Source: Armatimonadota bacterium
GTDB lineage: Bacteria > Armatimonadota > UBA10988
Length of the DNA: 64,000 nucleotides
Assembly: GCA_016235455.1 (NCBI GenBank)
Contig: JACRKZ010000069.1
Span: forward strand, 27,913-91,912
Direction of reading: 5' to 3'
In this document: in pieces, positions 1 to 64,000 of the stretch
Layout: every line of letters starts with the position of its first letter
How positions within the stretch are numbered: position 1 is the stretch's first letter
The notes under the pieces: generated by a model
What the model was told of the DNA's origin: nothing
Databases searched by the model: none
What the model saw: the letters and a program-made list of their open reading frames with translations, nothing else
Made by a program: the position numbers and the translations under genes

Positions 1-157
1 GCCGCGGGCCGTGCCGCCGCCGGCGCGGGCGCGCGCCACATTCCGACCTACACCATCAAGTAGGACCTCTCGGTTCGCTGGCGAAACAGAGGCCCAGGCT
101 GACCACGGTCGGCCTGGGCCTCGCCTGTTGCGGGGCCCGCTGGAGGGTACCCGCGAC

Positions 158-1591
158 ATGGCAACGACACGGCGAGACTTCATCGGTACCGGCGCGCTGG
201 CCTCACTGGCCTTCTGGTCGGGTGGACGTGCCTCGGCTCAAGCGGCCGACGCCAAGGACAAGCTCAAGGTGGCCCACGTCGGTGTGGGCGGCAAGGGCGG
301 CAGCGACACCATCGACCTGGCCAACGGCAACATCACCCTCGCGCTGTGCGACATCGACAAGGGCCGCCTGGCCTCAATGGCCAAGGAGCTCGAGGCGCGG
401 GGTCAGAAGGACTTCAAGCTCTACACCGACTACCGCCGCATGTTCGACGAGGTCAAGGGCCTCGACGCCGTCACGGTCAGCACGCCCGACCATCACCACG
501 CGCCGGCGGGCATGAGGGCCCTGGTGCGCGACATCGCGGTGTTCGTGCAGAAGCCGTTCGCCCACAGCATCTACGAGACGCGGCTGATGACCCTCACCGC
601 GCGGCAGCGCAAGCTGGCCAGCCAGATGGGCAACCAGGGCACCTCGGCCGCGCGGCTGCGCGAAGCTGTCGAGGTCGTCCAGTCGGGCGCCATCGGCAAG
701 GTGCATGAACTGCACGTCTGGACCAACCGGCCTATCTGGCCGCAAGGCATCGATCGGCCCGCCGGCGAAGACCCGATCCCCGACAGCATCGACTGGGAGT
801 GCTGGATCGGACCAGCGCCCATGCGGCCGTACAAGGCCGGCGTCTACCACGACTTCAAGTGGCGCGGCTGGTTCGATTTCGGTACCGGCGCGCTCGGCGA
901 CATGGCCTGCCACACGCTGAACATGCCGTTCTGGGCGCTCGAACTCGGCTACCCGACCCGCTTCTGGCGCGAGGACAGCGGCGAACGCCATCTCGAGACC
1001 TTCCCCAAGTGGTCCGTGCTCAAGTATGAGTTCCCCGAGCGCCGCAGCCGGCACACGGGCGAGACGCTGCCGCCGGTCAGCATGACCTGGTATGACGGCG
1101 ACGACGCCAACATGCACCAGCCGCCCAAGGACCTGTTCCCCAACGGCCAGGTGCCGCGCACGGGCGCGCTGCTCATCGGCGACAAGGGCGTCATGGTCTC
1201 CCCCGGCGACAGCGGCAACGAGTACACGCTCTTCCCCGAGGCCCAGTTCAAGGACTACGAGCCGCCCAAGCCGTGGATCGCGCGCTCGCCCGGCCACATG
1301 CGCGAGTTCGTTGACGCGGTCAAGGGCGGCCCGCCTGCAGCCAGCAACTTCGAGTACTCCGGATTCCTCTCGGAGGTCGTGCTGGCCGGCTGTCTGTCCC
1401 TGCACTCGGACAAGAAGATCGAGTGGGACGGTCCGAACATGGTCGCCCGCAACGCGCCCGAGCTGGCTCACTACATCGACACGCCCTACCGGCCCGGCTG
1501 GGAGCTGGTCGGTCGCGAGTTGCTCGATAACCAGCTCGCCGCGGCTGCGACGACCATCGAGCGCACCATGTCGAGCTACACCATCCGGTAG
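158..1591 (+). CDS. Gfo/Idh/MocA family oxidoreductase with Tat signal peptide
   Basis: Start trimmed to ATG 158 behind GGAGG. TRRDFI twin-arginine leader, HVGVGGKG Rossmann motif, VSTPDHHH, VFVQKP, DWECWIGPAP and WRGWFDFGTGALGDMACH motifs. Confidence 0.9.
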   Translation: MATTRRDFIGTGALASLAFWSGGRASAQAADAKDKLKVAHVGVGGKGGSDTIDLANGNITLALCDIDKGRLASMAKELEARGQKDFKLYTDYRRMFDEVKGLDAVTVSTPDHHHAPAGMRALVRDIAVFVQKPFAHSIYETRLMTLTARQRKLASQMGNQGTSAARLREAVEVVQSGAIGKVHELHVWTNRPIWPQGIDRPAGEDPIPDSIDWECWIGPAPMRPYKAGVYHDFKWRGWFDFGTGALGDMACHTLNMPFWALELGYPTRFWREDSGERHLETFPKWSVLKYEFPERRSRHTGETLPPVSMTWYDGDDANMHQPPKDLFPNGQVPRTGALLIGDKGVMVSPGDSGNEYTLFPEAQFKDYEPPKPWIARSPGHMREFVDAVKGGPPAASNFEYSGFLSEVVLAGCLSLHSDKKIEWDGPNMVARNAPELAHYIDTPYRPGWELVGRELLDNQLAAAATTIERTMSSYTIR

Positions 1592-1671
1592 GACGCGCTG
1601 GTTGACCGGCGAATAGCAGGCCTGGGCTGACGTTGCGTTGGCCCAGGCCTGTTGTGTTGGGAGGGACGATC

Positions 1672-4600
1672 ATGCCCGAGCCAAGGTATCTGATGACGTT
1701 GCTGCTCGTCGTGACGTGCCTGCGCGCCGAGGTGCTGGATCTGTCGGGTACCTGGCGCTTCCGCCTCGACCCCGACCGCATCGGCATGGTCGAGGGCCTG
1801 CCCGACAGCATTCGGCTACCGGGCTCCACCGATGAGGCAGGCTTCGGTACGAAGAACCCCAAGACCGAGACCTTCGCCCACCTGCACCGCAAGTGGGAGT
1901 ACGTCGGACCGGCCTGGTATGAGCGCGACATCGACGTACCTGCCCGCTTTCGCGGCAAGCGCGTCACGCTGTTCCTCGAACGCTGCCACTGGGAAACGCG
2001 TGCTTGGCTCGACGGACGGCCGCTGGGCATGCGCGACAGCCTGTGCACGCCGCATGTCTATGACCTGGGCACGACGCTGGCGCCCGGGCGGCACCGGCTG
2101 GCCATTCGCGTCGACAACACCATCAAGTACAACGTCGGTGGCTGGGCGCACTCGATCACCGACGAGACGCAGACCAACTGGAACGGCATCATCGGGCGGT
2201 TGGAGTTGCGCACCAGTGACCCGGTCTGGATCGCCGACGCGCAGGCCTATCCCGATGTGCTCGCGCGCGCGCTGCGGTTCACCATCACCGTGGGCAACGC
2301 CACCGGCAAGCCGGTCAGCGGCACGGTGGCGGACCGGGCCTTCACCTGCCCCGGTGAGTCGGTGACCGTGGAGACCAAGCAGCCGTTGCCCGTCGGCGTC
2401 AAGGTCTACGACGAGTTCAGCCGGGCGGCCGGCTCGGTCAAGGTGGACCTGGTGGCCGGCGCGTACCGCGACCAGCAGGTCGTGCCCTATGGGCTGCGGT
2501 TTGTCGAGGTCAAGGACAAACGGCTGATGCTCAACGATCGGCCGCACTTCCTGCGCGGCACGCTGGAGTGCTGCATCTTCCCGCGGACGGGCTACCCGGC
2601 GACCGACCTGGCCAGTTGGCGCCGCATCATGGCCGTTTGCCGCGACTATGGCCTCAACCACCTGCGCTTCCACAGTTGGTGCCCGCCCGAGGCGGCCTTT
2701 GCCGCGGCCGATGAGCAGGGCTTCCTGCTCCAGATCGAGCTACCCCAATGGGTGGGCAACTGCGGCAAGGAGCCACCGCGCGACGCCTTCATCAGCAATG
2801 AACTGCGCCGCATCCTGGACACTTACGGCAATCACCCGTCGTTCGGCATGTTGTGCATGGGCAACGAACTCGGCGGCGACGTCGACTTCCTCGACGGGCT
2901 GGTCAAGCTGGGCAAGGCGCTGGACCGGCGCCATCTCTACACCACGTCCACCGCCTGGTCACACGGGCCAAGTAACGACTACAACGTCAGCGTGGTGCGC
3001 GGCCTGCGCGGCGCCAAGACCGACCATGACTTCCGCGCCGAAGACGCCAAGGTCACTATACCCACCGTCAGCCACGAGATCGGCCAGTGGATGGTCTTCC
3101 CCAACTTGGCCGAGATCCCCAAGTACACCGGCGCGCTGGCGCCGCGCAACTTCGAGGCGGTACGCGACCAGATGACCAAGAACGGCCTGCTGGACCAGGC
3201 CGACACCTTCGTCCAGGCCTCGGGCCGGCTCTCCGCGCTGCTCTACAAGGAGGAGATGGAGGTCCTGCTGCGCACGCCCGGTCACGGCGGTTTCCAGTTG
3301 CTCGATCTGCATGACTTCCCCGGCCAGTGGACGTCGCTGGTCGGCATCCTCGACGCCTTCTGGGACTCCAAGGGGGTCATTACCCCGGCCGCATGGCGCC
3401 GCTTCTGCTCGCCCAGCGTGCCGCTGCTGCGACTGCCCAAGCGCGTCTATGGCAACCAGGACACGTTGACCGCCGCCGCCGAGTTGGCCCACTTCGGCCC
3501 CAGCGACCTCAAGGCGGCCAAGGCCACCTGGCGCGCGGTGGACGATGCTGGCCGCGTGGTGGGCCAGGGCGCCTTCGAGCCGCACGATCTGCCCACCGGC
3601 CAGCTGTCGCCGCTGGGCACGATAATACTTGACCTCAAGCCAGTTAGTGAGCCGAGCAAGCTACGCCTGGAGGTGGCGGTGCCGGAGGCCGGAGCGGTCA
3701 ACGATTGGAACGTCTGGGTCTACCCCGCCGTGGAAGCCGACAAGCCCAGCGACGCGCTCCTGGCCACCACCTGGGAAGAGGCCAAGACCGGACTGGCGGC
3801 CGGCCGCAAGGTGCTGCTCATGGCCGGCGGCTGCCTGCGAGAGCCGGTCAGCACGCGCCTCGAAGTGCCGTTCTGGAATCCGCTGATGTTCAAGGGCCAG
3901 CCGCACACCTTCGGCCAGGTCATCGACCCGAAGCATCCAGCGCTGGCGCTGTTCCCCAGCGAGATGCACAACGACTGGCAGTGGTCCGACGTGCTCGCCG
4001 GCGCGCGGTCCATGGTCATCGACAGCCTGCCGCGCGAATGTCGGCCCATCATCGCCTCGATCGACTGCCTCGACAGCAACCGACGGCTGGCTAACGTGCT
4101 TGAGGCTAAGGTCGGCGAAGGCCGCCTCCTGGTTGTCAGCTACGATCTGCGGCGCAATCTGGACCAGCGGCCGGCGGCGCGGGCGCTGCGCCGCAGCTTG
4201 CTGGCCTACATGGCGGGCCCGGCCTTCGCGCCGCGCGTGGCGCTGACGAACGCGCAGTTGGAAACCGTGTTTGGCCCCAACCTGCTGACCGTCGTGCCCG
4301 GCGCGCCGACCGAGGGCGTGCAGCTGAGCGTGCGCGCCGCGGTCAACAACCCGCAGAAGGCGGCCAACCTGGACTGGGAACCCAAGCTGGACAAGGTCGA
4401 GCGACGCGAGGCCGGGTTCGACTACAAGGTCATCCAGGGCGCCACCTGGCTCGATGACACCGGTTCGTCGTGGCACCACACCGACGAAGTGAAGCTGCAG
4501 GTGACCTGCCCCAAGGGTTTTGCCGGTCGGCTGTACCTGTTCCTGTGGGACTGGAACAGCCTCAACCGGGCCGCGGCGATCCGCTACGAGGGGCGAACGC

Positions 4601-4764
4601 TGGGCACGCTCGACGAGTATGATGGCGCGGGCAAGTGGGTCATGATGCCGGTCACGGCCGCCGACTCCGCCGATGGCGTGCTCGACATCGCGGCGCAGGC
4701 GCAGGCGGGCAACGTCATGGTGAGCGCTCTGTCGCTGTCAAGCGACACAGCGCCCGCCAAGTGA
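1672..4764 (+). CDS. Secreted glycoside hydrolase family 2 (beta-galactosidase-like) with extra C-terminal domain
   Basis: DLSGTWRFRLD, YVGPAWYERDI, LFLERCHW, NWNGIIG, GLNHLRFHSWCPP and NHPSFGMLCMGNEL (acid/base NE) motifs, SHEIGQW. Signal-like N-terminus. Start at 1672 or 1693. Confidence 0.85.
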   Translation: MPEPRYLMTLLLVVTCLRAEVLDLSGTWRFRLDPDRIGMVEGLPDSIRLPGSTDEAGFGTKNPKTETFAHLHRKWEYVGPAWYERDIDVPARFRGKRVTLFLERCHWETRAWLDGRPLGMRDSLCTPHVYDLGTTLAPGRHRLAIRVDNTIKYNVGGWAHSITDETQTNWNGIIGRLELRTSDPVWIADAQAYPDVLARALRFTITVGNATGKPVSGTVADRAFTCPGESVTVETKQPLPVGVKVYDEFSRAAGSVKVDLVAGAYRDQQVVPYGLRFVEVKDKRLMLNDRPHFLRGTLECCIFPRTGYPATDLASWRRIMAVCRDYGLNHLRFHSWCPPEAAFAAADEQGFLLQIELPQWVGNCGKEPPRDAFISNELRRILDTYGNHPSFGMLCMGNELGGDVDFLDGLVKLGKALDRRHLYTTSTAWSHGPSNDYNVSVVRGLRGAKTDHDFRAEDAKVTIPTVSHEIGQWMVFPNLAEIPKYTGALAPRNFEAVRDQMTKNGLLDQADTFVQASGRLSALLYKEEMEVLLRTPGHGGFQLLDLHDFPGQWTSLVGILDAFWDSKGVITPAAWRRFCSPSVPLLRLPKRVYGNQDTLTAAAELAHFGPSDLKAAKATWRAVDDAGRVVGQGAFEPHDLPTGQLSPLGTIILDLKPVSEPSKLRLEVAVPEAGAVNDWNVWVYPAVEADKPSDALLATTWEEAKTGLAAGRKVLLMAGGCLREPVSTRLEVPFWNPLMFKGQPHTFGQVIDPKHPALALFPSEMHNDWQWSDVLAGARSMVIDSLPRECRPIIASIDCLDSNRRLANVLEAKVGEGRLLVVSYDLRRNLDQRPAARALRRSLLAYMAGPAFAPRVALTNAQLETVFGPNLLTVVPGAPTEGVQLSVRAAVNNPQKAANLDWEPKLDKVERREAGFDYKVIQGATWLDDTGSSWHHTDEVKLQVTCPKGFAGRLYLFLWDWNSLNRAAAIRYEGRTLGTLDEYDGAGKWVMMPVTAADSADGVLDIAAQAQAGNVMVSALSLSSDTAPAK

Positions 4765-4771
4765 GGTGAGG

Positions 4772-5920
4772 ATGAGCAGCTTGTTGGACCCCTGGCTGGC
4801 GCGCGCCGTGGAGCGCGCGGGCACTGACCTGCACCTCGACCCCCTGGCCGAGGGCGCTGTGGTGCGCCTGCGCATCGACGGCGCGCTGGGCGAGATCGCT
4901 CGGCTGTCGGCCGACGAGACCGCCGCCGCGGGCGCCGAACTGGCGCAGCGCCTGGGGCTGGCCGAGGGCGCGCTGCTGGGCGCTGGCCGGTTCCGTGTCG
5001 ACCTTGGCGGGCGCAGCCTGGAGGTGCGCGGCAGTCTGGCGCCGACGCTGCATGGCCCGCGCTACTGCCTGCGCCTGGTGGACCGCGAGCAGGCGCTGGT
5101 GCCGTGGGACACGCTCTTCCATCGCCCGGCCAACAGCGCCGCCGCGCGCCGCCTGCTGCGCCGGCCGCACGGGCTGATCGTTGTCGCCGGGCCCGCCGGC
5201 TCGGGCAAGACGACGGTCGCCGCGCGGCTGCTGGACGAGTTGGCCGGCGTACGCCTCAATGCCATGAGCGTCGAAGACCCCATCGAGTTCGACCTGGACT
5301 GGGTGGCCCAGGCCTCGGTCGACCGCGACCGTGGCCTGACCCATCAGAGCCTGCTGCGCGCGGCGCTGGGCCAGGACCCGGACGTGCTGATGATCAGCGA
5401 TCTGCCCGACGAGGAGACGGCACGGTTGGCGGTGGAGGCAACCACTTCGGGCCATCTGGTCATCGTCTGCGTGCCGGCCAACGACGGCCTCTCGGCGTTG
5501 GCCTGGCTGCGCGAGATGGGCGTGCCGGCGTGGTCGCTGGGCGCGGCGTTCGTCGGCGCGGTGGGCGTGCGGCTGGTGCGGCGCGTCTGCCACGACTGCG
5601 CGGTGCAGGTGCCGCCCAAGTCGGCCAGCGCCATGATGGCGCTCGGCCTCGACGGCGAGCTGGATCTGGTGACCATGGGCGACGGCTGCGACTCGTGCGA
5701 CGGCACGGGCTACCACGGGCGCGTGCCGCTGGTGGAACTGATCGAAGCCACCCAGGCGCTGAGCGACGCGGTCGGCCGCGATGCGCCGCGCGACGTGCTG
5801 GAAGAACTGGCCTTCAGCCCCAACCTGCCGCCATTCCGCCAGCAGGCGGCGGAACTGGTGACCCGCGCGCTGACCACGCCCGAGGAGGCCTACCGGGCGC
5901 TGTACAGCGTGCTGGGGTAG
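4772..5920 (+). CDS. GspE/PilB-family secretion ATPase homolog with degenerate motifs
   Basis: DLHLDP, VRLRIDG, Walker A GPAGSGKTT, Asp box SVEDPIEF, QDPDVLMI, GHLV, tetra-Cys CHDC...CDSC and TGYHGR. Lacks the N1 domain. Confidence 0.85.
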   Translation: MSSLLDPWLARAVERAGTDLHLDPLAEGAVVRLRIDGALGEIARLSADETAAAGAELAQRLGLAEGALLGAGRFRVDLGGRSLEVRGSLAPTLHGPRYCLRLVDREQALVPWDTLFHRPANSAAARRLLRRPHGLIVVAGPAGSGKTTVAARLLDELAGVRLNAMSVEDPIEFDLDWVAQASVDRDRGLTHQSLLRAALGQDPDVLMISDLPDEETARLAVEATTSGHLVIVCVPANDGLSALAWLREMGVPAWSLGAAFVGAVGVRLVRRVCHDCAVQVPPKSASAMMALGLDGELDLVTMGDGCDSCDGTGYHGRVPLVELIEATQALSDAVGRDAPRDVLEELAFSPNLPPFRQQAAELVTRALTTPEEAYRALYSVLG

Positions 5921-5927
5921 GGGCGTG

Positions 5928-8900
5928 TCAGCGCGTCACGCGCACCTCGGCCAACCACTTCCGCCGCAGGTACTCCTCGACGCCCAGTCGGTCGGCGTCG
6001 CTCAGCTTGGTATCGAAGGCGATGAACTCAGCCACCGATCCCTCCCACAGCGTGTGCGTGCGGCGAATGGCTCGGCTGGACGGCGTCGCCAGCTCGAACG
6101 TCACCTGGCGCCAGTCGAGCGGCGCCGGCGTGGCGTAGGGGTCCACGAGCTGGCCGTCGAGCCACGCGCGGCCGTCGCGGAAGGGCTTGTCCACCTGAGC
6201 CAACTCAGGCTTGCCGCGCAAGTCGCCCAGGTAGGCGTCCACACCCTCCCACGGCCCCGTGCCCAGCTTCGACAGGTCGTGATCGCGGTAGACCATGAAC
6301 ACGGTCTGGTAGCCGGCGATGCCGGCCTGCATGTCCTCCACCCAGATCCACTGCCAACTGGCGGTCTCGCGGCCGTTGAGCGAGTTGGGCTCGGCGATGA
6401 CGAAGGCGCCGGGGGTGAACCCGCCGCTGGGCTTGGCGCGCCAGCCCAGCAGCGAGCTGCGCGGCCATTGCGGGCTGTCTTCCTTGCCGTCGCCATCGAA
6501 ATCGGCCGCATCGAGCCAGCAAAGAAGCTTGCTGCCGGTCACCTTGTCTGGCGCCAATGGCGTCGTCGTCGGCAGCGGATCGGCCGCGATGCTCACGCCA
6601 ACGCGGTTGAAGCTGACAGCGCCGCTCTCCTCGCGTTGCGCCGCCACCCAGTACTGGCCGGGCCGGGGCGGAACGAACGACGCGCCGACATGGATGGGGC
6701 GGCTGGCGTCTTCGTGACGCGCCGTGTAGCGCAAGTCGAAGTGTCCGCCATCGGGGCCGACGCCGTCCGCAATCAGCCGGCCGCGGTCGCAGGTGCCTTG
6801 CCACACCGCTTCACCCAGCAGGTCGTGCGAGCTGAGCCCGCGCTTGGTGCTGCCGCGCAGGGCCAGGCGAGCGCCCGGTGTGCCGTCGTGGTCGCAGTCG
6901 ATCTTGAAGGTCACCGGCTTCTCGGTCCGGCCCTTGACGTAAGCGTCCAGCCGCACCCATGAGCCATGGTCGTTGTGCTCGCGGTTGCGCTCCTTGTCCA
7001 CGTCCGATCCATTGGCCCAGAACCCGTCGACATTGGCGATGACGGCGCCCGTCGCTTCGACCACTTGGCCGTCAGCCGTGGTGAACACGCCTTCGTAGAC
7101 GCCGCGCGGCGCGCGTGCGATGTAGCCCGGGTAGTCGCGGTCGTACCACAAGTAGCGCCAGCCCGGCTGCGCATCGCCGATGCGCACGGCCTGGCCGGCC
7201 GCCTCGAAGCGCGGACGAGCCAGCGTGAAGGCCGGCTCGTCACGCACGGTGGCGCTCAGTTCCACCGCCGACTGGTTGGCATCCCTGACTACCACGTGGT
7301 ATGCGCCCGGCGGCAGGAACATGCGCTCCGCGCCGGCCGGGGCGTCGGTCCAGGTGTAGCTGTAGGGCGCCCGCCCGCCGGCGACCCGCAGGTGGATCTC
7401 GCCGTTGTTCTCGCCGGTCGATGCGGCCAGATGGTCGATCTCGGCGGCCAGAGGTTCCGTCGGCCTGGCCAGCTTCAGCTCGCCGCGCTTCTCGGCGCCC
7501 GAAGCATGGCGCACCACGTAGCTGTATTCGCCATCGCGCAGGCCGCGCACCGACGGGCCGCTCGCCCCGCTTGACCAACGACAGGCAACCTGCTTGAGGT
7601 CGGCGCCGCCGATGCGCAGGTCCACCTGCCAGCGGCCGTCGGTGCAGGTGCTGCGCGCGTCCACGGTCATCGTGGTGGGCCGCTCCAACGTCCATGCTGC
7701 GCTGGCCGAGCGGCACTCGCTATCGACAACGACGAGCGTACCCCGACCGGCGTCGAGTCCCGTGGCCGTGGCCTTGTCGCCACCGCATGACCAGGTGTAG
7801 GTGTATGGCGGCACGCCGCCGCGAACCTGTGCCGTCAACCGGCCATCGTTCACACCCAGCACGCTCAGGTTCCGCGTCTGCACTGCGACGGTCAGGGGCG
7901 CCGCGGCCGAAGTCGGCTTGGGGTTGGTGATGCGCCAGCGCCGTTCGGCGCGCGGGTACCGCGAGAACGGCGGGTCTTCGCGTACGTACGGCGACCGGTC
8001 AATCAGCGAGTACACGAGCTCATACTCGGCCAGGGCGCCCAGATCCACGTCGATCTCGTCGCGGCCTTGGGCGATGACCTTGCCGTTGAGACGCCATTCG
8101 GTCTGCTGAGTGTCAGGCACCGGGTGGACGCGCGCCACACCAAAGCGCGCCTTGCCGGGCGTGGCCAGCACCAGGTCCGCACGCGAGGGCACCGCGCTAT
8201 CGATGGGGTCCACATAGTCGTAGTGGCTGAGCACCGCCTGCTGCGTGCACAAAGCGCAGAGCGTGTCGCCGAACTGGTTGACGCCCATGGAGCAGACCGG
8301 CGTCGTGCGGAAGATGCCCGACGGTCGGTGGACGCCGCCCTCGAACAGGCCGGTCTTGCGCAGATTCTCGCGGTTGTACGGCGTGGGCACGGGTGTGGTC
8401 GGCGCGATCCAGGCCTTCCACGGCACGCGGTCGCGCTGCCAGAACAGCGTCGTGTTGCTGGACTCGTCGGCCCTGCCCCACATGCCCCAACCGATGTACT
8501 TGTCGCCCAGTTTCATGGCGGTGTGGCTGAACTCGTGGAAGAACGGCGGGATGTTGTTGCCCTCGATGAGGGCATCACCGACTCGCTGGTCGAGCAGCAG
8601 TCCCGCGCCGCCGCCACCGCCGCGCGAGTTGACCCAGGCCAGGTGCGTCACCCAGCCGCGACCGTCGCGCCGCCAGGGCAGGAAGAGCCGGTCTCGCACC
8701 AACTCGTTGTAGACCGCCCAATGGCAGGCCGACTGGCCCTTATCATAGGCAGGCGGATCCCAGGGCGGCGTGCTGGGCCACCACAGGGCGTAGACGTTGT
8801 AGAACGGCTTGTAGTTGGCGAACGGGCGCTGCGTCTTGTCGCCGTCGAGGGCGAAGGCCGGGTCGATGCAGTCGTGCACATCCTTGAGGAACGTCTCGCG

Positions 8901-9392
8901 CATCGCCGGCTTGTTGTACGGGTTCGTCTCGTCCTTGCGCCAGCGGTTGATGATCACGATGTTGATGCGGTTGTCTTTGTCGCCGCTGATCTGGATGGGG
9001 ATCAGCTCGGCTTCGCCGGCGACGATGCCGTCGAAGCGGTTGGCCGGCGGCGTGTGTGCGCTGACCGGCGCCGACGGCGCGCGCAGGGCAACGCGGCTCG
9101 TTTTGTCGCGCACATGGGCCACGAACGTGTAGTCCGTGCTCGGCTTGAGGCCCGCGCAGCGGTAGTCGGGCGATGCTTGCCAGCCGCTTTCCGCGGCTCC
9201 GCCGGCGGTACAGACGAAGTTGTACTCCGCCGCGTCGCCGAGTGCCTGGGCCGACATGACCACGGCAGTGCTCAGCGGGGCACGCGGCGGCGCGGCCCAG
9301 GCCAACGGGTCTGCACCGACGAACGTGGCATCGGCCGCGGCCAGTGTGCAGGACAGAAGGAGTACGGCACTACCCAGCGCAAGGTGCGTCAT
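5928..9392 (-). CDS. Secreted M64-like (IgA peptidase type) metallopeptidase with SprB-like repeats and C-terminal beta-sandwich domain
   Basis: Signal peptide from ATG 9392. GDKDNRINIVI, HEFSHTAMKLGD zinc motif, GLFEGG..GIFR...CSM. Repeats GGVPPYTYTWS and GGRAPYSYTWT. WLDAAD domain at the C-terminus. Confidence 0.7.
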   Translation of the reverse strand: MTHLALGSAVLLLSCTLAAADATFVGADPLAWAAPPRAPLSTAVVMSAQALGDAAEYNFVCTAGGAAESGWQASPDYRCAGLKPSTDYTFVAHVRDKTSRVALRAPSAPVSAHTPPANRFDGIVAGEAELIPIQISGDKDNRINIVIINRWRKDETNPYNKPAMRETFLKDVHDCIDPAFALDGDKTQRPFANYKPFYNVYALWWPSTPPWDPPAYDKGQSACHWAVYNELVRDRLFLPWRRDGRGWVTHLAWVNSRGGGGGAGLLLDQRVGDALIEGNNIPPFFHEFSHTAMKLGDKYIGWGMWGRADESSNTTLFWQRDRVPWKAWIAPTTPVPTPYNRENLRKTGLFEGGVHRPSGIFRTTPVCSMGVNQFGDTLCALCTQQAVLSHYDYVDPIDSAVPSRADLVLATPGKARFGVARVHPVPDTQQTEWRLNGKVIAQGRDEIDVDLGALAEYELVYSLIDRSPYVREDPPFSRYPRAERRWRITNPKPTSAAAPLTVAVQTRNLSVLGVNDGRLTAQVRGGVPPYTYTWSCGGDKATATGLDAGRGTLVVVDSECRSASAAWTLERPTTMTVDARSTCTDGRWQVDLRIGGADLKQVACRWSSGASGPSVRGLRDGEYSYVVRHASGAEKRGELKLARPTEPLAAEIDHLAASTGENNGEIHLRVAGGRAPYSYTWTDAPAGAERMFLPPGAYHVVVRDANQSAVELSATVRDEPAFTLARPRFEAAGQAVRIGDAQPGWRYLWYDRDYPGYIARAPRGVYEGVFTTADGQVVEATGAVIANVDGFWANGSDVDKERNREHNDHGSWVRLDAYVKGRTEKPVTFKIDCDHDGTPGARLALRGSTKRGLSSHDLLGEAVWQGTCDRGRLIADGVGPDGGHFDLRYTARHEDASRPIHVGASFVPPRPGQYWVAAQREESGAVSFNRVGVSIAADPLPTTTPLAPDKVTGSKLLCWLDAADFDGDGKEDSPQWPRSSLLGWRAKPSGGFTPGAFVIAEPNSLNGRETASWQWIWVEDMQAGIAGYQTVFMVYRDHDLSKLGTGPWEGVDAYLGDLRGKPELAQVDKPFRDGRAWLDGQLVDPYATPAPLDWRQVTFELATPSSRAIRRTHTLWEGSVAEFIAFDTKLSDADRLGVEEYLRRKWLAEVRVTR

Positions 9393-9417
9393 TCTGTCGC
9401 TCCCAGGGGCGACTTCG

Positions 9418-10731
9418 TCACCCGCGCAGGAACGCCTCCACCTCATCCAGCCCCAATGGCGCGGCGGCGGTGAAGTTCTCACAGCCCTGCTCGGTGACGA
9501 CGACCGTGTCCTCGCAGCGGATGTAGAGCTTCTCCTCGGGCACCCACAGCTGCGGGTCGACCGCGAAGACCACGCCCGGCTCCAGGGGCCGCAGCGTGTA
9601 GTTGTCCACGTCGTGGACGATCATCCCCACCGAGTGCGACAGATGGCCGCGGAAGTCCAGCATGCGCCGCCCGGCGGCCTCGTATGCGGGCTTGGACCAC
9701 GGCCAGCGGTCGATCACGGGCGCCATGGCCCCAGCGGCCTCGGCATGGACCTCGTCGGCGGTGAGACCGGGCCGGATGGCGGCCAGGACAGCCAGATGGT
9801 ACTCGACCACGAAGCCGTACAGCTCGCGCGCCTGGGCCGAGTAGGTGCCGTTGACGGGCCACATGCGGCCGATGTCGCTGGTGTAGTAGCCGTAGTCGGG
9901 AGCCGTGTCCATCAGGATCAGGTCGCCGTCGCGCAGCTCACAATCACACCGCCAGTAGTGGGCGAACCAGATGTTGCCCGCGCCCGCCGCGGTGATCGAG
10001 CGGTAGCCCTCGCCGCGCGCGCCGCCGTCGAGGTAGACCTGGTTGGCCAGCGCATTGAGTTGGTACTCATAGAGGCCCGGCCGGGTCGCGGCCATGGCGG
10101 CGATGATGGCTTGCGCCGACAATTCGCCCGCGCGGCGCATGACCGCGATCTCGGCGGCGCTCTTGATGCCCCTCATGCGGTCGGTAATCGGGGATAGGTC
10201 GGCGATCGTGACGCCCGGCAGGCGGTCGCACAATAGGTCGATGAGCCGCTGCTCGCGAGTCGGCGCGGCGTCCCAGGGGTCGGCCGCGATGAGGCGCTCG
10301 GCGTGGAGCATCTCGTCGCGCGACGACTGGAAGCCCTCGGCCGGCTGGTGCGGGGTGTAGACCGTCGTTGCGCCGGCGAGATCGTTCGCCAACTCCGCTA
10401 GCGGACGCACGCGGTCGACGCCGGTGTGGGCACGGATCAGTTCTTCATCCTGCGCGCCGAGCGTGTCGCCTTCCGCGCCTGGCGTCTCGCGGCGCGGCGG
10501 GAGGTAGATCGTCGAGCGCTGAGCGCGGCCGTCGAGCAGCAGGTAGGCCTGGGGCACTTCGAGCCCGGTCAGGTAGTACAGCTCGTTGGTTTGGCGGAAG
10601 GCCACGAATCCACGCGGCGGCGCGGCGCCCTGCACCAGCGCGACGGCGTCGTCGCCGACGGCGGCCAGCACGCGGCGGCGGCGGTCGGTCAGTTCGGCGG
10701 GGGTGAAGTGGGTCTGGAAGAGGCTGGGCAT
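9418..10731 (-). CDS. Xaa-Pro aminopeptidase-like (M24B) protein
   Basis: FRQTNELYYLTG AMP_N domain, IKSAAEI, LMD...YTSDIGR, HSVGMIVHD and RCEDTVVVT pita-bread motifs. Confidence 0.85.
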   Translation of the reverse strand: MPSLFQTHFTPAELTDRRRRVLAAVGDDAVALVQGAAPPRGFVAFRQTNELYYLTGLEVPQAYLLLDGRAQRSTIYLPPRRETPGAEGDTLGAQDEELIRAHTGVDRVRPLAELANDLAGATTVYTPHQPAEGFQSSRDEMLHAERLIAADPWDAAPTREQRLIDLLCDRLPGVTIADLSPITDRMRGIKSAAEIAVMRRAGELSAQAIIAAMAATRPGLYEYQLNALANQVYLDGGARGEGYRSITAAGAGNIWFAHYWRCDCELRDGDLILMDTAPDYGYYTSDIGRMWPVNGTYSAQARELYGFVVEYHLAVLAAIRPGLTADEVHAEAAGAMAPVIDRWPWSKPAYEAAGRRMLDFRGHLSHSVGMIVHDVDNYTLRPLEPGVVFAVDPQLWVPEEKLYIRCEDTVVVTEQGCENFTAAAPLGLDEVEAFLRG

Positions 10732-10764
10732 GGATGGCCTACGCCTTCGGGCGGTGGGACGCGC

Positions 10765-10845
10765 GTTTGTAGTTCCGCCTTCAGGCGGTCGAGGCGGAGG
10801 CACGACGTGCTCGCACTTCGGCCGCCCGAAGGCGGAACTACAAAC
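10765..10845. repeat. REP-like inverted pair (GTAG-type REP doublet)
   Basis: GTTTGTAGTTCCGCCTTCAGGCGG (10765-10788) and its reverse complement (10822-10845), 23/24 identical. Each arm has an internal CCGCC..GGCGG hairpin after GTAG. Confidence 0.75.
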
Positions 10846-10869
10846 AGGGCTCGGTTCGCGGCCTTTGGC

Positions 10870-11553
10870 CTAGAACTTCACCCCAGGATTGGTGAAGCGC
10901 AAGCCAGCGCCGTCGTGATAGGTGGCGTACTCGGTGACGATCGCGCCATCGGTGCCGCCCATCATGAAGTGCTTCTGGCCGACAGCGGCCAGGCGCTGCG
11001 CGCCGCCGACGTCGAGTCGGCTGACCTTGCGGGCCGTGGTGAACTTCTGCTGGCTCTCGGGGATGAGCTTGGCCGCTTCGGGCGACTCGGGGCCCTCGGC
11101 GAACAGGTAGACCCAACCGTAACGAGCCTGCCAGGACTCCATCTTCGGCGCCATGTCGGTCTTGACGTGCGCGTGCTCGACGATCATCTGGCCGGGCAGC
11201 AGGTAGATCTCATGGCCGAAGTACGAGAAGTCCTTCTCGTTGACCCAGAAGATGCCGCCCATGCCGGCGTGAACGAAGTCGCCCAGGCCGAAGTCGGTGG
11301 CCCAGATGTTGGCCTTGAGGTAGTCGCTGCTGGGCACATGGTACTTGGCCATCAGCTCGAGGTACGCGGCTTTGCCCTTCTCGGCGTCGAACTTGCCGTC
11401 GGCGCCGTAGAACATCTCGTTCTTATACGGGGACATCGGGATCTCCTGAGCCGGCGCCACGCCTGTGCGGCTGGCGCCACCAGCCATCGCCACGCCGGTC
11501 ACGCCCAGGGCCGCCATCGCGGCCAGGACCTGTCGGCGATTGAGGTCTTCCAT
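10870..11553 (-). CDS. D-lyxose/D-mannose isomerase family cupin with Tat-like leader
   Basis: TDFGLGDF..G....WVN, LLPGQMIVEHAH, KMESW and AIVTEYAT motifs. N-terminal NRRQVLAAMAALG. Confidence 0.75.
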   Translation of the reverse strand: MEDLNRRQVLAAMAALGVTGVAMAGGASRTGVAPAQEIPMSPYKNEMFYGADGKFDAEKGKAAYLELMAKYHVPSSDYLKANIWATDFGLGDFVHAGMGGIFWVNEKDFSYFGHEIYLLPGQMIVEHAHVKTDMAPKMESWQARYGWVYLFAEGPESPEAAKLIPESQQKFTTARKVSRLDVGGAQRLAAVGQKHFMMGGTDGAIVTEYATYHDGAGLRFTNPGVKF

Positions 11554-11580
11554 GGATCGCTCCTCACGCCAGGCGCCCGA

Positions 11581-12468
11581 TCAGGCGTCCTGGTACATCT
11601 GATAGGCATCCGCCGGCGGCATCAGTTGATGCACCACCGCCGAGACGGCCTTGGCCATGGCCACCGGCTTGTCGGCCTGGAAGATGTTGCGGCCCATGTC
11701 GACGCCCGCGGCGCCCTGCTGGACGGCGTTGTAGCACATCTTCAGCGTGTCGAGCTCGGGCAGCTTCTTGCCGCCGGCGATGACGATAGGCACGGGGCAG
11801 GCTGCGGTGACCTGCTCGAAGTCGGACTCACAGTAGTACGTCTTGACATAGTGAGCGCCGAGTTCGGCGATGATGCGGCAGGCCAGGCCCAGGTAGCGCG
11901 CGTCACGTACCATCTCGCGTCCGACGGCGGTCACGCCGAGGGTCGGGATGCCGTAGCGGTTGCCCGCATCGATGGTCTTGGTCAGGTTCTCCAGCGTGTC
12001 GTGCTCATGCTCGCCGCCGACATAGACCTGCACCGCCATGGCCGCGGCGTCGAGGCGCACGGCGTCCTCGATGTCCACGCCGACATGCTCGTAGCTCAGA
12101 TCCTTGAGGATCGTCGCGCCGGCCGAGCAGCGCAGGGCGATCGGCTTGGTGACGGTGGGCGGAATGCAGCTGCGCAGCACGCCGCGCGTGCACATGAGCA
12201 CGTCGACATGCTCGCACAGGGGCACGATGTTCAGGTCGATGCGCTCGAGACCGGTGGTCGGTCCCATGATGTAGCCATGGTCGAAGGCCAACATCACAGT
12301 GCGCCCGCTCTTGGGGTTGAAGATGCGCGACAGGCGGTTCTTCATGCCCCAGTCGAGGTTGCCCGAGCCGCGCAGGAAGAAGCCTGGGGTCTCGAACGGG
12401 ATATGGGGGCTGAACGCCTTGCTCTCGCCCGTGTCACCACCCGGGGTGGTCGTTTGTTCGTCTGGCAT
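11581..12468 (-). CDS. lsrF: LsrF-type class I aldolase/thiolase
   Basis: [40 protein letters not shown] (Schiff-base Lys), PIVIAGGKK and [10 protein letters not shown] closely match LsrF. Confidence 0.88.
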
Positions 12469-12533
12469 ATGTCTCTCCATAGGGTGTGGGGGCGACCCGG
12501 GTGGGCCGCCCCTGGCACGTCGTGCAGACCGGC

Positions 12534-13169
12534 TCAGGCCGCGGCTTCCGCGAAGGCGCGGAAGAGCAGGCTCATCGACGTGGCGCCGGCATCGGGCGAG
12601 CCCTTGCTGCGCTCGCCCAGATTGCGGGCCCGGCCGAACTTGGCCTGCATGTCGGTGGTGGCCACGGCGCCGGCCTCGGCGGCCGCGGCCGCGTTGTCCA
12701 ACGCCTCGGCCACGCCCAGACCGCCGTCCGCGGCGCTGCGCAGCGCCTGCACCGCGGGGACCAGCGCGTCCATCATGGTCTTGTCGCCGGGCTGGGCCTT
12801 GGTCTGGCGCTGCACGGCGGCCAGACCAGCCTCGAACGCCGCGGCGAAGGCAGCGGCATCCAGGGCGCTCTGACCGGCCGCGGATTCGGCCAGGCCGTTG
12901 AACAGCGTGCCCAGCAGCGGCCCGGTGGACCCGCCGTCGACGCCCAGCAGCGCCCAGCCGACATCGGTCAGCAGGGCCGGCAGGTCGCCTTCGGCTGAGG
13001 CGCCGATGGCCGTCTCGATGCAGCCCATGGCGCGCTTCATGGTCGTGCCATGATCGCCGTCACCGGCATAGGCATCGAGCTGGCCGAGCCACTCGTGCTT
13101 GTCGATCACCTTGGTCTCGGCGGCGCGCAGCAGCGCCACCATGGCCGCGTAGTCAATGCTCTGGATCAT
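12534..13169 (-). CDS. dhaL: Dihydroxyacetone kinase ADP-binding subunit (DAK2)
   Basis: [33 protein letters not shown]...GERSKG.PDAGA. Confidence 0.9.
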
Positions 13170-13179
13170 CGAGCCTGCC

Positions 13180-14181
13180 TCACTTGCCGCTCACGGTCAG
13201 GTACGGCGTGTCGGCGGGGGCGTCCCACAGCGCGATCAGTTCGTCGTCCATCTTGGCGGCGAACATCTGGAAGCCGGCCATCTCCTGCACCGTGAGGTAC
13301 TCGTCGCAGCCGCCGCGCACCACTTCGATGCCCTTCTCGGCGCACACCTGAGCCACCTTGCGGAAGACGATGAACATCTCCATGAGCGTGGTGGCGCCGG
13401 TGCCGTTGAGCAGAACCAGCAACTTGTCCCCGGCCTTGGCCTCGATGTCGGCCAGCAGCATGTTGATCATGATCTCCGCGGTCTCGTCCGCGCTCTTGAG
13501 CTTCATGCGGCCCGTGCCGGCCTCGCCGTGCTGGCCCATGCCGATTTCCATCTCGTCTTCGGGCAGTTCGAAGATGAACTCACCGGTCGAGGGATGGCTG
13601 GCGGGCGTCAAGGCCACGGCCAGCGTGGCCATGTTGTCGTTGAACTTCTCGGCCACGGCCAGCACTTCATCCAGCGAACGGCCCTCTTCGGCGGCCGCGC
13701 CGGCGATCTTGTACAGCGGCACGCAGCCGACCAGGCCGCGCCGGTTCTCGGGCTCGGACTTGGGGCCGCCGGCCACGTCTTCGTGGGTCAGGATCTGCTT
13801 GACGTTCAGGCCCTGCTTGGCGGCCATCTCCATGACGATGTTGGCGGTCATGACGTCGCCCGAGTGGTTGAGCACCACAAAGAGCACGCCCGCGCCGAGG
13901 TCGGCCCGCTTGATGGCGTCGAGCACGCGGGGCGGACCAGGCGCCGCGAAGATCTCGCCGGGCACGCTGATGTCGATCATGCCTTCGCCCACGAAGCCCG
14001 ACAGCGCCGGCTCATGCCCGCTGCCGCCGTGGGTGACGATGGCCACTTTGCCCGCCGCCTTGGGCGTCGCGCGCACGACCAGATTGTTGCCTTCCAGCTT
14101 GATCTTCTTGGCGTACGCCGCGGCATAGCCCTCCAGAAGCTCGCTGACGAGATTGTCCGGATCGTTGATGAACTTCTTCAT
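13180..14181 (-). CDS. dhaK: Dihydroxyacetone kinase substrate-binding subunit (DAK1)
   Basis: True start MKKFINDP at 14181. GGSGHEP, GEIFAAP, LNHSGD, RRGLVG and EIGMGQHGEAG motifs. Confidence 0.9.
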   Translation of the reverse strand: MKKFINDPDNLVSELLEGYAAAYAKKIKLEGNNLVVRATPKAAGKVAIVTHGGSGHEPALSGFVGEGMIDISVPGEIFAAPGPPRVLDAIKRADLGAGVLFVVLNHSGDVMTANIVMEMAAKQGLNVKQILTHEDVAGGPKSEPENRRGLVGCVPLYKIAGAAAEEGRSLDEVLAVAEKFNDNMATLAVALTPASHPSTGEFIFELPEDEMEIGMGQHGEAGTGRMKLKSADETAEIMINMLLADIEAKAGDKLLVLLNGTGATTLMEMFIVFRKVAQVCAEKGIEVVRGGCDEYLTVQEMAGFQMFAAKMDDELIALWDAPADTPYLTVSGK

Positions 14182-14261
14182 GCCACTCTCACTCCCATCG
14201 CCTCGGTCCCACGCTCGGCGGTGGCCCCCAGGGCCAACGGTCCGCGTCGCGTGCCCTTGGC

Positions 14262-14576
14262 TCAGCCCAGTTGGATGTACTCGAGGTTGACGCCGTCCTT
14301 GACCAGGAACGCGACGGTCACGCCGGGCATGACCTCCATCGGCGCGTTGAGGATCTTCTCCTCGCCGGCCAGGGCCGCCTGGATGTCCTCGACCTGATAG
14401 GCCACGTGCGGCCCACGCCGCAGCGACTCGTGGAGGACACTGTCGTGCTCGAAACGAACGTACTCGAAGCACAGCGGATGCGCCGAGGGGTCGGTCACGT
14501 GGACACCGGCGGCTTCGATGTACGTGGTTTCCGGCAGGCGCTCTTGGGTCGGCACGCCGACGTGAAGGAACTGCAT
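14262..14576 (-). CDS. Small VOC/glyoxalase-like protein
   Basis: FLHVGVPT, PHVAYQVEDI and VAFLVKDGVNLEYIQ metal-ligand pattern. AGGAG RBS before ATG 14576. First gene of the dhaK operon. Confidence 0.75.
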   Translation of the reverse strand: MQFLHVGVPTQERLPETTYIEAAGVHVTDPSAHPLCFEYVRFEHDSVLHESLRRGPHVAYQVEDIQAALAGEEKILNAPMEVMPGVTVAFLVKDGVNLEYIQLG

Positions 14577-14645
14577 CGTGAACACTCCTGACCAGGTGAT
14601 TGCCCATCGTGCGCGAGAGGGCGGACACGGGCCATTCACCGCGCG

Positions 14646-14674
14646 AGTCTGCCCGATCAATATCCCTGCGTCAA
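14646..14674 (-). promoter_or_regulatory. Putative sigma70 promoter of the VOC-dhaKL-lsrF operon
   Basis: Minus strand TTGACG-17 nt-CAGACT about 70 nt upstream of ATG 14576. Confidence 0.5.
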
Positions 14675-14796
14675 GGGCTTCCACCGCTGATCGCGCTATG
14701 CTACCATACTCTCGGCGCGGGGATGTGGTATCGATATCGGGAACCTCGCCCCGAGATGGTTCGTCCCCAAGCACGTTTCGCAGGAATCAAGAAACC

Positions 14797-16659
14797 ATGC
14801 GCAAGTCTATCTCCATGATGCTCGTCGGCGCGCTTGCGGGCGCTGTCGTTCTCTGGTCCGGTGGTCGGGTGGAGGCCCAGCAGGGCAACGCTCACGCGCC
14901 GGTCGCCATCGCCGCCGACACCGCGGGCACCCGGCTCTGGGTGGCGGAATCGGATGGGCGGCGCCTGGTGGCGCTCGACGCCGGGGGCAAGCAGTTGGCC
15001 CAGGTCGCGTTGCCGGGACCGGCGACGGGTCTGGCCCTCAACCGCGATGCCTCGACGGCCTTTGTGACCATGGGCGACAGCTCGGTGGCGGCGTTCGATG
15101 CCGCGACGCTCAAGGCGCGCGGCACCTGGCAGTCCGGCTACGGCGTGTCCGGCCCGGTGGTCAGCCCCGACGGCGCCACGGTCTATGTGTGCCTGCGCTG
15201 GACCGCCGAAGTGGCGGCCATCGACGCCAAGACCGGCAAGGAGCGCGCGCGCATCAAGGTGCTGCGCCAGCCGACCGTCGCGGCCATCACGCCCGACGGC
15301 GCCAAGCTCTACGTGGCCAACCTGCTGTCGGTCGACCCGTCGACCGCGCCGACCGTGGCCGCCGAAGTGAGCATCGTCGACACCAAGACCAACAAGGTCA
15401 GCGGCCAGGTGCGGCTGCCTGACGGCAGCCACTCGCTGCGCGGCATCGCGCTGGCGCCCGATGGCAAGACGGTCTATGTGGCGCACCTGCTGTCGCGCTA
15501 CCACCTGCCCACCACGCAGCTCGAGCGCGGCTGGATGAACACCAACGCGCTGTCGCTCATCGACACTGCCACGGACAAGCGCATCAACACCGTGCTGCTC
15601 GACGAAGTGGACCGCGGCTCCGCCAACCCGTGGGCCGTGGGTGTCTCCGCCGACGGCGCGACGCTGTGCGTCACCTCGGCCGGGACCCACGAGGTCAGCC
15701 TGATCGACACCGCCGCGCTGCGCAAGAAGCTGGACGAGGCCGCCAAGGCCTTCGCCGCCAAGACGCAGACCACCGCGGTCGCCGTTGACGGCTACACCGA
15801 GACCGACGGCGTGTCCGAGGACCTGACCTTCCTGCTGGGCATGCGCCGGCGGGTGGCTCTGCCCATCAACGGCCCGCGCAGCATCGCCGTGGCCGGTGGC
15901 AAGGCTTTCTCGGCGGGCTTCTACAGTGACAACATCGCCATGGTCGACCTGGCCAGCAGCAAGGTCGAGTCGGCCAAGCTGTTGCCCGAAGTGCCCATGA
16001 GCGAAGTGCGCCGCGGTGACATGTTCTTCGCCGACGCCTCGCTCTGCTTCCAGAACTGGCAGAGCTGCTCCAGCTGCCATCCCGACACGCGCGCGGACGG
16101 CCTCAACTGGGACCTGCTGAACGATGGCATCGGCAACCCCAAGAACACCAAGAGCATGCTCTACACGTTCAAGACGCCGCCGGCCATGAGCCTGGGCGTG
16201 CGCGAATCGGTCGAGGCGGCGGTGCGCGCCGGTATCCGCGTCATCCAGTTCGCCGTGCGGCCCGAAGAGGACGCCAAGGCCATCGACGAGTACCTCAAGT
16301 CGTTCAAGCCGCAGGCCAGCCCCAAGCTGGTCAACGGTAAGCTGAGCGCCTCGGCGCAGCGCGGCAAGGCGCTGTTCGACAACAAGGACGTCGGCTGCTC
16401 GAGCTGCCACGAGGGCCCGCTGTTCACTTCGCTCAAGCACTACGACGTGGGCCTGGGCATCGGCAGCGAGGCCGGCAAGCCGTTCGACACGCCGACTCTC
16501 ATTGAGGCCTGGCGCACCGGTCCCTACCTGCATGATGGTCGCGCGGCCACGCTGCTCGACGTGATCACCAAGTGCAATCCCAACGACAAGCACGGCAAGA
16601 CGTCGCAACTGAACAAGCAGCAGTTGGCGGACCTGGCCGAGTACGTCGGTTCGCTCTGA
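14797..16659 (+). CDS. Exported YVTN/YncE beta-propeller fused to di-heme cytochrome c (bCcP/MauG superfamily)
   Basis: Sec signal MRKSISMMLVG..VEA. Repeats SPDGATVYV, TPDGAKLYVAN and APDGKTVYVA. Two CSSCH heme motifs (about 16066 and 16396) and FDTPTL...TGPYLHDG. Confidence 0.85.
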   Translation: MRKSISMMLVGALAGAVVLWSGGRVEAQQGNAHAPVAIAADTAGTRLWVAESDGRRLVALDAGGKQLAQVALPGPATGLALNRDASTAFVTMGDSSVAAFDAATLKARGTWQSGYGVSGPVVSPDGATVYVCLRWTAEVAAIDAKTGKERARIKVLRQPTVAAITPDGAKLYVANLLSVDPSTAPTVAAEVSIVDTKTNKVSGQVRLPDGSHSLRGIALAPDGKTVYVAHLLSRYHLPTTQLERGWMNTNALSLIDTATDKRINTVLLDEVDRGSANPWAVGVSADGATLCVTSAGTHEVSLIDTAALRKKLDEAAKAFAAKTQTTAVAVDGYTETDGVSEDLTFLLGMRRRVALPINGPRSIAVAGGKAFSAGFYSDNIAMVDLASSKVESAKLLPEVPMSEVRRGDMFFADASLCFQNWQSCSSCHPDTRADGLNWDLLNDGIGNPKNTKSMLYTFKTPPAMSLGVRESVEAAVRAGIRVIQFAVRPEEDAKAIDEYLKSFKPQASPKLVNGKLSASAQRGKALFDNKDVGCSSCHEGPLFTSLKHYDVGLGIGSEAGKPFDTPTLIEAWRTGPYLHDGRAATLLDVITKCNPNDKHGKTSQLNKQQLADLAEYVGSL

Positions 16660-16738
16660 ATCTCGACGGGAACCACCCGATAGATGTATTGGGCGAGTAG
16701 CCCACGCGAGCACGGCGGCGGACCGCCGGGAGTGGACC

Positions 16739-17809
16739 ATGCGTTGTGTCGGTGAGTTGACCGAATACGATATCACCCTGGCTGCGCAGCCAGGGGAGAC
16801 CCTGGAGCAGATGGTTGGCCGGCTGGCCGAGCAGCTGCACTCGGCCGATGCCGAGATGCTGCGGCTCGTGGCGCTGGCGCCGGTCGGTATGAAGGACCGG
16901 CTCGACGGTGCGTTGGCCGATGCCTTCGGCGAGGTGGACTGGCCGGTGACGCAGCTCTGCGGCGTGGGCACCGTGCCCGAGGGTCAGGTGCTGGGCCTGC
17001 AGGCCCATGCGCTGGCCGGCGCCGTCATCGACCGAGTCGAGTACGAAGGTCGCCCGATCGGCAGCATGTACAGCGATGGCTACGCGCAGTACGTGCTGTT
17101 GGGCAACCTGTTCGATCCCGACCTGAGCAAGAGCCGCTACGACCAGTGCCGGGGCACCTTCGAGTTCATGGAGCAGGTGCTCGACCCGCTGGGCATGGAC
17201 TTCCACAACATCGTGCGCACCTGGCTCTTCGCCGATCGCATCCTGGAGTGGTATGGCGACCTGAACAAGGCCCGCAGCAGCTTCTTCACCGACCGTGGCG
17301 TGTTTGGCCGGCGCGTGCCGGCCAGCACCGGTGTCGGTATCGGCAACCCGTTTGGCGCCGCCATGGTGACCGACGTGTTGGCCATGCTGCCGGCCGAGAC
17401 CGACGGCTGCGTCGCCGAGCCGACTCCGTCGCCGCTGCAGTGCGCGGCGCTCGACTACGGCAGTGCCTTCAGCCGCGCCATGGAGCTGCGCGTGCCCGGC
17501 AGTCGCCGACTGCTCATCAGCGGCACCGCCAGCATCGAGCCAGGCGGCGCCACGGTGCATGACACCATCGACGAGCAGATCGACTGGACCATGCAGGTGG
17601 TCGAGGCCCTGCTGCGCTCGCGCGGCATGGACCACGGCGACGTCTGTCGAGCCATCGTTTACTACGCCAACCCCGACTGGTTCGGCAAGTTGGAGGAGTG
17701 GCAGACGGCGCACGACGTCGACCTGTACCCGGCGACCAACGCCCAGGCCGATATCTGCCGCGACGACCTGCTGTTCGAGATCGAACTCGACGCCGAAATC
17801 GCCGAGTAG
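16739..17809 (+). CDS. Tandem Rid-fold protein, FkbO/Hyg5 chorismatase-like
   Basis: IVRTWLF, ARSSFF, PASTGVG, SPLQCAALDYGSAFSRA, LLISGTASI and ADICRDDLLFEIE parallel the FkbO/Hyg5/XanB2 motifs. Confidence 0.75.
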   Translation: MRCVGELTEYDITLAAQPGETLEQMVGRLAEQLHSADAEMLRLVALAPVGMKDRLDGALADAFGEVDWPVTQLCGVGTVPEGQVLGLQAHALAGAVIDRVEYEGRPIGSMYSDGYAQYVLLGNLFDPDLSKSRYDQCRGTFEFMEQVLDPLGMDFHNIVRTWLFADRILEWYGDLNKARSSFFTDRGVFGRRVPASTGVGIGNPFGAAMVTDVLAMLPAETDGCVAEPTPSPLQCAALDYGSAFSRAMELRVPGSRRLLISGTASIEPGGATVHDTIDEQIDWTMQVVEALLRSRGMDHGDVCRAIVYYANPDWFGKLEEWQTAHDVDLYPATNAQADICRDDLLFEIELDAEIAE

Positions 17810-17840
17810 GGGCCGCCGCCCGGATCCCCATGGAGCACAG

Positions 17841-17889
17841 CCGCCCTCGGCGGTGCGTTGGTCGAGAGGCCGCGCACAGCCGAGGGCGG
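17841..17889. repeat. REP-like inverted pair between convergent genes
   Basis: CCGCCCTCGGCGGTGCG (17841-17857) pairs with CGCACAGCCGAGGGCGG (17873-17889), 16/17. Confidence 0.55.
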
Positions 17890-17937
17890 TTCTGTCTTCA
17901 GGTGGCAAGGTGCCGGGTCTGATCCGCTCACCGGCCA

Positions 17938-18912
17938 CTACGCCAGCGAAACCACCCGGCCTTCGCGCGCTGACTCATAGGCGGCCTTGACATAGGCCAG
18001 ATTGTCCCGCGCCGCCGGGGCGCTGGACAGCGGCTGGGCGCCGGTCGCCACGCAGCTGACGAAATCCTCGATCGGTCCGGCCATCCACGCGCCGGGCGGC
18101 AGCTCGATGGTCTGCTCGCCATCGCGGTCGCTGCGCAGCTCAAGCCGGCCACGATGCGCCGTGAGACTGCCCGCCGTGCCCAGCACGCGCAGCGGCATGC
18201 CCGGCGTGTGGCGGCTGGAGGCTGAGATGGTCAGCACCGAGAGCACGCCGTCGCGATGGCGCGCGGTCACCGCCGCCACGTCCTCACCGGCGTAGCAGTC
18301 GCGCACGCGCCGGGTCAGACAGCTCATTTGCTCCGGCAGGCCGGCGTAGTGCAGCAGGTAGTCCACGTAGTGGATACCACCGTCGACCAGGGCGCCGCCG
18401 CCCATGAGGTGCTCGTCGAACCGCCAGTCGGTGGTCAGGTACTCGTTGCCCTGCCACCAGGCCATGGTGACCTGCACAGCCAGCACATCGCCTATGCAGC
18501 CGGTGTCGACCAACTCGCGAGCGCGCGGCACCAACGGGTCATAGCGGCACGACTCGGCGATGAGCAGCGTGCGGCCCGACCGCTCGGCCGCCGCGATCAT
18601 GGCGTCGGCGTCCTCCAGCGTGTGCGCGATGGGCTTCTGGCACATGACATGCTTGCCGGCGGCCAGCGCGGCCTCGGTGAACGGCCGGTGCAGGTGGTGC
18701 GGCAGGCAGAGGTCCACGGCATCGATGGCGGGGTCGGCCAGCATGGCCTCGAAGGCCAGCACCGACGCACCCGACTTCGTCGCGGCGGCCTGCGCCTTGT
18801 CCGCATCCACGTCCGCCACGGCGACCACGCGCGCGTGCTCGCCCACTTGCGCCCAAGTGTCGAGATGCGCGCCACTGATGATGCCGCACCCGACCAGCCC
18901 GACTCGTATCAC
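17938..18912 (-). CDS. Gfo/Idh/MocA family oxidoreductase
   Basis: GTG start after GGAGAG. IRVGLVGCGIIS, DLCLPHHLH, GKHVMCQKPIA and GGGALVDGGIHYVD. Confidence 0.88.
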   Translation of the reverse strand: MIRVGLVGCGIISGAHLDTWAQVGEHARVVAVADVDADKAQAAATKSGASVLAFEAMLADPAIDAVDLCLPHHLHRPFTEAALAAGKHVMCQKPIAHTLEDADAMIAAAERSGRTLLIAESCRYDPLVPRARELVDTGCIGDVLAVQVTMAWWQGNEYLTTDWRFDEHLMGGGALVDGGIHYVDYLLHYAGLPEQMSCLTRRVRDCYAGEDVAAVTARHRDGVLSVLTISASSRHTPGMPLRVLGTAGSLTAHRGRLELRSDRDGEQTIELPPGAWMAGPIEDFVSCVATGAQPLSSAPAARDNLAYVKAAYESAREGRVVSLA

Positions 18913-18935
18913 ACGTCTCTCCCAGCACGCACACC

Positions 18936-18977
18936 AAGCCTGCGGGGACGCGCCACGATGGCCGTCCCCGCGGGCTT
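18936..18977 (-). terminator. GC-rich hairpin just after the GH106 stop codon
   Basis: AAGCCTGCGGGGACG pairs with CGTCCCCGCGGGCTT (14/15). Only a short U tract follows. Confidence 0.45.
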
Positions 18978-18985
18978 CGCCGTAC

Positions 18986-21900
18986 CTACTTGACCTCGGC
19001 CACGACGCCCGAGCGCAGCACCACCGGCCCCAGCATACCCGACGGCAGCAGCTCGGAGTCCTTGGTGTAGTGGCGCCAGGTGGTCCAGGTGTAGCGACCG
19101 TCGTTGGGCTTGGGCTTGCCGTCGAGTATCCACTGCGGCCAGGCCAGCAGGCGGCCGTCACCGCCCCACTGCCGGCCGTCGTCGATCTGCTCGTCACCAA
19201 TGAGGCGGTTGGGCCACAGGTTGGTCACGCGCACGCGGATGTCGTTGCTGCCGGCCTTGGCCACGCCCGTCAGGTCATAGCGGAACGGCGGCTTCCAGAG
19301 CACGCCCTGGCTCTTGCCGTTGACGAACAGCTCGGCGAAGTTGACCACCCGGCCCAGGTCGAGCACCAGCCTTCGGTTGGCGCCCACCCAGTCGGCGGGC
19401 ACATCGAGGTTGCGCTGATACTCGGCGGTGCCCGAGAAGTAGCGCACGCCGGCCTCGGTGTGCTCGGTCCAGGAGATCAGCTTGTCCAGCGTGACGCTCG
19501 CCGGCGCACCCCAGTTGGGTGGGAACGACAGCTTCCACGGCCCGGGCACGGCCGCCTGGCGCGGGCCGGTGGCGATGTCGAGCTTGGCCGTCTTGCCACC
19601 GCTGAGCCCGAACTCGAACGCGCCGGGCGCCCACGCGGTCAGCCTCGGCCGCCCGTTGGCGCCGATGGCCAGGTCATAGGGCTCGGGCAGCAGCGTCGCG
19701 CCGCCGCTGCTGGCCGGCAGCGTCAGCACCGCGTTCTCCGCCACGCGCGCCGAGCGGCGCACGCCGTTGAGGCGGTACTCGACGCGCGTCTCCTTGACGG
19801 TCATGTTGGCCGGGTCACCGGCCAGGTCGTTGCCGCATTGCAGCTGCAGGCGGCCGTTCTTCACCGCGTCGTTGAGGATCTTGGTGACGTCGACGAACTG
19901 GGCCTGCGGCTCCTCGCCTTCCACCAGGCCATAAACCGCCTTCTCGACAGTGGCGCCGGCGGGCACTTCCAGGTTGCTGTTCTCCTCGACAACCACGGTC
20001 TTCTGCTGGCCGTTGAGGGTGTAGACGACCTTGAGCGACTTGACCACCTGGTTGGCGGGGTCGGAGCCGGCCATGGCGTTGGTGGCGGGGATGGCGCGCT
20101 GGCCGGCGGCCACCATGGCGCGCACCTTCTCGGTGACGTCGACGCGGTCGCCGGCTTCGGGGAACACGCCATAGCGCGCCGAGTCGATGATCAGCTCGTC
20201 CGGCTTGGCGGCTTCGACGCCGGGCGCGGTCATGGCCTCGCCGGTACGCGCCACACTGGCCACGCCCACGGCGCCACCCAGCGGCTTACGGAAGACCACG
20301 AACACCGAGCCGCGGCCTTCGAAGGGCAGCGTGACCCGCGTGCGGCCATCGACCCGCTGCCACAGCGGCGCGGGCTCGATGACGCCGGTGTCGGCGTGGA
20401 ACAGTTCGGGCAGCAGGTTGCCGACGCGGAACGTGGCGCTGAGTTCGTGCGAGCGGTCGGACCAACTGGCCAGGAAGTAGATCTCCTGGTTGCCCGCACG
20501 GCGGTGCAGCCAGCGCATCGAGCCGGCCTCTGGCCCGGCGAACTCCAGGTCGGGGCTGAGCTTCATGTCGGTCAGCACCGCCGCCAGCGGCTTGCCCCAC
20601 ACCAGCGTGCCGCGGCCGACGGCGCGCTGGGTCTTGGTCTTGCCGTCCAGGTCGCCCCAGACCGCTGACGCCAGCTTCTGCACCTCGGCATCGCTGCCGG
20701 GCTTCAGGCTCGGGCTGCGGCTCGGCTTGGGGCCGACCACCGTGGCGCCGGCTTCCAACAGTGCCTGCACCTTGGCCAGCGACTCGGGCAGCATGGTGTC
20801 CGACTCCGGCAGCACCAGCACCCGGTAGCGGCTGCCATGCGGCAGCGTCAACTGGCCGTCGGCCACCTTCAGCCGGCCTAGGATGGTCGGGTCGGCGCAG
20901 TCGTAGTCGTAGCCGGCCGGCAGCGTGCCGCGGCCCACGGCGTTGTTGGGCGAGTTGTCGCCCACGAAGACCAGCGCATCGGCGGCATAGACGCCCGACT
21001 GCAGCAGGAACTGGCCGCGCGCGAGGTACTTGGTCCAGGCCGGGGCCTGTTCCCACCAGGTGATGGGCCACTCGAAGTGCATGCCCCAGCGGCTCATGGT
21101 CATGCCCGGCTTCAGGTCGGTCCAGGGCTGATGGGCATAGCGGTGGAAGATGAAGCGGCTCACGCCGGCGCACCACATGCGGTCGCCGAGCGCCTTGATG
21201 GACCACGGGTCGTTGCGCCAGGCGCCGTTCTCGGGGCTGGCGGTGAACGATTCCGCGCCGACCACGCTGCGGCCATAGGTGTGGGCGATGGAGCCGGCCA
21301 GTTTGCCGCCGAACTCATCGCCGCCACTGCCCGACCAGAATTCGGTCATGGGCAGCGTGGCATAGCCGCCGGCTGTCAGGCCGTCGAAGTTACCATTGCC
21401 ATAGGGCTCAGCCGCGAGGCTCATGCCACGTTGCGCGGCCAGCTCGGCGAAGCGCCCGTAGTAGTTTTCGTCGAACAGCTCTCCCAGCGTCCGGCGCACG
21501 TCCCACAAGAAGCGCTCGCTGACGGCCAGGCTGTCCACCACGCGGCCGGTCATGGCCGGCAGGTAGAGCTTGGGGTCGTAGCCGCGGCGCTTGGTGAACT
21601 CGGCGGCGAACTTGGGGGTCCAGGTCTGGAAGCCGACCTCATAGCTGTCGATCAACGTCTGCGTGAGCGACTTGCCCACAAACGGCTCGCAAGCGTCGAG
21701 GATGGGCTTGACGCCCTTGTCCCAGAAGGAGGTCACGGCCTCGTAGCTGAGCTTGTCGACCTCCAGCCCGCGGCCCGGCTCGGGCGAGGGATGGTTGTCC
21801 TTGCCGGTGCAGGTGTGGCCCAGGCGCAAGATGGTCCAGTCGCCCGTGGGCGCGTCCCAGTCCAGCGTGCCATCGGCGGCGCACTTGTCGCTCAGGTCGA

Positions 21901-22945
21901 TCATCTGCGCGCGGTCGAGGCGCGCGTCGGCGTCGACTTCGGGACCGGCGGCGGGCGGCTGGTTGTCGGCGCGGTCGAAGCCGGCCTTGCGCGGCCAGTC
22001 GTCGATGCGCGCGGCGCCGCTCAGGTCGACCTCGGCCAGCGCCACGGCGCGCGCGCGGCTGTCGAAGCCGGTGAAGCGCACGCGCCAGACCTTGGCGCGG
22101 GCGGCGGCGAAGGTGGTCGAGGCGCGACCACCCTCGGCCGAGATGGCGAACACGTCGACCCGGCGGAAGTTCGTGCCGTCGTCCGACGCCTCCAGCACGC
22201 CGCGGTGCGCCTGGCGACCGGGTCCGCCCTGAATGGTCAGCGAGCGCGCCGCGAACGGCGCGGCGAAGGCGAAGGTGAGGGCCAGCTCAGTGCCTGCCGC
22301 GGGCTTGGCCAGCGTCACCGCGGTGCCGTTGTTGCCGTCTGTCAGCCGCGCGAAGTCGACGGCCGTCGCGGGCGCGGGCGTGACCGTCACGGTCGGCTTG
22401 GCCTCGGCCAGAGAGTGCTGCTCGGCGCGCGGCGTGGGGAAGGCCAGCACGGCGATGGGCACGTAATGGTTCTGCACCTTCTGCGGCTGGGCCAGCGGCG
22501 CCTTGGGCCGACCGGGCCCGACCAGATGCGCCTCGGTCCACACCAGCTTCTGCATACCCTCGGCCGGGGTGACCCACGGTCCGCCCGACGACGACCAGCC
22601 GGCGCAGTTGTGGAAGCACATCTCCAGCCCGTTGCGGTCGGCCTCGGAGATGGCGTGGCGGAACAGCTTGATCCACTCGGGGCTCAGGTAGTTGACCCGG
22701 CCCGCGGGGATGCCGTCGTCGACGTTGAAGATCTGCGCGCCGCCCAGACCGACCTTGCGCATCTCCTCGATGTCCTTGGTCAGGCCGGCGGCGGTGATGT
22801 TGCCGTTCATCCAGTGCCACCAGGTCTGCGGCTTGGCGGCCCGCGGCGGGTCGGCGAACCCGGCGGTCAGGTCCTGCGCGGCCAGCGGCGCCAGGGCCAG
22901 CAGCAGGGCGGCGGTCAGTAGTCGGAGCAGTCGGCACGTGCGCAT
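18986..22945 (-). CDS. Secreted alpha-L-rhamnosidase, glycoside hydrolase family 106
   Basis: KPQTWWHWMNGNIT, NCAGWSSSGGPW, GLEVDKL, IDSYE, PMTEFW, GAESFT, FHRYAHQPW and VTNLWPNRLIGD. F5/8-like insert. Signal peptide. Confidence 0.9.
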   Translation of the reverse strand: MRTCRLLRLLTAALLLALAPLAAQDLTAGFADPPRAAKPQTWWHWMNGNITAAGLTKDIEEMRKVGLGGAQIFNVDDGIPAGRVNYLSPEWIKLFRHAISEADRNGLEMCFHNCAGWSSSGGPWVTPAEGMQKLVWTEAHLVGPGRPKAPLAQPQKVQNHYVPIAVLAFPTPRAEQHSLAEAKPTVTVTPAPATAVDFARLTDGNNGTAVTLAKPAAGTELALTFAFAAPFAARSLTIQGGPGRQAHRGVLEASDDGTNFRRVDVFAISAEGGRASTTFAAARAKVWRVRFTGFDSRARAVALAEVDLSGAARIDDWPRKAGFDRADNQPPAAGPEVDADARLDRAQMIDLSDKCAADGTLDWDAPTGDWTILRLGHTCTGKDNHPSPEPGRGLEVDKLSYEAVTSFWDKGVKPILDACEPFVGKSLTQTLIDSYEVGFQTWTPKFAAEFTKRRGYDPKLYLPAMTGRVVDSLAVSERFLWDVRRTLGELFDENYYGRFAELAAQRGMSLAAEPYGNGNFDGLTAGGYATLPMTEFWSGSGGDEFGGKLAGSIAHTYGRSVVGAESFTASPENGAWRNDPWSIKALGDRMWCAGVSRFIFHRYAHQPWTDLKPGMTMSRWGMHFEWPITWWEQAPAWTKYLARGQFLLQSGVYAADALVFVGDNSPNNAVGRGTLPAGYDYDCADPTILGRLKVADGQLTLPHGSRYRVLVLPESDTMLPESLAKVQALLEAGATVVGPKPSRSPSLKPGSDAEVQKLASAVWGDLDGKTKTQRAVGRGTLVWGKPLAAVLTDMKLSPDLEFAGPEAGSMRWLHRRAGNQEIYFLASWSDRSHELSATFRVGNLLPELFHADTGVIEPAPLWQRVDGRTRVTLPFEGRGSVFVVFRKPLGGAVGVASVARTGEAMTAPGVEAAKPDELIIDSARYGVFPEAGDRVDVTEKVRAMVAAGQRAIPATNAMAGSDPANQVVKSLKVVYTLNGQQKTVVVEENSNLEVPAGATVEKAVYGLVEGEEPQAQFVDVTKILNDAVKNGRLQLQCGNDLAGDPANMTVKETRVEYRLNGVRRSARVAENAVLTLPASSGGATLLPEPYDLAIGANGRPRLTAWAPGAFEFGLSGGKTAKLDIATGPRQAAVPGPWKLSFPPNWGAPASVTLDKLISWTEHTEAGVRYFSGTAEYQRNLDVPADWVGANRRLVLDLGRVVNFAELFVNGKSQGVLWKPPFRYDLTGVAKAGSNDIRVRVTNLWPNRLIGDEQIDDGRQWGGDGRLLAWPQWILDGKPKPNDGRYTWTTWRHYTKDSELLPSGMLGPVVLRSGVVAEVK

Positions 22946-23115
22946 TGGTCGGTCCCCGTGTGGTCTTGGGGCAGGGTTCCGCGGCGAACGGCTGAGTCCT
23001 TCCAGTCTCCTCGATGCCCGAGCGGATCCCTACCGGTACTTGGCGCGAGATGTTACTTGCTGTGAAGGGAAGGCCGCCCGGGTGGCGAAGCGGGTGCGGC
23101 ACAAGGCGGGAACCC

Positions 23116-26100
23116 ATGGCTGTAGCGTGGCTGGCCGAGACCACGGCGGCGGACGCTGTCGTGAACCTGGCGTGCGACTTCGGCTACGCCACCGCGCGCG
23201 ACGGCGAGGTGGCAGAGCGCGTGCGCGTGATGTTGCGGCTGGCTGAACAGGGCGCCGAAGCCAACCACGATCTGCTTCGTGCGCTACGCATCGCCGAGGC
23301 CGAGGCGCTGGCGGGCCTCTGTGACCGCTGGTTGCACTGGTCTGGTGCGGCGCCCGCGCTCAACCGCACGCCCACGGCACCGACGGCCCATGGCGCGGCC
23401 AACGACGCCGTGCGCTGGGTGCTCCGTCTGACCGAGGCCGCACAGGCCCGTGCGCAGAGCCTGAGGACGGCGAGCTCCGAGTCGATCGGGCGATGCGGAG
23501 TCGCGCCGCTGAGCGCCGTCGATCGCGTGCTGGCCGCCGCGCTCGCGGCGCAGGTCCGACCCGCCGCCGGTGGCGAGTTCGGCGAGTCGCTGGCAGGCTA
23601 CCTGGCGGCGGTGGCAGCGCCCCTGGGCACGCCGCCAGAGAGCTTCGGCGCGCTGTGCCAGGGCTGGTGGCTCAGCCTGCTGGCCCACCGGTTCCGGCGG
23701 GAGTTCGCACCTGATGGGCGGCCTCGGGCCTGCTATCAGTCGGACCTACTGGCCCGCATCGGCCAAGCCGAACTCGTGCCCGAACGGCTCGCTGAGCGTG
23801 ATGGCCAGATGGCGCAAGCGCTGGCGGTGCTGGCCGAATGGCGTCTCACGAGCCCAGACGTCACGGCGTCCAGGGACGACCAGGATGGGCAGGCAAGCCG
23901 CCTCACCGAGGCCTGGTCCACGCTCGATGGCTGGCTTGGCGAGCTGGTCGGCGTCTCCTGGCACGTGGGCGCCAGCCGCTGGCGACGCGGCCGGCTCCAC
24001 ACCCAGTTCCACGTCGTGGCCACGAGCTCGTCGCTGCCACCGGTCTACGCCGCTGTGCCCGTGCCGGCGCCACCCAACGCGGACCACTTCGCCGAGCGCG
24101 AGGCCGATGTCGAGGCCATCGTCGCGGCGTTGGCGGCGCGATGCCCGGTGGCCCTGCTCGGTCCGGCCGGCATCGGCTTGACCAGCCTGGCGGCCGCAGC
24201 CCTGGCTGATCCGCGCGTGGCTGGACCGGGCGCCGACCGGCGGTACTACGCCGACCTGAGGCGCGCGGCCGCCGCTGATACCATCGTGTCCACAGTGGTC
24301 GCGGCGTGCGGCGTGAAGCCGAGCGGCGCCGACACGAGCAGACTCGTCGCGCATCTGGCCCAGTCGCCGGCGGCCTTGGTGCTCGACCACGCCGACGCCG
24401 CGCTGCGGCTCGGTGCCAAGGTGGTCGATGACCTGCTGCGGGCCCTGACGGGCACGCCTGGCCTGGGCCTGATCGTCGCCCTGCGCGGCGAACCGCGAAC
24501 GCCTGACGAGACGCTGTCGGGCTTCAGGCAGGTCAGACCGAGGCTGCTGAGTCCTGACGCCGCCCTGGGGCTGTTTCGCCGACTGACTGACCGGCCGAGC
24601 GGCGACAACGCCGTCCTGCGCGGCCTGTTGGCCAAGGTCGACGGCCTGCCGCTGGCGGTAACGCTGCTGGCGGCAGCGGCCCGGCTCGAGCCCGACCTGG
24701 CCGCGCTGGCGAGCCGCTGGGACAGCGAGCGCGCCCGCCTGACGCGCTCCGGCGCGGGCGGCATCGTCACTGGTCTGGACATCGCGGTCGCCGTGGCCCT
24801 GGCCAGCGAACAGCTCACCGACCAGGCCAAGCGCCTGTTGCGTGCGCTGGCTGAGCTGCCCGACGGTCTGGGCGATGACGACCTGGCGGAGCTCTACCCC
24901 CATGATGGGCGGCGATGCGCGCGCTGCCTGCGTGCTCATGCGCTGCTGGACGAGACGGCCGGCCGGCTGAGGCTGCCGGGCGCGGTCGCCGAGCGGGCGC
25001 GCGCGCAGTTGCCGCCCGATGAGGTCGAGCACGACCGCGTCGCCGAGCACTTCGCGGCGCTGTCCGAGGCGGGCAAGATGATCGGCCGCGACGGCGCTGC
25101 CGAAGTGGTGGCGCGCCTGGCGGCCGAAGCGGGCAACATCGAGGCCGCGTTGCACTGGTTGGTGGACCGGCGGCCTGTCGCCGTGCTGATGACCGCCTTC
25201 GACGGCTACGCCGAACTGGTCCGCTTCACGGGCATCGGATCCGAGGCGCCACTGCGACGCGCGGCGGCCCGGGCCGAGGCCGCGGGCGACACCTATGGCG
25301 TGGCGGAGGCGTTGCTCGAGCTGGCGCTGACGGCTTCCGGGCGCGGCGACCGCCCTGCCGCCCGATCACACTACGAGCACGCGCTGCTGAACTACCAACG
25401 CATGGGCGACCTGCGGGGTCAGGCCAACTGTGTCAGGGGCCTGGGTAACATAGCGCTCGACGGCGTGGACGCCATGACGGCACGGGCACACTACGAGCAG
25501 GCGGTGCCGCTGTACCAGCAGGCGGGTGACGTTGTCGGGCAGGCGGGTTGCGAGGAGGGGCTCGGCCGCGCGGCGCTGCTTCGCTCGGACTACGCCTCGG
25601 CACGCGCTCATTTCGAGCAGGCACTGCCGTTGTATGAGCGGGCCGCGATCGCCGTGGGCCAGGCCAACTGCCTGCACAGCCTCGGCGAACTGGCGATGGA
25701 GCGCGCGGACCATGCCGAGGCCGGAGTTCGCTACGGGCAGGCGCTGCCGCTGTACCAGCAGATCGGCGATGCTCACTCGCACGCGCATTGCCTTCAGGCG
25801 CTGGGCGAGGTGGCGCTGGCCGGCTCGCGGTTCAAGACGGCCATGGCCCGCTTCGAGCAGGCCCTGGCTGCCCACGAGCAAGCTGGCTCCGTGCTGGGTC
25901 AGGCCGGCGCCGTGCGCCGCCTCGGCGACCTGGTCAAGGGCTTCTGGGACCACCCGACCGCGCGCCGACACTACCAGCAGGCGCTGGCGATGTACGAGAG
26001 TGCTGGGGCCGACCTTGGCCGGGCGTGGTGCGAGATAGCGCTGGGCGATGTGGCTCGTGACAGCGGCGACCTCGCCGGCGCGCGGCTCGGCTTTGAGCGT

Positions 26101-26352
26101 GCCGCGGAACTGGCCCTGCGCGCGGCCGCCCCGAGCGCCGCGGCCATGGCCCACCTGCGCCTGGCGGCCATCGCCGCCGACGGCGCGGAGTGTGCCCAAC
26201 AGCAAGCCATGGCGGTCGAGTTGCTGGGCGCCGACGGCCGCGATGTCCAGCCGGCGCAAGTGGCCATGCTGACCCGCCAGCACCGCCAGCGGTCGCGTGT
26301 CGCCCTGCGCCGGTGGATTGCACGCCTGTTCTGGGCCGCTTTGCGCGAGTGA
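23116..26352 (+). CDS. STAND/NB-ARC-like ATPase with C-terminal TPR array
   Basis: GPAGIGLTSLA P-loop region, ALVLDHAD, DGLPLAVTLLA (GLPLA motif), and about 7 repeats of 40 aa such as ARAHYEQAVPLYQQAGDVVGQAGC..GLG. Start uncertain (23014-23116). Confidence 0.75.
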   Translation: MAVAWLAETTAADAVVNLACDFGYATARDGEVAERVRVMLRLAEQGAEANHDLLRALRIAEAEALAGLCDRWLHWSGAAPALNRTPTAPTAHGAANDAVRWVLRLTEAAQARAQSLRTASSESIGRCGVAPLSAVDRVLAAALAAQVRPAAGGEFGESLAGYLAAVAAPLGTPPESFGALCQGWWLSLLAHRFRREFAPDGRPRACYQSDLLARIGQAELVPERLAERDGQMAQALAVLAEWRLTSPDVTASRDDQDGQASRLTEAWSTLDGWLGELVGVSWHVGASRWRRGRLHTQFHVVATSSSLPPVYAAVPVPAPPNADHFAEREADVEAIVAALAARCPVALLGPAGIGLTSLAAAALADPRVAGPGADRRYYADLRRAAAADTIVSTVVAACGVKPSGADTSRLVAHLAQSPAALVLDHADAALRLGAKVVDDLLRALTGTPGLGLIVALRGEPRTPDETLSGFRQVRPRLLSPDAALGLFRRLTDRPSGDNAVLRGLLAKVDGLPLAVTLLAAAARLEPDLAALASRWDSERARLTRSGAGGIVTGLDIAVAVALASEQLTDQAKRLLRALAELPDGLGDDDLAELYPHDGRRCARCLRAHALLDETAGRLRLPGAVAERARAQLPPDEVEHDRVAEHFAALSEAGKMIGRDGAAEVVARLAAEAGNIEAALHWLVDRRPVAVLMTAFDGYAELVRFTGIGSEAPLRRAAARAEAAGDTYGVAEALLELALTASGRGDRPAARSHYEHALLNYQRMGDLRGQANCVRGLGNIALDGVDAMTARAHYEQAVPLYQQAGDVVGQAGCEEGLGRAALLRSDYASARAHFEQALPLYERAAIAVGQANCLHSLGELAMERADHAEAGVRYGQALPLYQQIGDAHSHAHCLQALGEVALAGSRFKTAMARFEQALAAHEQAGSVLGQAGAVRRLGDLVKGFWDHPTARRHYQQALAMYESAGADLGRAWCEIALGDVARDSGDLAGARLGFERAAELALRAAAPSAAAMAHLRLAAIAADGAECAQQQAMAVELLGADGRDVQPAQVAMLTRQHRQRSRVALRRWIARLFWAALRE

Positions 26353-26362
26353 GCGCCGGGCT

Positions 26363-27718
26363 CTACGCCTTCGCCGCCAACCGCGCCTCAATGCTTTCCC
26401 GCAGCTTCGTGGCCTCGGGGATGATGCTGCTGAAGGTCACCGCGCCGTCGATGATGATGGTCGGGATGGACTTCACGCCCAGCGCCATCATGAGCGGGAT
26501 GGTGTCGTCTTCCTTGAGCTTGTGCTCCACCCAGCGCACCTGCCCGCCAAACTGCGCCTCCACGGCCCGGACCGCTTCGACCATGTACTGGCACGGCGCG
26601 CACGACAGCGAGTCGAGCGTGACCACCTCCACCAGCACCTCGCCCGGCTTAGTGTAGTCGGGCAGCTCGATGGTCACCGCGGCCGCCTCCTTCGCCGCGA
26701 TCTCGCCGGTGAAGTCGCCGTGGACCACCTCGGCCACCGCCGCCACGTTCTCGGGCTTGGTGTCATAGGGCATGTCGCAGCCGGGCGCCAGCACGTAGCC
26801 GGTGGCGCCGCCGAGTTCGATGCACTGACGCGCCGCGCGGCGGGCGTCGTCGGTGTTGCCCAGCAGCAGCACGGTGGTCAGCGGGATGTTGCCACCAAAG
26901 GCTACGCCGTGCGCGCGGGCCACCTCGCCCATGGCCACCAGGTCGATCTGCTCGTCGACGAACAGCGCGTCGGGCTTCGTGGCACACATGCCCGGCACGT
27001 TGCGCCAGGCATCGCCACACACGAACAGCGCGGTCGTGGCACCGACCGCCGCCCAACGCTGCCACAGCGGCGCGGCGACGGGAGCAATGAACTGGGCGAA
27101 GTGCGCCGGCGAGATCTGGCTGGTCATGGGGTCGACCGCCGCCACCACGTCGCAACCCGCCTCGCGGTACCACTCGCCAACGCGCCCGGCGATGTCGGCG
27201 CAGTAAGCCAGCAGCGCGTGAATGCGTTCCTCGTTGAGCACCATCTCCAGGAAGATATCCGAGCCCAGCAGGTGCAGCGCGAGGGTGAAGGGGCCGGTGA
27301 CCAGCCCGAACAGCGCCACCTCGTCACCCACCCGCGCTCTCGCGCGGCGGATGGCCTCGATCACCACCGGCAGGCGGCCTGAGTCCGGCGTGATCTCGGG
27401 CAGGTCGCTCAGATCGAGCCCGTGGGCCAGCGGATGGCTGTTGACTGCGGGCGGGTTCTCGCTCGACCAGACCAGTTCGCAGCCCAGCGCCTCGGCTTCC
27501 ACCTGCAGATCGAAGACCACGGGCAGCCCGTCGGCGCGATAGCGCTCGGCCGCGGTGGCCACGCCGGTGGCGATGTACTCGGGATCGCGCAGGTAGACAT
27601 CGGCCGGCAGGTGCAGCAGCTTGCCACCATGGCAACCCACATAAGGGACCCACGGTGTGCGCGGCGTCGGGCGGCAATGCAGGGCGTCCAGCAGCAGTTC
27701 GCGGCGGGTCTGAGCCAT
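26363..27718 (-). CDS. UroD/MtaA-family corrinoid methyltransferase fused to C-terminal thioredoxin-like domain
   Basis: PWVPYVGCHG, FDLQVEAEALGC, GPFTLA, VDPMTSQISP, GGNIP and LAPGCD motifs. C-terminal LDSLSCAPCQYM and IPTIIIDG. Confidence 0.85.
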   Translation of the reverse strand: MAQTRRELLLDALHCRPTPRTPWVPYVGCHGGKLLHLPADVYLRDPEYIATGVATAAERYRADGLPVVFDLQVEAEALGCELVWSSENPPAVNSHPLAHGLDLSDLPEITPDSGRLPVVIEAIRRARARVGDEVALFGLVTGPFTLALHLLGSDIFLEMVLNEERIHALLAYCADIAGRVGEWYREAGCDVVAAVDPMTSQISPAHFAQFIAPVAAPLWQRWAAVGATTALFVCGDAWRNVPGMCATKPDALFVDEQIDLVAMGEVARAHGVAFGGNIPLTTVLLLGNTDDARRAARQCIELGGATGYVLAPGCDMPYDTKPENVAAVAEVVHGDFTGEIAAKEAAAVTIELPDYTKPGEVLVEVVTLDSLSCAPCQYMVEAVRAVEAQFGGQVRWVEHKLKEDDTIPLMMALGVKSIPTIIIDGAVTFSSIIPEATKLRESIEARLAAKA

Positions 27719-27807
27719 CGAAGGTCTCCAGGCTGCCGAGCGCACGCGCCTAAGCTCGGGACGTGCGCCATCCTTGGCAGCCCTCAGGCTGTTTTGGTTA
27801 GGGTGAA

Positions 27808-27845
27808 AGCCCAGCGGCACGCGCCGTGGCGCGAGCCGCTGGGCT
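27808..27845 (-). terminator. Strong hairpin between corrinoid gene and methyltransferase
   Basis: AGCCCAGCGGC..CGCGCC/GGCGCG..GCCGCTGGGCT, followed by a short T run on the minus strand. Confidence 0.45.
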
Positions 27846-27873
27846 GAGCCAAGATGGCTCGGCAAAAGGAAGA

Positions 27874-28503
27874 CTAGGCGATGAGCGCCTTGAGCATATC
27901 GACGCAGCTACCGGCGTCCGGCGAGTAGCCGTCGGCACCGATCTCGTCGCAGTAGGCCTGGGTCACCGGCGCGCCGCCGATGATGACCTTGACACCGTCC
28001 TTGAGGCCGGCTTCCTTGAGCGCCTCGATGGTGCGGCCGATGTTCGGCATGGTGGTCGTCAGCAGGGCCGACAGAGCCACCACCGACGCACCGTCGGACA
28101 CGGCTTCGATGAACTTCTCGGGCGACACGTCGACGCCCAGGTCCATGACCTTGAAGCCGGCGCCCTCGAGCATCATGGCCACCAGGTTCTTGCCGATGTC
28201 GTGAAGGTCGCCCTGCACCGTACCGATGGCCACCGTGGCCAACGCGGGCATGTCGCCTTCCTTCAGGAACGGCTTGACCAGCGCCATGGCGCCCTTCATC
28301 GCGCGAGCGGCGATGAGCACCTCGGGCACGTAGAACTCGTTGTTCTTGAACTTCTCACCCACCACCAACATGCCGGGAATGAGTCCGTCGTTGACGATGG
28401 CGCTCGGCGCGGTACCCTCGTCCAACGCCTCTTGGGTCAGCCGCGTCGCTTCGGGCAGATTGCCGCCGATCACGGCCTCCTGCATGCTGTTGAAGTCTGC
28501 CAT
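27874..28503 (-). CDS. Cobalamin-binding corrinoid protein (MtaC/MtbC/MetH B12-domain type)
   Basis: FYVPEVLIAARAM cap domain, GDLHDIGKNLV (DxHxxG), LSALLTTT and IIGGAPV. Confidence 0.93.
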   Translation of the reverse strand: MADFNSMQEAVIGGNLPEATRLTQEALDEGTAPSAIVNDGLIPGMLVVGEKFKNNEFYVPEVLIAARAMKGAMALVKPFLKEGDMPALATVAIGTVQGDLHDIGKNLVAMMLEGAGFKVMDLGVDVSPEKFIEAVSDGASVVALSALLTTTMPNIGRTIEALKEAGLKDGVKVIIGGAPVTQAYCDEIGADGYSPDAGSCVDMLKALIA

Positions 28504-28561
28504 TGGTCACCTTCCTCTGACATGGACCGCGCCGCCACACGCGGCGCTTGGCCCAGCGGTC

Positions 28562-28645
28562 ATTCTAGTGGCCAGCGACCGCGCAGGGGAAGTACCTGAG
28601 GGCCCCATGAGCACGAAGTTACCAGGCAGAGCACGAAACTACCAG
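28562..28645 (-). promoter_or_regulatory. Putative activator-dependent promoter of the corrinoid operon with 17-bp direct repeats
   Basis: -10 TAGAAT (28567-28562) with a poor -35. GAGCACGAAGTTACCAG (28609-28625) and GAGCACGAAACTACCAG (28629-28645), 15/17 identical, 20-bp period. Confidence 0.6.
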
Positions 28646-28658
28646 AAGACGGTGAGAA

Positions 28659-28988
28659 TCAGCGAGTCGCGTCGATGCGGCTGGGGCGCGGCGTGGGGTC
28701 TGTGGCCGGGGCTGGCGTCAGGTGGCCCATGGCGATGGCCAACGAGAGCTCGGTCAGCGTCAGGTCGCGGAAGCTGGCGCCGTTGTCGTGGGTGATGCTG
28801 ATCGTCTGGCGCGGATCGAGCCCGGCCAGGTGGGCGCGCAGGTCGTCCACGCCGACTCGTCGCGGCAGGCCGTGGTCGACCAGCGCGATGCCTCGCCCAT
28901 TGATCAGCCAGATGCTGGTCTCGGTGTCGATCTGCGCCTCCGCGTCCTGGTCGCGGCACCAGTCGAGCAGTTCCTCTGGTTCTATCAT
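28659..28988 (-). CDS. Hypothetical protein (109 aa)
   Basis: ATG after AAAGG, protein-like composition, fills the gap between neighbouring genes. No family recognised. Confidence 0.55.
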   Translation of the reverse strand: MIEPEELLDWCRDQDAEAQIDTETSIWLINGRGIALVDHGLPRRVGVDDLRAHLAGLDPRQTISITHDNGASFRDLTLTELSLAIAMGHLTPAPATDPTPRPSRIDATR

Positions 28989-29076
28989 CCTTTGCGGGCC
29001 TCTTTCCCTTAAGCATAGGGCCCATGCGTAACGTCAACGCGAACCGCGTGTGATCCGCGCGTAGCGGCGGCCCAAA

Positions 29077-29114
29077 TGGGAACCGCCATCCGGCGAGCCG
29101 GATGGCGGTTCCCA
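29077..29114 (-). terminator. Rho-independent terminator
   Basis: Perfect inverted repeat TGGGAACCGCCATCCGGC/GCCGGATGGCGGTTCCCA followed by TTT on the minus strand, about 22 nt after the stop at 29137. Confidence 0.75.
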
Positions 29115-29136
29115 GACCTAGGAGGCCACTCAGCGC

Positions 29137-30024
29137 TTACGCACCGCCATGGGCCGCGGCAGCGGCCGGAGCGGCCGGCGCCGGCGTCTTGGCAGCCGGA
29201 GCCGCCGGCGCAGCCGGGGCGGCCGGAGCAGCCGACTTGGCAGCCGGAGCAGCAGGGGCAGCGGGGGCCGGAGCGGCCGGAGCGGCAGCCTTGGCGGCCG
29301 GAGCGGCCGGAGCAGCGGCAGCCGACGCCGCGGGGGCCGCGGGGGAGGCCGGCGCGGCAGCCGACGGCGCCGCCGGGGCAGCAGCGGCAGCCGGAGCAGC
29401 CGTCTTGCTGTCGGTCTTGGGCTCGGCGGCGGCAGCCACCAGGGCGAGGATGCTGCTGGTCTTGGGCTCGACGTTGGCGCCGGCCTTGACCATCTCCTCG
29501 ACGGCCGCGACCAAGTTGGCCAGAATGTCCAAGCGGGCGTCCTTCTTGTCACCCAGAACGCTGTCCTTCAGGCGCGCGCTGTCCTTCTTCACCGCGTCCA
29601 GCAGCGCATAGGCCTGCTCGAGCATCTCGGTGGCCAATGCTTCGCTGGCCTTGAGCTCGGGCATGACCGGCGCGGCCGGCACTTCGGCAGCCGGCGCAGC
29701 CGCGGCGGCTGGAGCTGCGGGCTTGGGGGCCGACTTGGCGATAGCGGAGGCCGGGATGGGACCCTTGGCCTTGATGCCCTGCTTGGCCGAGAGGCCGAAG
29801 CTGGCCAACTGGGCGGCCTGCACCGTGCGGCTCATGCTCTCGGCGAGCAGCTTCTCCGCCTCGTCCTTCTGCATCTTGCTGGCGATCTTCTTCTTGGCGA
29901 CCTTGGCCGGACTATCGGCGTCAAGCCCCGCGGGCGGGGTCTTGCTGCAGCCAGCGACCAAGATCGACAACGCCAACGCCACCGTCGGCGCGGCAACGCG
30001 CGTGAAGAGCTTCATGGTTTCCAT
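29137..30024 (-). CDS. Lipoprotein with Ala/Pro-rich low-complexity tail
   Basis: Lipobox LVAGC, helical Lys/Ala-rich core, about 80-aa APAAPAA C-terminal tail. Confidence 0.75.
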   Translation of the reverse strand: METMKLFTRVAAPTVALALSILVAGCSKTPPAGLDADSPAKVAKKKIASKMQKDEAEKLLAESMSRTVQAAQLASFGLSAKQGIKAKGPIPASAIAKSAPKPAAPAAAAAPAAEVPAAPVMPELKASEALATEMLEQAYALLDAVKKDSARLKDSVLGDKKDARLDILANLVAAVEEMVKAGANVEPKTSSILALVAAAAEPKTDSKTAAPAAAAAPAAPSAAAPASPAAPAASAAAAPAAPAAKAAAPAAPAPAAPAAPAAKSAAPAAPAAPAAPAAKTPAPAAPAAAAAHGGA

Positions 30025-30185
30025 CTTCCTGCCGCGGGCCCTCTGGCGGGGCGCCGGCGGCGACATACGGACCGGTCGATGTCGATCCCTGACAGGTGTG
30101 CGACCGCCGCGGATCTCCCCAGGCCTAGCCTAGCCCGCCCGGCGTTACCCACCAGGTCGCCTCCCGACCGCAGGCGACGTATTGG

Positions 30186-30214
30186 AGTATACGGACCCCG
30201 CTTGCCGGTGTCAA
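30186..30214 (-). promoter_or_regulatory. Near-consensus sigma70 promoter of the lipoprotein gene
   Basis: Minus strand TTGACA-17 nt-TATACT. Confidence 0.75.
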
Positions 30215-30369
30215 CGGATCACGACGTGGCATGACTCTGCGTTGGCCGGCCCAGGCGCCGGGTCCGGCGTGCCGCGACACTCGCTGCACCGACTCGCCGC
30301 CGCTGGCCCGCCGACTCGCGCCGCCGGCCGCGCCACACGATCAGAGGCCCGACCAGCGCCAACTTGCGG

Positions 30370-30398
30370 TTGACAGATGCAAACGGGTGTTCCAGACT
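30370..30398 (+). promoter_or_regulatory. Sigma70 promoter with overlapping LexA/SOS-box-like site
   Basis: TTGACA-17 nt-CAGACT. The spacer contains CAAAC-GGGT-GTTC (30380-30392). Confidence 0.6.
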
Positions 30399-30420
30399 GG
30401 GTGTGGCAAGGAGACAGGAC

Positions 30421-30945
30421 ATGGACTGGAAGAGCCTGCTGGGCAGCCTGCTGGCCCGCGAGTACCGCGCGGCCGAGGGGTTGTTGGGCAAGTTGACCGA
30501 CGCGGATCTGACCTGGAAGCCGGCGACCGAGAACAACTGGATGACCGCCGGGCAGTTGGCGCACCACGTGGGCGATGCCTGTGGGATGCTGTTCGTCGGT
30601 TTCATCAGCGGTCAGTGGCCCTGCCCCGAGGGCGTTGACCCAGAGAACATGAAGCCCGAAGACATGCTGCCGCCGGCCGAGAAGCTGCCGACGGTGGCGA
30701 CCGTGGCCGAGGCGCTGGCGCGGCTGGCCGCTGATCGCGAAGCGGCGCTGGCGGCGTTGGCCGGGTGCGATGACAGCCGTTTCGGCGATCCGACGCCGGC
30801 GGCCTGGGATCCGACGCCGATCCCGCTGGGCGAGCGGCTGCTGCAGGGCGTGGAGCATCTGGCCAGCCACAAGACGCAGTTGTTCTACTACCTCAAGCTG
30901 CGCGGCGTGCCGGTGCACACCGGTGATCTGTGGGGCATGGCGTAG
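30421..30945 (+). CDS. DinB/YfiT family protein
   Basis: AGGAG RBS. DLTWKP...MTAGQLAHHV and EHLASHKTQLFYYLKLRG His-triad pattern. Confidence 0.85.
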   Translation: MDWKSLLGSLLAREYRAAEGLLGKLTDADLTWKPATENNWMTAGQLAHHVGDACGMLFVGFISGQWPCPEGVDPENMKPEDMLPPAEKLPTVATVAEALARLAADREAALAALAGCDDSRFGDPTPAAWDPTPIPLGERLLQGVEHLASHKTQLFYYLKLRGVPVHTGDLWGMA

Positions 30946-33900
30946 CTACGGGTTGACCAGCCGCCCGTCGCCCGTACGCACGAGCCGCGTGGGGGCGACG
31001 GCGGCTGGCGCCAGCCCGGTCTGCGGGCGCGGGCTGCCCAGCACGACGCGGCCCGGCAGGGAGAGTGTCGGCGTCTGGGCGGGTGCCTGGGCCGGCAATA
31101 TCACGCGGGTCATGGGGATGGGCAGCAGGTCGGCTGGCGGCGCGAGCGGGTCGAGCAGGCCCGACCAAGCGCCCCACAGGCCGGGCATCACATCCACCGG
31201 GGCGGAGGCCAGGCGCGGCGTCTCGCCGTTGGTGGTCAGCCAGCCGGTGACCAGCGGCGCGAGCGGCGGCATGGGCGGCAGGCCCATGGCCAGCGCGATG
31301 CGGTCCGGCGTGATCATGTCCGGCTCGAGCGCCATGCCGCCGGCCGCCGGCTCGGTAAGCACGCCGAGCAGTGGGATGGTGGTCAGCGGCGGAGCGGCGG
31401 CCTGCGGCGCGTCCGTCGGGCGGAGCGGCGCCGCGGTGCGCACGGGCTGCGGCAGCGGCCGGGGCGGCGTCAGCCGGGCTGGGGCCTCGGCCGGCCGCGC
31501 CACCGGCGCCTCCGCCGGCTGTGCCAGAGGCAGGCTCGGCGGTTGCGGCGTCGGGCGGGCCGGCGGCTGCGCCGTGGGTTGGGTTGGCGGTGGAGCTGTG
31601 GGCGGTGCGACGGGCAGCGCGGTCGACCGGCTCGGCGACGCGACCACGGGAGCTTGCGCGGCGCGCGGCGCGACTGGCGTCGCCGGTGCCGGCAGGGCGC
31701 CTTGCGTGCGCGGCGTCGGGTCGGGGCGCGGCATGGGCTTGGGTTCGGGCGCGGCGGGCTTGGGCGCCGGGGGCTTCTCGCTGCCCATTTGCTCCTGGCT
31801 GCGGATGTACTCGCGCAGCGCCGGGAACTCGGTATCCAACTGCTGCTGGCGCTGCTCGCTGATGTTGCGCAGTTGCTCCTCGGTGGTCACCACGAACGGT
31901 GTAAGGAAGACCATCAGCTCGGTGCGCTCCTGGTGGTCCTTGGTGGAGCGGAAGAGCGGGCCGATGATGGGCAGGTCCTGGAGGAACGGCACGCCGGTGC
32001 GCTGCTTGTCCACCTTGTCGCGGATGATGCCACCGATGACCACCGTCTGGCCGCTTTCGACCATGACATCGGTGGTGGCGCGTCGCGTGGCGATGAGCGG
32101 CAGGTCGAAGTTGCCCTGCCTGACCGTGCCGGTCAGCTCATCGATCTGCTGGTCCACGCTGAGTGTGACCATCTGGCTGCCCAGGCTGACGCGCGGCAAG
32201 ACATCCAGCTTGACCACGATGTCTTTCAGATCGAAGTTGGCCACGACGTTGCCGTTGTTGCCTTCGCTCTGGCTGGAGGGGAACGGGAAGCGCTGGCCGA
32301 TGCTGATGCTGGCCTGCTTGTTGTTCACGCCGGTGACGTGCGGCGTAGACAGCACCTTGACCCGCTGCTTGTCCGAGAGTGCCTTGAGCAGCGCCGAGAA
32401 CTCGTCGTGGACCAGGGCGTAGCGGATGCCCTGGGTGACGTTCTGATTGAGGTTGAGGTTGGTCGCGGCGGTATCGCCCTTGAGCGGGGCGTGGGTCCAC
32501 GACAGCTCCACGCCGAGGTTCTGCGTGTCGTTGAGCGTGACATCGGCGATGATCACCGAGATGTAGACCTGTGCCTGGGGCTGGTCTAGCCCAGACACGA
32601 GGCGGCGCACGGTGGGCAGCGACTCGGCGGGTCCGCTGACTATCAGCGAGTTGGATGTCTCTTCGGCCACGACGGTCACGTCGCGCAACTGCTGCAGCGG
32701 GCTGTCGGTCGAGCGCTGGTCGCCGAACACGAAGAACATCCAGCCGCGGTCGTTGTTGCTGCCGCGCAGCAAGCGGCTCAGGCTGGCCTGTACGGTGGAA
32801 GCCTTGGCGAACTCGAGCGGGATGACCTCGACCACGTCCTGCACCTGGCTGGGCTGGTCCATGCTCTTGATCAGCTCCTCGTAGATGCGCTGATTCTCGG
32901 GCGTGGCGGTGATCAGCAGGCTGTTGGTGCGCAGGTCGGGCACCACCAGGTTCTCCTTGAGGCTGGTGAACCCGCGGTCGGGCTGATTCTCCTCGTTCTG
33001 GCCCCAGCGCCGGAACCAAGAGGGCATGCGGCTGGCGCCGCCTTCGGGCTGCTGGAAGAGCTGGTTGAGGCTGCTGGAGATCTGCGCCGCGTCGGCGAAC
33101 TGGAGTTGGTAGCGCTTGAAGACCACCTGCCGGCTGACATCCTGGTCGAGCTGGGTGATGGTCTCGCGCAGCGTCTTGAGCGTCTCCGGCGGGCCGTAGA
33201 GCACCAGTGAGTTGGTGCGCACATCGGCCGTGATCTTGACGGTGTCCGTGGCCTTGATGCCGCCCGCCTGCAGCATCTGCATCATGCCTTCGCCGCCACC
33301 GGGCATGCCGCCCATGCCGCCGCGGCCTCCGCCTCCGCCCTGCAACTGCTGTCGCAGTGCGGCCAGCGGGTTGGCGAACATGTCGTTGAGCAGCTTCTGC
33401 ACTTCGGTCGCGTTGGCGTGGACCAGGCGCACCACTTCCACGGCGCGGCGGTCGTCGGGCACCTTGTCGACCAGTGCGATGATCTCCAACATGCGCTTGA
33501 TGTTGATGCCGGTGTCGGTGATGACGAGGTTGTTCGAGTCCTCGAGCGTGACGATGCTGGCGTGTTCCTTGTTGAGCAGCGGCTTGAGGGTCTCGCCCAG
33601 CGTGCGTGCGGGCAGGTACTTGATTTCGACCACCTGGGTGACGATCTGGATGTTGGCCGGCACCGTGGCGGGGTCGTTGCCCTGCTGCACGATGGTGCCC
33701 TGGTTGGCGGCGTCACGGCGCGGCCAGATCTCCAGGATCTTGGTCTTGTCGTCCAGCCCGCCGATCAGCGTGAAGCCATGCACGTTGAGTGCGGTGCGCA
33801 TGATCTCCAGGCTCTCGGCCGGCGTGACTTCCTTGGCCGAGATGACTGTGATGCTGCCCTGCAGGCTGGGGTGGATGGCGATCGTCTTGCCCCAGATGGT

Positions 33901-34221
33901 GGACAGCGCGCGCAGTACGGCGCCGATATCGGCGTTCTCGAAGGTCATCGAGATGAGGCCCTTGGCCTCCTTGGGCAGGTTCTCGGGATCGAACGGGCGT
34001 GTCTTGCCGCTGTTGCCAGGGCTGCCACCACTGTCCGGTGTCTTCTGCGGGCCGTCGGAGCCGGGCACCGGCGCGGCGCCGGGTGGCGGCGTCATACCGG
34101 GCGGCATGGTCATGCCCGGCGGCATGGTCATGCCCGGCGGCATGCCGGCGCCGTCTGGTCGACGTCGCCCGCTCCAGCCCCCCGGCGGCTGCGCCGCGAC
34201 GGGCAGGGCCAGCGCGGCCAT
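30946..34221 (-). CDS. gspD: Type II secretion secretin with Pro-rich extensions
   Basis: N0 FENADI and GSITVIS, repeated N domains (DVRTNSLVL, DLRTNSLLI, EETSNSLIV), LDQPQAQVYI, VLSTPHV, GQTVVIGG, GVPFLQDLPIIGPLF and TELMVFLTP. The start may lie up to about 80 nt further upstream. Confidence 0.92.
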   Translation of the reverse strand: MAALALPVAAQPPGGWSGRRRPDGAGMPPGMTMPPGMTMPPGMTPPPGAAPVPGSDGPQKTPDSGGSPGNSGKTRPFDPENLPKEAKGLISMTFENADIGAVLRALSTIWGKTIAIHPSLQGSITVISAKEVTPAESLEIMRTALNVHGFTLIGGLDDKTKILEIWPRRDAANQGTIVQQGNDPATVPANIQIVTQVVEIKYLPARTLGETLKPLLNKEHASIVTLEDSNNLVITDTGINIKRMLEIIALVDKVPDDRRAVEVVRLVHANATEVQKLLNDMFANPLAALRQQLQGGGGGRGGMGGMPGGGEGMMQMLQAGGIKATDTVKITADVRTNSLVLYGPPETLKTLRETITQLDQDVSRQVVFKRYQLQFADAAQISSSLNQLFQQPEGGASRMPSWFRRWGQNEENQPDRGFTSLKENLVVPDLRTNSLLITATPENQRIYEELIKSMDQPSQVQDVVEVIPLEFAKASTVQASLSRLLRGSNNDRGWMFFVFGDQRSTDSPLQQLRDVTVVAEETSNSLIVSGPAESLPTVRRLVSGLDQPQAQVYISVIIADVTLNDTQNLGVELSWTHAPLKGDTAATNLNLNQNVTQGIRYALVHDEFSALLKALSDKQRVKVLSTPHVTGVNNKQASISIGQRFPFPSSQSEGNNGNVVANFDLKDIVVKLDVLPRVSLGSQMVTLSVDQQIDELTGTVRQGNFDLPLIATRRATTDVMVESGQTVVIGGIIRDKVDKQRTGVPFLQDLPIIGPLFRSTKDHQERTELMVFLTPFVVTTEEQLRNISEQRQQQLDTEFPALREYIRSQEQMGSEKPPAPKPAAPEPKPMPRPDPTPRTQGALPAPATPVAPRAAQAPVVASPSRSTALPVAPPTAPPPTQPTAQPPARPTPQPPSLPLAQPAEAPVARPAEAPARLTPPRPLPQPVRTAAPLRPTDAPQAAAPPLTTIPLLGVLTEPAAGGMALEPDMITPDRIALAMGLPPMPPLAPLVTGWLTTNGETPRLASAPVDVMPGLWGAWSGLLDPLAPPADLLPIPMTRVILPAQAPAQTPTLSLPGRVVLGSPRPQTGLAPAAVAPTRLVRTGDGRLVNP

Positions 34222-34279
34222 CAGCGTCACAGCGAGCCCTGCCCTCAGGACTCGTGTACGCCTGGTGTATGGACACTGC

Positions 34280-35041
34280 CTACCCAACTTCGTCTCCCTC
34301 ACCACCGTCACCACCCTCGTCACCGCCGGCTTTGGCGCCGCCGCCACCACCACCACCGTCGGAGTAGCCGCTCCTCAGCGGTTCGACTCTCCGCTTGTCA
34401 CCCAGTTTCAGCGTCAGCGTCTTGCCCATCACCGGATCGGTGGCCGATAGGCCGACGCGGCCGGCTTTGGCGTCGATGTACGTCACCTGCCAGCCCCACG
34501 CCGACTCCCCGACACCCATGATGCGAGACGTGCCGTAGCGCGTGTTTTCGATGACCGCCTTGGTGCCGCCCAGCCGCATGATGCCCGTGAGGGCCAGGGG
34601 CGGCTTGGCGGCCGGCGGCGGCACCGCGGCGGGTGGCTGCGGCTTGACCGGCGGCTGCGTCACTGGGCGCGTCGGCCCGACGGGCAGCACTGGTGGGATG
34701 ATCGACGGGATCGGGCCCAGGTCGATCCTGGCTGACCGAGCCGGGCTGGCCGGCGTGCGCGTCGGCGCGGTGACCAACGGCGTGAACAGTTTGCGATCGA
34801 CAATCAGCTTGTACTCGGGCGGGATGCTGCCGATGGGCAGCGAACTGACGAATGCCGAGGCTGGGGCCCGACTGGGAGTTGTGGCCGGCCCGACGGCCTT
34901 GTTGCCGGTGCCGGCTGGGCTGCGGGCCTCCAACGGCGGCTCTCCCGGTGCGTTGATGCGCCGCAGCGCGACGATGCAACCCATGCACAGCAGCGCCGAG
35001 AAGACGGCCAGGATGACCAGATCGCGGTTGGTCACTTTCAT
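34280..35041 (-). CDS. GspC/PilP-like single-pass protein
   Basis: N-terminal TM segment, RKLF.P, Pro-rich linker, LALTGIM..G..AVIE and GWQVTYID homology-region-like domain. Lies immediately before gspD. Confidence 0.6.
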   Translation of the reverse strand: MKVTNRDLVILAVFSALLCMGCIVALRRINAPGEPPLEARSPAGTGNKAVGPATTPSRAPASAFVSSLPIGSIPPEYKLIVDRKLFTPLVTAPTRTPASPARSARIDLGPIPSIIPPVLPVGPTRPVTQPPVKPQPPAAVPPPAAKPPLALTGIMRLGGTKAVIENTRYGTSRIMGVGESAWGWQVTYIDAKAGRVGLSATDPVMGKTLTLKLGDKRRVEPLRSGYSDGGGGGGGAKAGGDEGGDGGEGDEVG

Positions 35042-35682
35042 GGCGTCTTCTCTCCCTCAGCAGCGCCAGCGGGGCCAGCGCTGGTGCTGCCGTTGGTCTT
35101 GCGCCGCTCGGCGGCCTTCTTGGCCTGGGCCTGGGCCAGTTCGCGCCGCGTCGCGCGGTCGGCGATGCCAAACGAGGTCAGCTGCACCTGCATGGTCAAC
35201 GGCCGCTCGGCCGCGTCGCGCCGGCGCACGGTCAGCCGGTCGATGCCGACCACGTTGGCCGAGGCCTGGATCTGGGCCAGGAAGGCCACCACGCCTTGCG
35301 TGTCGCCGGCCAGGTTGACCGTCACGCCGAACTTCAGCAGTCCGTCCTCGGTGAGCACCTCGGGCTTGGGCGCAACGCTTTCCACCTTCAACTGGCAGCC
35401 GGAAGCCAGACCCTCGAGCCGGCTGTAGAACGCCGCCGCGGCCATGCTGCGCTCGCCCGCCTCAAGTGGCATGCCGTAGGCGTCGAGCAGATCGCTCAGT
35501 TCGGCGCGGCCGCCACTGCGTTCGCGGATCTCTTTGTCCAGCCCGTCGGCCTCGGCGCGCAGCGTGGCGATCTCGTCGGCCATGCGTGTGTACGGGCCGA
35601 AGAGCGGTTCGCGGAGCAGGATCAGCCCCACGACCAACGAGGCGAGTAGCAGGGCCAGGTAGAGCGGAGTGCGTTCGCTCAT
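35038..35682 (-). CDS. GspM/PilO-like protein
   Basis: True start MSERTPLYL overlapping the upstream stop. TM helix, coiled coil and ferredoxin-like fold (VTVNLAG...FLAQIQ...IDRLTV). Confidence 0.7.
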   Translation of the reverse strand: MSERTPLYLALLLASLVVGLILLREPLFGPYTRMADEIATLRAEADGLDKEIRERSGGRAELSDLLDAYGMPLEAGERSMAAAAFYSRLEGLASGCQLKVESVAPKPEVLTEDGLLKFGVTVNLAGDTQGVVAFLAQIQASANVVGIDRLTVRRRDAAERPLTMQVQLTSFGIADRATRRELAQAQAKKAAERRKTNGSTSAGPAGAAEGEKTP

Positions 35683-37094
35683 CGCCCGGCCTCCGCGCTC
35701 TTGGTCGCCTTCTTGGCGCGGTCCGCGCGCGCCGTGCAGGTCACCTGGAAGTTGTACAGGGTCTCCTTGCCCACGCTCACGGCGTCGTAGGAGTCCAGCC
35801 GCGCCGGCTCGAAACGGCCGGTGTCGTTGAGCGCGGTCATCACCGCGGTGACCAGGGCGGCGCCGCGGGCCTGGCCACGCAGCGTCACGCCGCGCACGGC
35901 ATCGCAGCTCCACTCCTCGAGGGCGACGCCGTCGGGCAGCCGCTCGGCCAGCTGGCGCAGCACATCCAGCCAGGCGCTCTGCGCGTGGACGCGATCGCGT
36001 GTGGCGGCCAGCGTGTCGATGAACAGCGCCGATTCGCCGCCGGCCAGCTCGAGATTGGAGCGCAGGCGCTTGACCTTGGCCTCGGCCGCCGCCAACTCGG
36101 CCTGGCGCCCATGGTAGGCACTGATGAACCAGCCTACGCCGACCGCCGCCAGCAGCAGCACGCCGACGATACCCCAAGTGGCGGGTGCCATCCGGCGGCG
36201 CTGCACCTCGGCGGCCGTGGGCACGCGGCGGCGCAGATTGAGCGGCAGCGGCACGTCGCCGCCCTGCATCATGAGCCCGGTGGCCACGGCGTAGCCGGCC
36301 GACTGGTCGGTACCGGGTAGCGACGCGCCGAGTGACGCCCACGGGTCGGCCACCTGGCAGTCGATGCCCTGCGCGGCCAGGGCCGTGACGGCGGCCGTGG
36401 CGCCCGCGCCACACACCAGCACCTGGCCGACCACTTCGCCGGTAGCACCCGCATGGCTCTGCAACGAACGGCGCAGTTCCGGCCCGACCGCCTCCAGCTC
36501 GGACGGCACCACGCGCACCTGGCGCAGCCGGCCCAGCGCGTCGAGCAGCACCAGTTCGCCGCGCTCGTCGCCGATGAGCAGCACGGCGGTGGCCTGGCCG
36601 GCGGCGCGGGCCGCGGGACCGTAGAGGTTGGCCAATGCGATGGCGCCGAGGTTGACCGCGCGGGGCACGAGATGCTGGTCGGCGAGCGGCTGGAGCAGCT
36701 CCCGCAGGCGCTCGGCGCGACACACCGCCACGGCCAGCAGGGAGTCGCCGCTGGCGGTGGACGGATCCACGACCGCCCAGCCAAAGTCGAGACTGTCGGC
36801 GGGCAGGCCAAAGTGGCTTTCGGCCTCGGTGCGGGCCAGGCGAGCGAGGTTGTCCTCGGTGGTGGCGGGGAAGCTGACCAGGCGCACGTTGCTGTCGGTC
36901 AGGCTCAGACCGACCACCACTTGCGCACCGCGCGCGTGCGTCTCCACGAAGGCGGCCAAAGCCGCGCGGCGGGGGCCCGGCTCAGCCGGCATCGCCGCCA
37001 CCACGGCTTCCAACAAGTGCCAGCGGCCCCGACGCTGCTCGCCAATGACGGCGCGCGCCTCACCGTGGCCCAGTTCCAGCCCGACCGTTCGCAT
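35679..37094 (-). CDS. GspL-like (PilM-PilN type) protein
   Basis: Actin-like N-terminus (VGLELG), TM helix, and PilN-like LAERLPDGVALEEW...VTLRGQA. Confidence 0.7.
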   Translation of the reverse strand: MRTVGLELGHGEARAVIGEQRRGRWHLLEAVVAAMPAEPGPRRAALAAFVETHARGAQVVVGLSLTDSNVRLVSFPATTEDNLARLARTEAESHFGLPADSLDFGWAVVDPSTASGDSLLAVAVCRAERLRELLQPLADQHLVPRAVNLGAIALANLYGPAARAAGQATAVLLIGDERGELVLLDALGRLRQVRVVPSELEAVGPELRRSLQSHAGATGEVVGQVLVCGAGATAAVTALAAQGIDCQVADPWASLGASLPGTDQSAGYAVATGLMMQGGDVPLPLNLRRRVPTAAEVQRRRMAPATWGIVGVLLLAAVGVGWFISAYHGRQAELAAAEAKVKRLRSNLELAGGESALFIDTLAATRDRVHAQSAWLDVLRQLAERLPDGVALEEWSCDAVRGVTLRGQARGAALVTAVMTALNDTGRFEPARLDSYDAVSVGKETLYNFQVTCTARADRAKKATKSAEAGR

Positions 37095-37144
37095 CTAGAA
37101 CGCCTCACCCCGTCCGACCAACGAGACTGAGCGTTCGCCGCGCG

Positions 37145-38629
37145 TCAGTCCACCCGGTGGTAGACCAGGCGCACCGTGCGCGTGGGAGTCGTGCTTTCCT
37201 GGCCGTCAGTCGCCGTCTCGGCCGACGTCGTGCCGGCCGCTCCCGGGTCAGCCGCGCTTGCCGTGCGGGCCATCTCCACCAGCACGACCGCGGTCACGCG
37301 GCGTTGCACTGCCTCTTGCCCTTGCCCGACCCAACCCGTAGCCACCAGTTTGACCGTTTGGCCTCGTGTGGTCAGCCAGGGCGCCACGCGCTCGAACTGC
37401 TCGTTGGTTACTTCTGTCAGACCCAACAGATCGCCCACGGTTTCAAACGGGGTCTGTTCACGCGCCTGCACCACGGCCTGGGCCGTGGCCTCGTCCATCC
37501 CGGGCAGCACGGCGAGAATCTCGGGCGCGGCGGTGTTCAGGTTGACCAGCCCCAGCACCCGCTGATCGGACGACATGGTCAGTCGGTCGTAGATCTTCTG
37601 GAGTTTGGCGCGGTCAAGCACCCGGAGCAGCCCCGCGACGGGCTTGGCAGCCCCGCCGGGCGGCGTTGGGTCAGCCTCGGCCGAGTCAGCGCCCGTGTCC
37701 AGCCCTGGGGGAGTCGGCGCGTTGGTCTCTGGCATGGCTGGTGTGCCGGACGCGGGCGAGGCCGGCGCCGTCGGCAGCCCGGTGTTGGGGTCCGTGGTCG
37801 GGCCGGCGTTGCCCCGGGCCGACTCCTTGGCCCAGTTTGCGATGCTTGTTGCTTCGGCCTCGGTCAGATCGTCGCCGAAGGCCTGTAGGAGCGCCTGGGC
37901 CGTGGCGGTGGTGAGGTCGATGCGCGTCTGTCCCGCGCCGTCCACGTTGTCCTCGAAGGTGTCGACAGAGAACAGTTCGGCCAACGGCGTGAGCAGCGGG
38001 TCGACCTGTTCGCGCTCGCTCTGATCGGCCAACGGCGAAAGGCCGGTGGCGCCGAAGAACCGCGCGGGCGTGATGCCTTTGACCAGCAGCAACTCCTCGA
38101 CTGTCTCCACAGGGCCGTTGCGCGGCGCATGGGGTGGTTGGAGCGTGGTGTAGTAGTCGGCCTCGGCGCCCTCGGCGCGGGGCAGGTCATCGGTGTCGCG
38201 CCAGTCGAGGATGGCGTCAACCAACTCCGGCTCCTGGGGCAGCAGCTTGGTGAGCAGTTGCTCAGGCACCTCATTGATGTCCATGCGCGCGGATTCGTCG
38301 AGCCCCTCGACCGTGAACCCTTCGCCCTGCGGGGCCAGTTCCGGCTCGTCGGTGCTGTCCAGGTGGAGCACCACCGGCTGGCCGGAATCGGCCTCGGCGA
38401 CCAGGCTGATGTAGCGTTCAGGCCGGTCGCGCAACTGCAGTACGGCGCGCTGCAGGCCGCTCTCGGCCAGCCACTGGGCCTGCACGCGCCGTTCCTCGCC
38501 AGCGGCCAGGAGGCTCTCGGTGCGCACGGCGAAGGCCAGGCTGGCGGTCAGGGCGATGAGAATCGCCAGAACCACCAACGTGGCCAGCAGTGCCATGCCG
38601 CGCTGTCTACTTCGTCGCACCAGTGTCAC
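37145..38629 (-). CDS. gspK: Type II secretion minor pseudopilin K
   Basis: RQRGMALLATL leader, LAESGL, DESARMDIN, AILDWRDTD, PRNGP.ETVEELLLVKG and VNLNTA helix-hairpin-helix. Confidence 0.88.
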   Translation of the reverse strand: MTLVRRSRQRGMALLATLVVLAILIALTASLAFAVRTESLLAAGEERRVQAQWLAESGLQRAVLQLRDRPERYISLVAEADSGQPVVLHLDSTDEPELAPQGEGFTVEGLDESARMDINEVPEQLLTKLLPQEPELVDAILDWRDTDDLPRAEGAEADYYTTLQPPHAPRNGPVETVEELLLVKGITPARFFGATGLSPLADQSEREQVDPLLTPLAELFSVDTFEDNVDGAGQTRIDLTTATAQALLQAFGDDLTEAEATSIANWAKESARGNAGPTTDPNTGLPTAPASPASGTPAMPETNAPTPPGLDTGADSAEADPTPPGGAAKPVAGLLRVLDRAKLQKIYDRLTMSSDQRVLGLVNLNTAAPEILAVLPGMDEATAQAVVQAREQTPFETVGDLLGLTEVTNEQFERVAPWLTTRGQTVKLVATGWVGQGQEAVQRRVTAVVLVEMARTASAADPGAAGTTSAETATDGQESTTPTRTVRLVYHRVD

Positions 38630-39674
38630 CTCGTGGCCTCGTGCCACCACCGCCCAGACCGCCGGGAATCATGCCGCCCGGCAGCGTGCCGCCGGCGCCG
38701 GGGGGCGCACCAGGCGAGGTGCCGGCGGTCGCGGCAGGATCCTGCACGCCGCCGGCATCGCCCTTGGCGCTGGGTCGATAGCGTGCGGCGCGCAGGGGCA
38801 GCCGCACGGTCAATGAGACGATCTCCTCCATCGCTTCGGGCCGGTCGGGGGTCAGGCCGAGCTTGACCGCCACCGCCACGGGCACCTGCTGCAGGTCTTG
38901 CCAGTCGAGGCACCAGCCCTGCGCGTCGGCGCCCTCGCGTTCGGTGTCCGTGTAATAGCGTACGTCAAACGACGTGGCCATGGGTGCCAGTTCCGTGACT
39001 TCAGGCTGCGATTCGGTGCCAGTCAGGCCCGGCTGCCAGTTAATCACGCGGACCAGGCCGCGCTCCGGCGTGGCGTCGTCGAGGTCGAGCTTGTACAGCA
39101 CTTCGGCCAGATCGCCGCGGCCGGGGCTGAGTCGGTCGGCGCGCGACGAGGTCGAGGCGCCACTGACCGTCGCGGTGAAGCGCACCACATCCTGCGGCCG
39201 GCTATCGTTGCCGGCGTGGTCCTCGCCGACGAACGTCACGCCCGCCTGCTGCTGGGTTGTGGTGGTGCCGGTCGAGGCGGTCGAGGTGCCCGTGGTGGCG
39301 GCGTCGGTCTCCGCGCTCTGGGTGATCTGGATGGGGTGCAGGCTGGCCAAGTCGCGCCGCATCTGGTCCAGGGCGATGCGCGCGGTCTGGTCGAGCTCGC
39401 TGCGGCGCTCAAGCGTCGTCAGGTTGCGCGTCGTGGCCGAGAACACGCCGAAGACCGCCCCGAGGACGATGACGGTCAGCGCTAGCGCAACGATGAGCTC
39501 GACGAGGGTGAGCCCGTGCGCCCGCCCGCGCCACCTGCTCCACCGCCGGGCAAGCCCATGCCTGGCGTGGCGCCGGCCGCCGCGCCGGATGCCGCCGACT
39601 CCGCGTCGGACGTTGTCGACGCTGCTTCGGACGTTGCCGACGACCCTGTGTTCAGCACACCTGGGGCAACACAT
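38607..39674 (-). CDS. gspJ: Type II secretion pseudopilin J (start uncertain)
   Basis: Prepilin motif G|LTLVELIVAL, LDQMRRDL and FDVRYY...W..DW...PVAVAVKL. Confidence 0.75.
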   Translation of the reverse strand: MCCPRCAEHRVVGNVRSSVDNVRRGVGGIRRGGRRHARHGLARRWSRWRGRAHGLTLVELIVALALTVIVLGAVFGVFSATTRNLTTLERRSELDQTARIALDQMRRDLASLHPIQITQSAETDAATTGTSTASTGTTTTQQQAGVTFVGEDHAGNDSRPQDVVRFTATVSGASTSSRADRLSPGRGDLAEVLYKLDLDDATPERGLVRVINWQPGLTGTESQPEVTELAPMATSFDVRYYTDTEREGADAQGWCLDWQDLQQVPVAVAVKLGLTPDRPEAMEEIVSLTVRLPLRAARYRPSAKGDAGGVQDPAATAGTSPGAPPGAGGTLPGGMIPGGLGGGGTRPRGDTGATK

Positions 39675-40027
39675 GCGCTCAGATCCACTCCCTGCTCGCG
39701 CGAGCCGCTGCGCCAGTTGACGGTCATCGTCAGCTTCAGCAGCCCATCGGTCTCCGTGTTCTCAATGCGCTGCTTCCAGGAGAAGCGCGAGTTTTCGGCG
39801 CCGAAATCGCCCTCGTCGCTGCCGGGCTGGAGGTCGGTCTGCACGGACAGTTCGTTGAGCTTGGACTCCGCCAGCCGCAGCGCCTCGGCACGGTCGCGGT
39901 TGTCGCGCGAGCGCGACTCGCACTGCGCCACCACCTGCAACACGCCGACGAACCCGATGGCCAGCACGGCCACCGCTACCAGCACTTCCAGGAGTGTGAA
40001 GCCGCTCTGGCGGCAGCTCCGGGTCAT
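39482..40027 (-). CDS. gspI: Type II secretion pseudopilin I
   Basis: RQSG|FTLLEVLVAVAVL, LAESKLNEL, GDF...FSW. Confidence 0.8.
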   Translation of the reverse strand: MTRSCRQSGFTLLEVLVAVAVLAIGFVGVLQVVAQCESRSRDNRDRAEALRLAESKLNELSVQTDLQPGSDEGDFGAENSRFSWKQRIENTETDGLLKLTMTVNWRSGSREQGVDLSACVAPGVLNTGSSATSEAASTTSDAESAASGAAAGATPGMGLPGGGAGGAGGRTGSPSSSSSLR

Positions 40028-40605
40028 GAGCCAGACTCCGCGGCGCGCAGCAGTTCCTGATAGTCTTGCCCATCTGACGCCGAGAGCACACGCGCGGTGC
40101 CCAGAGTCGGCTCCACACGCACAATGAGTCGCTCGTCGCGCCGGTCGGCGATGACCACGAACCAGTCCTCACCGCGGCCGTCGGGGCTGAACATCACGCT
40201 CTGGGCCGGCTTGGACCCGCGCGCCGCCGACCGCGCGAAGCGCACGCCGTCGGGCAGGGCGCGCGGCAGGCCACCGGCGTGGGTATCAGCGTGCCACTGC
40301 GGCTCGCTCTCGGGCTCCACCGTCGTCAGTTCAGACACTCGGCTGAGGCCAGTGTCCGCATCAATCTCGAAGCGGGCATGCGTGTTGTGGCGGACGGCGA
40401 TCTCGCGAGCGTAGCGCATCTGACTGACCACGCCACGCGCGCCCGCGCGCAACCGACTGGCAGCGCCGTAGTTGCCCAGGCTGGGCAGGATGGCGCCGGT
40501 CATGACGACAATCAGCGCCAGCACCACCAGCAGCTCGATGAGCGTCAGCCCGCTACGCCGCGGGCGCTGGCGATTACTTCTTGGCGCCGTCCAGGTCCCA
40601 GACAC
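40024..40605 (-). CDS. gspH: Type II secretion pseudopilin H / FimT-like
   Basis: RRSG|LTLIELLVVL, MRYAREIAV, VMFSPDG. Likely GTG start at 40605 after AGGA. Confidence 0.75.
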   Translation of the reverse strand: MSGTWTAPRSNRQRPRRSGLTLIELLVVLALIVVMTGAILPSLGNYGAASRLRAGARGVVSQMRYAREIAVRHNTHARFEIDADTGLSRVSELTTVEPESEPQWHADTHAGGLPRALPDGVRFARSAARGSKPAQSVMFSPDGRGEDWFVVIADRRDERLIVRVEPTLGTARVLSASDGQDYQELLRAAESGS

Positions 40606-41056
40606 TGATGTCCTGATCCTTGGCACTGGTGCCACCGGCCTTCCCATCGGCACCAACGCATCTGATGTCGTAATCGTGCCCGTCGGGCCCGGGGCACACG
40701 TACTGGTACTCATGGCCCCACGGATCGTTGAAGTTCTTGCGCTGCAGGAAGGGGCCGCCGCCGGCGCGCCACTTGGCCTGCTTGTCCGAGTCCAGCCCCT
40801 CGGGCGCGAACAGCGCCTTGAGGCCCTGCTCGGTGGTCGGGAACTCGGCCATGGCGTTGTTGTACGCCTCAAGTGCCGTGGACAGCGTCTGCAGGTCGGA
40901 CTTGGCCCGGCTCACCCGCGCCTGGTCGGCCTTGTTGGCCACGTAGAAGGTGATGCTACCGGCCAGAATGACCAGGATCACCATCACCACCAGCAACTCG
41001 ATCAGCGTCAACGCCGCATGGCGGCGTCGGCTGCGCATCCGAACCATCATCATCAT
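40574..41056 (-). CDS. gspG: Type II secretion major pseudopilin G
   Basis: LTLIELLVVMVIL, AKSDLQTLSTALEAY, FPTTEQGLKAL, DPWGHEYQY, GADG..GG...D.DI. Confidence 0.92.
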   Translation of the reverse strand: MMMMVRMRSRRRHAALTLIELLVVMVILVILAGSITFYVANKADQARVSRAKSDLQTLSTALEAYNNAMAEFPTTEQGLKALFAPEGLDSDKQAKWRAGGGPFLQRKNFNDPWGHEYQYVCPGPDGHDYDIRCVGADGKAGGTSAKDQDISVWDLDGAKK

Positions 41057-41112
41057 CTTCCCCAGGTCCGCTCGCGTCCTGCGCGGACACTAGCACCGGG
41101 CTGCCCCTCAGG

Positions 41113-41829
41113 TCAAGCCGCGTTCTCTTGCGTGCCCTTCACCGCCGCCGGCCACAAGAGCCGATGCTGCTGCAGCCCCAGGGTGGCTGGGCAGCGGTCC
41201 GCCAGCATCCACGCCGCCAGCTGGCCGGGCAGCGGCCAGCTGGCCATATCGCCCCGGAATGCCGCGGGGGTCACCGGCGAGAAGCCCACCGGCACGCGAT
41301 CAAACAGCCCGTGCTCCACACACAGCCCCACGGCCCAGTCGTAGTCGCCGCGGTCGGCGATGACGAACTTGACCTCATCGCGCCCCGCGACCAGCCTGGC
41401 CAGGTTGCTCAGGTCCATGCGCTCGCTTTGGCCGCTGGCGGGGCACTTGAGGTCCAGCGCGACATGAACGCGCTCGTCGATGTTGTTGACGCCAAGGCTG
41501 CCCGATGTGTTCAGCACGACCTCGTAGCCGGCGTCGCACAGGGCGGTCAGCAGGTCCGGCGTGGCCGGCTGCCCCAACGGCTCGCCGCCCGTGACCTCCA
41601 CCAGCGAGGTGCCCATCTGGGCCACCTGCGCCAGGATCGCGGCCAGGCTGTGGCGCACTGGCGGATCCATCTCACCCGCTTTCCAGGCGTAGGTGGTGTC
41701 GCACCACACACACGACAGATTGCAGCCCGCCAGTCTGACAAATGCACAGACGCGCCCAACGCGCGAACCTTCTCCCTGTAGACTGAGGAAGAACTCGGTG
41801 ACAGCCAAAGTACGGGTGAGATCGGGCAT
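41113..41829 (-). CDS. queE: 7-carboxy-7-deazaguanine synthase (radical SAM)
   Basis: EFFLSLQGEG, FVRLAGCNLSCVWCDT, VTGGEP, DLKCPASG, DEVKFVI and LQQH..LW. Confidence 0.88.
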   Translation of the reverse strand: MPDLTRTLAVTEFFLSLQGEGSRVGRVCAFVRLAGCNLSCVWCDTTYAWKAGEMDPPVRHSLAAILAQVAQMGTSLVEVTGGEPLGQPATPDLLTALCDAGYEVVLNTSGSLGVNNIDERVHVALDLKCPASGQSERMDLSNLARLVAGRDEVKFVIADRGDYDWAVGLCVEHGLFDRVPVGFSPVTPAAFRGDMASWPLPGQLAAWMLADRCPATLGLQQHRLLWPAAVKGTQENAA

Positions 41830-42017
41830 TCGTCACATGGTGCCACCCGCTGGTCTGGTGTCAAGCGGGTGGCGCGCCGGTTTTGCGCTCGGGTCGCGGC
41901 CGTGGGGCGCGCCACCCGCCATGCTCCGCCAATGCTTTTCGTCAAAATGTCGCGCCGAATCGGCCAAAGGACTGCCGGCTCGCGGTGTGAACTTGGAGCG
42001 CGGATAGGAGTCTCTCA

Positions 42018-44222
42018 ATGCGACAACTGCGTTGGGCGGTGCTGGCGACGATCCTGGCGGGCACGATGGTGTCGGCGCAGGGCTACAAGCTGGCGCCGGG
42101 CCCGATCAAGACGCGCTGGGCTGCGAAGGTCTCGCCGACCAACTGCCTGCCCGAATACCCGCGCCCGACCATGGCTCGTGAGGCGTGGAGCAATCTCAAC
42201 GGTCTGTGGGACTACGCCATCGCCGCCAAGGCCGACGCGCAGCCGACGGCTTTCGAGGGCAAGATTCTGGTGCCGTACGCTGTCGAGTCGCAGCTGTCGG
42301 GCGTGGGCCGGGCGGTGCAGCCCGACCAGAAGCTGTGGTACCACCGCAGCTTCAATGTGCCCGGCTCGTGGCGCGGCAAGCGCGTGCTGCTGCACTTTGG
42401 CGCGGTCGACTGGGACACCACGGTACTGGTCAACGGCCAACAGGTGGCCACGCACCGCGGCGGCTACGACGGCTTCTCAGCCGACATCACCAAGGCGCTG
42501 GCCACGGGTGCGGCGCAGGAGCTGGTGGTGGCGGTGACCGATCCGACCACGGCAGGTCCGCAGCCGCGCGGCAAGCAGACGCTCAAGCCCGGCGGCATCT
42601 TCTACACGCCGACCACGGGCATCTGGCAGACGGTGTGGATGGAGCCGGTGGCCGAGAAGGGCATCGATGCGCTCAAGATGGCGCCCGATGTGGCCGGCTC
42701 ATGCCTCAAGCTGACCGTCACCGCCGGTGCCGAGTCCGTCCGCGCCCTGGCCTATGACGGTAACCGCGTCGTGGGCCGCATCGACGGCGCGCCCGGCACC
42801 GAGTTGAAGGTGCCTGTGCCCAACCCCAAGCTGTGGTCACCCGACAGCCCCACGCTGTACCGCCTGGTGGTCAGCTCGCTGGTTGGCGGCAAGGAGATCG
42901 ACAAGGTCGACAGCTACTTCGGGATGCGCTCGGTCAGCCTGGGCAAGGACGACAAGGGCGTCTTGCGGCCGATGCTCAACGGCAAGTTCATCTTCCAGGT
43001 CGGCTTCCTCGACCAGGGCTTCTGGCCCGATGGCATCTACACCGCGCCGACCGACGAAGCGCTGCGCTGGGACATCGAGACGAGCAAGAAGCTGGGCATG
43101 AACATGGCCCGCAAGCACGTCAAGGTGGAGCCCGAGCGCTGGTACTACTGGTGCGACAAGCTGGGCCTGCTGGTCTGGCAGGACATGCCCAGCCCGTTCT
43201 CGACCACCGACGAGGCCAAGGCCATCTATGAGAAGGAACTGCGGGCGATGATCGCCGGCCGCTACAACCATCCCAGCATCTACCTGTGGGTGGTGTTCAA
43301 CGAAGGCTGGGGCCAGCATGACACGCCCGCGCGGGTGGACCTGGTTCGCCAGCTCGACTCCACGCGCCTGATCAACAACGCCAGCGGTTGGACCGACGCC
43401 AAATGCGGTGACGTGATCGACATGCACAACTACCCCGGTCCTGGCTCGCCCAAGCCCGAGGAGACGCGTGCCGCGGTGCTGGGCGAGTTCGGCGGACTGG
43501 GTCTGGGCCTCAAGGACCACGTCTGGACCGCGGACGGCTGGGGCTATCGTGCGGCCGTGACCCGCGAGAAGCTGACCAGCGACTACGTCAAGCTGCTGCG
43601 GAAGGCCTACCAGCTCCGCGACGAGGCCGGCCTGTCGGCCGTCGTCTACACGCAGACCACGGACTGCGAGATGGAGATCAACGGTCTGATCACCTACGAT
43701 CGCGAGATCATCAAGCCCGACGTGGAAACCGTTTCGAAGGCCAACCGCGGCATCTTCCCGCCGGCGCCCAAGGAAGTGACCATCGTGCCGGCGTCCGACG
43801 TGGCGCCGCAGACCTGGCGCTATACGACCACCAAGCCCAACGACGGCTGGCAGTCGGCGACGTTCGACGACGCGGGCTGGAAGGAAGGCCCTGGCGGCTT
43901 CGGCACGGTCGGCACGCCCGGCGCCAAAGTGGGCACCGAGTGGCGCACGAGCGACATCTGGCTACGCCGCGCCGTCGACCTGCCCAAGGTCGACTTCAAG
44001 GGCCTGGCGCTGCGTCTGCACCACGACGAAGATGCTGAGGTGTTCGTCAACGGCACGCAGATCTTCAGCATCGGCGGGTACACCTCGGAGTATGAGCTGC
44101 AGGCCCTGGACAAGGCGGCCATGGCAGCCTTCAAGCCCGGCCGCAACGTGCTCGCCGTACACTGCAAGCAGACCATGGGCGGTCAGTACATCGACCTGGG
44201 GCTGACGGACCTGGTGCCCTAA
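42018..44222 (+). CDS. Secreted glycoside hydrolase family 2 with C-terminal beta-sandwich domain
   Basis: PEYPRP, NLNGLWDY, LHFGAVDW, GIWQTVW, LDQGFWPDG, RKHVKVE, NHPSIYLWVVFNEGWGQ and GEFGG. Confidence 0.92.
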   Translation: MRQLRWAVLATILAGTMVSAQGYKLAPGPIKTRWAAKVSPTNCLPEYPRPTMAREAWSNLNGLWDYAIAAKADAQPTAFEGKILVPYAVESQLSGVGRAVQPDQKLWYHRSFNVPGSWRGKRVLLHFGAVDWDTTVLVNGQQVATHRGGYDGFSADITKALATGAAQELVVAVTDPTTAGPQPRGKQTLKPGGIFYTPTTGIWQTVWMEPVAEKGIDALKMAPDVAGSCLKLTVTAGAESVRALAYDGNRVVGRIDGAPGTELKVPVPNPKLWSPDSPTLYRLVVSSLVGGKEIDKVDSYFGMRSVSLGKDDKGVLRPMLNGKFIFQVGFLDQGFWPDGIYTAPTDEALRWDIETSKKLGMNMARKHVKVEPERWYYWCDKLGLLVWQDMPSPFSTTDEAKAIYEKELRAMIAGRYNHPSIYLWVVFNEGWGQHDTPARVDLVRQLDSTRLINNASGWTDAKCGDVIDMHNYPGPGSPKPEETRAAVLGEFGGLGLGLKDHVWTADGWGYRAAVTREKLTSDYVKLLRKAYQLRDEAGLSAVVYTQTTDCEMEINGLITYDREIIKPDVETVSKANRGIFPPAPKEVTIVPASDVAPQTWRYTTTKPNDGWQSATFDDAGWKEGPGGFGTVGTPGAKVGTEWRTSDIWLRRAVDLPKVDFKGLALRLHHDEDAEVFVNGTQIFSIGGYTSEYELQALDKAAMAAFKPGRNVLAVHCKQTMGGQYIDLGLTDLVP

Positions 44223-44226
44223 GGCT

Positions 44227-44304
44227 CGGCCCTCAATGAAAACGGTGTCAGGACCCGTTTCCGTACGCGGAAACGGGTCCTGACACCGTTTTCATTGAGG
44301 GCCG
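44227..44304. repeat. Perfect 37-bp inverted repeat with TACG loop (REP doublet or bidirectional terminator)
   Basis: CGGCCCTCAATGAAAACGGTGTCAGGACCCGTTTCCG-TACG-reverse complement, filling the gap between two convergent stop codons. Confidence 0.85.
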
Positions 44305-44307
44305 GAG

Positions 44308-45582
44308 TCACCCGAGCTTGTACATCACCAGCCCGGTGAGCACCTTGGGGTAGAAGTAGGTGCTCTTCTGGGGCATCAACTCGTGCGCCAGGGCGACGTC
44401 GAGGACGCTCTGCAGCGGCGTGGCGCGGAGAATGAAGGACACATCGGCGCCCTCCGCCACGGCCTCGACGGATTCGGCGGCGGTGTGCACGTAGCTCATC
44501 TGCGGCTGGCCGAAGGCGGCTTCCAGGGCCGGCAGCACCAGTCGGTGCAGCACCGAGACGTTCAGCTCGCGCAGCGCCGGCGAGAGGTCGGCCAGCTCGG
44601 TGTCGAGCAGGCTCGGGCTCTTGGGGCGTAGCAGGCCGACGCGGTCGCCGAACAGCACACCCACTTCCGACAGGCCGGCGCCCGCGATGTAGCGGTCCAG
44701 CGCCTCGCCATCCTTGGGATCCAGGTCCAGCGCCACATACTCGAACTGCCCGCTCAAGGCGTGGACCAGCCGTTCGGGCGTGCATGACGGCCAGCCGGCG
44801 GCGATGCGGTGCGTGGGCATGACGCAGAGCCCGGCATCGCCGGAACCGGTGAGCACGAAGACGGTGTAGTTGGCGGGATGATCGTCGGTCAGTTCGCCCG
44901 CGTCGGCCAGCGTCTGGCGGTAGCGCAGCATCGTCTCGTAGCGATGGTGGCCATCGGCGATGAAGATGTCGCGGTCGGCCATGGCGGCGATGACGGCTTC
45001 GATGGCGGGCCGCTCGGTGACCGCCCAGACGCGGTTCGACACGCCGTCGGTGCCCAGCGCGATCAGGTCGGGCTCACGCTGGCAGAACGGTGCCAACAAC
45101 CCGATGACCTCGCTCTGCGGGTCGGGGTAGATGCCCAGGTGCTGGCTCAGCACGCACTTGGTCTGCCGGGTCAACTGGAAGCGATCTTCCTTCGGCCCGC
45201 TGAAGGTGCGCTCATGCGGGTGGATGTGGCCGGTGCCCACCGGCTCCAGCCGCACGCGAGCGACCAGCGAGCGCCGCGTGTAGGTCTCGTCGCCCCAGGC
45301 GTAGACCTGTTCGTAGACGTACAGCGCGGGGCTGGCATCCTCGGCCAGCACGCCCTCGGCCTGCCACTTGTCCAGCAGCGACGCGGCGATGGCGTAGCGG
45401 TTGTTCGGTTCGGCGGGATCGGTCGAGCCCAGGCCGAAGTCGACGTGCACGATGTTGTGCGGGTCGGCCAGCAGCTTCATGTGCAGCGCGGGCCCAATGA
45501 CATCGTACGGCGGCGCGGTGACCGACGAGACGTCGGGTGCGGTAGTGTAGCGCAGTGCGCAAAACGGTGCGATGGTGGCCAT
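44308..45582 (-). CDS. DUF1015 family protein
   Basis: IAPFCALRY, APPYDVI, IHPHERT, IFIADGHHRYET, PTHR and MPQKSTYFYPK. Confidence 0.9.
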   Translation of the reverse strand: MATIAPFCALRYTTAPDVSSVTAPPYDVIGPALHMKLLADPHNIVHVDFGLGSTDPAEPNNRYAIAASLLDKWQAEGVLAEDASPALYVYEQVYAWGDETYTRRSLVARVRLEPVGTGHIHPHERTFSGPKEDRFQLTRQTKCVLSQHLGIYPDPQSEVIGLLAPFCQREPDLIALGTDGVSNRVWAVTERPAIEAVIAAMADRDIFIADGHHRYETMLRYRQTLADAGELTDDHPANYTVFVLTGSGDAGLCVMPTHRIAAGWPSCTPERLVHALSGQFEYVALDLDPKDGEALDRYIAGAGLSEVGVLFGDRVGLLRPKSPSLLDTELADLSPALRELNVSVLHRLVLPALEAAFGQPQMSYVHTAAESVEAVAEGADVSFILRATPLQSVLDVALAHELMPQKSTYFYPKVLTGLVMYKLG

Positions 45583-45588
45583 GGCGCG

Positions 45589-45617
45589 AGGATATCACCC
45601 GCCGGAACAGGGGTCAA
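45589..45617 (-). promoter_or_regulatory. Sigma70 promoter giving a leaderless DUF1015 mRNA
   Basis: TTGACC-17 nt-TATCCT ending 6 nt before ATG 45582. No SD. Confidence 0.6.
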
Positions 45618-45762
45618 ACGGGGAGGGCTCGCGTCGCTCGCGGAGTGGGGCGTGGGGGCCATGCGGCGCGGACGCGCGCTGTCTCGCTCCTCCACGCCCG
45701 ACGCCTCACCCCCCACGCCGCGACCCCGTTGGTGCTACAATCGCCGTGGAGAGCGACAGCGC

Positions 45763-47439
45763 ATGGCGGACGGCGTCGAGACGACACGGTTGGGCTATCT
45801 GGGTGGCTGCCTGGTGCGCGTGGAGCGGCCGGCTGCGGCCGTTGGCGCGGCGGTCATCGTGCCACCCTTCGCCGAGGAGAAGAAGGCTGCGCACCGCGCT
45901 GTCGTGGAGGCGGCGCGCGCGCTGGCCGGCGCCGGCTGGGACACGGCGCACCTTGACCTGCGCGGCACTGGCGACAGCGCTCTGGACCATGCCGAGGTGG
46001 ATCTGAGCCACTGGCTCGACGACCTGCGTGCTCTGGTCGACTGGCAGCGTGGTCGCTATCCAGGCCTGCCGCTGGTGCTCATCGGCCTGCGCCTGGGCGG
46101 CGCATTGGCCTATGCGCTGGCGCGCGAGGTCGAGGTCGCCCAGCTTGTGCTCTGGGAGCCGGTGGTCTCGGGCAGCAGCTACCTGCGACAGAGCCGGCAG
46201 CGCAGCCAATTGCGCGCCGAACTCACCGACGGCTCAAGCGGCCTCAAGGAGGCCGACGGCGCTTTCGATTTCGATGGGTTCGCCATCGGGCCGGCGCTCA
46301 GCGCCACGCTGGGCGAACTCGATCTGGCCGTCGGCGAGGCGCCACGAGCGGCCAGCGGCGTCATACTGCAGATCTCGGGCACGCCACGCATCAAGAAGCC
46401 GCTGGCCGATCTGGGCGAGCGGATGTCGGCCGCCGGCTGCCCGACAACGGTCGAGAACGTGGCTGTGGAGGCCTTCTGGAGCGCGATCGGCCTGGTCGAC
46501 GCGAGTCCGGTGGTGGCCGCCACGCTGGCGCATTTGCCGTCGGCCGGCAACTCCCGACCACCCGCCGAGGTCCAACTGGAGGCCAGCCTCGCGTTGACCG
46601 ACGGTCTGCGCGCCGAGGTGCGCTCGTTCGCTTCAGGCGACCAGCAGTGTCACGGCGTGCTCTACCGGCCAGCCGGGACAGCCTCGGCGGCGGCGGTGCT
46701 GCTCCACGGTTGGAGCGGCTACCGGGTCGGGCCCGGCCAACTGCTCACGCGCGGTGCGCGGGCCTTGGCGGCGGCGGGCGTGGCGGCCTACAGCTTCGAC
46801 TTCCGTGGTCGTGGCGACAGCGAGTGGCAGGTGGGCGTGGCCAGCCTGAACTCGATGATCCGTGACGCGGCGCGCGCGGTGCCGCTTGTCTGTGAATGGG
46901 TCGGGGTGGAGGACGTGCTGTTGCTGGGTCTGTGCAGCGGTGGCGAGGTGGCCATCGGCGCCAGCCTGAGCGACCCGCGCGTCACCCGGTTGGTGTTGTG
47001 GTCGGCGCCGATCTTCTCGGGCAACTTCGACTTCGCCCGGCGCGCGCGCCGGTCCAAGAAGATGCTGAGCGACTACTGGCGCAAGCTGTTTGTGGGCGAC
47101 ACCTGGGCCAAGCTGCTATCGGGTCGGCTGAACTGGAAGCTGATCCTGCGGGCCGTGGGCGGCGGTCGTAGCGCCGAGGATGCCGGTGTGGTGGACAAAG
47201 CACCGGAGACGGCGCAGCAAATGAAGGCGTTTGAGGCCTTTGGTGGAAAGCTGCTGTTCATTTACGGCGGCAACGACCCCGAGACGGCGCCGTCCCGGGA
47301 GTTCTACAGCGAGTTTGTGGAACGCGTCGGGCTGGCCCACACGTTCTGTGAAGTGGCCGGCGCCAACCACAACTTCTATGCACTGGGCTGGCACGAGCAG
47401 GTCATCGGCGACACGCTGACCTGGCTCCGCGAGGGCTGA
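45763..47439 (+). CDS. Tandem alpha/beta hydrolase (exosortase-associated hydrolase 2 + hydrolase 1 type fusion)
   Basis: Domain 1: [29 protein letters not shown]. Domain 2: [27 protein letters not shown]. Extended -10 TGCTACAAT at 45733-45741. Confidence 0.8.
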
Positions 47440-49007
47440 TGATGATCCTGGTAACCGGCGCTACCGGCGCGATTGGCGAGAAGGTGGTCGGGCGGCTGCG
47501 AGCGGCCGGCCGCAAGGTGCGGGCGCTGGTGCGCGATGCCGAGTGCGTGCCGGCCCTGGAAGCACAGGGCGTGGCTGCTCTGGTGGGCGACATCACCCGC
47601 GAGACAGACCGCGATGCGGCGCTGGTCGGCGTGGAGGCCATCATCGCCTGCCACGGCGCTGGACGGCGCGCCGGCCTGGCGGAGATCGACGCGGTCGAGG
47701 CGCGGGCCACCATCGCGCTCATCGCCGAGGCGGCGGAGCGCGGTGTGGGGCACTTCGTGCTTGTCTCGCGCTTGGGTATGGACCGCGCCACGGGCCGTGG
47801 CTGCCGGCGGTTCGCCGCGGCGCACGAGGCGGAGCTGGCCTTGGCCGGACAGCCGGGGCTGCGCGGCACGGTGCTGCGCGCGGCGCCGCTCATGCACGGA
47901 CTGTGCGACCAGGCGGTGGTGGGCAATCCCGGGATTAGCGGGTCGTTCCTGCTGATCGGCGATGGTGCCGGCAAGGTCTCGCCTGTTTCGCCGGCCGATG
48001 TGGCGGCGTGGGCCGTGGCGGCGATGGATAAGCCCGAGGCCGCGGGCCGCACCATCGACGTGGTTGGCCCGGAGACCTACCTGTGGTCCGAGTTGCCCCA
48101 GGTGTTTGGCAACATCTATCGACGACCCGTGCGCACCTGGCATGTGCCCATGTGGTTGCTGCACGGCGTGCAGTTTGTGGTGAGCTGGCTCAGCGCCGAT
48201 GCCGCGGAGCGGCTGGGCTGGCTGGAGCGGCTGCAGACCACCGATCTGTCGGGTGATCCAACCGATGTCACCACCATCCTCGGCGGTGCGCCGGAGGATC
48301 TGCCCACCTGGTTGCGCCGCGAGGCCGGCGCGCCACCAGTGGAGGTGCCGACCACCCGCGTGCCCTCGACCACCGAGGATGCGCCGTCGCGCGCCGTGGA
48401 GCCGACCTCGGCTGAGCCCGCGCCTGAGCCCGAGCCGGCTGCGCCCGAGCGCGCCACCGAGTTGCCGCCGACCGTCGAGCCGGTCGCCGCCGAGCCAGAT
48501 GTGGAGCCGTCGCGGTTCATCGAGCCCACCTCGGACGAACCTGAGGAGTTGCCGGCGCCGACCGCGCCGATCACGCAGCCACTGGACGAGGACACCGAGC
48601 CCGAGCCGACGCCTGAGCCTGAGCCTGAGACGTCGCCGGAACCGGAGCCCGAACTCGAACCCGAACCGGCCGCCGAGCCCGAGCCCGAGCCGGAACCGGA
48701 GCCGGAACCCGAATCGGCCGCCGAGCCTGAGCCCGAGTTGGAACCCGAACCGGCCGCCGAGCCTGAGCCCGAGCCAGAACCGGAGCCCGAACCCGAACCG
48801 GCCGCCCAGCCTGAGCCGGAACCGGAGCCGGAACCCGAACCTCAGCCCGGCCCTGAGACGGAACCTGAGCCCGAATCCGACGACGACGAATGGGATCTGG
48901 CCGCGCCCGAGGACGCCGCGGCCGAGGCGAAGCCGGTGGAGAAGCGACCGCCCGTGCGTCGGCCGCGGCACGTGGACTCGCCGGTAGTGGATGCCGACCA
49001 GGACTGA
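47439..49007 (+). CDS. NmrA/atypical SDR NAD(P)-binding protein with acidic Pro-Glu repeat tail
   Basis: [34 protein letters not shown]-terminal EPEPEP low-complexity region. Confidence 0.8.
48595..48875 (+). repeat. Coding low-complexity (EP)n repeat
   Basis: Degenerate GAGCCC/GAACCG hexamer array with recurring AAEPEPE units. Confidence 0.8.
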
Positions 49008-49029
49008 GCCGGTCGCCGTTGAGCCGCCT

Positions 49030-49716
49030 TCAGGCGCCGGACCAGGTGACCACCGTGGGTGCCTGCAACGCGCCGCTCAGCGCGAAGTTGTAGACCGTCA
49101 TCGCGTCGACCTGGTAGCTCTGGTCCCAGATCAGCGTTTCGCCCTGCCTGATGCGCAGGCGGACGGCACCGTGCGGCACCAGCAGCGGCTCGTTAGCGCT
49201 GGCCGCGCCATAGGCCAACGCCGCGGCCACCGGCACCGGGGATCCCGCTGCGGGCTCGACCTCGACGTCCACCGGGCCGTAGCCGGCCAGGGCATGACTG
49301 ACGCGGATGCCGGCATGATCGGCGTCGGGTGTGGTGCTACGCTGCACGGCCAGCCAGGTCACGGAGTCACCTGCCACCAGCGTATTGATCCGGCCCAGCA
49401 CCTGCAGGCAGGCATGGCGTCCTTCGGCCCAGGTCTGCGTGTAGTTGAGCACGGACAGTCCATCGGCCAGCACCTCGATGTGATGCGGACCGGGGTTGAC
49501 GTCGAACTGCCTGCTGGCTCGCTGGTAGTCCACGGCCAGTTGAGACGACTTGGCCTCGCTGAGCAGATCCTGCCCATCCACGCGCAGCGTGATGCTGGGC
49601 AGATCGGCGCACAAGTTGACCACTTGCACCCCCACCGGCTGTCGCAGGACGGCCGTGCCGCAGCCGCACAGAATCAGCAAGCTAGCCGCGGTTAGGGTTC
49701 GGCGACACCATCGCAT
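49030..49716 (-). CDS. DUF4397-like lipoprotein
   Basis: Lipobox LCGC. Two repeats VQVVNLCADLPSITL and IRVSHALAGYGPVDV...LAYG. Confidence 0.7.
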   Translation of the reverse strand: MRWCRRTLTAASLLILCGCGTAVLRQPVGVQVVNLCADLPSITLRVDGQDLLSEAKSSQLAVDYQRASRQFDVNPGPHHIEVLADGLSVLNYTQTWAEGRHACLQVLGRINTLVAGDSVTWLAVQRSTTPDADHAGIRVSHALAGYGPVDVEVEPAAGSPVPVAAALAYGAASANEPLLVPHGAVRLRIRQGETLIWDQSYQVDAMTVYNFALSGALQAPTVVTWSGA

Positions 49717-50774
49717 GAGACCTCCTCGTACGGCAGTAGCCGAACCGCGTCGGGTTCGACGGCCCAACGGGTCGTCGCCCCTCTTTCCCGCGCCGATTGG
49801 CCTCTGTTCGCCTCGCAGGCCAGCCACCGCTGACCCGCCAGGCTAACCTCATATTCGTATCTTTGCCCGATAAAAGCAATGTCCAGAATGTTGCCGACCA
49901 GGCCGGACTCGGCGGGCACGAGGCTTTCGGGCCGCACGCAGAGCAGCGCGCGGCTGCCTGGGGCCAAGTCGGTGTGGCCGCTGCCGGTAACGTGCTCGCC
50001 ATTGTCCAGGCGCACCGTCCAGGTATCGCCCACGCGCTCCGCCACCGTCGCCGGCGCCAAGTTGGCGCGGCCCAGGAACGTGGCCACGAAGGCGTTGGCG
50101 GGCTGGCTGTAGACCTCGCGCGGCGTGCCAACCTGCTGCAGCCGGCCATCGCGCAGGACCGCCAGCCGATCGGAGAGGGCCAGCGCCTCTTCCTGGTCGT
50201 GGGTCACATACAGGCTGGTCGTGGCTGCCTCGCGTTGCAGGCGGCGCAGCTCGGCGCGGGTCTCGGTACGCAGCGCGGCATCGAGGTTGGACAGCGGCTC
50301 ATCGAGCAGCAGCAGGTCCGGCTCGAGCACCATGGCGCGCGCCAGGGCCACGCGCTGCTGCTGGCCGCCGCTCAGTTCATGGACCCGGCGCTGGCCCAGG
50401 CCGCCGAGCCGCACCCGCTCCAGCGCGCGCTCCACCTTGGGTCCGATGTCGGCGCGCGCCTCGTGTCGCGCACGCAGGCCATAGGCTACGTTGCCGGCCA
50501 CTGAGAGGTGCGGGAACAGGGCGTAGCTCTGGAAGACCATGCCGATGCGGCGCTCATGGGTGGGGAGACGCGTCACGTCGCGGTCGCCGAACCACAGCCG
50601 GCCGGCGCTGGGCTGCTCGAGGCCGGCGACGATACGCAGCGTGGTCGTCTTGCCGCAGCCGCTGGGGCCCAGCAGACTGAAGAACTCGCCCTGGCCGACC
50701 GTCAGAGACACGGAATCGACCGCGGTGACCGACCCGTACTGCTTACTGAGCGATTCCAGGCGCACCTCGACCAT
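49692..50774 (-). CDS. ABC transporter ATP-binding protein (PotA/FbpC type)
   Basis: GPSGCGKTT, FQSYALFPH, LSGGQQQR, LLLDEP, VTHDQEEA, C-terminal TOBE-like domain. Confidence 0.92.
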   Translation of the reverse strand: MVEVRLESLSKQYGSVTAVDSVSLTVGQGEFFSLLGPSGCGKTTTLRIVAGLEQPSAGRLWFGDRDVTRLPTHERRIGMVFQSYALFPHLSVAGNVAYGLRARHEARADIGPKVERALERVRLGGLGQRRVHELSGGQQQRVALARAMVLEPDLLLLDEPLSNLDAALRTETRAELRRLQREAATTSLYVTHDQEEALALSDRLAVLRDGRLQQVGTPREVYSQPANAFVATFLGRANLAPATVAERVGDTWTVRLDNGEHVTGSGHTDLAPGSRALLCVRPESLVPAESGLVGNILDIAFIGQRYEYEVSLAGQRWLACEANRGQSARERGATTRWAVEPDAVRLLPYEEVSCDGVAEP

Positions 50775-50887
50775 GCCCACAGCCTTCCCCTCGCGCCGCT
50801 GCTTCACATTGCCGCGCGAGCGTCGGAAGGAATGATAGCGCGAATCTCGAATCGCATCGGGCAATCCGCCTGCGCCGGGGTGCACCT

Positions 50888-51457
50888 ATGGAGGAGCGTC
50901 GCGAGGTCGAGGCTGCGTTCGAGCAATTGCTGACCACATTGGGCCGCGAGATGGCCATGGTCGAGTCCGAATGCCTGCACGCGCTGGAGGAGCACGATCT
51001 GGCCAACCTGGACCGCACCCGCCGGCTGCTCGACCGCCTGGCCGGCATCAAGACCGGGTTGATGGCGTTGCAGCGCGGCTGGCGCGCCACCAAGGACGAT
51101 CTGGGCGATCGGCGCCGCCGCTATCTGGGCCGGCTCGATCCCGGCACGATCACCCATCGCTCGGCCTATCGCGTGCCCATCTTGCGCGCCCTGGCCCAGT
51201 ACGGTGGTCGCGCCGAGGCCGAACAGGCGCTGGCCAAGATCGAGGAGCTGATGGCCGGCGTGCTGAGCGGCGCCGACTACCAGCCGGTACCCTCGCGGCC
51301 GCAGGTGCCGCGTTGGCGCAACGCCTGCCACAGTGCCCGCCACGACATGATGAAGGAGGGTCTGCTCGACCCCGGTGCCGGTCGCGGCGCCTGGGCGCTG
51401 ACTCCGGCTGGTGCCGATGCCGCGCGCGACCTCGATCTGGAGCTGACCGAATCTTGA
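50888..51457 (+). CDS. Coiled-coil plus Mrr N-terminal winged-helix protein
   Basis: YRVPILRALAQYGG...D.......PRWRN...AR..M.KEGLL....RGAWALT matches the Mrr_N pattern. No nuclease domain. Confidence 0.7.
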   Translation: MEERREVEAAFEQLLTTLGREMAMVESECLHALEEHDLANLDRTRRLLDRLAGIKTGLMALQRGWRATKDDLGDRRRRYLGRLDPGTITHRSAYRVPILRALAQYGGRAEAEQALAKIEELMAGVLSGADYQPVPSRPQVPRWRNACHSARHDMMKEGLLDPGAGRGAWALTPAGADAARDLDLELTES

Positions 51458-53226
51458 CTGACCGGCCCGAGCTCGACTACGACCTGCTCGAGCAGCGGCA
51501 TGTGCAGGGGCTGACCGACGCGGCAGCCACGGGCCGCGTCTACACTCCCGCGCCGCTGGCGGCGTTCATGGCCAACGCTGCGCTGGACGCCTGGGCCGGC
51601 GATCTGGCCGCCATCCGCGTGGTCGATCCCGCCTGTGGCTGCGGCGCGCTGCTGGTGGCCACGGCCAAGGCTTTGCTGGCGCGCGGGCTGGCGCCCGAAA
51701 TGGTGGCCGGCCGGCTCCATGGCGCCGACCTCGATGCCGAGGCCGTGGCCATTGCCGCTGGCCGCCTGCGTGCCCTGCTGGGCGTCGATCTGTCGCTGGC
51801 GGTTGGCGACAGCCTCGAGCCGGCCACGCTGCCGGGTGCCTACGACGTGGTCATCGCCAACCCGCCCTACATCCGCCAGGAACGGCTGACCGCAGCCACC
51901 AAGGCCGCCATGCGTCGGCGCTGGGGCCATCTGCTCGATGGTACCGCCGACCTGGCCGCTGCCTTCTATGCGCTGGGCTGGGACCTGCTGGCGCCCGGCG
52001 GCGTGCATCTCTATCTCGGCACCGACAGCTGGCTCGACGTCGCCTATGCCGCGCGGCTGCGTCGTCATCTGGCCATGGCCGGCCAGTTGCGCGCCATCTG
52101 GCAGCTCGATGAGGCGGCATTCGACGACGCCGACATCCATCCCGTGGTCAGCTTGGCCGTCAAATCGCCGCCCGCACCCGACGCGGTGACCGCCTTCCGC
52201 CACCTCGACCTGCGCCGCGGCTCGGTCGAGCGCGAGACCGGCCGCGCGCAGGCCGGCCTGGCGCGCGAGGCGCACTGGGCGGGCCCGTACCTCCGCGCGC
52301 CGGCGGTCTATGGCCGCATCGTGAGCGCCGGCGTCAGTCGGCTGGTGCCGCTGGCTGAACTGGCGGAGCTGCGTCGCGGCTGGACCACCGGGGCCAACGA
52401 GTTCTTCTACCTGCGGCCGGTCGCGGTCGATGGCGACCGCGTGACGGTGCAGCTGGCCGACGGCGAGACCGCGCGGCTGCCGGCGGCGGCGCTCGGCCCG
52501 CCGGTGCTGGTCAAGGCCGGGCAGCTCGCGGTGCCTCGTTGGGACCCGGCCGACCTGCCGCATCGGCTACTGCGGCTGAACCACGAGTTGCTCGACGACG
52601 AGGATGTCCGGGCCTGGCTGGCGCGCGCCGAGCGGCTGGGCTATCCGCAACGGCCGACGCTGCGCTCGCGCGCGGTGTGGTGGGCCGCCGAGGTGCGGCC
52701 GCCGGCGACGCTGTGCCTGCCCATCGGCCACAAGCGGCGGCCGGTGCTGGGTTGGCCCAACGGCGGGCTGGTGGCCAGCGACAACTTTCTAGAGATACGG
52801 CCCTACGATGCCGACCACACGCCGGTCCTGGCCGCCAGTCTGCTGAGCGCTTTCGCGCTGCTGGCCTACGAAGCGGTGGGCCGCGCCAACTTCGGCCAGG
52901 GACTGCTCAAAACCCAGGTCTACGAGCTGGCCGAGCTGCCAGTGCTTGACCCGCGAGTGGTGCCGCCCGACGAGTGGGTCGCGCTCATGCGAAATGCGGG
53001 GAGTTTGCTAGCGCGGGCGCCGGAGATCGTCTACAACGAGGTTAGGCGGTCGGATCGCCAGGGCTTCGAGGCCGCCTGGTTGTCAGCAGCCGGTGTGGAG
53101 CTGACGGTCGGCGAACTGCACGAGGCGCTCTGCCGCACCATCTGGCGGCGCCAGTCGCGCGCCGACCAGAGTCGCGAGAGCCGGCTGAGCTACGACGACT
53201 GGCACCGCTCGGGCCAGCCGTTCTGA
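51454..53226 (+). CDS. N6-adenine DNA methyltransferase (gamma class, Eco57I/TaqI-like)
   Basis: VYTP, VVDPACGCG (motif I), GADLD, VIANPPYIRQE (motif IV), RRGWTTGANEFF target-recognition region. TTG start overlaps the upstream TGA. Confidence 0.85.
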   Translation: MTDRPELDYDLLEQRHVQGLTDAAATGRVYTPAPLAAFMANAALDAWAGDLAAIRVVDPACGCGALLVATAKALLARGLAPEMVAGRLHGADLDAEAVAIAAGRLRALLGVDLSLAVGDSLEPATLPGAYDVVIANPPYIRQERLTAATKAAMRRRWGHLLDGTADLAAAFYALGWDLLAPGGVHLYLGTDSWLDVAYAARLRRHLAMAGQLRAIWQLDEAAFDDADIHPVVSLAVKSPPAPDAVTAFRHLDLRRGSVERETGRAQAGLAREAHWAGPYLRAPAVYGRIVSAGVSRLVPLAELAELRRGWTTGANEFFYLRPVAVDGDRVTVQLADGETARLPAAALGPPVLVKAGQLAVPRWDPADLPHRLLRLNHELLDDEDVRAWLARAERLGYPQRPTLRSRAVWWAAEVRPPATLCLPIGHKRRPVLGWPNGGLVASDNFLEIRPYDADHTPVLAASLLSAFALLAYEAVGRANFGQGLLKTQVYELAELPVLDPRVVPPDEWVALMRNAGSLLARAPEIVYNEVRRSDRQGFEAAWLSAAGVELTVGELHEALCRTIWRRQSRADQSRESRLSYDDWHRSGQPF

Positions 53227-53243
53227 GCAGACGGAGGTGTCCC

Positions 53244-54323
53244 ATGTACCGTGTCGGTATCTCAGGAGTCCGGCGTTTGGGTCCGGCTCGCATGTTCGAA
53301 CTGATGGACGACTGCCAACTGGTGGCCGCCTGCGATCCCGACGCGCAAGCCCGCGGCAAGATGGCCGAGGAGCGTCCCGGCATTCGGGTCTACCGCGACC
53401 TGGATGCGATGCTGGCCAGCGGCATCGACATTGTCTATGTCAGTACGCCCATGCCGTTGCACGCCGAGCAGACGGTGACCGCGCTGCGCGCCGGCTGCCA
53501 TGTGCTGTGCGAAGTGACGCTGGGCAGCACCATCGAGCACTGTCGCGCCATCCACGACGCCGTGGTGGCGCACCCGCGGCAGAAGTTCATGATGGCCGAG
53601 AACTGCTGCTACTGGGCCTACATCCTGGCCTGGCGCGAGCTGTGGCGCAAAGGGCTGCTGGGCGAGTTCCAGTATGCCGAGGCGGACTACGTGCACGACC
53701 TGCGCAGCTGCCTGACCGGTCCTGACGGCAAGCCCACCTGGCGCGCCTCGCGGCCGGCGATCACCTACTGCAGCCACAGCCTGGGGCCGATCCTCAAGGT
53801 CATCGGGCAGCGCATCACCAGCGTGGTCTGCCTGCAGACGGGCAACGCGCTGACGCCCGATCTGCCCGAGCATCACGACATCATGGCGGCGTTGTTCACC
53901 ACCAGCGGCGGCGGCATCATCAAGCTGCTGCGCGCCCAGGCCGTGGCGCGGGAGCCGTACTATCACTGGTACAGCATCCAGGGCACGCGCGGCTGCCTGG
54001 AGACCACACGGCCACAGCACGGCCCGGTGCGCACGCACGCCTGGTTCCAGGACGTCCCGCACCTTGACGGCATGATGGCCATGCCGCTGGGCGAGAGCGT
54101 GCGCGACGCGCCGCCCGAGGCGGCCGAGGGCGGGCACGGAACCATCGAGTACCTGATGGTGCGTGACTTCGTGGACTCCATCCGCCACGACACGACGCCG
54201 CCGGTGGATATCTACACGGCGCTGGACATGACGCTGCCGGGCCTCTGCGCCGCGCAGAGCGCCGACCTGGGCGGACAGCCGGTGGCGGTGCCGGACTGGC
54301 GACCTGAGGGCCGGGCTACTTAG
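53244..54323 (+). CDS. Gfo/Idh/MocA family oxidoreductase
   Basis: GGAGG RBS, VSTPMPLH, HVLCEV, MMAENCCY, EADYVHD, YCSHSLGP and GGHG. Confidence 0.85.
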   Translation: MYRVGISGVRRLGPARMFELMDDCQLVAACDPDAQARGKMAEERPGIRVYRDLDAMLASGIDIVYVSTPMPLHAEQTVTALRAGCHVLCEVTLGSTIEHCRAIHDAVVAHPRQKFMMAENCCYWAYILAWRELWRKGLLGEFQYAEADYVHDLRSCLTGPDGKPTWRASRPAITYCSHSLGPILKVIGQRITSVVCLQTGNALTPDLPEHHDIMAALFTTSGGGIIKLLRAQAVAREPYYHWYSIQGTRGCLETTRPQHGPVRTHAWFQDVPHLDGMMAMPLGESVRDAPPEAAEGGHGTIEYLMVRDFVDSIRHDTTPPVDIYTALDMTLPGLCAAQSADLGGQPVAVPDWRPEGRAT

Positions 54324-55008
54324 CCGGCACCACCTCGCCGACGATGCGCACATCGTCGAACTCGGCGGTATCGTCGAAGCTGGCCAACCCCACGCCGCCG
54401 GCGGGGTAGGTGGTGTCCTGGGCGGTCATCAGCGGCTTGTCCAGCGCGTCCATGAAGACTCGGATGGCACCGTCGGCGCGGTGTTCGACGCGCATCGCGT
54501 GCCATCCGTCGGTCAGGCGCGGCTCCGGCCGGCGCTCGGCCTGGATGGTCACGCGCTGCTTGGCCGGGTCGGGGTCGTCACCGTTGACCTTCATGATCAC
54601 GTTGTGCGTGCTGCCATTGGAGTCGTTGCTGAGGTGCGCATAGTAGAAGTGCAGGTCATCGACATAGCCGAAGATGAGCACCACATCACGCCCGACGACC
54701 GTCGCCGCGCGCAGGCTGCGGGCGCGGACATCGAGCGTCACATCGCGCCAGACGCGGTCGCGCACCAACAGCGTCTCGGCCGGTCGGCGCACGCCAGGCC
54801 GCAGCGGCGGCGCGGTGCGCAGGGCCAGGATGTGGTTGTCCAGGCCATCCTCGCGCACCATGCGCAGTTCCCAGTTCTCGGCATGGAGCGGCTGCCAGCG
54901 CGACAGGTCACCGTCGAAGCGGTCCTCGAACGTCGCGCGCGCGGGAGCGCCATGCGCCGCCAGCAGCGCCGAGATCAGCATCACCACCACACCGACCAGC
55001 CGGATCAT
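54316..55008 (-). CDS. Secreted concanavalin/DUF1080-like beta-sandwich protein
   Basis: Signal peptide, FEDRFD...W, DVTLDV, W...RVE and GGVGLASFD....FDDVRI. Confidence 0.55.
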   Translation of the reverse strand: MIRLVGVVVMLISALLAAHGAPARATFEDRFDGDLSRWQPLHAENWELRMVREDGLDNHILALRTAPPLRPGVRRPAETLLVRDRVWRDVTLDVRARSLRAATVVGRDVVLIFGYVDDLHFYYAHLSNDSNGSTHNVIMKVNGDDPDPAKQRVTIQAERRPEPRLTDGWHAMRVEHRADGAIRVFMDALDKPLMTAQDTTYPAGGVGLASFDDTAEFDDVRIVGEVVPAK

Positions 55009-55012
55009 GGCC

Positions 55013-55270
55013 TTACTCCGCCGACGCGTCGTGGGTCAGACGCTCGAACAGCTTGGCGTAGTCGTCGTTGAGCACCAGTTTGCCACTGGCCTGGTCGGCG
55101 CGCAGCCGGCGCAGGATGGCGCGCAGCGCGCTGGCGCCGTCGGTAGCGCGGCGCAGCCGGGCTTCGAGTGACAGGCGTTCCCAGTGGAATCGGTAGCGTG
55201 CGTCGACCAGAATGAGGGCCAGCGCCACGCAGCCGGCCAGCAACGCTACGAACAGTATCCAGAACAACAT
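55013..55270 (-). CDS. Small membrane-anchored hypothetical protein
   Basis: AAGGAG RBS before MLFWILFVALL. TM helix followed by a helical region. Confidence 0.6.
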   Translation of the reverse strand: MLFWILFVALLAGCVALALILVDARYRFHWERLSLEARLRRATDGASALRAILRRLRADQASGKLVLNDDYAKLFERLTHDASAE

Positions 55271-55293
55271 GCTGTTGGGTTCTCCTTGGTCGA

Positions 55294-56541
55294 TCAGAGG
55301 ACGCTGCGGGCATCCTCGCGCTTGAGGTCCGCGTCGACATGGCCGTCGAACGCGTTGTTGCTGATGCTGATACGATCGGTCTGCGCACCGAGCCAGACGC
55401 CAACCACCTGCCGACCACTCTTGGTGCAGGTGATCTGGTTGTTCTCGATGGACAGGTTGGTGGTGGCGCCTTCGACGCGGATGCCGCAGCCGTCGGCGCG
55501 GCGGCGGCCGTTGTCGGTGATGGTGTTGCGGCGGACAATGCAGCGGTGCGCGGCGAGTTCGACCCGCTCGGACCGGAACAGGATGCCGTGGCTGCCGTTG
55601 GACAGGATGCGGTTGCCGTCGATCAGGTTCTCGGTGTCCTTGTGGCCGATGGACAGGCCGCAGCGGCCATTGCTCTCCAGCAGGTTGTCCGCGAACACGC
55701 CGTGCCGCACCCGCCAGCAGACAAACAGGCCGTCCTGACCATTGTGATGCGCATGGCAACCGACGACGCGGGGCCGCTGCGAGCCGGAGCCTGGATGCAG
55801 GCCGAGGCCGGTGCAGTCACTGACCTCGCACTCCTCCACCACTACGTCGTGGCTGGTCTGGAAGCTGATGCCGTCGCCGTTGAAATCCTTGATCTGCAGC
55901 CGGCGCAGGGCCAGGCTGCGCGAGCGGTAGGTATAGACCGCGCCGCCGCGGCAGCCGTTGAGCGCGGGGTTGGTGACCTTGTTGCCCTCGATGACCAGGT
56001 TCTCGACGGTGCAGCGCTCCACGCCGACCATCTCCACCACCGGGAAGATGTGGCGTGCCCAGGCGCCGCGTTCGAGCAGCACGTCGCGGCCGGTCAACGG
56101 GCGGTCGAGCACCACGGCGCCCTCGCGCACGCCTACCACGGTGGCCACGATGTCGTCCCAGCCGCTCGTGGCGTCGTCGCCCACGGTGATGCCCATGCCC
56201 ACGCGCCAGCGATCGGGCTCGGCCACATAGATGCGTGACTCGCCGTAGTCGGCATCGGTCAGCAGCGCCATCTCGAAGCCGTTGCTCTTGCGCAATACGA
56301 CGCCGGGCCCGATGCCGCGCAGCGTGATGCCCGAACGCAGCTTGACGCGGTCGTGGCATTCATACACACCGGGCAGCACGCGCACCACGCCGCCGCCCAA
56401 CCCGGCAACGAAGTCGATGGCGGCCTGGATGACGCGGTGGTCGGTGCCGCGCAGATCACCGCCCTGCTGGCCGACGGTCACCTCGGCGCTGGGCTCGAAC
56501 GGCTCGGGGAACACCGCCTGGTCATGGGGAAGGTCGCGCAT
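55294..56541 (-). CDS. Right-handed parallel beta-helix protein (pectin lyase fold)
   Basis: IQAAID...GGGVV.V.PGVY N-cap, repeated GDGI/GLGL/NG.DGL/NGRCGL/NGSHGI coils. Confidence 0.8.
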   Translation of the reverse strand: MRDLPHDQAVFPEPFEPSAEVTVGQQGGDLRGTDHRVIQAAIDFVAGLGGGVVRVLPGVYECHDRVKLRSGITLRGIGPGVVLRKSNGFEMALLTDADYGESRIYVAEPDRWRVGMGITVGDDATSGWDDIVATVVGVREGAVVLDRPLTGRDVLLERGAWARHIFPVVEMVGVERCTVENLVIEGNKVTNPALNGCRGGAVYTYRSRSLALRRLQIKDFNGDGISFQTSHDVVVEECEVSDCTGLGLHPGSGSQRPRVVGCHAHHNGQDGLFVCWRVRHGVFADNLLESNGRCGLSIGHKDTENLIDGNRILSNGSHGILFRSERVELAAHRCIVRRNTITDNGRRRADGCGIRVEGATTNLSIENNQITCTKSGRQVVGVWLGAQTDRISISNNAFDGHVDADLKREDARSVL

Positions 56542-56563
56542 CGGACACCTGCCTCGCCCTCGG

Positions 56564-56592
56564 ATTATGGCGTGGCCGGGCCTCGTGGTCAA
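56564..56592 (-). promoter_or_regulatory. Sigma70 promoter of the beta-helix operon
   Basis: TTGACC-17 nt-CATAAT about 22 nt upstream of ATG 56541. Confidence 0.6.
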
Positions 56593-56646
56593 GGCGCGCG
56601 GAGGATCCGTGCCGCGCCCGGCGTAGTGGCGCGCTGGAGGGCTCTT

Positions 56647-57876
56647 GTGACGGGACTCACGCCGTACTGCGCGGTGCTGTGCTTGCTCGCCGGTCCGGCC
56701 CGCGCGGCCGCCGAGCCACAGTTCCTGGTGCTCAACCTGACGCCTGGCCACGCCTGGCACCAGTCGCGACCCGACACGCTGGCGCCCGACCATCTGGCCG
56801 AGTTGCGCGCCAAGCTGCCGTTCGACCACCGCGGACCCATCCGGCTGGCGACCAGCTACATCTTCTCGTACCTGAACAGCGCGTCGGACGCGACCTTCGA
56901 CGACGCGTTACGGCGCTGCCTGGCGACGGCGGTCGAGACCGACACACCCATTCTCATCGCGCTGGACGGCGAGAACTGGTGGGACGCGCGGCCCGACCTG
57001 TGGAACTGGTGGGATCCCGCCAAGCCCGGCTACAACCCCGAGAACGCACGCAACGTCGAGTGGACCGGGCCGGGCCCGGAGCACGCGGTGAAGCTGGCTT
57101 GGCGTAACTGGGGCCGGCAGCTGCGCGTCTGCCCGCCGCCGAACCTGATGAGCCCGCGCTACCGGGCTGCCTGCGCCGAGCAGATGCGCCGCATCGTGCC
57201 CATCATCGCGGCCTGGAGCCAGGCGCTGCCCGCCGCCCGCCGCGACCTGTTCGTCGGCATCAAGCTGGGCTGGGAGAGCTCCATTGGCGTCAACGCCTGG
57301 CACTACCCCGGCGGCAACGACCTGCTCGATCGCGACCCCAAGGATGATCCCCAGACCGGGCTGAACACCGACCTCCTGCCTAGCCGCGGCGTCGCGACGC
57401 TGGGCTATGCGGCGGTGGCTACGGCCGGTCTGCGCACCGACGGTCAGGTGACCGAGGCTGACCAGGCCGAAGTGGTGCGGCGCCATCTGGCCGATCTCTG
57501 CCGGCAGGCGCGCGAGCTGGGCCTGCCACGGGACAAGGTGTTCACCCACGGCGTGGGCTGGAAGCGCGACGAACTGCTCTATCGGGCGGCGGTCAACGCC
57601 GACTCGTGCCCCGGCTGGAGTTCTTACCATCATGCCGCCGATCCGGCCCGCGATCCTGGTGTCCAGAGCGGGCTGGCCCAGTCGGACGCGCCGGGTTGGG
57701 CGGTGGCCGAGTGGCTGTTGGGCGGCCCGCTTCAGATTGAGCCGTGGCATCGTGCCATGGAGGCTACGTTTGCCGAGCCCAAGTGCCGATACCTCTGTGT
57801 CTACAACTGGGAGAGCATCCGCACCGCCGAGCCGGTGCTCGAGGCGATCCGGCAGTTGGTGACCGCGCCGCGCTGA
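56647..57876 (+). CDS. Secreted hypothetical protein, possible glycoside hydrolase TIM barrel
   Basis: GTG after GGAGG, signal peptide ending ARA, Trp-rich, KLGWESSIG and WAVAEW Glu pair, VYNW. Confidence 0.6.
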   Translation: MTGLTPYCAVLCLLAGPARAAAEPQFLVLNLTPGHAWHQSRPDTLAPDHLAELRAKLPFDHRGPIRLATSYIFSYLNSASDATFDDALRRCLATAVETDTPILIALDGENWWDARPDLWNWWDPAKPGYNPENARNVEWTGPGPEHAVKLAWRNWGRQLRVCPPPNLMSPRYRAACAEQMRRIVPIIAAWSQALPAARRDLFVGIKLGWESSIGVNAWHYPGGNDLLDRDPKDDPQTGLNTDLLPSRGVATLGYAAVATAGLRTDGQVTEADQAEVVRRHLADLCRQARELGLPRDKVFTHGVGWKRDELLYRAAVNADSCPGWSSYHHAADPARDPGVQSGLAQSDAPGWAVAEWLLGGPLQIEPWHRAMEATFAEPKCRYLCVYNWESIRTAEPVLEAIRQLVTAPR

Positions 57877-57898
57877 CGGGCGAGCGAGGAATAGGCGT

Positions 57899-60800
57899 AT
57901 GACCCATCTGCTGACCGATCTCATCGATCCCGTCCGCTTCTCGGAGCGGGTGCGCCGGCTCAGTGAGCGGTTGGGTGCGCCGGTGGGTCTTGTCGAGCGC
58001 GATGGCGTGCCGTTGGTGTCGTCCGGTCAAGCTGCGGTCTGTCGAGACCACCTGTGCCTGGCGCCGTCCACGCGCACCCTCTGCGCCCAGCACAGCCGCC
58101 GCCTGTGCGAGCGCGCCGCGCGGGCCGCGGTCGACGGGGTCTGCCCCAACGGCCTGTGTGAGATCGGCATACCCATCGTGGCCGACGGCGAGGCCGTCGG
58201 TTCGGTGATCATTGGCCCGTATGCGCGCTCGGCGCACTTGATGGACCTGTCGCAGGCCGCGATCTGGGCGGCCGAACAGGGCTTGGACGTGCCCGCCTTC
58301 TGCGCCGCGCTGGCCGCGGTGCCGCAGCTCGACGACGCACGCGCGGACCAGGTGCGCGCCGCCGCGACGGTCCTGGCCGGAGAGGTGGCGGCCGCCGCGG
58401 CCCAGGCCCTGGCCGCCGGCACGGCCGCGCCGGACCTGGCCGGCGCTGACCAGCGCCGCGGCGACCTCGACCCAAGCGGTGAACCCGCGCTGCGCGGTGA
58501 ACCCGCGCTGCGTGATGTGCTCGACGCCATCGACGAGTTGCTGCCCATCAGCGATCTGGATACGCTCGCGCGGCGCGCCGTGGACCTGGCGCGCGCACGG
58601 CTGGGTGTCGAGCGCATCGGTCTGTTCCTACGCGAGGGCCACGCCTTGCGCGGCACCTACGGCACCAACCTGGCCGGTGAGACCGTCGACGAATCGGGCC
58701 ACTTGGAGGTGGGCGGCATCGTGGTCGAGATGGGTCGGCCGGGCCAGCGCGGCTGGCGCACGGCCGACACCGACCAGTTCGTCAGCACCGGCGGCACACG
58801 CCAGTGGATCGGCACCAGTTGGATCGGCGTCACGCCGATGCAGGTCGAGGGCGAGGCCATCGGCGTGCTCACCAACGACGCCGCCATCTCGGGCGCGCCG
58901 CTCGATGCCGCGCTGCAGGACCGGCTGGCCGTCTTCGCCTCGTTGCTTGGCCCGCTCATCGTGCGACTGCGCAACGAGTTGGCCGAGAAGGGCCACGCGC
59001 GGCTGACCGCGGCGCTGACCGCGGCGGATAGCGTCCTGGAGATCGCCGAGGCCACAGCTCATGCCTGTGACGAACTGTTTGGCTACGACTGCTTCCTGAT
59101 GGCCGTGCGTACCGCCGACGGCGAGCACCTCGAACTGCCCTTCATCATCGACAAGGTGGGCGACGAGCGTGTCCGGTTCGACGGCGAGTTGCTGCCGCTG
59201 GGCATTTACGACGCCCGTCTGCCCGACGTGGTGGCCGGCGCGCCACGGCTGATCAACCGCGAGCCCGGGTACGATGGTCCAGCACTGAGCGCGGTCGGCG
59301 CCACCGATCGACGCTCGCAGAGCATCATCTTCGCCCCCATTCTGCTGGCGGGTGAGTTTGGCGGCCTGGTCTCGGTGCAGTCGTACCAGACCAGCCGCTT
59401 CGACCAGCCTGATGTGCGCCGCCTGGTGCGCGTGGCCGAGACCGTGGCTCCGGCCCTGGGTCGGGCCTACGCCACCGAGCGCCTACGCCTCGTCCAGGCC
59501 CACCAGCAGGCCCTCCTTGAGGCTTCGCCGGACCCGTACTTCGTGCATGATCGCGAGGGCCGCTTCCTGGCCATCCACGCGCCCGACCGGCTGCGGCTGT
59601 ACCAGACGGCCGAACTCGTCGGCCGCACGGTCCACGACGTGTTCGACGAACCCACGGCTCAGGTCATCCTGGACGCCGTGCGCCGGACTATCGATGAGCA
59701 GTCCAGTCTGATCGTCGAGTACCGCCTGGAGCGCGGCGGGCGCGAGGTGTGGTACGAGGGCCGCACGGCGCCCATGGGTGAGCTCTGCGCGTGGCTCGCC
59801 TGCGATATCACGGCTCGTCGACAGGCCGAGGCGGAGCGCCGCGAGCTCGAGGCGCAACTGCTCCAAGCTACCAAGATGGAGGCGGTGGGCCAGTTGGCCG
59901 GTGGCGTGGCGCACGACTTCAACAACCTCCTGACGACCATCACCGGCTACGCCGACCTGCTGCGCGACGCGCTCGCCGGCAGCGAACTCGAGGCTGATGT
60001 CGACGAGGTGCTGAAGGCCAGCGCACGCGCCAGCCTGCTCACCAAGCAGTTGCTGGCCTTCAGCCGGCGGCAGGTGTTCCGCCGCGAGGTGTTCGACCTG
60101 GGCGAGGTGGTCACCGACCTCAACGGTATGCTGAGTCGTCTCATCGGCGCCGATGTCGAACTGACCGCGGAGCTCTGTGCCGAGCCGCTGTTCGTGGCCG
60201 CCGACCGCGGCCAGGTGGAGCAGGTCATCGTCAACCTGGCCGTCAACGCGCGCGACGCCATGCCGCGTGGTGGCCGGCTCACCTTGCGCACCAGCTACCG
60301 CGATCTCGGCGCCGAGGCGGTGCGCGCCTGGCCGGAGGTGGCGCCCGGCGGCTACGCGGTGCTCGATGTCGTCGACACCGGCTGCGGCATGGACGCCGAC
60401 ACGCTGGCCAGGGCCTTCGAGCCGTTCTTCACCACCAAGCCGCGCGGTGCCGGCACCGGCCTGGGGCTCTCCACGGTCTACGGCATCGTGCATCAGAGCG
60501 CCGGCCACGTCACCTGCGACAGCCAGCCGGGTCAGGGCACGCGGTTCACCGTCTACCTGCCGCGCAACGAGGACGGCCAGCCCGCCGCTCCGGCGGATGC
60601 TCCGCTGGCCCCAGCCGGCGGGCGCGAGACGATCCTGCTGGTCGAAGACGAGCCGGCGGTCCGTGCGCTGGCCCGCCGCGTGTTGGTCGGCGCGGGCTAC
60701 CGGGTGCTCGAGGCCGCCGACGGACACCAGGCACTGCGCCTGGCCGCCGAGGCCCAGACGCACATCGACCTGCTGTTGACCGACGTGATGATGCCGGGCA

Positions 60801-60991
60801 TGAATGGCCATCAACTTGCCGAGCGGATGCAGGCCGAGCAGCCGGACTTGCTGGTGCTCTACATCTCCGGCTACTCCGAGGCCGTGCTGACCCGCCGCGG
60901 GGCCTTGGCGCCGGGCACGCAGTTGCTCGCCAAACCCTTCTCGCCGCGCGTGCTGCTGACCAGGCTGCGCGGGCTGCTCGACAGTCGCTGA
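57899..60991 (+). CDS. Soluble hybrid histidine kinase PocR-GAF-GAF-PAS-HisKA-HATPase-REC
   Basis: PocR Cys pattern (C..C..CPNGL.E..IPI), [44 protein letters not shown] and LLLTDVMMP. Confidence 0.92.
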
Positions 60992-61055
60992 GCGGCTGGC
61001 GGCAGGAGGGGCGGGCCGGGGCGGCGAAGCTGACGGGCAGCAGAGAGGTCTTGCC

Positions 61056-62156
61056 ATGGATGGTGTATGCCAGAGTTGTGGTGCGGTCGTGGCCGCCGCG
61101 AGCGCTACCGGTCACGTACGCAAGTGCTACGCCGCCCATGTGCCGGCGAGCGCCGAGCCCACGCCGGCGCTGCATCTGGTCGTCAAGGATCGCTACAATC
61201 CAGACTACTGGCTGCATCTGCTGGTGCCGGCAGAGGAGTCGCTGTACGCACTCGATGCCTACCTCAGAGGCATCTGGGTCCAATGCTGCGGCCATCTGAG
61301 CGAGTTCCGCACCAAGGACGCCGTCTACGATTCCGAGCCGGACGACGACATGCCGTCGTCGTCCGCCGGCATGCCCGACGACCTGAAGCGCGCCTTCGAG
61401 TTGCTCGGCGTCGACCCCCGCTCGATGCCGGCCCTGCGCGGCCGGCCAGCGCAGCGCGACATGGCCTGCGCCGTGGGCGAAGCGCTGCCCCGGGGCGCCA
61501 AGGCCAACTATACCTACGATTTCGGGTCCAGCACGGAACTGACCATCGAGACCAAGGCGGCAGCCGATCTGCCTATGCGCACGCCAGCCAGCATCGTCTT
61601 GCTGGCTCGCAACAACCCGCCCGACCGCCCCTGTGCCGAGTGCGGCCAACCGGCCAAGCGGGTCTGCGCCTACTGCCTGTATGAAGGTGGCTGGTACTGC
61701 GAAGCCTGCTCGGTTGACCATGAGTGTGGCGACGAGGCACTGCTACCGGTGGTCAACTCGCCGCGCGTGGGCGTCTGCGGCTACGGCGGACCGGCCGATC
61801 CGCCCGTGGCCAGGTATGACGACGAGGTGCCGGCGGCCCAGCAGTTGCTGTACCAGGCGGCGACCGCCTGCCTGACCGCCTTCTGCGATGAGCACCTGCC
61901 CGACTTCAGGGAGGTGGCGCGCCACGTCCTGCTGGATGCGGCCTGTGGCGGCTTGCTGGCCACGCAGCCGGCGACCGCCGAGGTGTGGGCCGCCGCGACG
62001 CTTGGCACGGTGGCCAAACGGTACTCGGTCTACAACCCCTCCTGGCCCAAGGGCATGACCGCCGGCCGCATCGCCGACCGGTTCGACGTGCCCCGCCTGG
62101 TCGCCAGCCGGCTGGCCAGGACGATGGCCGAGGCGCCGCCCGACGACGATCAGTAG
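61056..62156 (+). CDS. pRiA4b ORF3-like protein with Cys-rich zinc-finger region and C-terminal helical domain
   Basis: LD.YLR.IW..CCGHLSEF, YTYDFGSST, CAEC..CAYC..CEAC..HEC and PVVNSPRVGVCGY. Confidence 0.65.
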   Translation: MDGVCQSCGAVVAAASATGHVRKCYAAHVPASAEPTPALHLVVKDRYNPDYWLHLLVPAEESLYALDAYLRGIWVQCCGHLSEFRTKDAVYDSEPDDDMPSSSAGMPDDLKRAFELLGVDPRSMPALRGRPAQRDMACAVGEALPRGAKANYTYDFGSSTELTIETKAAADLPMRTPASIVLLARNNPPDRPCAECGQPAKRVCAYCLYEGGWYCEACSVDHECGDEALLPVVNSPRVGVCGYGGPADPPVARYDDEVPAAQQLLYQAATACLTAFCDEHLPDFREVARHVLLDAACGGLLATQPATAEVWAAATLGTVAKRYSVYNPSWPKGMTAGRIADRFDVPRLVASRLARTMAEAPPDDDQ

Positions 62157-63763
62157 GCCCCTGGCCGCGCATTGACGCGCGTCGTACCGTCGCGCGCCAG
62201 CGGCACGCTGTTGGCCAGCAGCCCACTGGGCACCAGCGGCGTGGTCGGCGCATCGCCCCAGCCGAAGCTCGGCAAGGCGACACCACGCGCCGTGGCCACG
62301 TTGCCGCCGTTGGTCGGCCGGTAGTCGCCCGCCGCCGGTGCGCGCAGTTGCGGCTCGGCGACGTTGATGGTGTTGCCCGCCAGCACGGCCGCCCCATCGA
62401 TGTGCGTCGCATTGTCCAGCCCGAGCGGCAGGTCGGCCGGCCCATTGAAGACGATGTTGCCCGCGATGCGCACATCGTCGTCCGCCAGCGATGGGTTGGG
62501 CACGTTCTGGAACTCGCCACCAGGCACCGCGGGCGGATGGGCATCGAAGTGCTGGTCCATGGTGCGGGTACCGGCCGGGTTGTAGAACAGGTTGTTGTAG
62601 ACGAAGACGTGCTTGTTGGGGATGATCTCGTTGGTCGCGTTGGGGTTGGCCACGGCCGTGCCCCAGGCGCCCAGGCCCAAAAGGCGCTGGCACTCAGCCA
62701 CGTTGCCGTCACAGCTGCGACTGCCATGCACGAACTGCGCCAGGACATAGCCGCGTTGGGTGCTGATGCCCACGCGGTAGAGCGTGTTGTGAGCGAAAAG
62801 GATGTTGTAGCCGCCCGCCGCGCTGAGCCCGACACCCTCGATGTCGTGCAGCACGTTGTTGACCACCTTGATGTCATAGGCCTCGTAGTGCAGCCACGGC
62901 GCCACCATGAACTCCAGGCCCGCGCCCTCGCCGGTCTGCAGGCCCAGGCCGCAATGGTCCAGTTCGTTGCCTTCGATGCGCAGATAGGCGGAGCCGCCCT
63001 TGGCATAGCAGGCCCACTCGCCGCCGTCGTGGATGCGGTTGGCCAGCAGGTGTCCGTATTGCGTCGAGACGAAGTCGACCACTGCCTGGTACGATCCAGA
63101 GATGTCGCAGTCCTCGACGTACAGACCGCGGCACTGGTTGGCCTTGAGGACCTCCTGGAAGTCCGCGGGTACCAGACCGGTGATGGTGCAGCCGCGCACC
63201 AACACGTGGTCGCCGGCCTCCAGGTGCAGCACGTTGTTGCCCCAACCGTTGGCCCCACCGCCGGCGGCCAGAGTGAGGTTGAGCAGGTACAGGTAGCGCA
63301 CATTGCGCAGGTTCAGCCCGCCAGCGATGGTCGCCGTGCCAGCCCCATTGGCCGCCTGCAGGATGAGTGGATGGGCCGCCGAGGCGAGTCGGTCGGCGTA
63401 GTCGTTGAAGTGCGCTTCGTCATACGGATAGACGCCCGGCAGCAGGTTGATGCGCCAACCGGTCGTCGCGAAGCTGGCGGCCATGTCCCACGCCGCGGCC
63501 AAGGTGCGCAACGGTGCCTGCCGTGTGCGGCCGGCGTTGGAGTCGTTGCCGGTCGGGCTGAGCCAGATGTCGGTCATCGGCGTGGGGCTGCCGATGTTAA
63601 AGCGCGCACCCGTGGGCAACACTGCCGGGCCCGCGGCGCCACCACCACCACCGCCGCCACCGCCGCCGCCGCCCCCTCCACCACCACCTGTCTGGCTTCC
63701 GCCGCAGGCGACGAGGACGAACAGAGAGACCAACGCGCAGAACATAGGGAGTCGGCACCGCAT
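62150..63763 (-). CDS. Lipoprotein with right-handed beta-helix (DUF1565/pectate lyase-like)
   Basis: Lipobox LVAC, poly-Gly linker, SPTGNDSNAG...PLRTL, repeated NRIHD/NVLH/HNTL/NNLF coils. Confidence 0.78.
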   Translation of the reverse strand: MRCRLPMFCALVSLFVLVACGGSQTGGGGGGGGGGGGGGGGGAAGPAVLPTGARFNIGSPTPMTDIWLSPTGNDSNAGRTRQAPLRTLAAAWDMAASFATTGWRINLLPGVYPYDEAHFNDYADRLASAAHPLILQAANGAGTATIAGGLNLRNVRYLYLLNLTLAAGGGANGWGNNVLHLEAGDHVLVRGCTITGLVPADFQEVLKANQCRGLYVEDCDISGSYQAVVDFVSTQYGHLLANRIHDGGEWACYAKGGSAYLRIEGNELDHCGLGLQTGEGAGLEFMVAPWLHYEAYDIKVVNNVLHDIEGVGLSAAGGYNILFAHNTLYRVGISTQRGYVLAQFVHGSRSCDGNVAECQRLLGLGAWGTAVANPNATNEIIPNKHVFVYNNLFYNPAGTRTMDQHFDAHPPAVPGGEFQNVPNPSLADDDVRIAGNIVFNGPADLPLGLDNATHIDGAAVLAGNTINVAEPQLRAPAAGDYRPTNGGNVATARGVALPSFGWGDAPTTPLVPSGLLANSVPLARDGTTRVNARPGAY

Positions 63764-64000
63764 GGCTGATAGCCCTTCTGACGACGCTACAGGCATACCA
63801 CATCGCTGAGGCCGCTGCCGCCACGGCGAGTCGCGCTTGTGACGTGTGTATGAACCAATCCGCTTGGCAGGCCCTAGCGCGGCGGCGGCAGAGCGCCGAG
63901 ATAAGGTCTAGGCGACACATGGATGACCGGCTTGGGCCGGCACGGGGGCATTGCGCGCCGGGCATATGACACGAGTGTGAACGGAGGGTGCGATGCGACA

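Follow-up and report, generated by a model that had tools for sequence, protein, structure and literature searches.

A Probable Side-by-Side Set of Independently Inherited Gene Units in an Armatimonadota Bacterium, Including a DhaK-DhaL-LsrF Operon and a Separate Corrinoid Methyl-Transfer Pair

The succession of an isomerase, a kinase and an aldolase is standard catabolic logic, and isomerised autoinducer-2 (AI-2) bears a CO-CH2OH end, as used by DhaK-type kinases. In PMC7828210, LsrF is described as cutting phospho-AI-2 into dihydroxyacetone phosphate (DHAP) and acetyl-CoA. For corrinoid-dependent methyl transfer, a rule quoted in PMC10418091 states that Cys ligands are lost in O-methyltransferases. 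We analyzed a window of 64,000 nucleotides from an Armatimonadota bacterium, containing an 18 kb region whose gene inventory, as given in a preliminary description, was confirmed, each gene lying at or near its listed place, small corrections aside. The ORF coordinates divide the region into five strand blocks, and it holds at least four independently conserved units; it is probable that the whole is a side-by-side set of independently inherited units and not a single pathway. Rfam families were not found in the window, and thus no cobalamin riboswitch was detected either.

Unit A is an operon with the gene order VOC-like, DhaK, DhaL, LsrF and lyxose-isomerase-like cupin:

14262..14576, minus strand: small VOC-fold metalloprotein, 104 aa (structure model, orthologue profile)
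13180..14184, minus strand: DhaK, substrate-binding subunit (Pfam Dak1)
12534..13169, minus strand: DhaL, ADP-binding subunit of a two-part dihydroxyacetone-type kinase (Pfam Dak2, TIGR02365)
11581..12480, minus strand: LsrF-clade class I aldolase/thiolase, 299 aa (PRK08227, 3glc)
10870..11553, minus strand: Tat-exported cupin, D-lyxose/D-mannose isomerase-like, 227 aa (solved-structure matches)

The LsrF protein is closely related to the AI-2 thiolase of E. coli: it passes the LsrF equivalog threshold (NCBIfam PRK08227, 464 bits, cut-off 297, versus 115 bits with the model of archaeal FBP aldolases), its residues 16-296 align with solved E. coli LsrF (3glc, E 1.7e-113), and the Lys of its KTYY motif is aligned with the E. 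coli enzyme. DhaL matches Pfam Dak2 (E 6.9e-48) and TIGR02365 (153 bits, cut-off 138), and DhaK, whose start MKKFINDP was taken from the translation, matches Dak1 (E 2e-106) and falls under the cut-off of TIGR02363 (329.6 bits, cut-off 406). The cupin gene starts 27 bp after lsrF; its product gave no match better than E 0.001 in Pfam or NCBIfam and resembles the solved structures 2y0o (E 1.2e-15) and 7nzo (E 8.6e-15), and its twin-arginine (RR) export signal and residues H114, E126, H127, H129 and H195 are invariant in 6/6 orthologues. The VOC label given earlier to the first gene holds for the fold, from the structure model only, and not for family databases, since neither Pfam nor NCBIfam gave a match. 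The model (pLDDT 96.4) has only VOC proteins as best solved look-alikes (TM 0.65-0.69), with glyoxalase I, methylmalonyl-CoA epimerase and HPPD as top Foldseek matches; a profile of six orthologues matches glyoxalase I (3hdp/2qh0, E 1.6e-4), and H5, E38, H57 and E99 are invariant.

Unit A is a genuine operon that is conserved in more than one phylum and has no genes for the Lsr transporter, LsrK or LsrG; as previously noted, lsrK-, lsrG- and lsrB-type genes were not seen among the window ORFs scanned. A genome of the same genus keeps cupin-LsrF-DhaL-DhaK beside wholly different neighbours. Among the 30 best LsrF loci of Planctomycetota, six have the cassette, with a VOC-like gene upstream in four of the five wider cassette loci, while in Verrucomicrobiota DhaL adjoins LsrF at 25/30 LsrF loci, mostly together with DhaK. 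LsrF orthologues of other Armatimonadota, 61-69% identical, have other neighbours, namely an epimerase-like gene and genes for an SDR, a RuBisCO-like protein and an FGGY kinase, which indicates that LsrF-clade enzymes serve more than one pathway.

For this unit, as for those below, we infer substrates and reaction steps from family membership and gene context. The compound broken down by the conserved unit A cassette would be a small hydroxy-ketone or diketone. In the periplasm the exported cupin would convert an alpha-hydroxy-carbonyl substrate into an isomer with a CO-CH2OH end; after uptake, this hydroxymethyl-ketone would be phosphorylated by DhaK/DhaL, with ATP as the likely donor because no DhaM EIIA domain (PF03610) was found in the genome (93% complete). 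LsrF would cut the phosphorylated product into DHAP and an acyl-CoA, and the VOC-fold metalloprotein may detoxify or isomerise an alpha-dicarbonyl or acyl-CoA intermediate. An exported isomerase supplying a cytoplasmic kinase is an unusual arrangement and speaks against this scheme.

Unit B is composed of two genes:

14797..16659, plus strand: exported beta-propeller and di-haem protein (PDB 5c2v homology)
16739..17809, plus strand: protein of FkbO architecture, Rid/YjgF domain at the C-terminus, 356 aa (Pfam Ribonuc_L-PSP)

The haem protein, in which two CxxCH motifs and a signal peptide were read from the sequence, matches chains C (E 1e-25) and B (E 5e-25) of 5c2v; by sequence it is homologous to a fused hydrazine synthase beta-gamma subunit, and it scores 135 bits with NCBIfam NF052342, far under the cut-off of 1250. 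Its neighbour matches Ribonuc_L-PSP (E 4e-12), TIGR04444 (32.8 bits, cut-off 325) and, weakly, solved RidA structures (E 5e-4). The linkage of these genes to the unit A operon found support for the haem protein and weaker support for the Rid-like gene. Haem orthologues sharing 44% identity or more are present in 14/301 Planctomycetota genomes, among them all six with the cassette, a co-occurrence that is overstated because related genomes are not independent; eight Planctomycetota genomes encode the haem protein yet have no cassette. At two Planctomycetota loci some 4 kb separate the haem protein from the cassette (44-45% identity). Orthologues of the FkbO/Rid gene are immediately downstream of the haem gene in four Planctomycetota genomes and are present in only two of the six that bear the cassette. 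Unit B, a conserved pair co-occurring with unit A, probably acts outside the cytoplasm on the same substrate stream.

Unit C contains a glycosidase and its neighbours:

17938 to about 18920, minus strand: oxidoreductase of the Gfo/Idh/MocA family, encoded downstream of GH106 (Pfam GFO_IDH_MocA and C-terminal domains)
18986..22945, minus strand: secreted protein of the GH106 alpha-L-rhamnosidase family, jelly-roll domain at the C-terminus, 1319 aa (PF17132)
23014..26352, plus strand: TPR protein whose STAND-type P-loop is degenerate, gene divergent from GH106, unit C membership queried (Pfam TPR_12)

The GH106 protein has an N-terminal signal and scores 683 bits with PF17132 and 170 bits with NCBIfam rhamnoside_JR; the part once read as GH2 is its own jelly-roll domain. 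No signal peptide was seen in the oxidoreductase, whose Rossmann motif begins at ORF residue 98, placing the true start beyond the GH106 stop. The gene reported as STAND does encode a TPR/STAND-like protein, with weak NCBIfam matches to HaaT and AfsR, but its P-loop is degenerate (GPAGIGLTS, no GK[ST]); a second GH106 gene of the genome (contig C61) likewise abuts a BTAD/NB-ARC/TPR gene. Unit C joins a secreted glycosidase to a cytoplasmic oxidoreductase, perhaps with the TPR/STAND-like protein as a regulator.

Unit D is a pair:

26363..27718, minus strand: MtaA/UroD-family domain fused to a thioredoxin-fold domain (UroD-Trx), 451 aa (Pfam URO-D, Thioredoxin_3)
27874..28503, minus strand: MtaC/MtbC-type corrinoid protein, 209 aa (Pfam B12-binding, B12-binding_2)

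UroD-Trx matches URO-D (E 1.5e-56), with Thioredoxin_3 at the C-terminus, and solved MtaA (4ay7, E 1e-26), from which it differs by FVCG in place of HICG while PGCD is retained; its CAPC motif is at residue 373, and C234, C314 and C373-x-x-C376 are invariant across 21 sequences. The corrinoid protein has a DxHxxG motif at residue 99 and is 70-80% identical and adjoins the fusion in 3/3 same-family genomes. The fusion family is found in at least 586 species. At 80 loci from other species, a CobW/COG0523 GTPase directly downstream is the commonest neighbour (56/80) and a corrinoid protein is present at 25; CobW also adjoins UroD-Trx in 10/10 Armatimonadota loci of two other families. In this pair the corrinoid protein accompanies an MtaA-like enzyme, a methyl-corrinoid methyltransferase that carries a CxxC thioredoxin-fold domain. 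Together the two would form the acceptor side of B12-dependent methyl transfer, with the substrate-specific partner encoded elsewhere.

Linkage of unit D to the other units was absent. Neither homologues of DhaK, DhaL, LsrF, cupin and VOC-like genes nor those of propeller-haem, FkbO/Rid, GH106 and STAND genes occur at any of the 80 loci (1,078 kb of flanking DNA altogether; 41 with at least 5 kb on each side), GH106, STAND, DhaK and LsrF are missing from all 14 Armatimonadota UroD-Trx loci, and GH106 is absent at all 94 other loci, three same-family genomes included. Loci were fetched with ±10 kb, less than the roughly 12 kb between UroD-Trx and DhaK in the window, so the locus test alone is not strict; this gap is covered by genome-level tests on only 8 + 6 genomes. 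No LsrF match at E<=1e-20 occurs in five UroD-Trx genomes, and three more have aldolases 33-34% identical at best or no LsrF match (overall, an LsrF-clade gene in 0/8); UroD-Trx is found in 0/6 cassette-bearing Planctomycetota genomes. On the side of a link between units D and C, two more UroD-family genes of this genome have GH106 paralogues at distances of 2.3 and 10.8 kb.

The preliminary description had proposed one B12-dependent system, in which GH106 frees O-methylated rhamnose, fucose or xylose, the methyl group is taken off by the corrinoid pair, and DhaKL and LsrF catabolise the product. Every part lies within 18 kb, the isomerase-kinase-aldolase set fits the standard logic, and the genome has no RhaA or RhaEW yet has several GH106 genes; against this, a RhaI-type rhamnose isomerase is encoded elsewhere in the genome (TIGR02635, 530 bits, cut-off 531), the cupin is exported, the region is split between strand blocks, and the cassette of the same-genus genome has none of the other genes nearby. 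That description had itself named as refutation a corrinoid pair not co-occurring elsewhere with dhaKL-lsrF-VOC or haem/Rid genes, and the check set beforehand found unit D beside genes of units A, B or C in 0/80 + 0/14 loci, with the modules occurring together in 0/8 + 0/6 genomes; by this measure the proposal is already largely refuted, and we regard it as extremely improbable. A narrower version, in which corrinoid protein and UroD-Trx, with a genomic UroD-family enzyme on the substrate side, demethylate O-methyl deoxy-sugars freed by GH106 while the DhaKL-LsrF cassette is unrelated, is unlikely. The sugar link of the pair is weakly supported in one lineage by a Sunxiuqinia operon, RhaT - UroD2 - RhaM - corrinoid - UroD-Trx - CobW - MetH-activation-like, where UroD-Trx is coupled with a rhamnose transporter (RhaT) and mutarotase (RhaM); its genes overlap or are tightly spaced, sulfatases flank both sides, and UroD2 has His where MtaA has its second Cys, which fits the O-methyltransferase rule. 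The genome studied here has 29 UroD-family loci, and 3/8 of its GH106-like loci have such a locus within 12 kb; roughly half of 23 scanned paralogue loci have among their nearest genes (at most two genes on either side, more at some loci) GH95, GH29, GH127 with a RhaM homologue, GH2, GH5, rhamnogalacturonase-like genes or sulfatases. AraC-type regulators flank 19/80 UroD-Trx loci, and the family is common among glycan-degrading lineages. However, RhaT and RhaM adjoin only 2/80 loci, both of one genus, GH106 adjoins none of the 94, the GH106-UroD proximity (P ~0.05) is post hoc and has no CAZyme-density baseline, both soft Cys ligands are retained in UroD-Trx, and a literature search gave no paper on corrinoid-dependent demethylation of sugars. 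In Clostridia the UroD-Trx/CobW pair accompanies MtaB or MtmB and B12 salvage genes, a context in which UroD-Trx looks like a generic acceptor-side enzyme.

Two other readings concern unit A. The cassette might scavenge AI-2 (DPD) of other bacteria without the transporter, cupin/VOC standing for LsrG, DhaKL for LsrK, and LsrF keeping its role. The nearness to E. coli LsrF, the known cleavage of phospho-AI-2 and, by established chemistry, the expected suitability of the isomerised compound for DhaK-type kinases agree with this, and LuxS was not found in the genome (93% complete), so that any AI-2 would be of outside origin. We consider it quite unlikely: genes for LsrB, LsrACD, LsrK, LsrG and LsrR were not found nearby, Armatimonadota LsrF orthologues of similar identity belong to quite different sugar-phosphate operons, and the linked large exported haem proteins have no counterpart in AI-2 processing. 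Ordinary use of dihydroxyacetone (glycerone), in which LsrF would be a class I aldolase of the fructose-bisphosphate type and the VOC protein would clear methylglyoxal as a glyoxalase, is very unlikely; DhaK and DhaL are typical family members, the VOC model is glyoxalase I-like and DhnA-type aldolases are related to LsrF, but the conserved exported cupin, the LsrF-clade specificity seen in the bit scores and the recurring haem-protein neighbours are left unexplained.

Chief among the side-by-side units of the region would be a widespread but unstudied operon, pairing a kinase with a cleavage enzyme for a small keto compound, and, separate from it, a vitamin-B12 methyl-transfer pair.

The window has a G+C content of about 70%, and its genes were therefore chosen by third-position G+C and then scanned against Pfam and NCBIfam. 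All the genes named in the preliminary description, which had read them as one B12-dependent system for the release, demethylation and catabolism of O-methylated sugars, were found in the window; the 104-aa VOC gene was located by reading the sequence directly. The gene coordinates divide the region 10870..28645 into five strand blocks, which implies at least five transcripts:

14576 to 10870, minus strand: cassette of five genes, encoding a 104-aa protein (VOC-like), DhaK, DhaL, an LsrF-type aldolase and a 227-aa cupin
14797-16659, plus strand: exported propeller/di-haem protein with two CxxCH motifs, diverging from the cassette
16739-17809, plus strand: protein of FkbO architecture with a Rid domain, the second gene diverging from the cassette
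minus strand: secreted GH106 (683 bits) and Gfo-family oxidoreductase, converging on the haem/Rid genes
plus strand: 1112-aa TPR protein with a degenerate STAND P-loop, next to the GH106/Gfo block
minus strand, last block of the region: corrinoid protein (DxHxxG) and 451-aa fusion of an MtaA-like and a thioredoxin-fold domain (CAPC)

GH106 and the haem protein carry Sec-type signals, and no export signal is present in the DhaK/DhaL kinase, LsrF, the VOC protein, the Rid-like protein, the corrinoid protein or the fusion. The catalytic domain of GH106 (PF17132) covers residues 32-858, and with 238 bits, where the cut-off is 1300, the protein does not qualify as a BT4145 orthologue. The TPR protein had been described as a STAND protein: its TPR arm was verified, while the Walker A consensus GxxxxGK[ST] was not, the motif reading GPAGIGLTS with Leu for Lys and a Pfam NB-ARC match being absent. 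None of the Rfam families, cobalamin riboswitches included, scored up to its gathering threshold in the window. A type II secretion/pilus-like cluster is also encoded in the window (30946-41056 on the minus strand and 4766-5920 on the plus strand), with a 1136-aa secretin, a PilN-like protein, GspK-, GspI- and GspG-like pseudopilins and a T2SSE ATPase, as is a hybrid histidine kinase (57899-60991, plus strand) in which a PocR sensory domain at the N-terminus precedes GAF and PAS domains.

The unified interpretation, which, had it been upheld, would have established B12-dependent processing of methylated sugars for the first time, is not borne out, and two conserved, uncharacterised modules remain: the cassette, and the pair formed by the corrinoid protein and the fusion. 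The pair was found together with the cassette, haem, Rid or GH106 genes neither at 80 loci of fusion relatives nor at 14 Armatimonadota loci, and whole-genome tests of 8 fusion-bearing and 6 cassette-bearing genomes did not bring fusion and cassette together either. The fusion belongs to a family of 5,525 proteins at E<=1e-20 among the candidates scored, with relatives in at least 586 species genomes among those scanned, and it is spread over Armatimonadota, Clostridia, Phycisphaerae, other Planctomycetota, Bacteroidales, KSB1, Kiritimatiellia and others. When 17 window proteins were compared with the 80 best fusion loci (1,078 kb of flank in total; 41 loci with at least 5 kb on both sides), matches were obtained for the fusion at 80/80 loci, for the corrinoid protein at 25/80, for a generic Gfo-family protein at 7/80 and for an M24 peptidase at 3/80. 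DhaK, DhaL, LsrF, the cupin, the VOC protein, the haem protein, FkbO/Rid, GH106 and the TPR protein matched at none of the 80, and the same holds for the SprB/M64-like protein, the two small unassigned ORFs and the DinB-family protein of the window.

Within Armatimonadota the fusion is present in 15 of 301 genomes, and GH106, the TPR protein, DhaK and LsrF are missing from all 14 loci examined. The fusion adjoins the corrinoid gene (70-80% identical) but not CobW at the three loci of the window's own family, and CobW but not the corrinoid gene at ten loci of two other families; the nearest fusion locus (62% identity) has DsbD, lipoyl synthase and unrelated genes around it. Because DhaK is about 12 kb from the fusion in the window, and so past the 10-kb flanks, whole genomes were tested as well. 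An LsrF match at E<=1e-20 was found in none of five fusion-bearing genomes; two of three more fusion genomes had only 33-34% identical aldolases and the third had no match, and the fusion (E<=1e-40) was found in none of the six cassette-bearing Planctomycetota genomes. Besides the genome of the window, fusion and LsrF are both present in only three genomes of the Armatimonadota sample (G122, G140 and G149), where LsrF stands in an operon different from the cassette; by coordinates the two genes are 0.3 and 3.4 Mb apart in the two single-contig genomes, and they are on different contigs in G122.

The genes that do accompany the fusion are as follows.

Neighbours of the fusion, counted by de novo clustering of 1,047 ORFs from the 80 fusion loci
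CobW/COG0523 GTPase, immediately downstream: 56/80 loci
Corrinoid protein: 23/80 loci
AraC-type regulator: 19/80 loci
Small thioredoxin-fold protein: 11/80 loci
Second UroD-family protein: 9/80 loci
MetH-activation-domain-like protein: 6/80 loci
RACo activase: 5/80 loci

At two Clostridia loci the fusion is accompanied by MtaB, a corrinoid protein, RACo and CobT; MtmB is found near it at one further locus, and genes for B12 uptake and adenosylation at another. These contexts are consistent with a generic acceptor-side role of the fusion. Some members of the family, in KSB1, some Phycisphaerae and others, have a long form of about 540 aa with a second, CxxC-less thioredoxin-like domain at the C-terminus.

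The corrinoid protein scores over the cut-offs of PF02310 (90.6 bits) and PF02607 (77.5 bits), has DLHDIG at residue 99, and falls under the TIGR02370 cut-off (187.6 against 215.3 bits). The fusion likewise scores over the cut-off of Pfam URO-D (192 bits) and under that of TIGR01463, the MtaA/CmuA model (149 against 235 bits). In its alignment with MtaA (4ay7; E 1e-26), FVCG corresponds to HICG, with Phe in place of His, and PGCD to PGCG; both Cys of the zinc motif, like the CAPC motif, show no variation among 21 diverse sequences of the fusion family. As stated by Kountz and Balskus (PMC10418091), His-Cys-Cys is retained by the S- and Se-methyltransferases of this superfamily, whereas the O-methyltransferases are without Cys ligands. 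By this rule, since both Cys are retained, the features of the fusion point to an acceptor-side enzyme of the thiol type and not to a sugar O-demethylase.

The pair would work like MtaC and MtaA, as in MtaABC and the bacterial three-component systems an MtaC-type corrinoid protein with DxHxxG adjoins an MtaA-like enzyme, yet it falls short of the MtaA/CmuA cut-off and of the features of type 1 mlp clusters. Unlike MtaA, the fusion has a CxxC thioredoxin-fold domain and Phe for the zinc-motif His, its usual partner is the CobW-type GTPase of the 56 loci, and in the window neither a substrate-side methyltransferase nor an activase is adjacent. Type 1 mlp clusters resemble the pair in joining MtaA-like UroD-family proteins and a corrinoid protein in non-methanogens; according to PMC10418091 they require Mlp2, Mlp3 and a Ram/RACE activase, keep His-Cys-Cys and occur in obligate anaerobes only, and the paper mentions neither a thioredoxin fusion nor CobW. 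Membership in these clusters was ruled out, the window having a single fused UroD-family gene, no adjacent activase and Phe-Cys-Cys. The four components of a corrinoid O-demethylase system, a substrate methyltransferase, a corrinoid protein, an acceptor methyltransferase and an activase, are not encoded together either, only the corrinoid protein and one UroD-family enzyme being adjacent; other contigs of the same genome encode two more corrinoid/UroD pairs, one MttB homologue and one RACo homologue. The only MttB-family match (C65:63347-64687) contains an in-frame TAA and the only RACo match (C62:42291-43061) an in-frame TAG. On contig C74 of this genome (C74:84-8066; locus L101) two tandem UroD genes, a corrinoid protein and a third UroD gene are followed by a hybrid histidine kinase with DUF1638 and PAS domains, possibly a self-contained, regulated methyl-transfer locus.

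A narrower proposal than the unified pathway is that glycan degraders use a corrinoid-dependent, oxygen-independent O-demethylation of methylated deoxy-sugars, in which the sugar-side methyltransferase would be a divergent UroD-family protein, the methyl carrier the corrinoid protein, and the acceptor-side enzyme the fusion, loaded by a CobW-type chaperone. The best single hint of action on a rhamnose-like sugar is a tight operon of Sunxiuqinia rutila and S. elliptica (L097:5331-14608 and L072), composed of RhaT, a divergent UroD, RhaM, the corrinoid protein, the fusion, CobW and a MetH-activation-like protein, with an AraC gene opposite and sulfatases on both sides; the divergent UroD has His at the position of the second Cys of MtaA. 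This adjacency to RhaT and RhaM is nevertheless limited to 2 of the 80 loci, both in one genus. In the genome of the window itself the UroD family is strongly expanded, to 29 loci by tblastn (for example C105:5275-6297, C178:8245-8937, C60:10000-10590 and C65:18900-19478), one of them at a distance of 2.3 kb from a GH106 paralogue and another, accompanied by a corrinoid gene, at 10.8 kb from a second. A qualitative enrichment in CAZymes is seen around the UroD paralogues, whose neighbours include GH95, GH29, GH2, GH5, a rhamnogalacturonase-like gene, sulfatases, and GH127 with a RhaM homologue; most of the loci beside glycosidase or sulfatase genes are without a corrinoid gene nearby.

These proximities are weakened by what is seen elsewhere, as GH106 is adjacent at none of 94 other fusion loci and its adjacency to UroD is absent from three other fusion-bearing genomes of the same family. 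A UroD-family gene lies within 12 kb of 3 of the 8 GH106-like loci of the genome, and 29 UroD loci in 6.5 Mb give a chance of about 0.11 per GH106-like locus; the resulting P(>=3) of about 0.05 is post hoc and not corrected for the clustering of CAZymes. In marine bacteria, according to PMC6292453, 6-O-methyl-D-galactose is demethylated by a cytochrome P450, which is the known enzymatic answer to methylated sugars that block glycan breakdown and is oxygen-dependent and without corrinoid; no P450 is involved in the system of the window. We consider the corrinoid route for sugars hypothetical and rather improbable, and keep the generic acceptor-side role as the preferred reading of the fusion. 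If the sugar route were true, the 29 UroD-family genes, several of them beside GH106, GH95, GH29 or GH127, would represent a hidden carbohydrate-demethylating set. On another contig of this genome, C61 (L098:3807-7117; L099:3796-6932), two overlapping ORFs together make up a GH106 paralogue, a split that may reflect a frameshift or an assembly error; just past the corrinoid/UroD pair of this contig lie a pyruvate-formate-lyase-like glycyl-radical enzyme and its activase, a hint of anaerobic metabolism.

For the second module, the cassette, conservation was traced through LsrF, which was found in 28 of 301 Armatimonadota genomes (E<=1e-30), 44 of 301 Planctomycetota genomes (E<=1e-50) and 33 of 301 Verrucomicrobiota genomes (E<=1e-70). 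The arrangement cupin-LsrF-DhaL-DhaK is kept at only one of the 15 Armatimonadota loci fetched, from a genome of the same genus, where the neighbours are tRNA-guanine transglycosylase and MurJ. At eight other loci of the phylum LsrF stands beside a ribulose-phosphate-epimerase-like gene and an SDR; three of these eight have RpiR, a RuBisCO-like protein, an FGGY kinase and a TIM-barrel gene opposite, and a fourth has a RuBisCO-like gene. In Planctomycetota the order DhaK-DhaL-LsrF-cupin occurs at 6 of 30 LsrF loci, the six best, and in the wider loci retrieved the VOC gene is upstream in four of five, the haem protein (44-45% identical) is about 4 kb off in two of five and an FkbO/Rid-like gene is present in one of five. 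In Verrucomicrobiota DhaL, mostly with DhaK, adjoins LsrF at 25 of 30 loci, and the cupin is present at one of 30, with short flanks. A metagenome scan with the cupin gave two loci only, one of 1.8 kb, and their context was uninformative. One Planctomycetota cassette has an FG-GAP repeat gene between dhaL and lsrF (L180:2187-3341), and FG-GAP proteins are described in PMC12758564 as often co-localised with genes like those of hydrazine synthase (HZS) in non-anammox bacteria.

The family membership of the cassette proteins is clear for LsrF, which scores 464 bits against the NCBIfam LsrF model NF006081 (cut-off 297) and matches the solved E. coli LsrF (3glc) with E 1.7e-113 over residues 16-296. 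The Lys of its KTYY motif aligns with chain position 207 of the E. coli structure, that is native position 203 after a 4-residue tag, and Lys203 is the Schiff-base lysine of the E. coli enzyme. DhaK matches PF02733 (Dak1, E 2e-106) and falls under the TIGR02363 cut-off (329.6 against 406 bits), while DhaL matches PF02734 (Dak2, E 6.9e-48) and is over the TIGR02365 cut-off. The cupin, for which no Pfam or NCBIfam family matched, resembles solved D-lyxose isomerases (2y0o, E 1.2e-15; 7nzo, E 8.6e-15); its residues H114, E126, H127, H129 and H195 are invariant and are probably metal ligands. Its twin-arginine signal is also invariant, in six of six orthologues, in contrast with the cytoplasmic D-lyxose/D-mannose isomerase. 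The 104-aa protein is matched by no family model, Pfam included, and its assignment to the VOC fold was upheld by three other lines: a profile of six orthologues matches glyoxalase I (E 1.6e-4), the structure model has a pLDDT of 96.4, and its top Foldseek matches are all VOC proteins (TM 0.65-0.69). The residues H5, E38, H57 and E99, candidate His/Glu metal ligands, are invariant.

DhaK-type kinases phosphorylate a CH2OH next to a carbonyl, and the substrate of LsrF bears such a CO-adjacent CH2OH, so that isomerisation followed by DhaKL and LsrF is the simplest scheme and the most likely working order of the cassette. The exported cupin, the VOC protein or both would isomerise the substrate to a hydroxymethyl-ketone, DhaKL would phosphorylate it, and LsrF would cleave the phosphorylated product to DHAP and an acyl-CoA. 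The phosphoryl donor is likely ATP, because a search of the genome, 93% complete, gave no match to the EIIA-man domain of DhaM (PF03610), while control genomes matched. As in the E. coli DhaKLM and ATP-dependent Dak kinases, Dak1 and Dak2 are separate subunits; the differences here are the missing DhaM, the constant pairing of the kinase with LsrF in three phyla and a DhaK under the equivalog cut-off.

E. coli LsrF splits phosphorylated, isomerised AI-2 into DHAP and acetyl-CoA, according to PMC7828210, where Marques et al. 2014 is cited as the primary paper. The Lsr pathway of E. coli and Salmonella shares with the cassette a close LsrF orthologue and the logic of isomerase, kinase and C-C cleavage to DHAP. 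It differs in its FGGY kinase, LsrK, where the cassette has the two-subunit DhaK/DhaL, and in its isomerase, LsrG, where the candidates here are an exported cupin and a VOC-fold protein. Moreover, the LsrACDB transporter and LsrR are absent near the cassette and LuxS was not found in the genome, so that AI-2, if it were the substrate, would be foreign; the cassette is also tied to exported haem proteins. The earlier observation that lsr neighbours are lacking was confirmed, since Pfam scans of the window ORFs gave no FGGY kinase, ABM-fold isomerase or sugar-binding protein near lsrF. The cassette would work on the pattern of LsrK, LsrG and LsrF, its kinase and isomerase being non-orthologous to the first two, and is not an lsr operon. 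The alternative that it supplies a missing rhamnose pathway starts from the fact that RhaA and RhaEW were not found in the genome; it is disfavoured because a RhaI-type rhamnose isomerase candidate is encoded elsewhere, on contig C73 (530 bits, just under the cut-off of 531), and it was rejected as the main reading also in view of the exported cupin and of the cassette loci of other genomes, none of which has GH106 nearby.

The haem protein that diverges from the cassette has as its closest solved structures the gamma and beta subunits of HZS (5c2v chains C and B, E 1e-25) and scores far below the curated HZS models (NF052342, 135 bits against a cut-off of 1250); judged from these comparisons it is an HZS beta-gamma homologue and not a hydrazine synthase. 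It shares with HZS beta-gamma and with the non-anammox homologues the fusion of a propeller with a di-haem domain. Fused beta-gamma and alpha HZS homologues that are co-localised in non-anammox bacteria are described, with no function given, in section 7 of PMC12758564 (2025), which makes no mention of a link of DhaK/LsrF or FkbO/Rid to them. Similarly, in two related Planctomycetota loci (L181:4929-8981; L182:4853-8881) a gene for a protein of about 1,350 aa, in which an HZS-alpha domain occupies the middle and a formylglycine-generating-enzyme-like domain (FGE-sulfatase) the C-terminus, is the sole occupant of the space between the cupin and haem genes, whereas an HZS-alpha-like gene is absent from the window. 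The FkbO/Rid-like protein fails the FkbO/Hyg5 chorismatase model (TIGR04444, 32.8 bits against 325), and only its C-terminal Rid domain matches solved proteins (E 5e-4).

Haem orthologues at least 44% identical are present in 14 of 301 Planctomycetota genomes, including all six cassette genomes, and the FkbO/Rid-like gene in 17 of 301, including two of the six, counts that come from related genomes and overstate independence. Eight of the 14 genomes with a haem orthologue are without LsrF at E<=1e-50. In four genomes (G355, G448, G360 and G354) the FkbO/Rid-like gene is directly downstream of the haem gene, as in the window. Paralogues of the haem-protein propeller (34% identical) and of the VOC protein (36% identical) are found on contig C183 of the window's genome (L100:3633-8252 and 16518-17954), where GH97, a sulfatase, an Fe-alcohol dehydrogenase and an HZS-alpha-like haem protein fused to a lectin lie close by.

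Searches of the open-access literature and bioRxiv returned no paper on the DhaKL-LsrF module or the UroD-thioredoxin-CobW system and no relevant paper on corrinoid-dependent sugar demethylation. With members in at least 586 species, the UroD-thioredoxin/CobW family represents a branch of corrinoid methyl transfer that is still uncharacterised. The DhaK-DhaL-LsrF cassette, conserved in three phyla and seemingly unstudied, offers a testable pathway from an isomerase through a hydroxy-ketone kinase to thiolytic cleavage giving DHAP, by which LsrF, known as a 'quorum-sensing' enzyme, would be placed in a broader catabolic use, and its tie to the exported haem protein would provide a first functional handle on the large family of HZS-like haem proteins.
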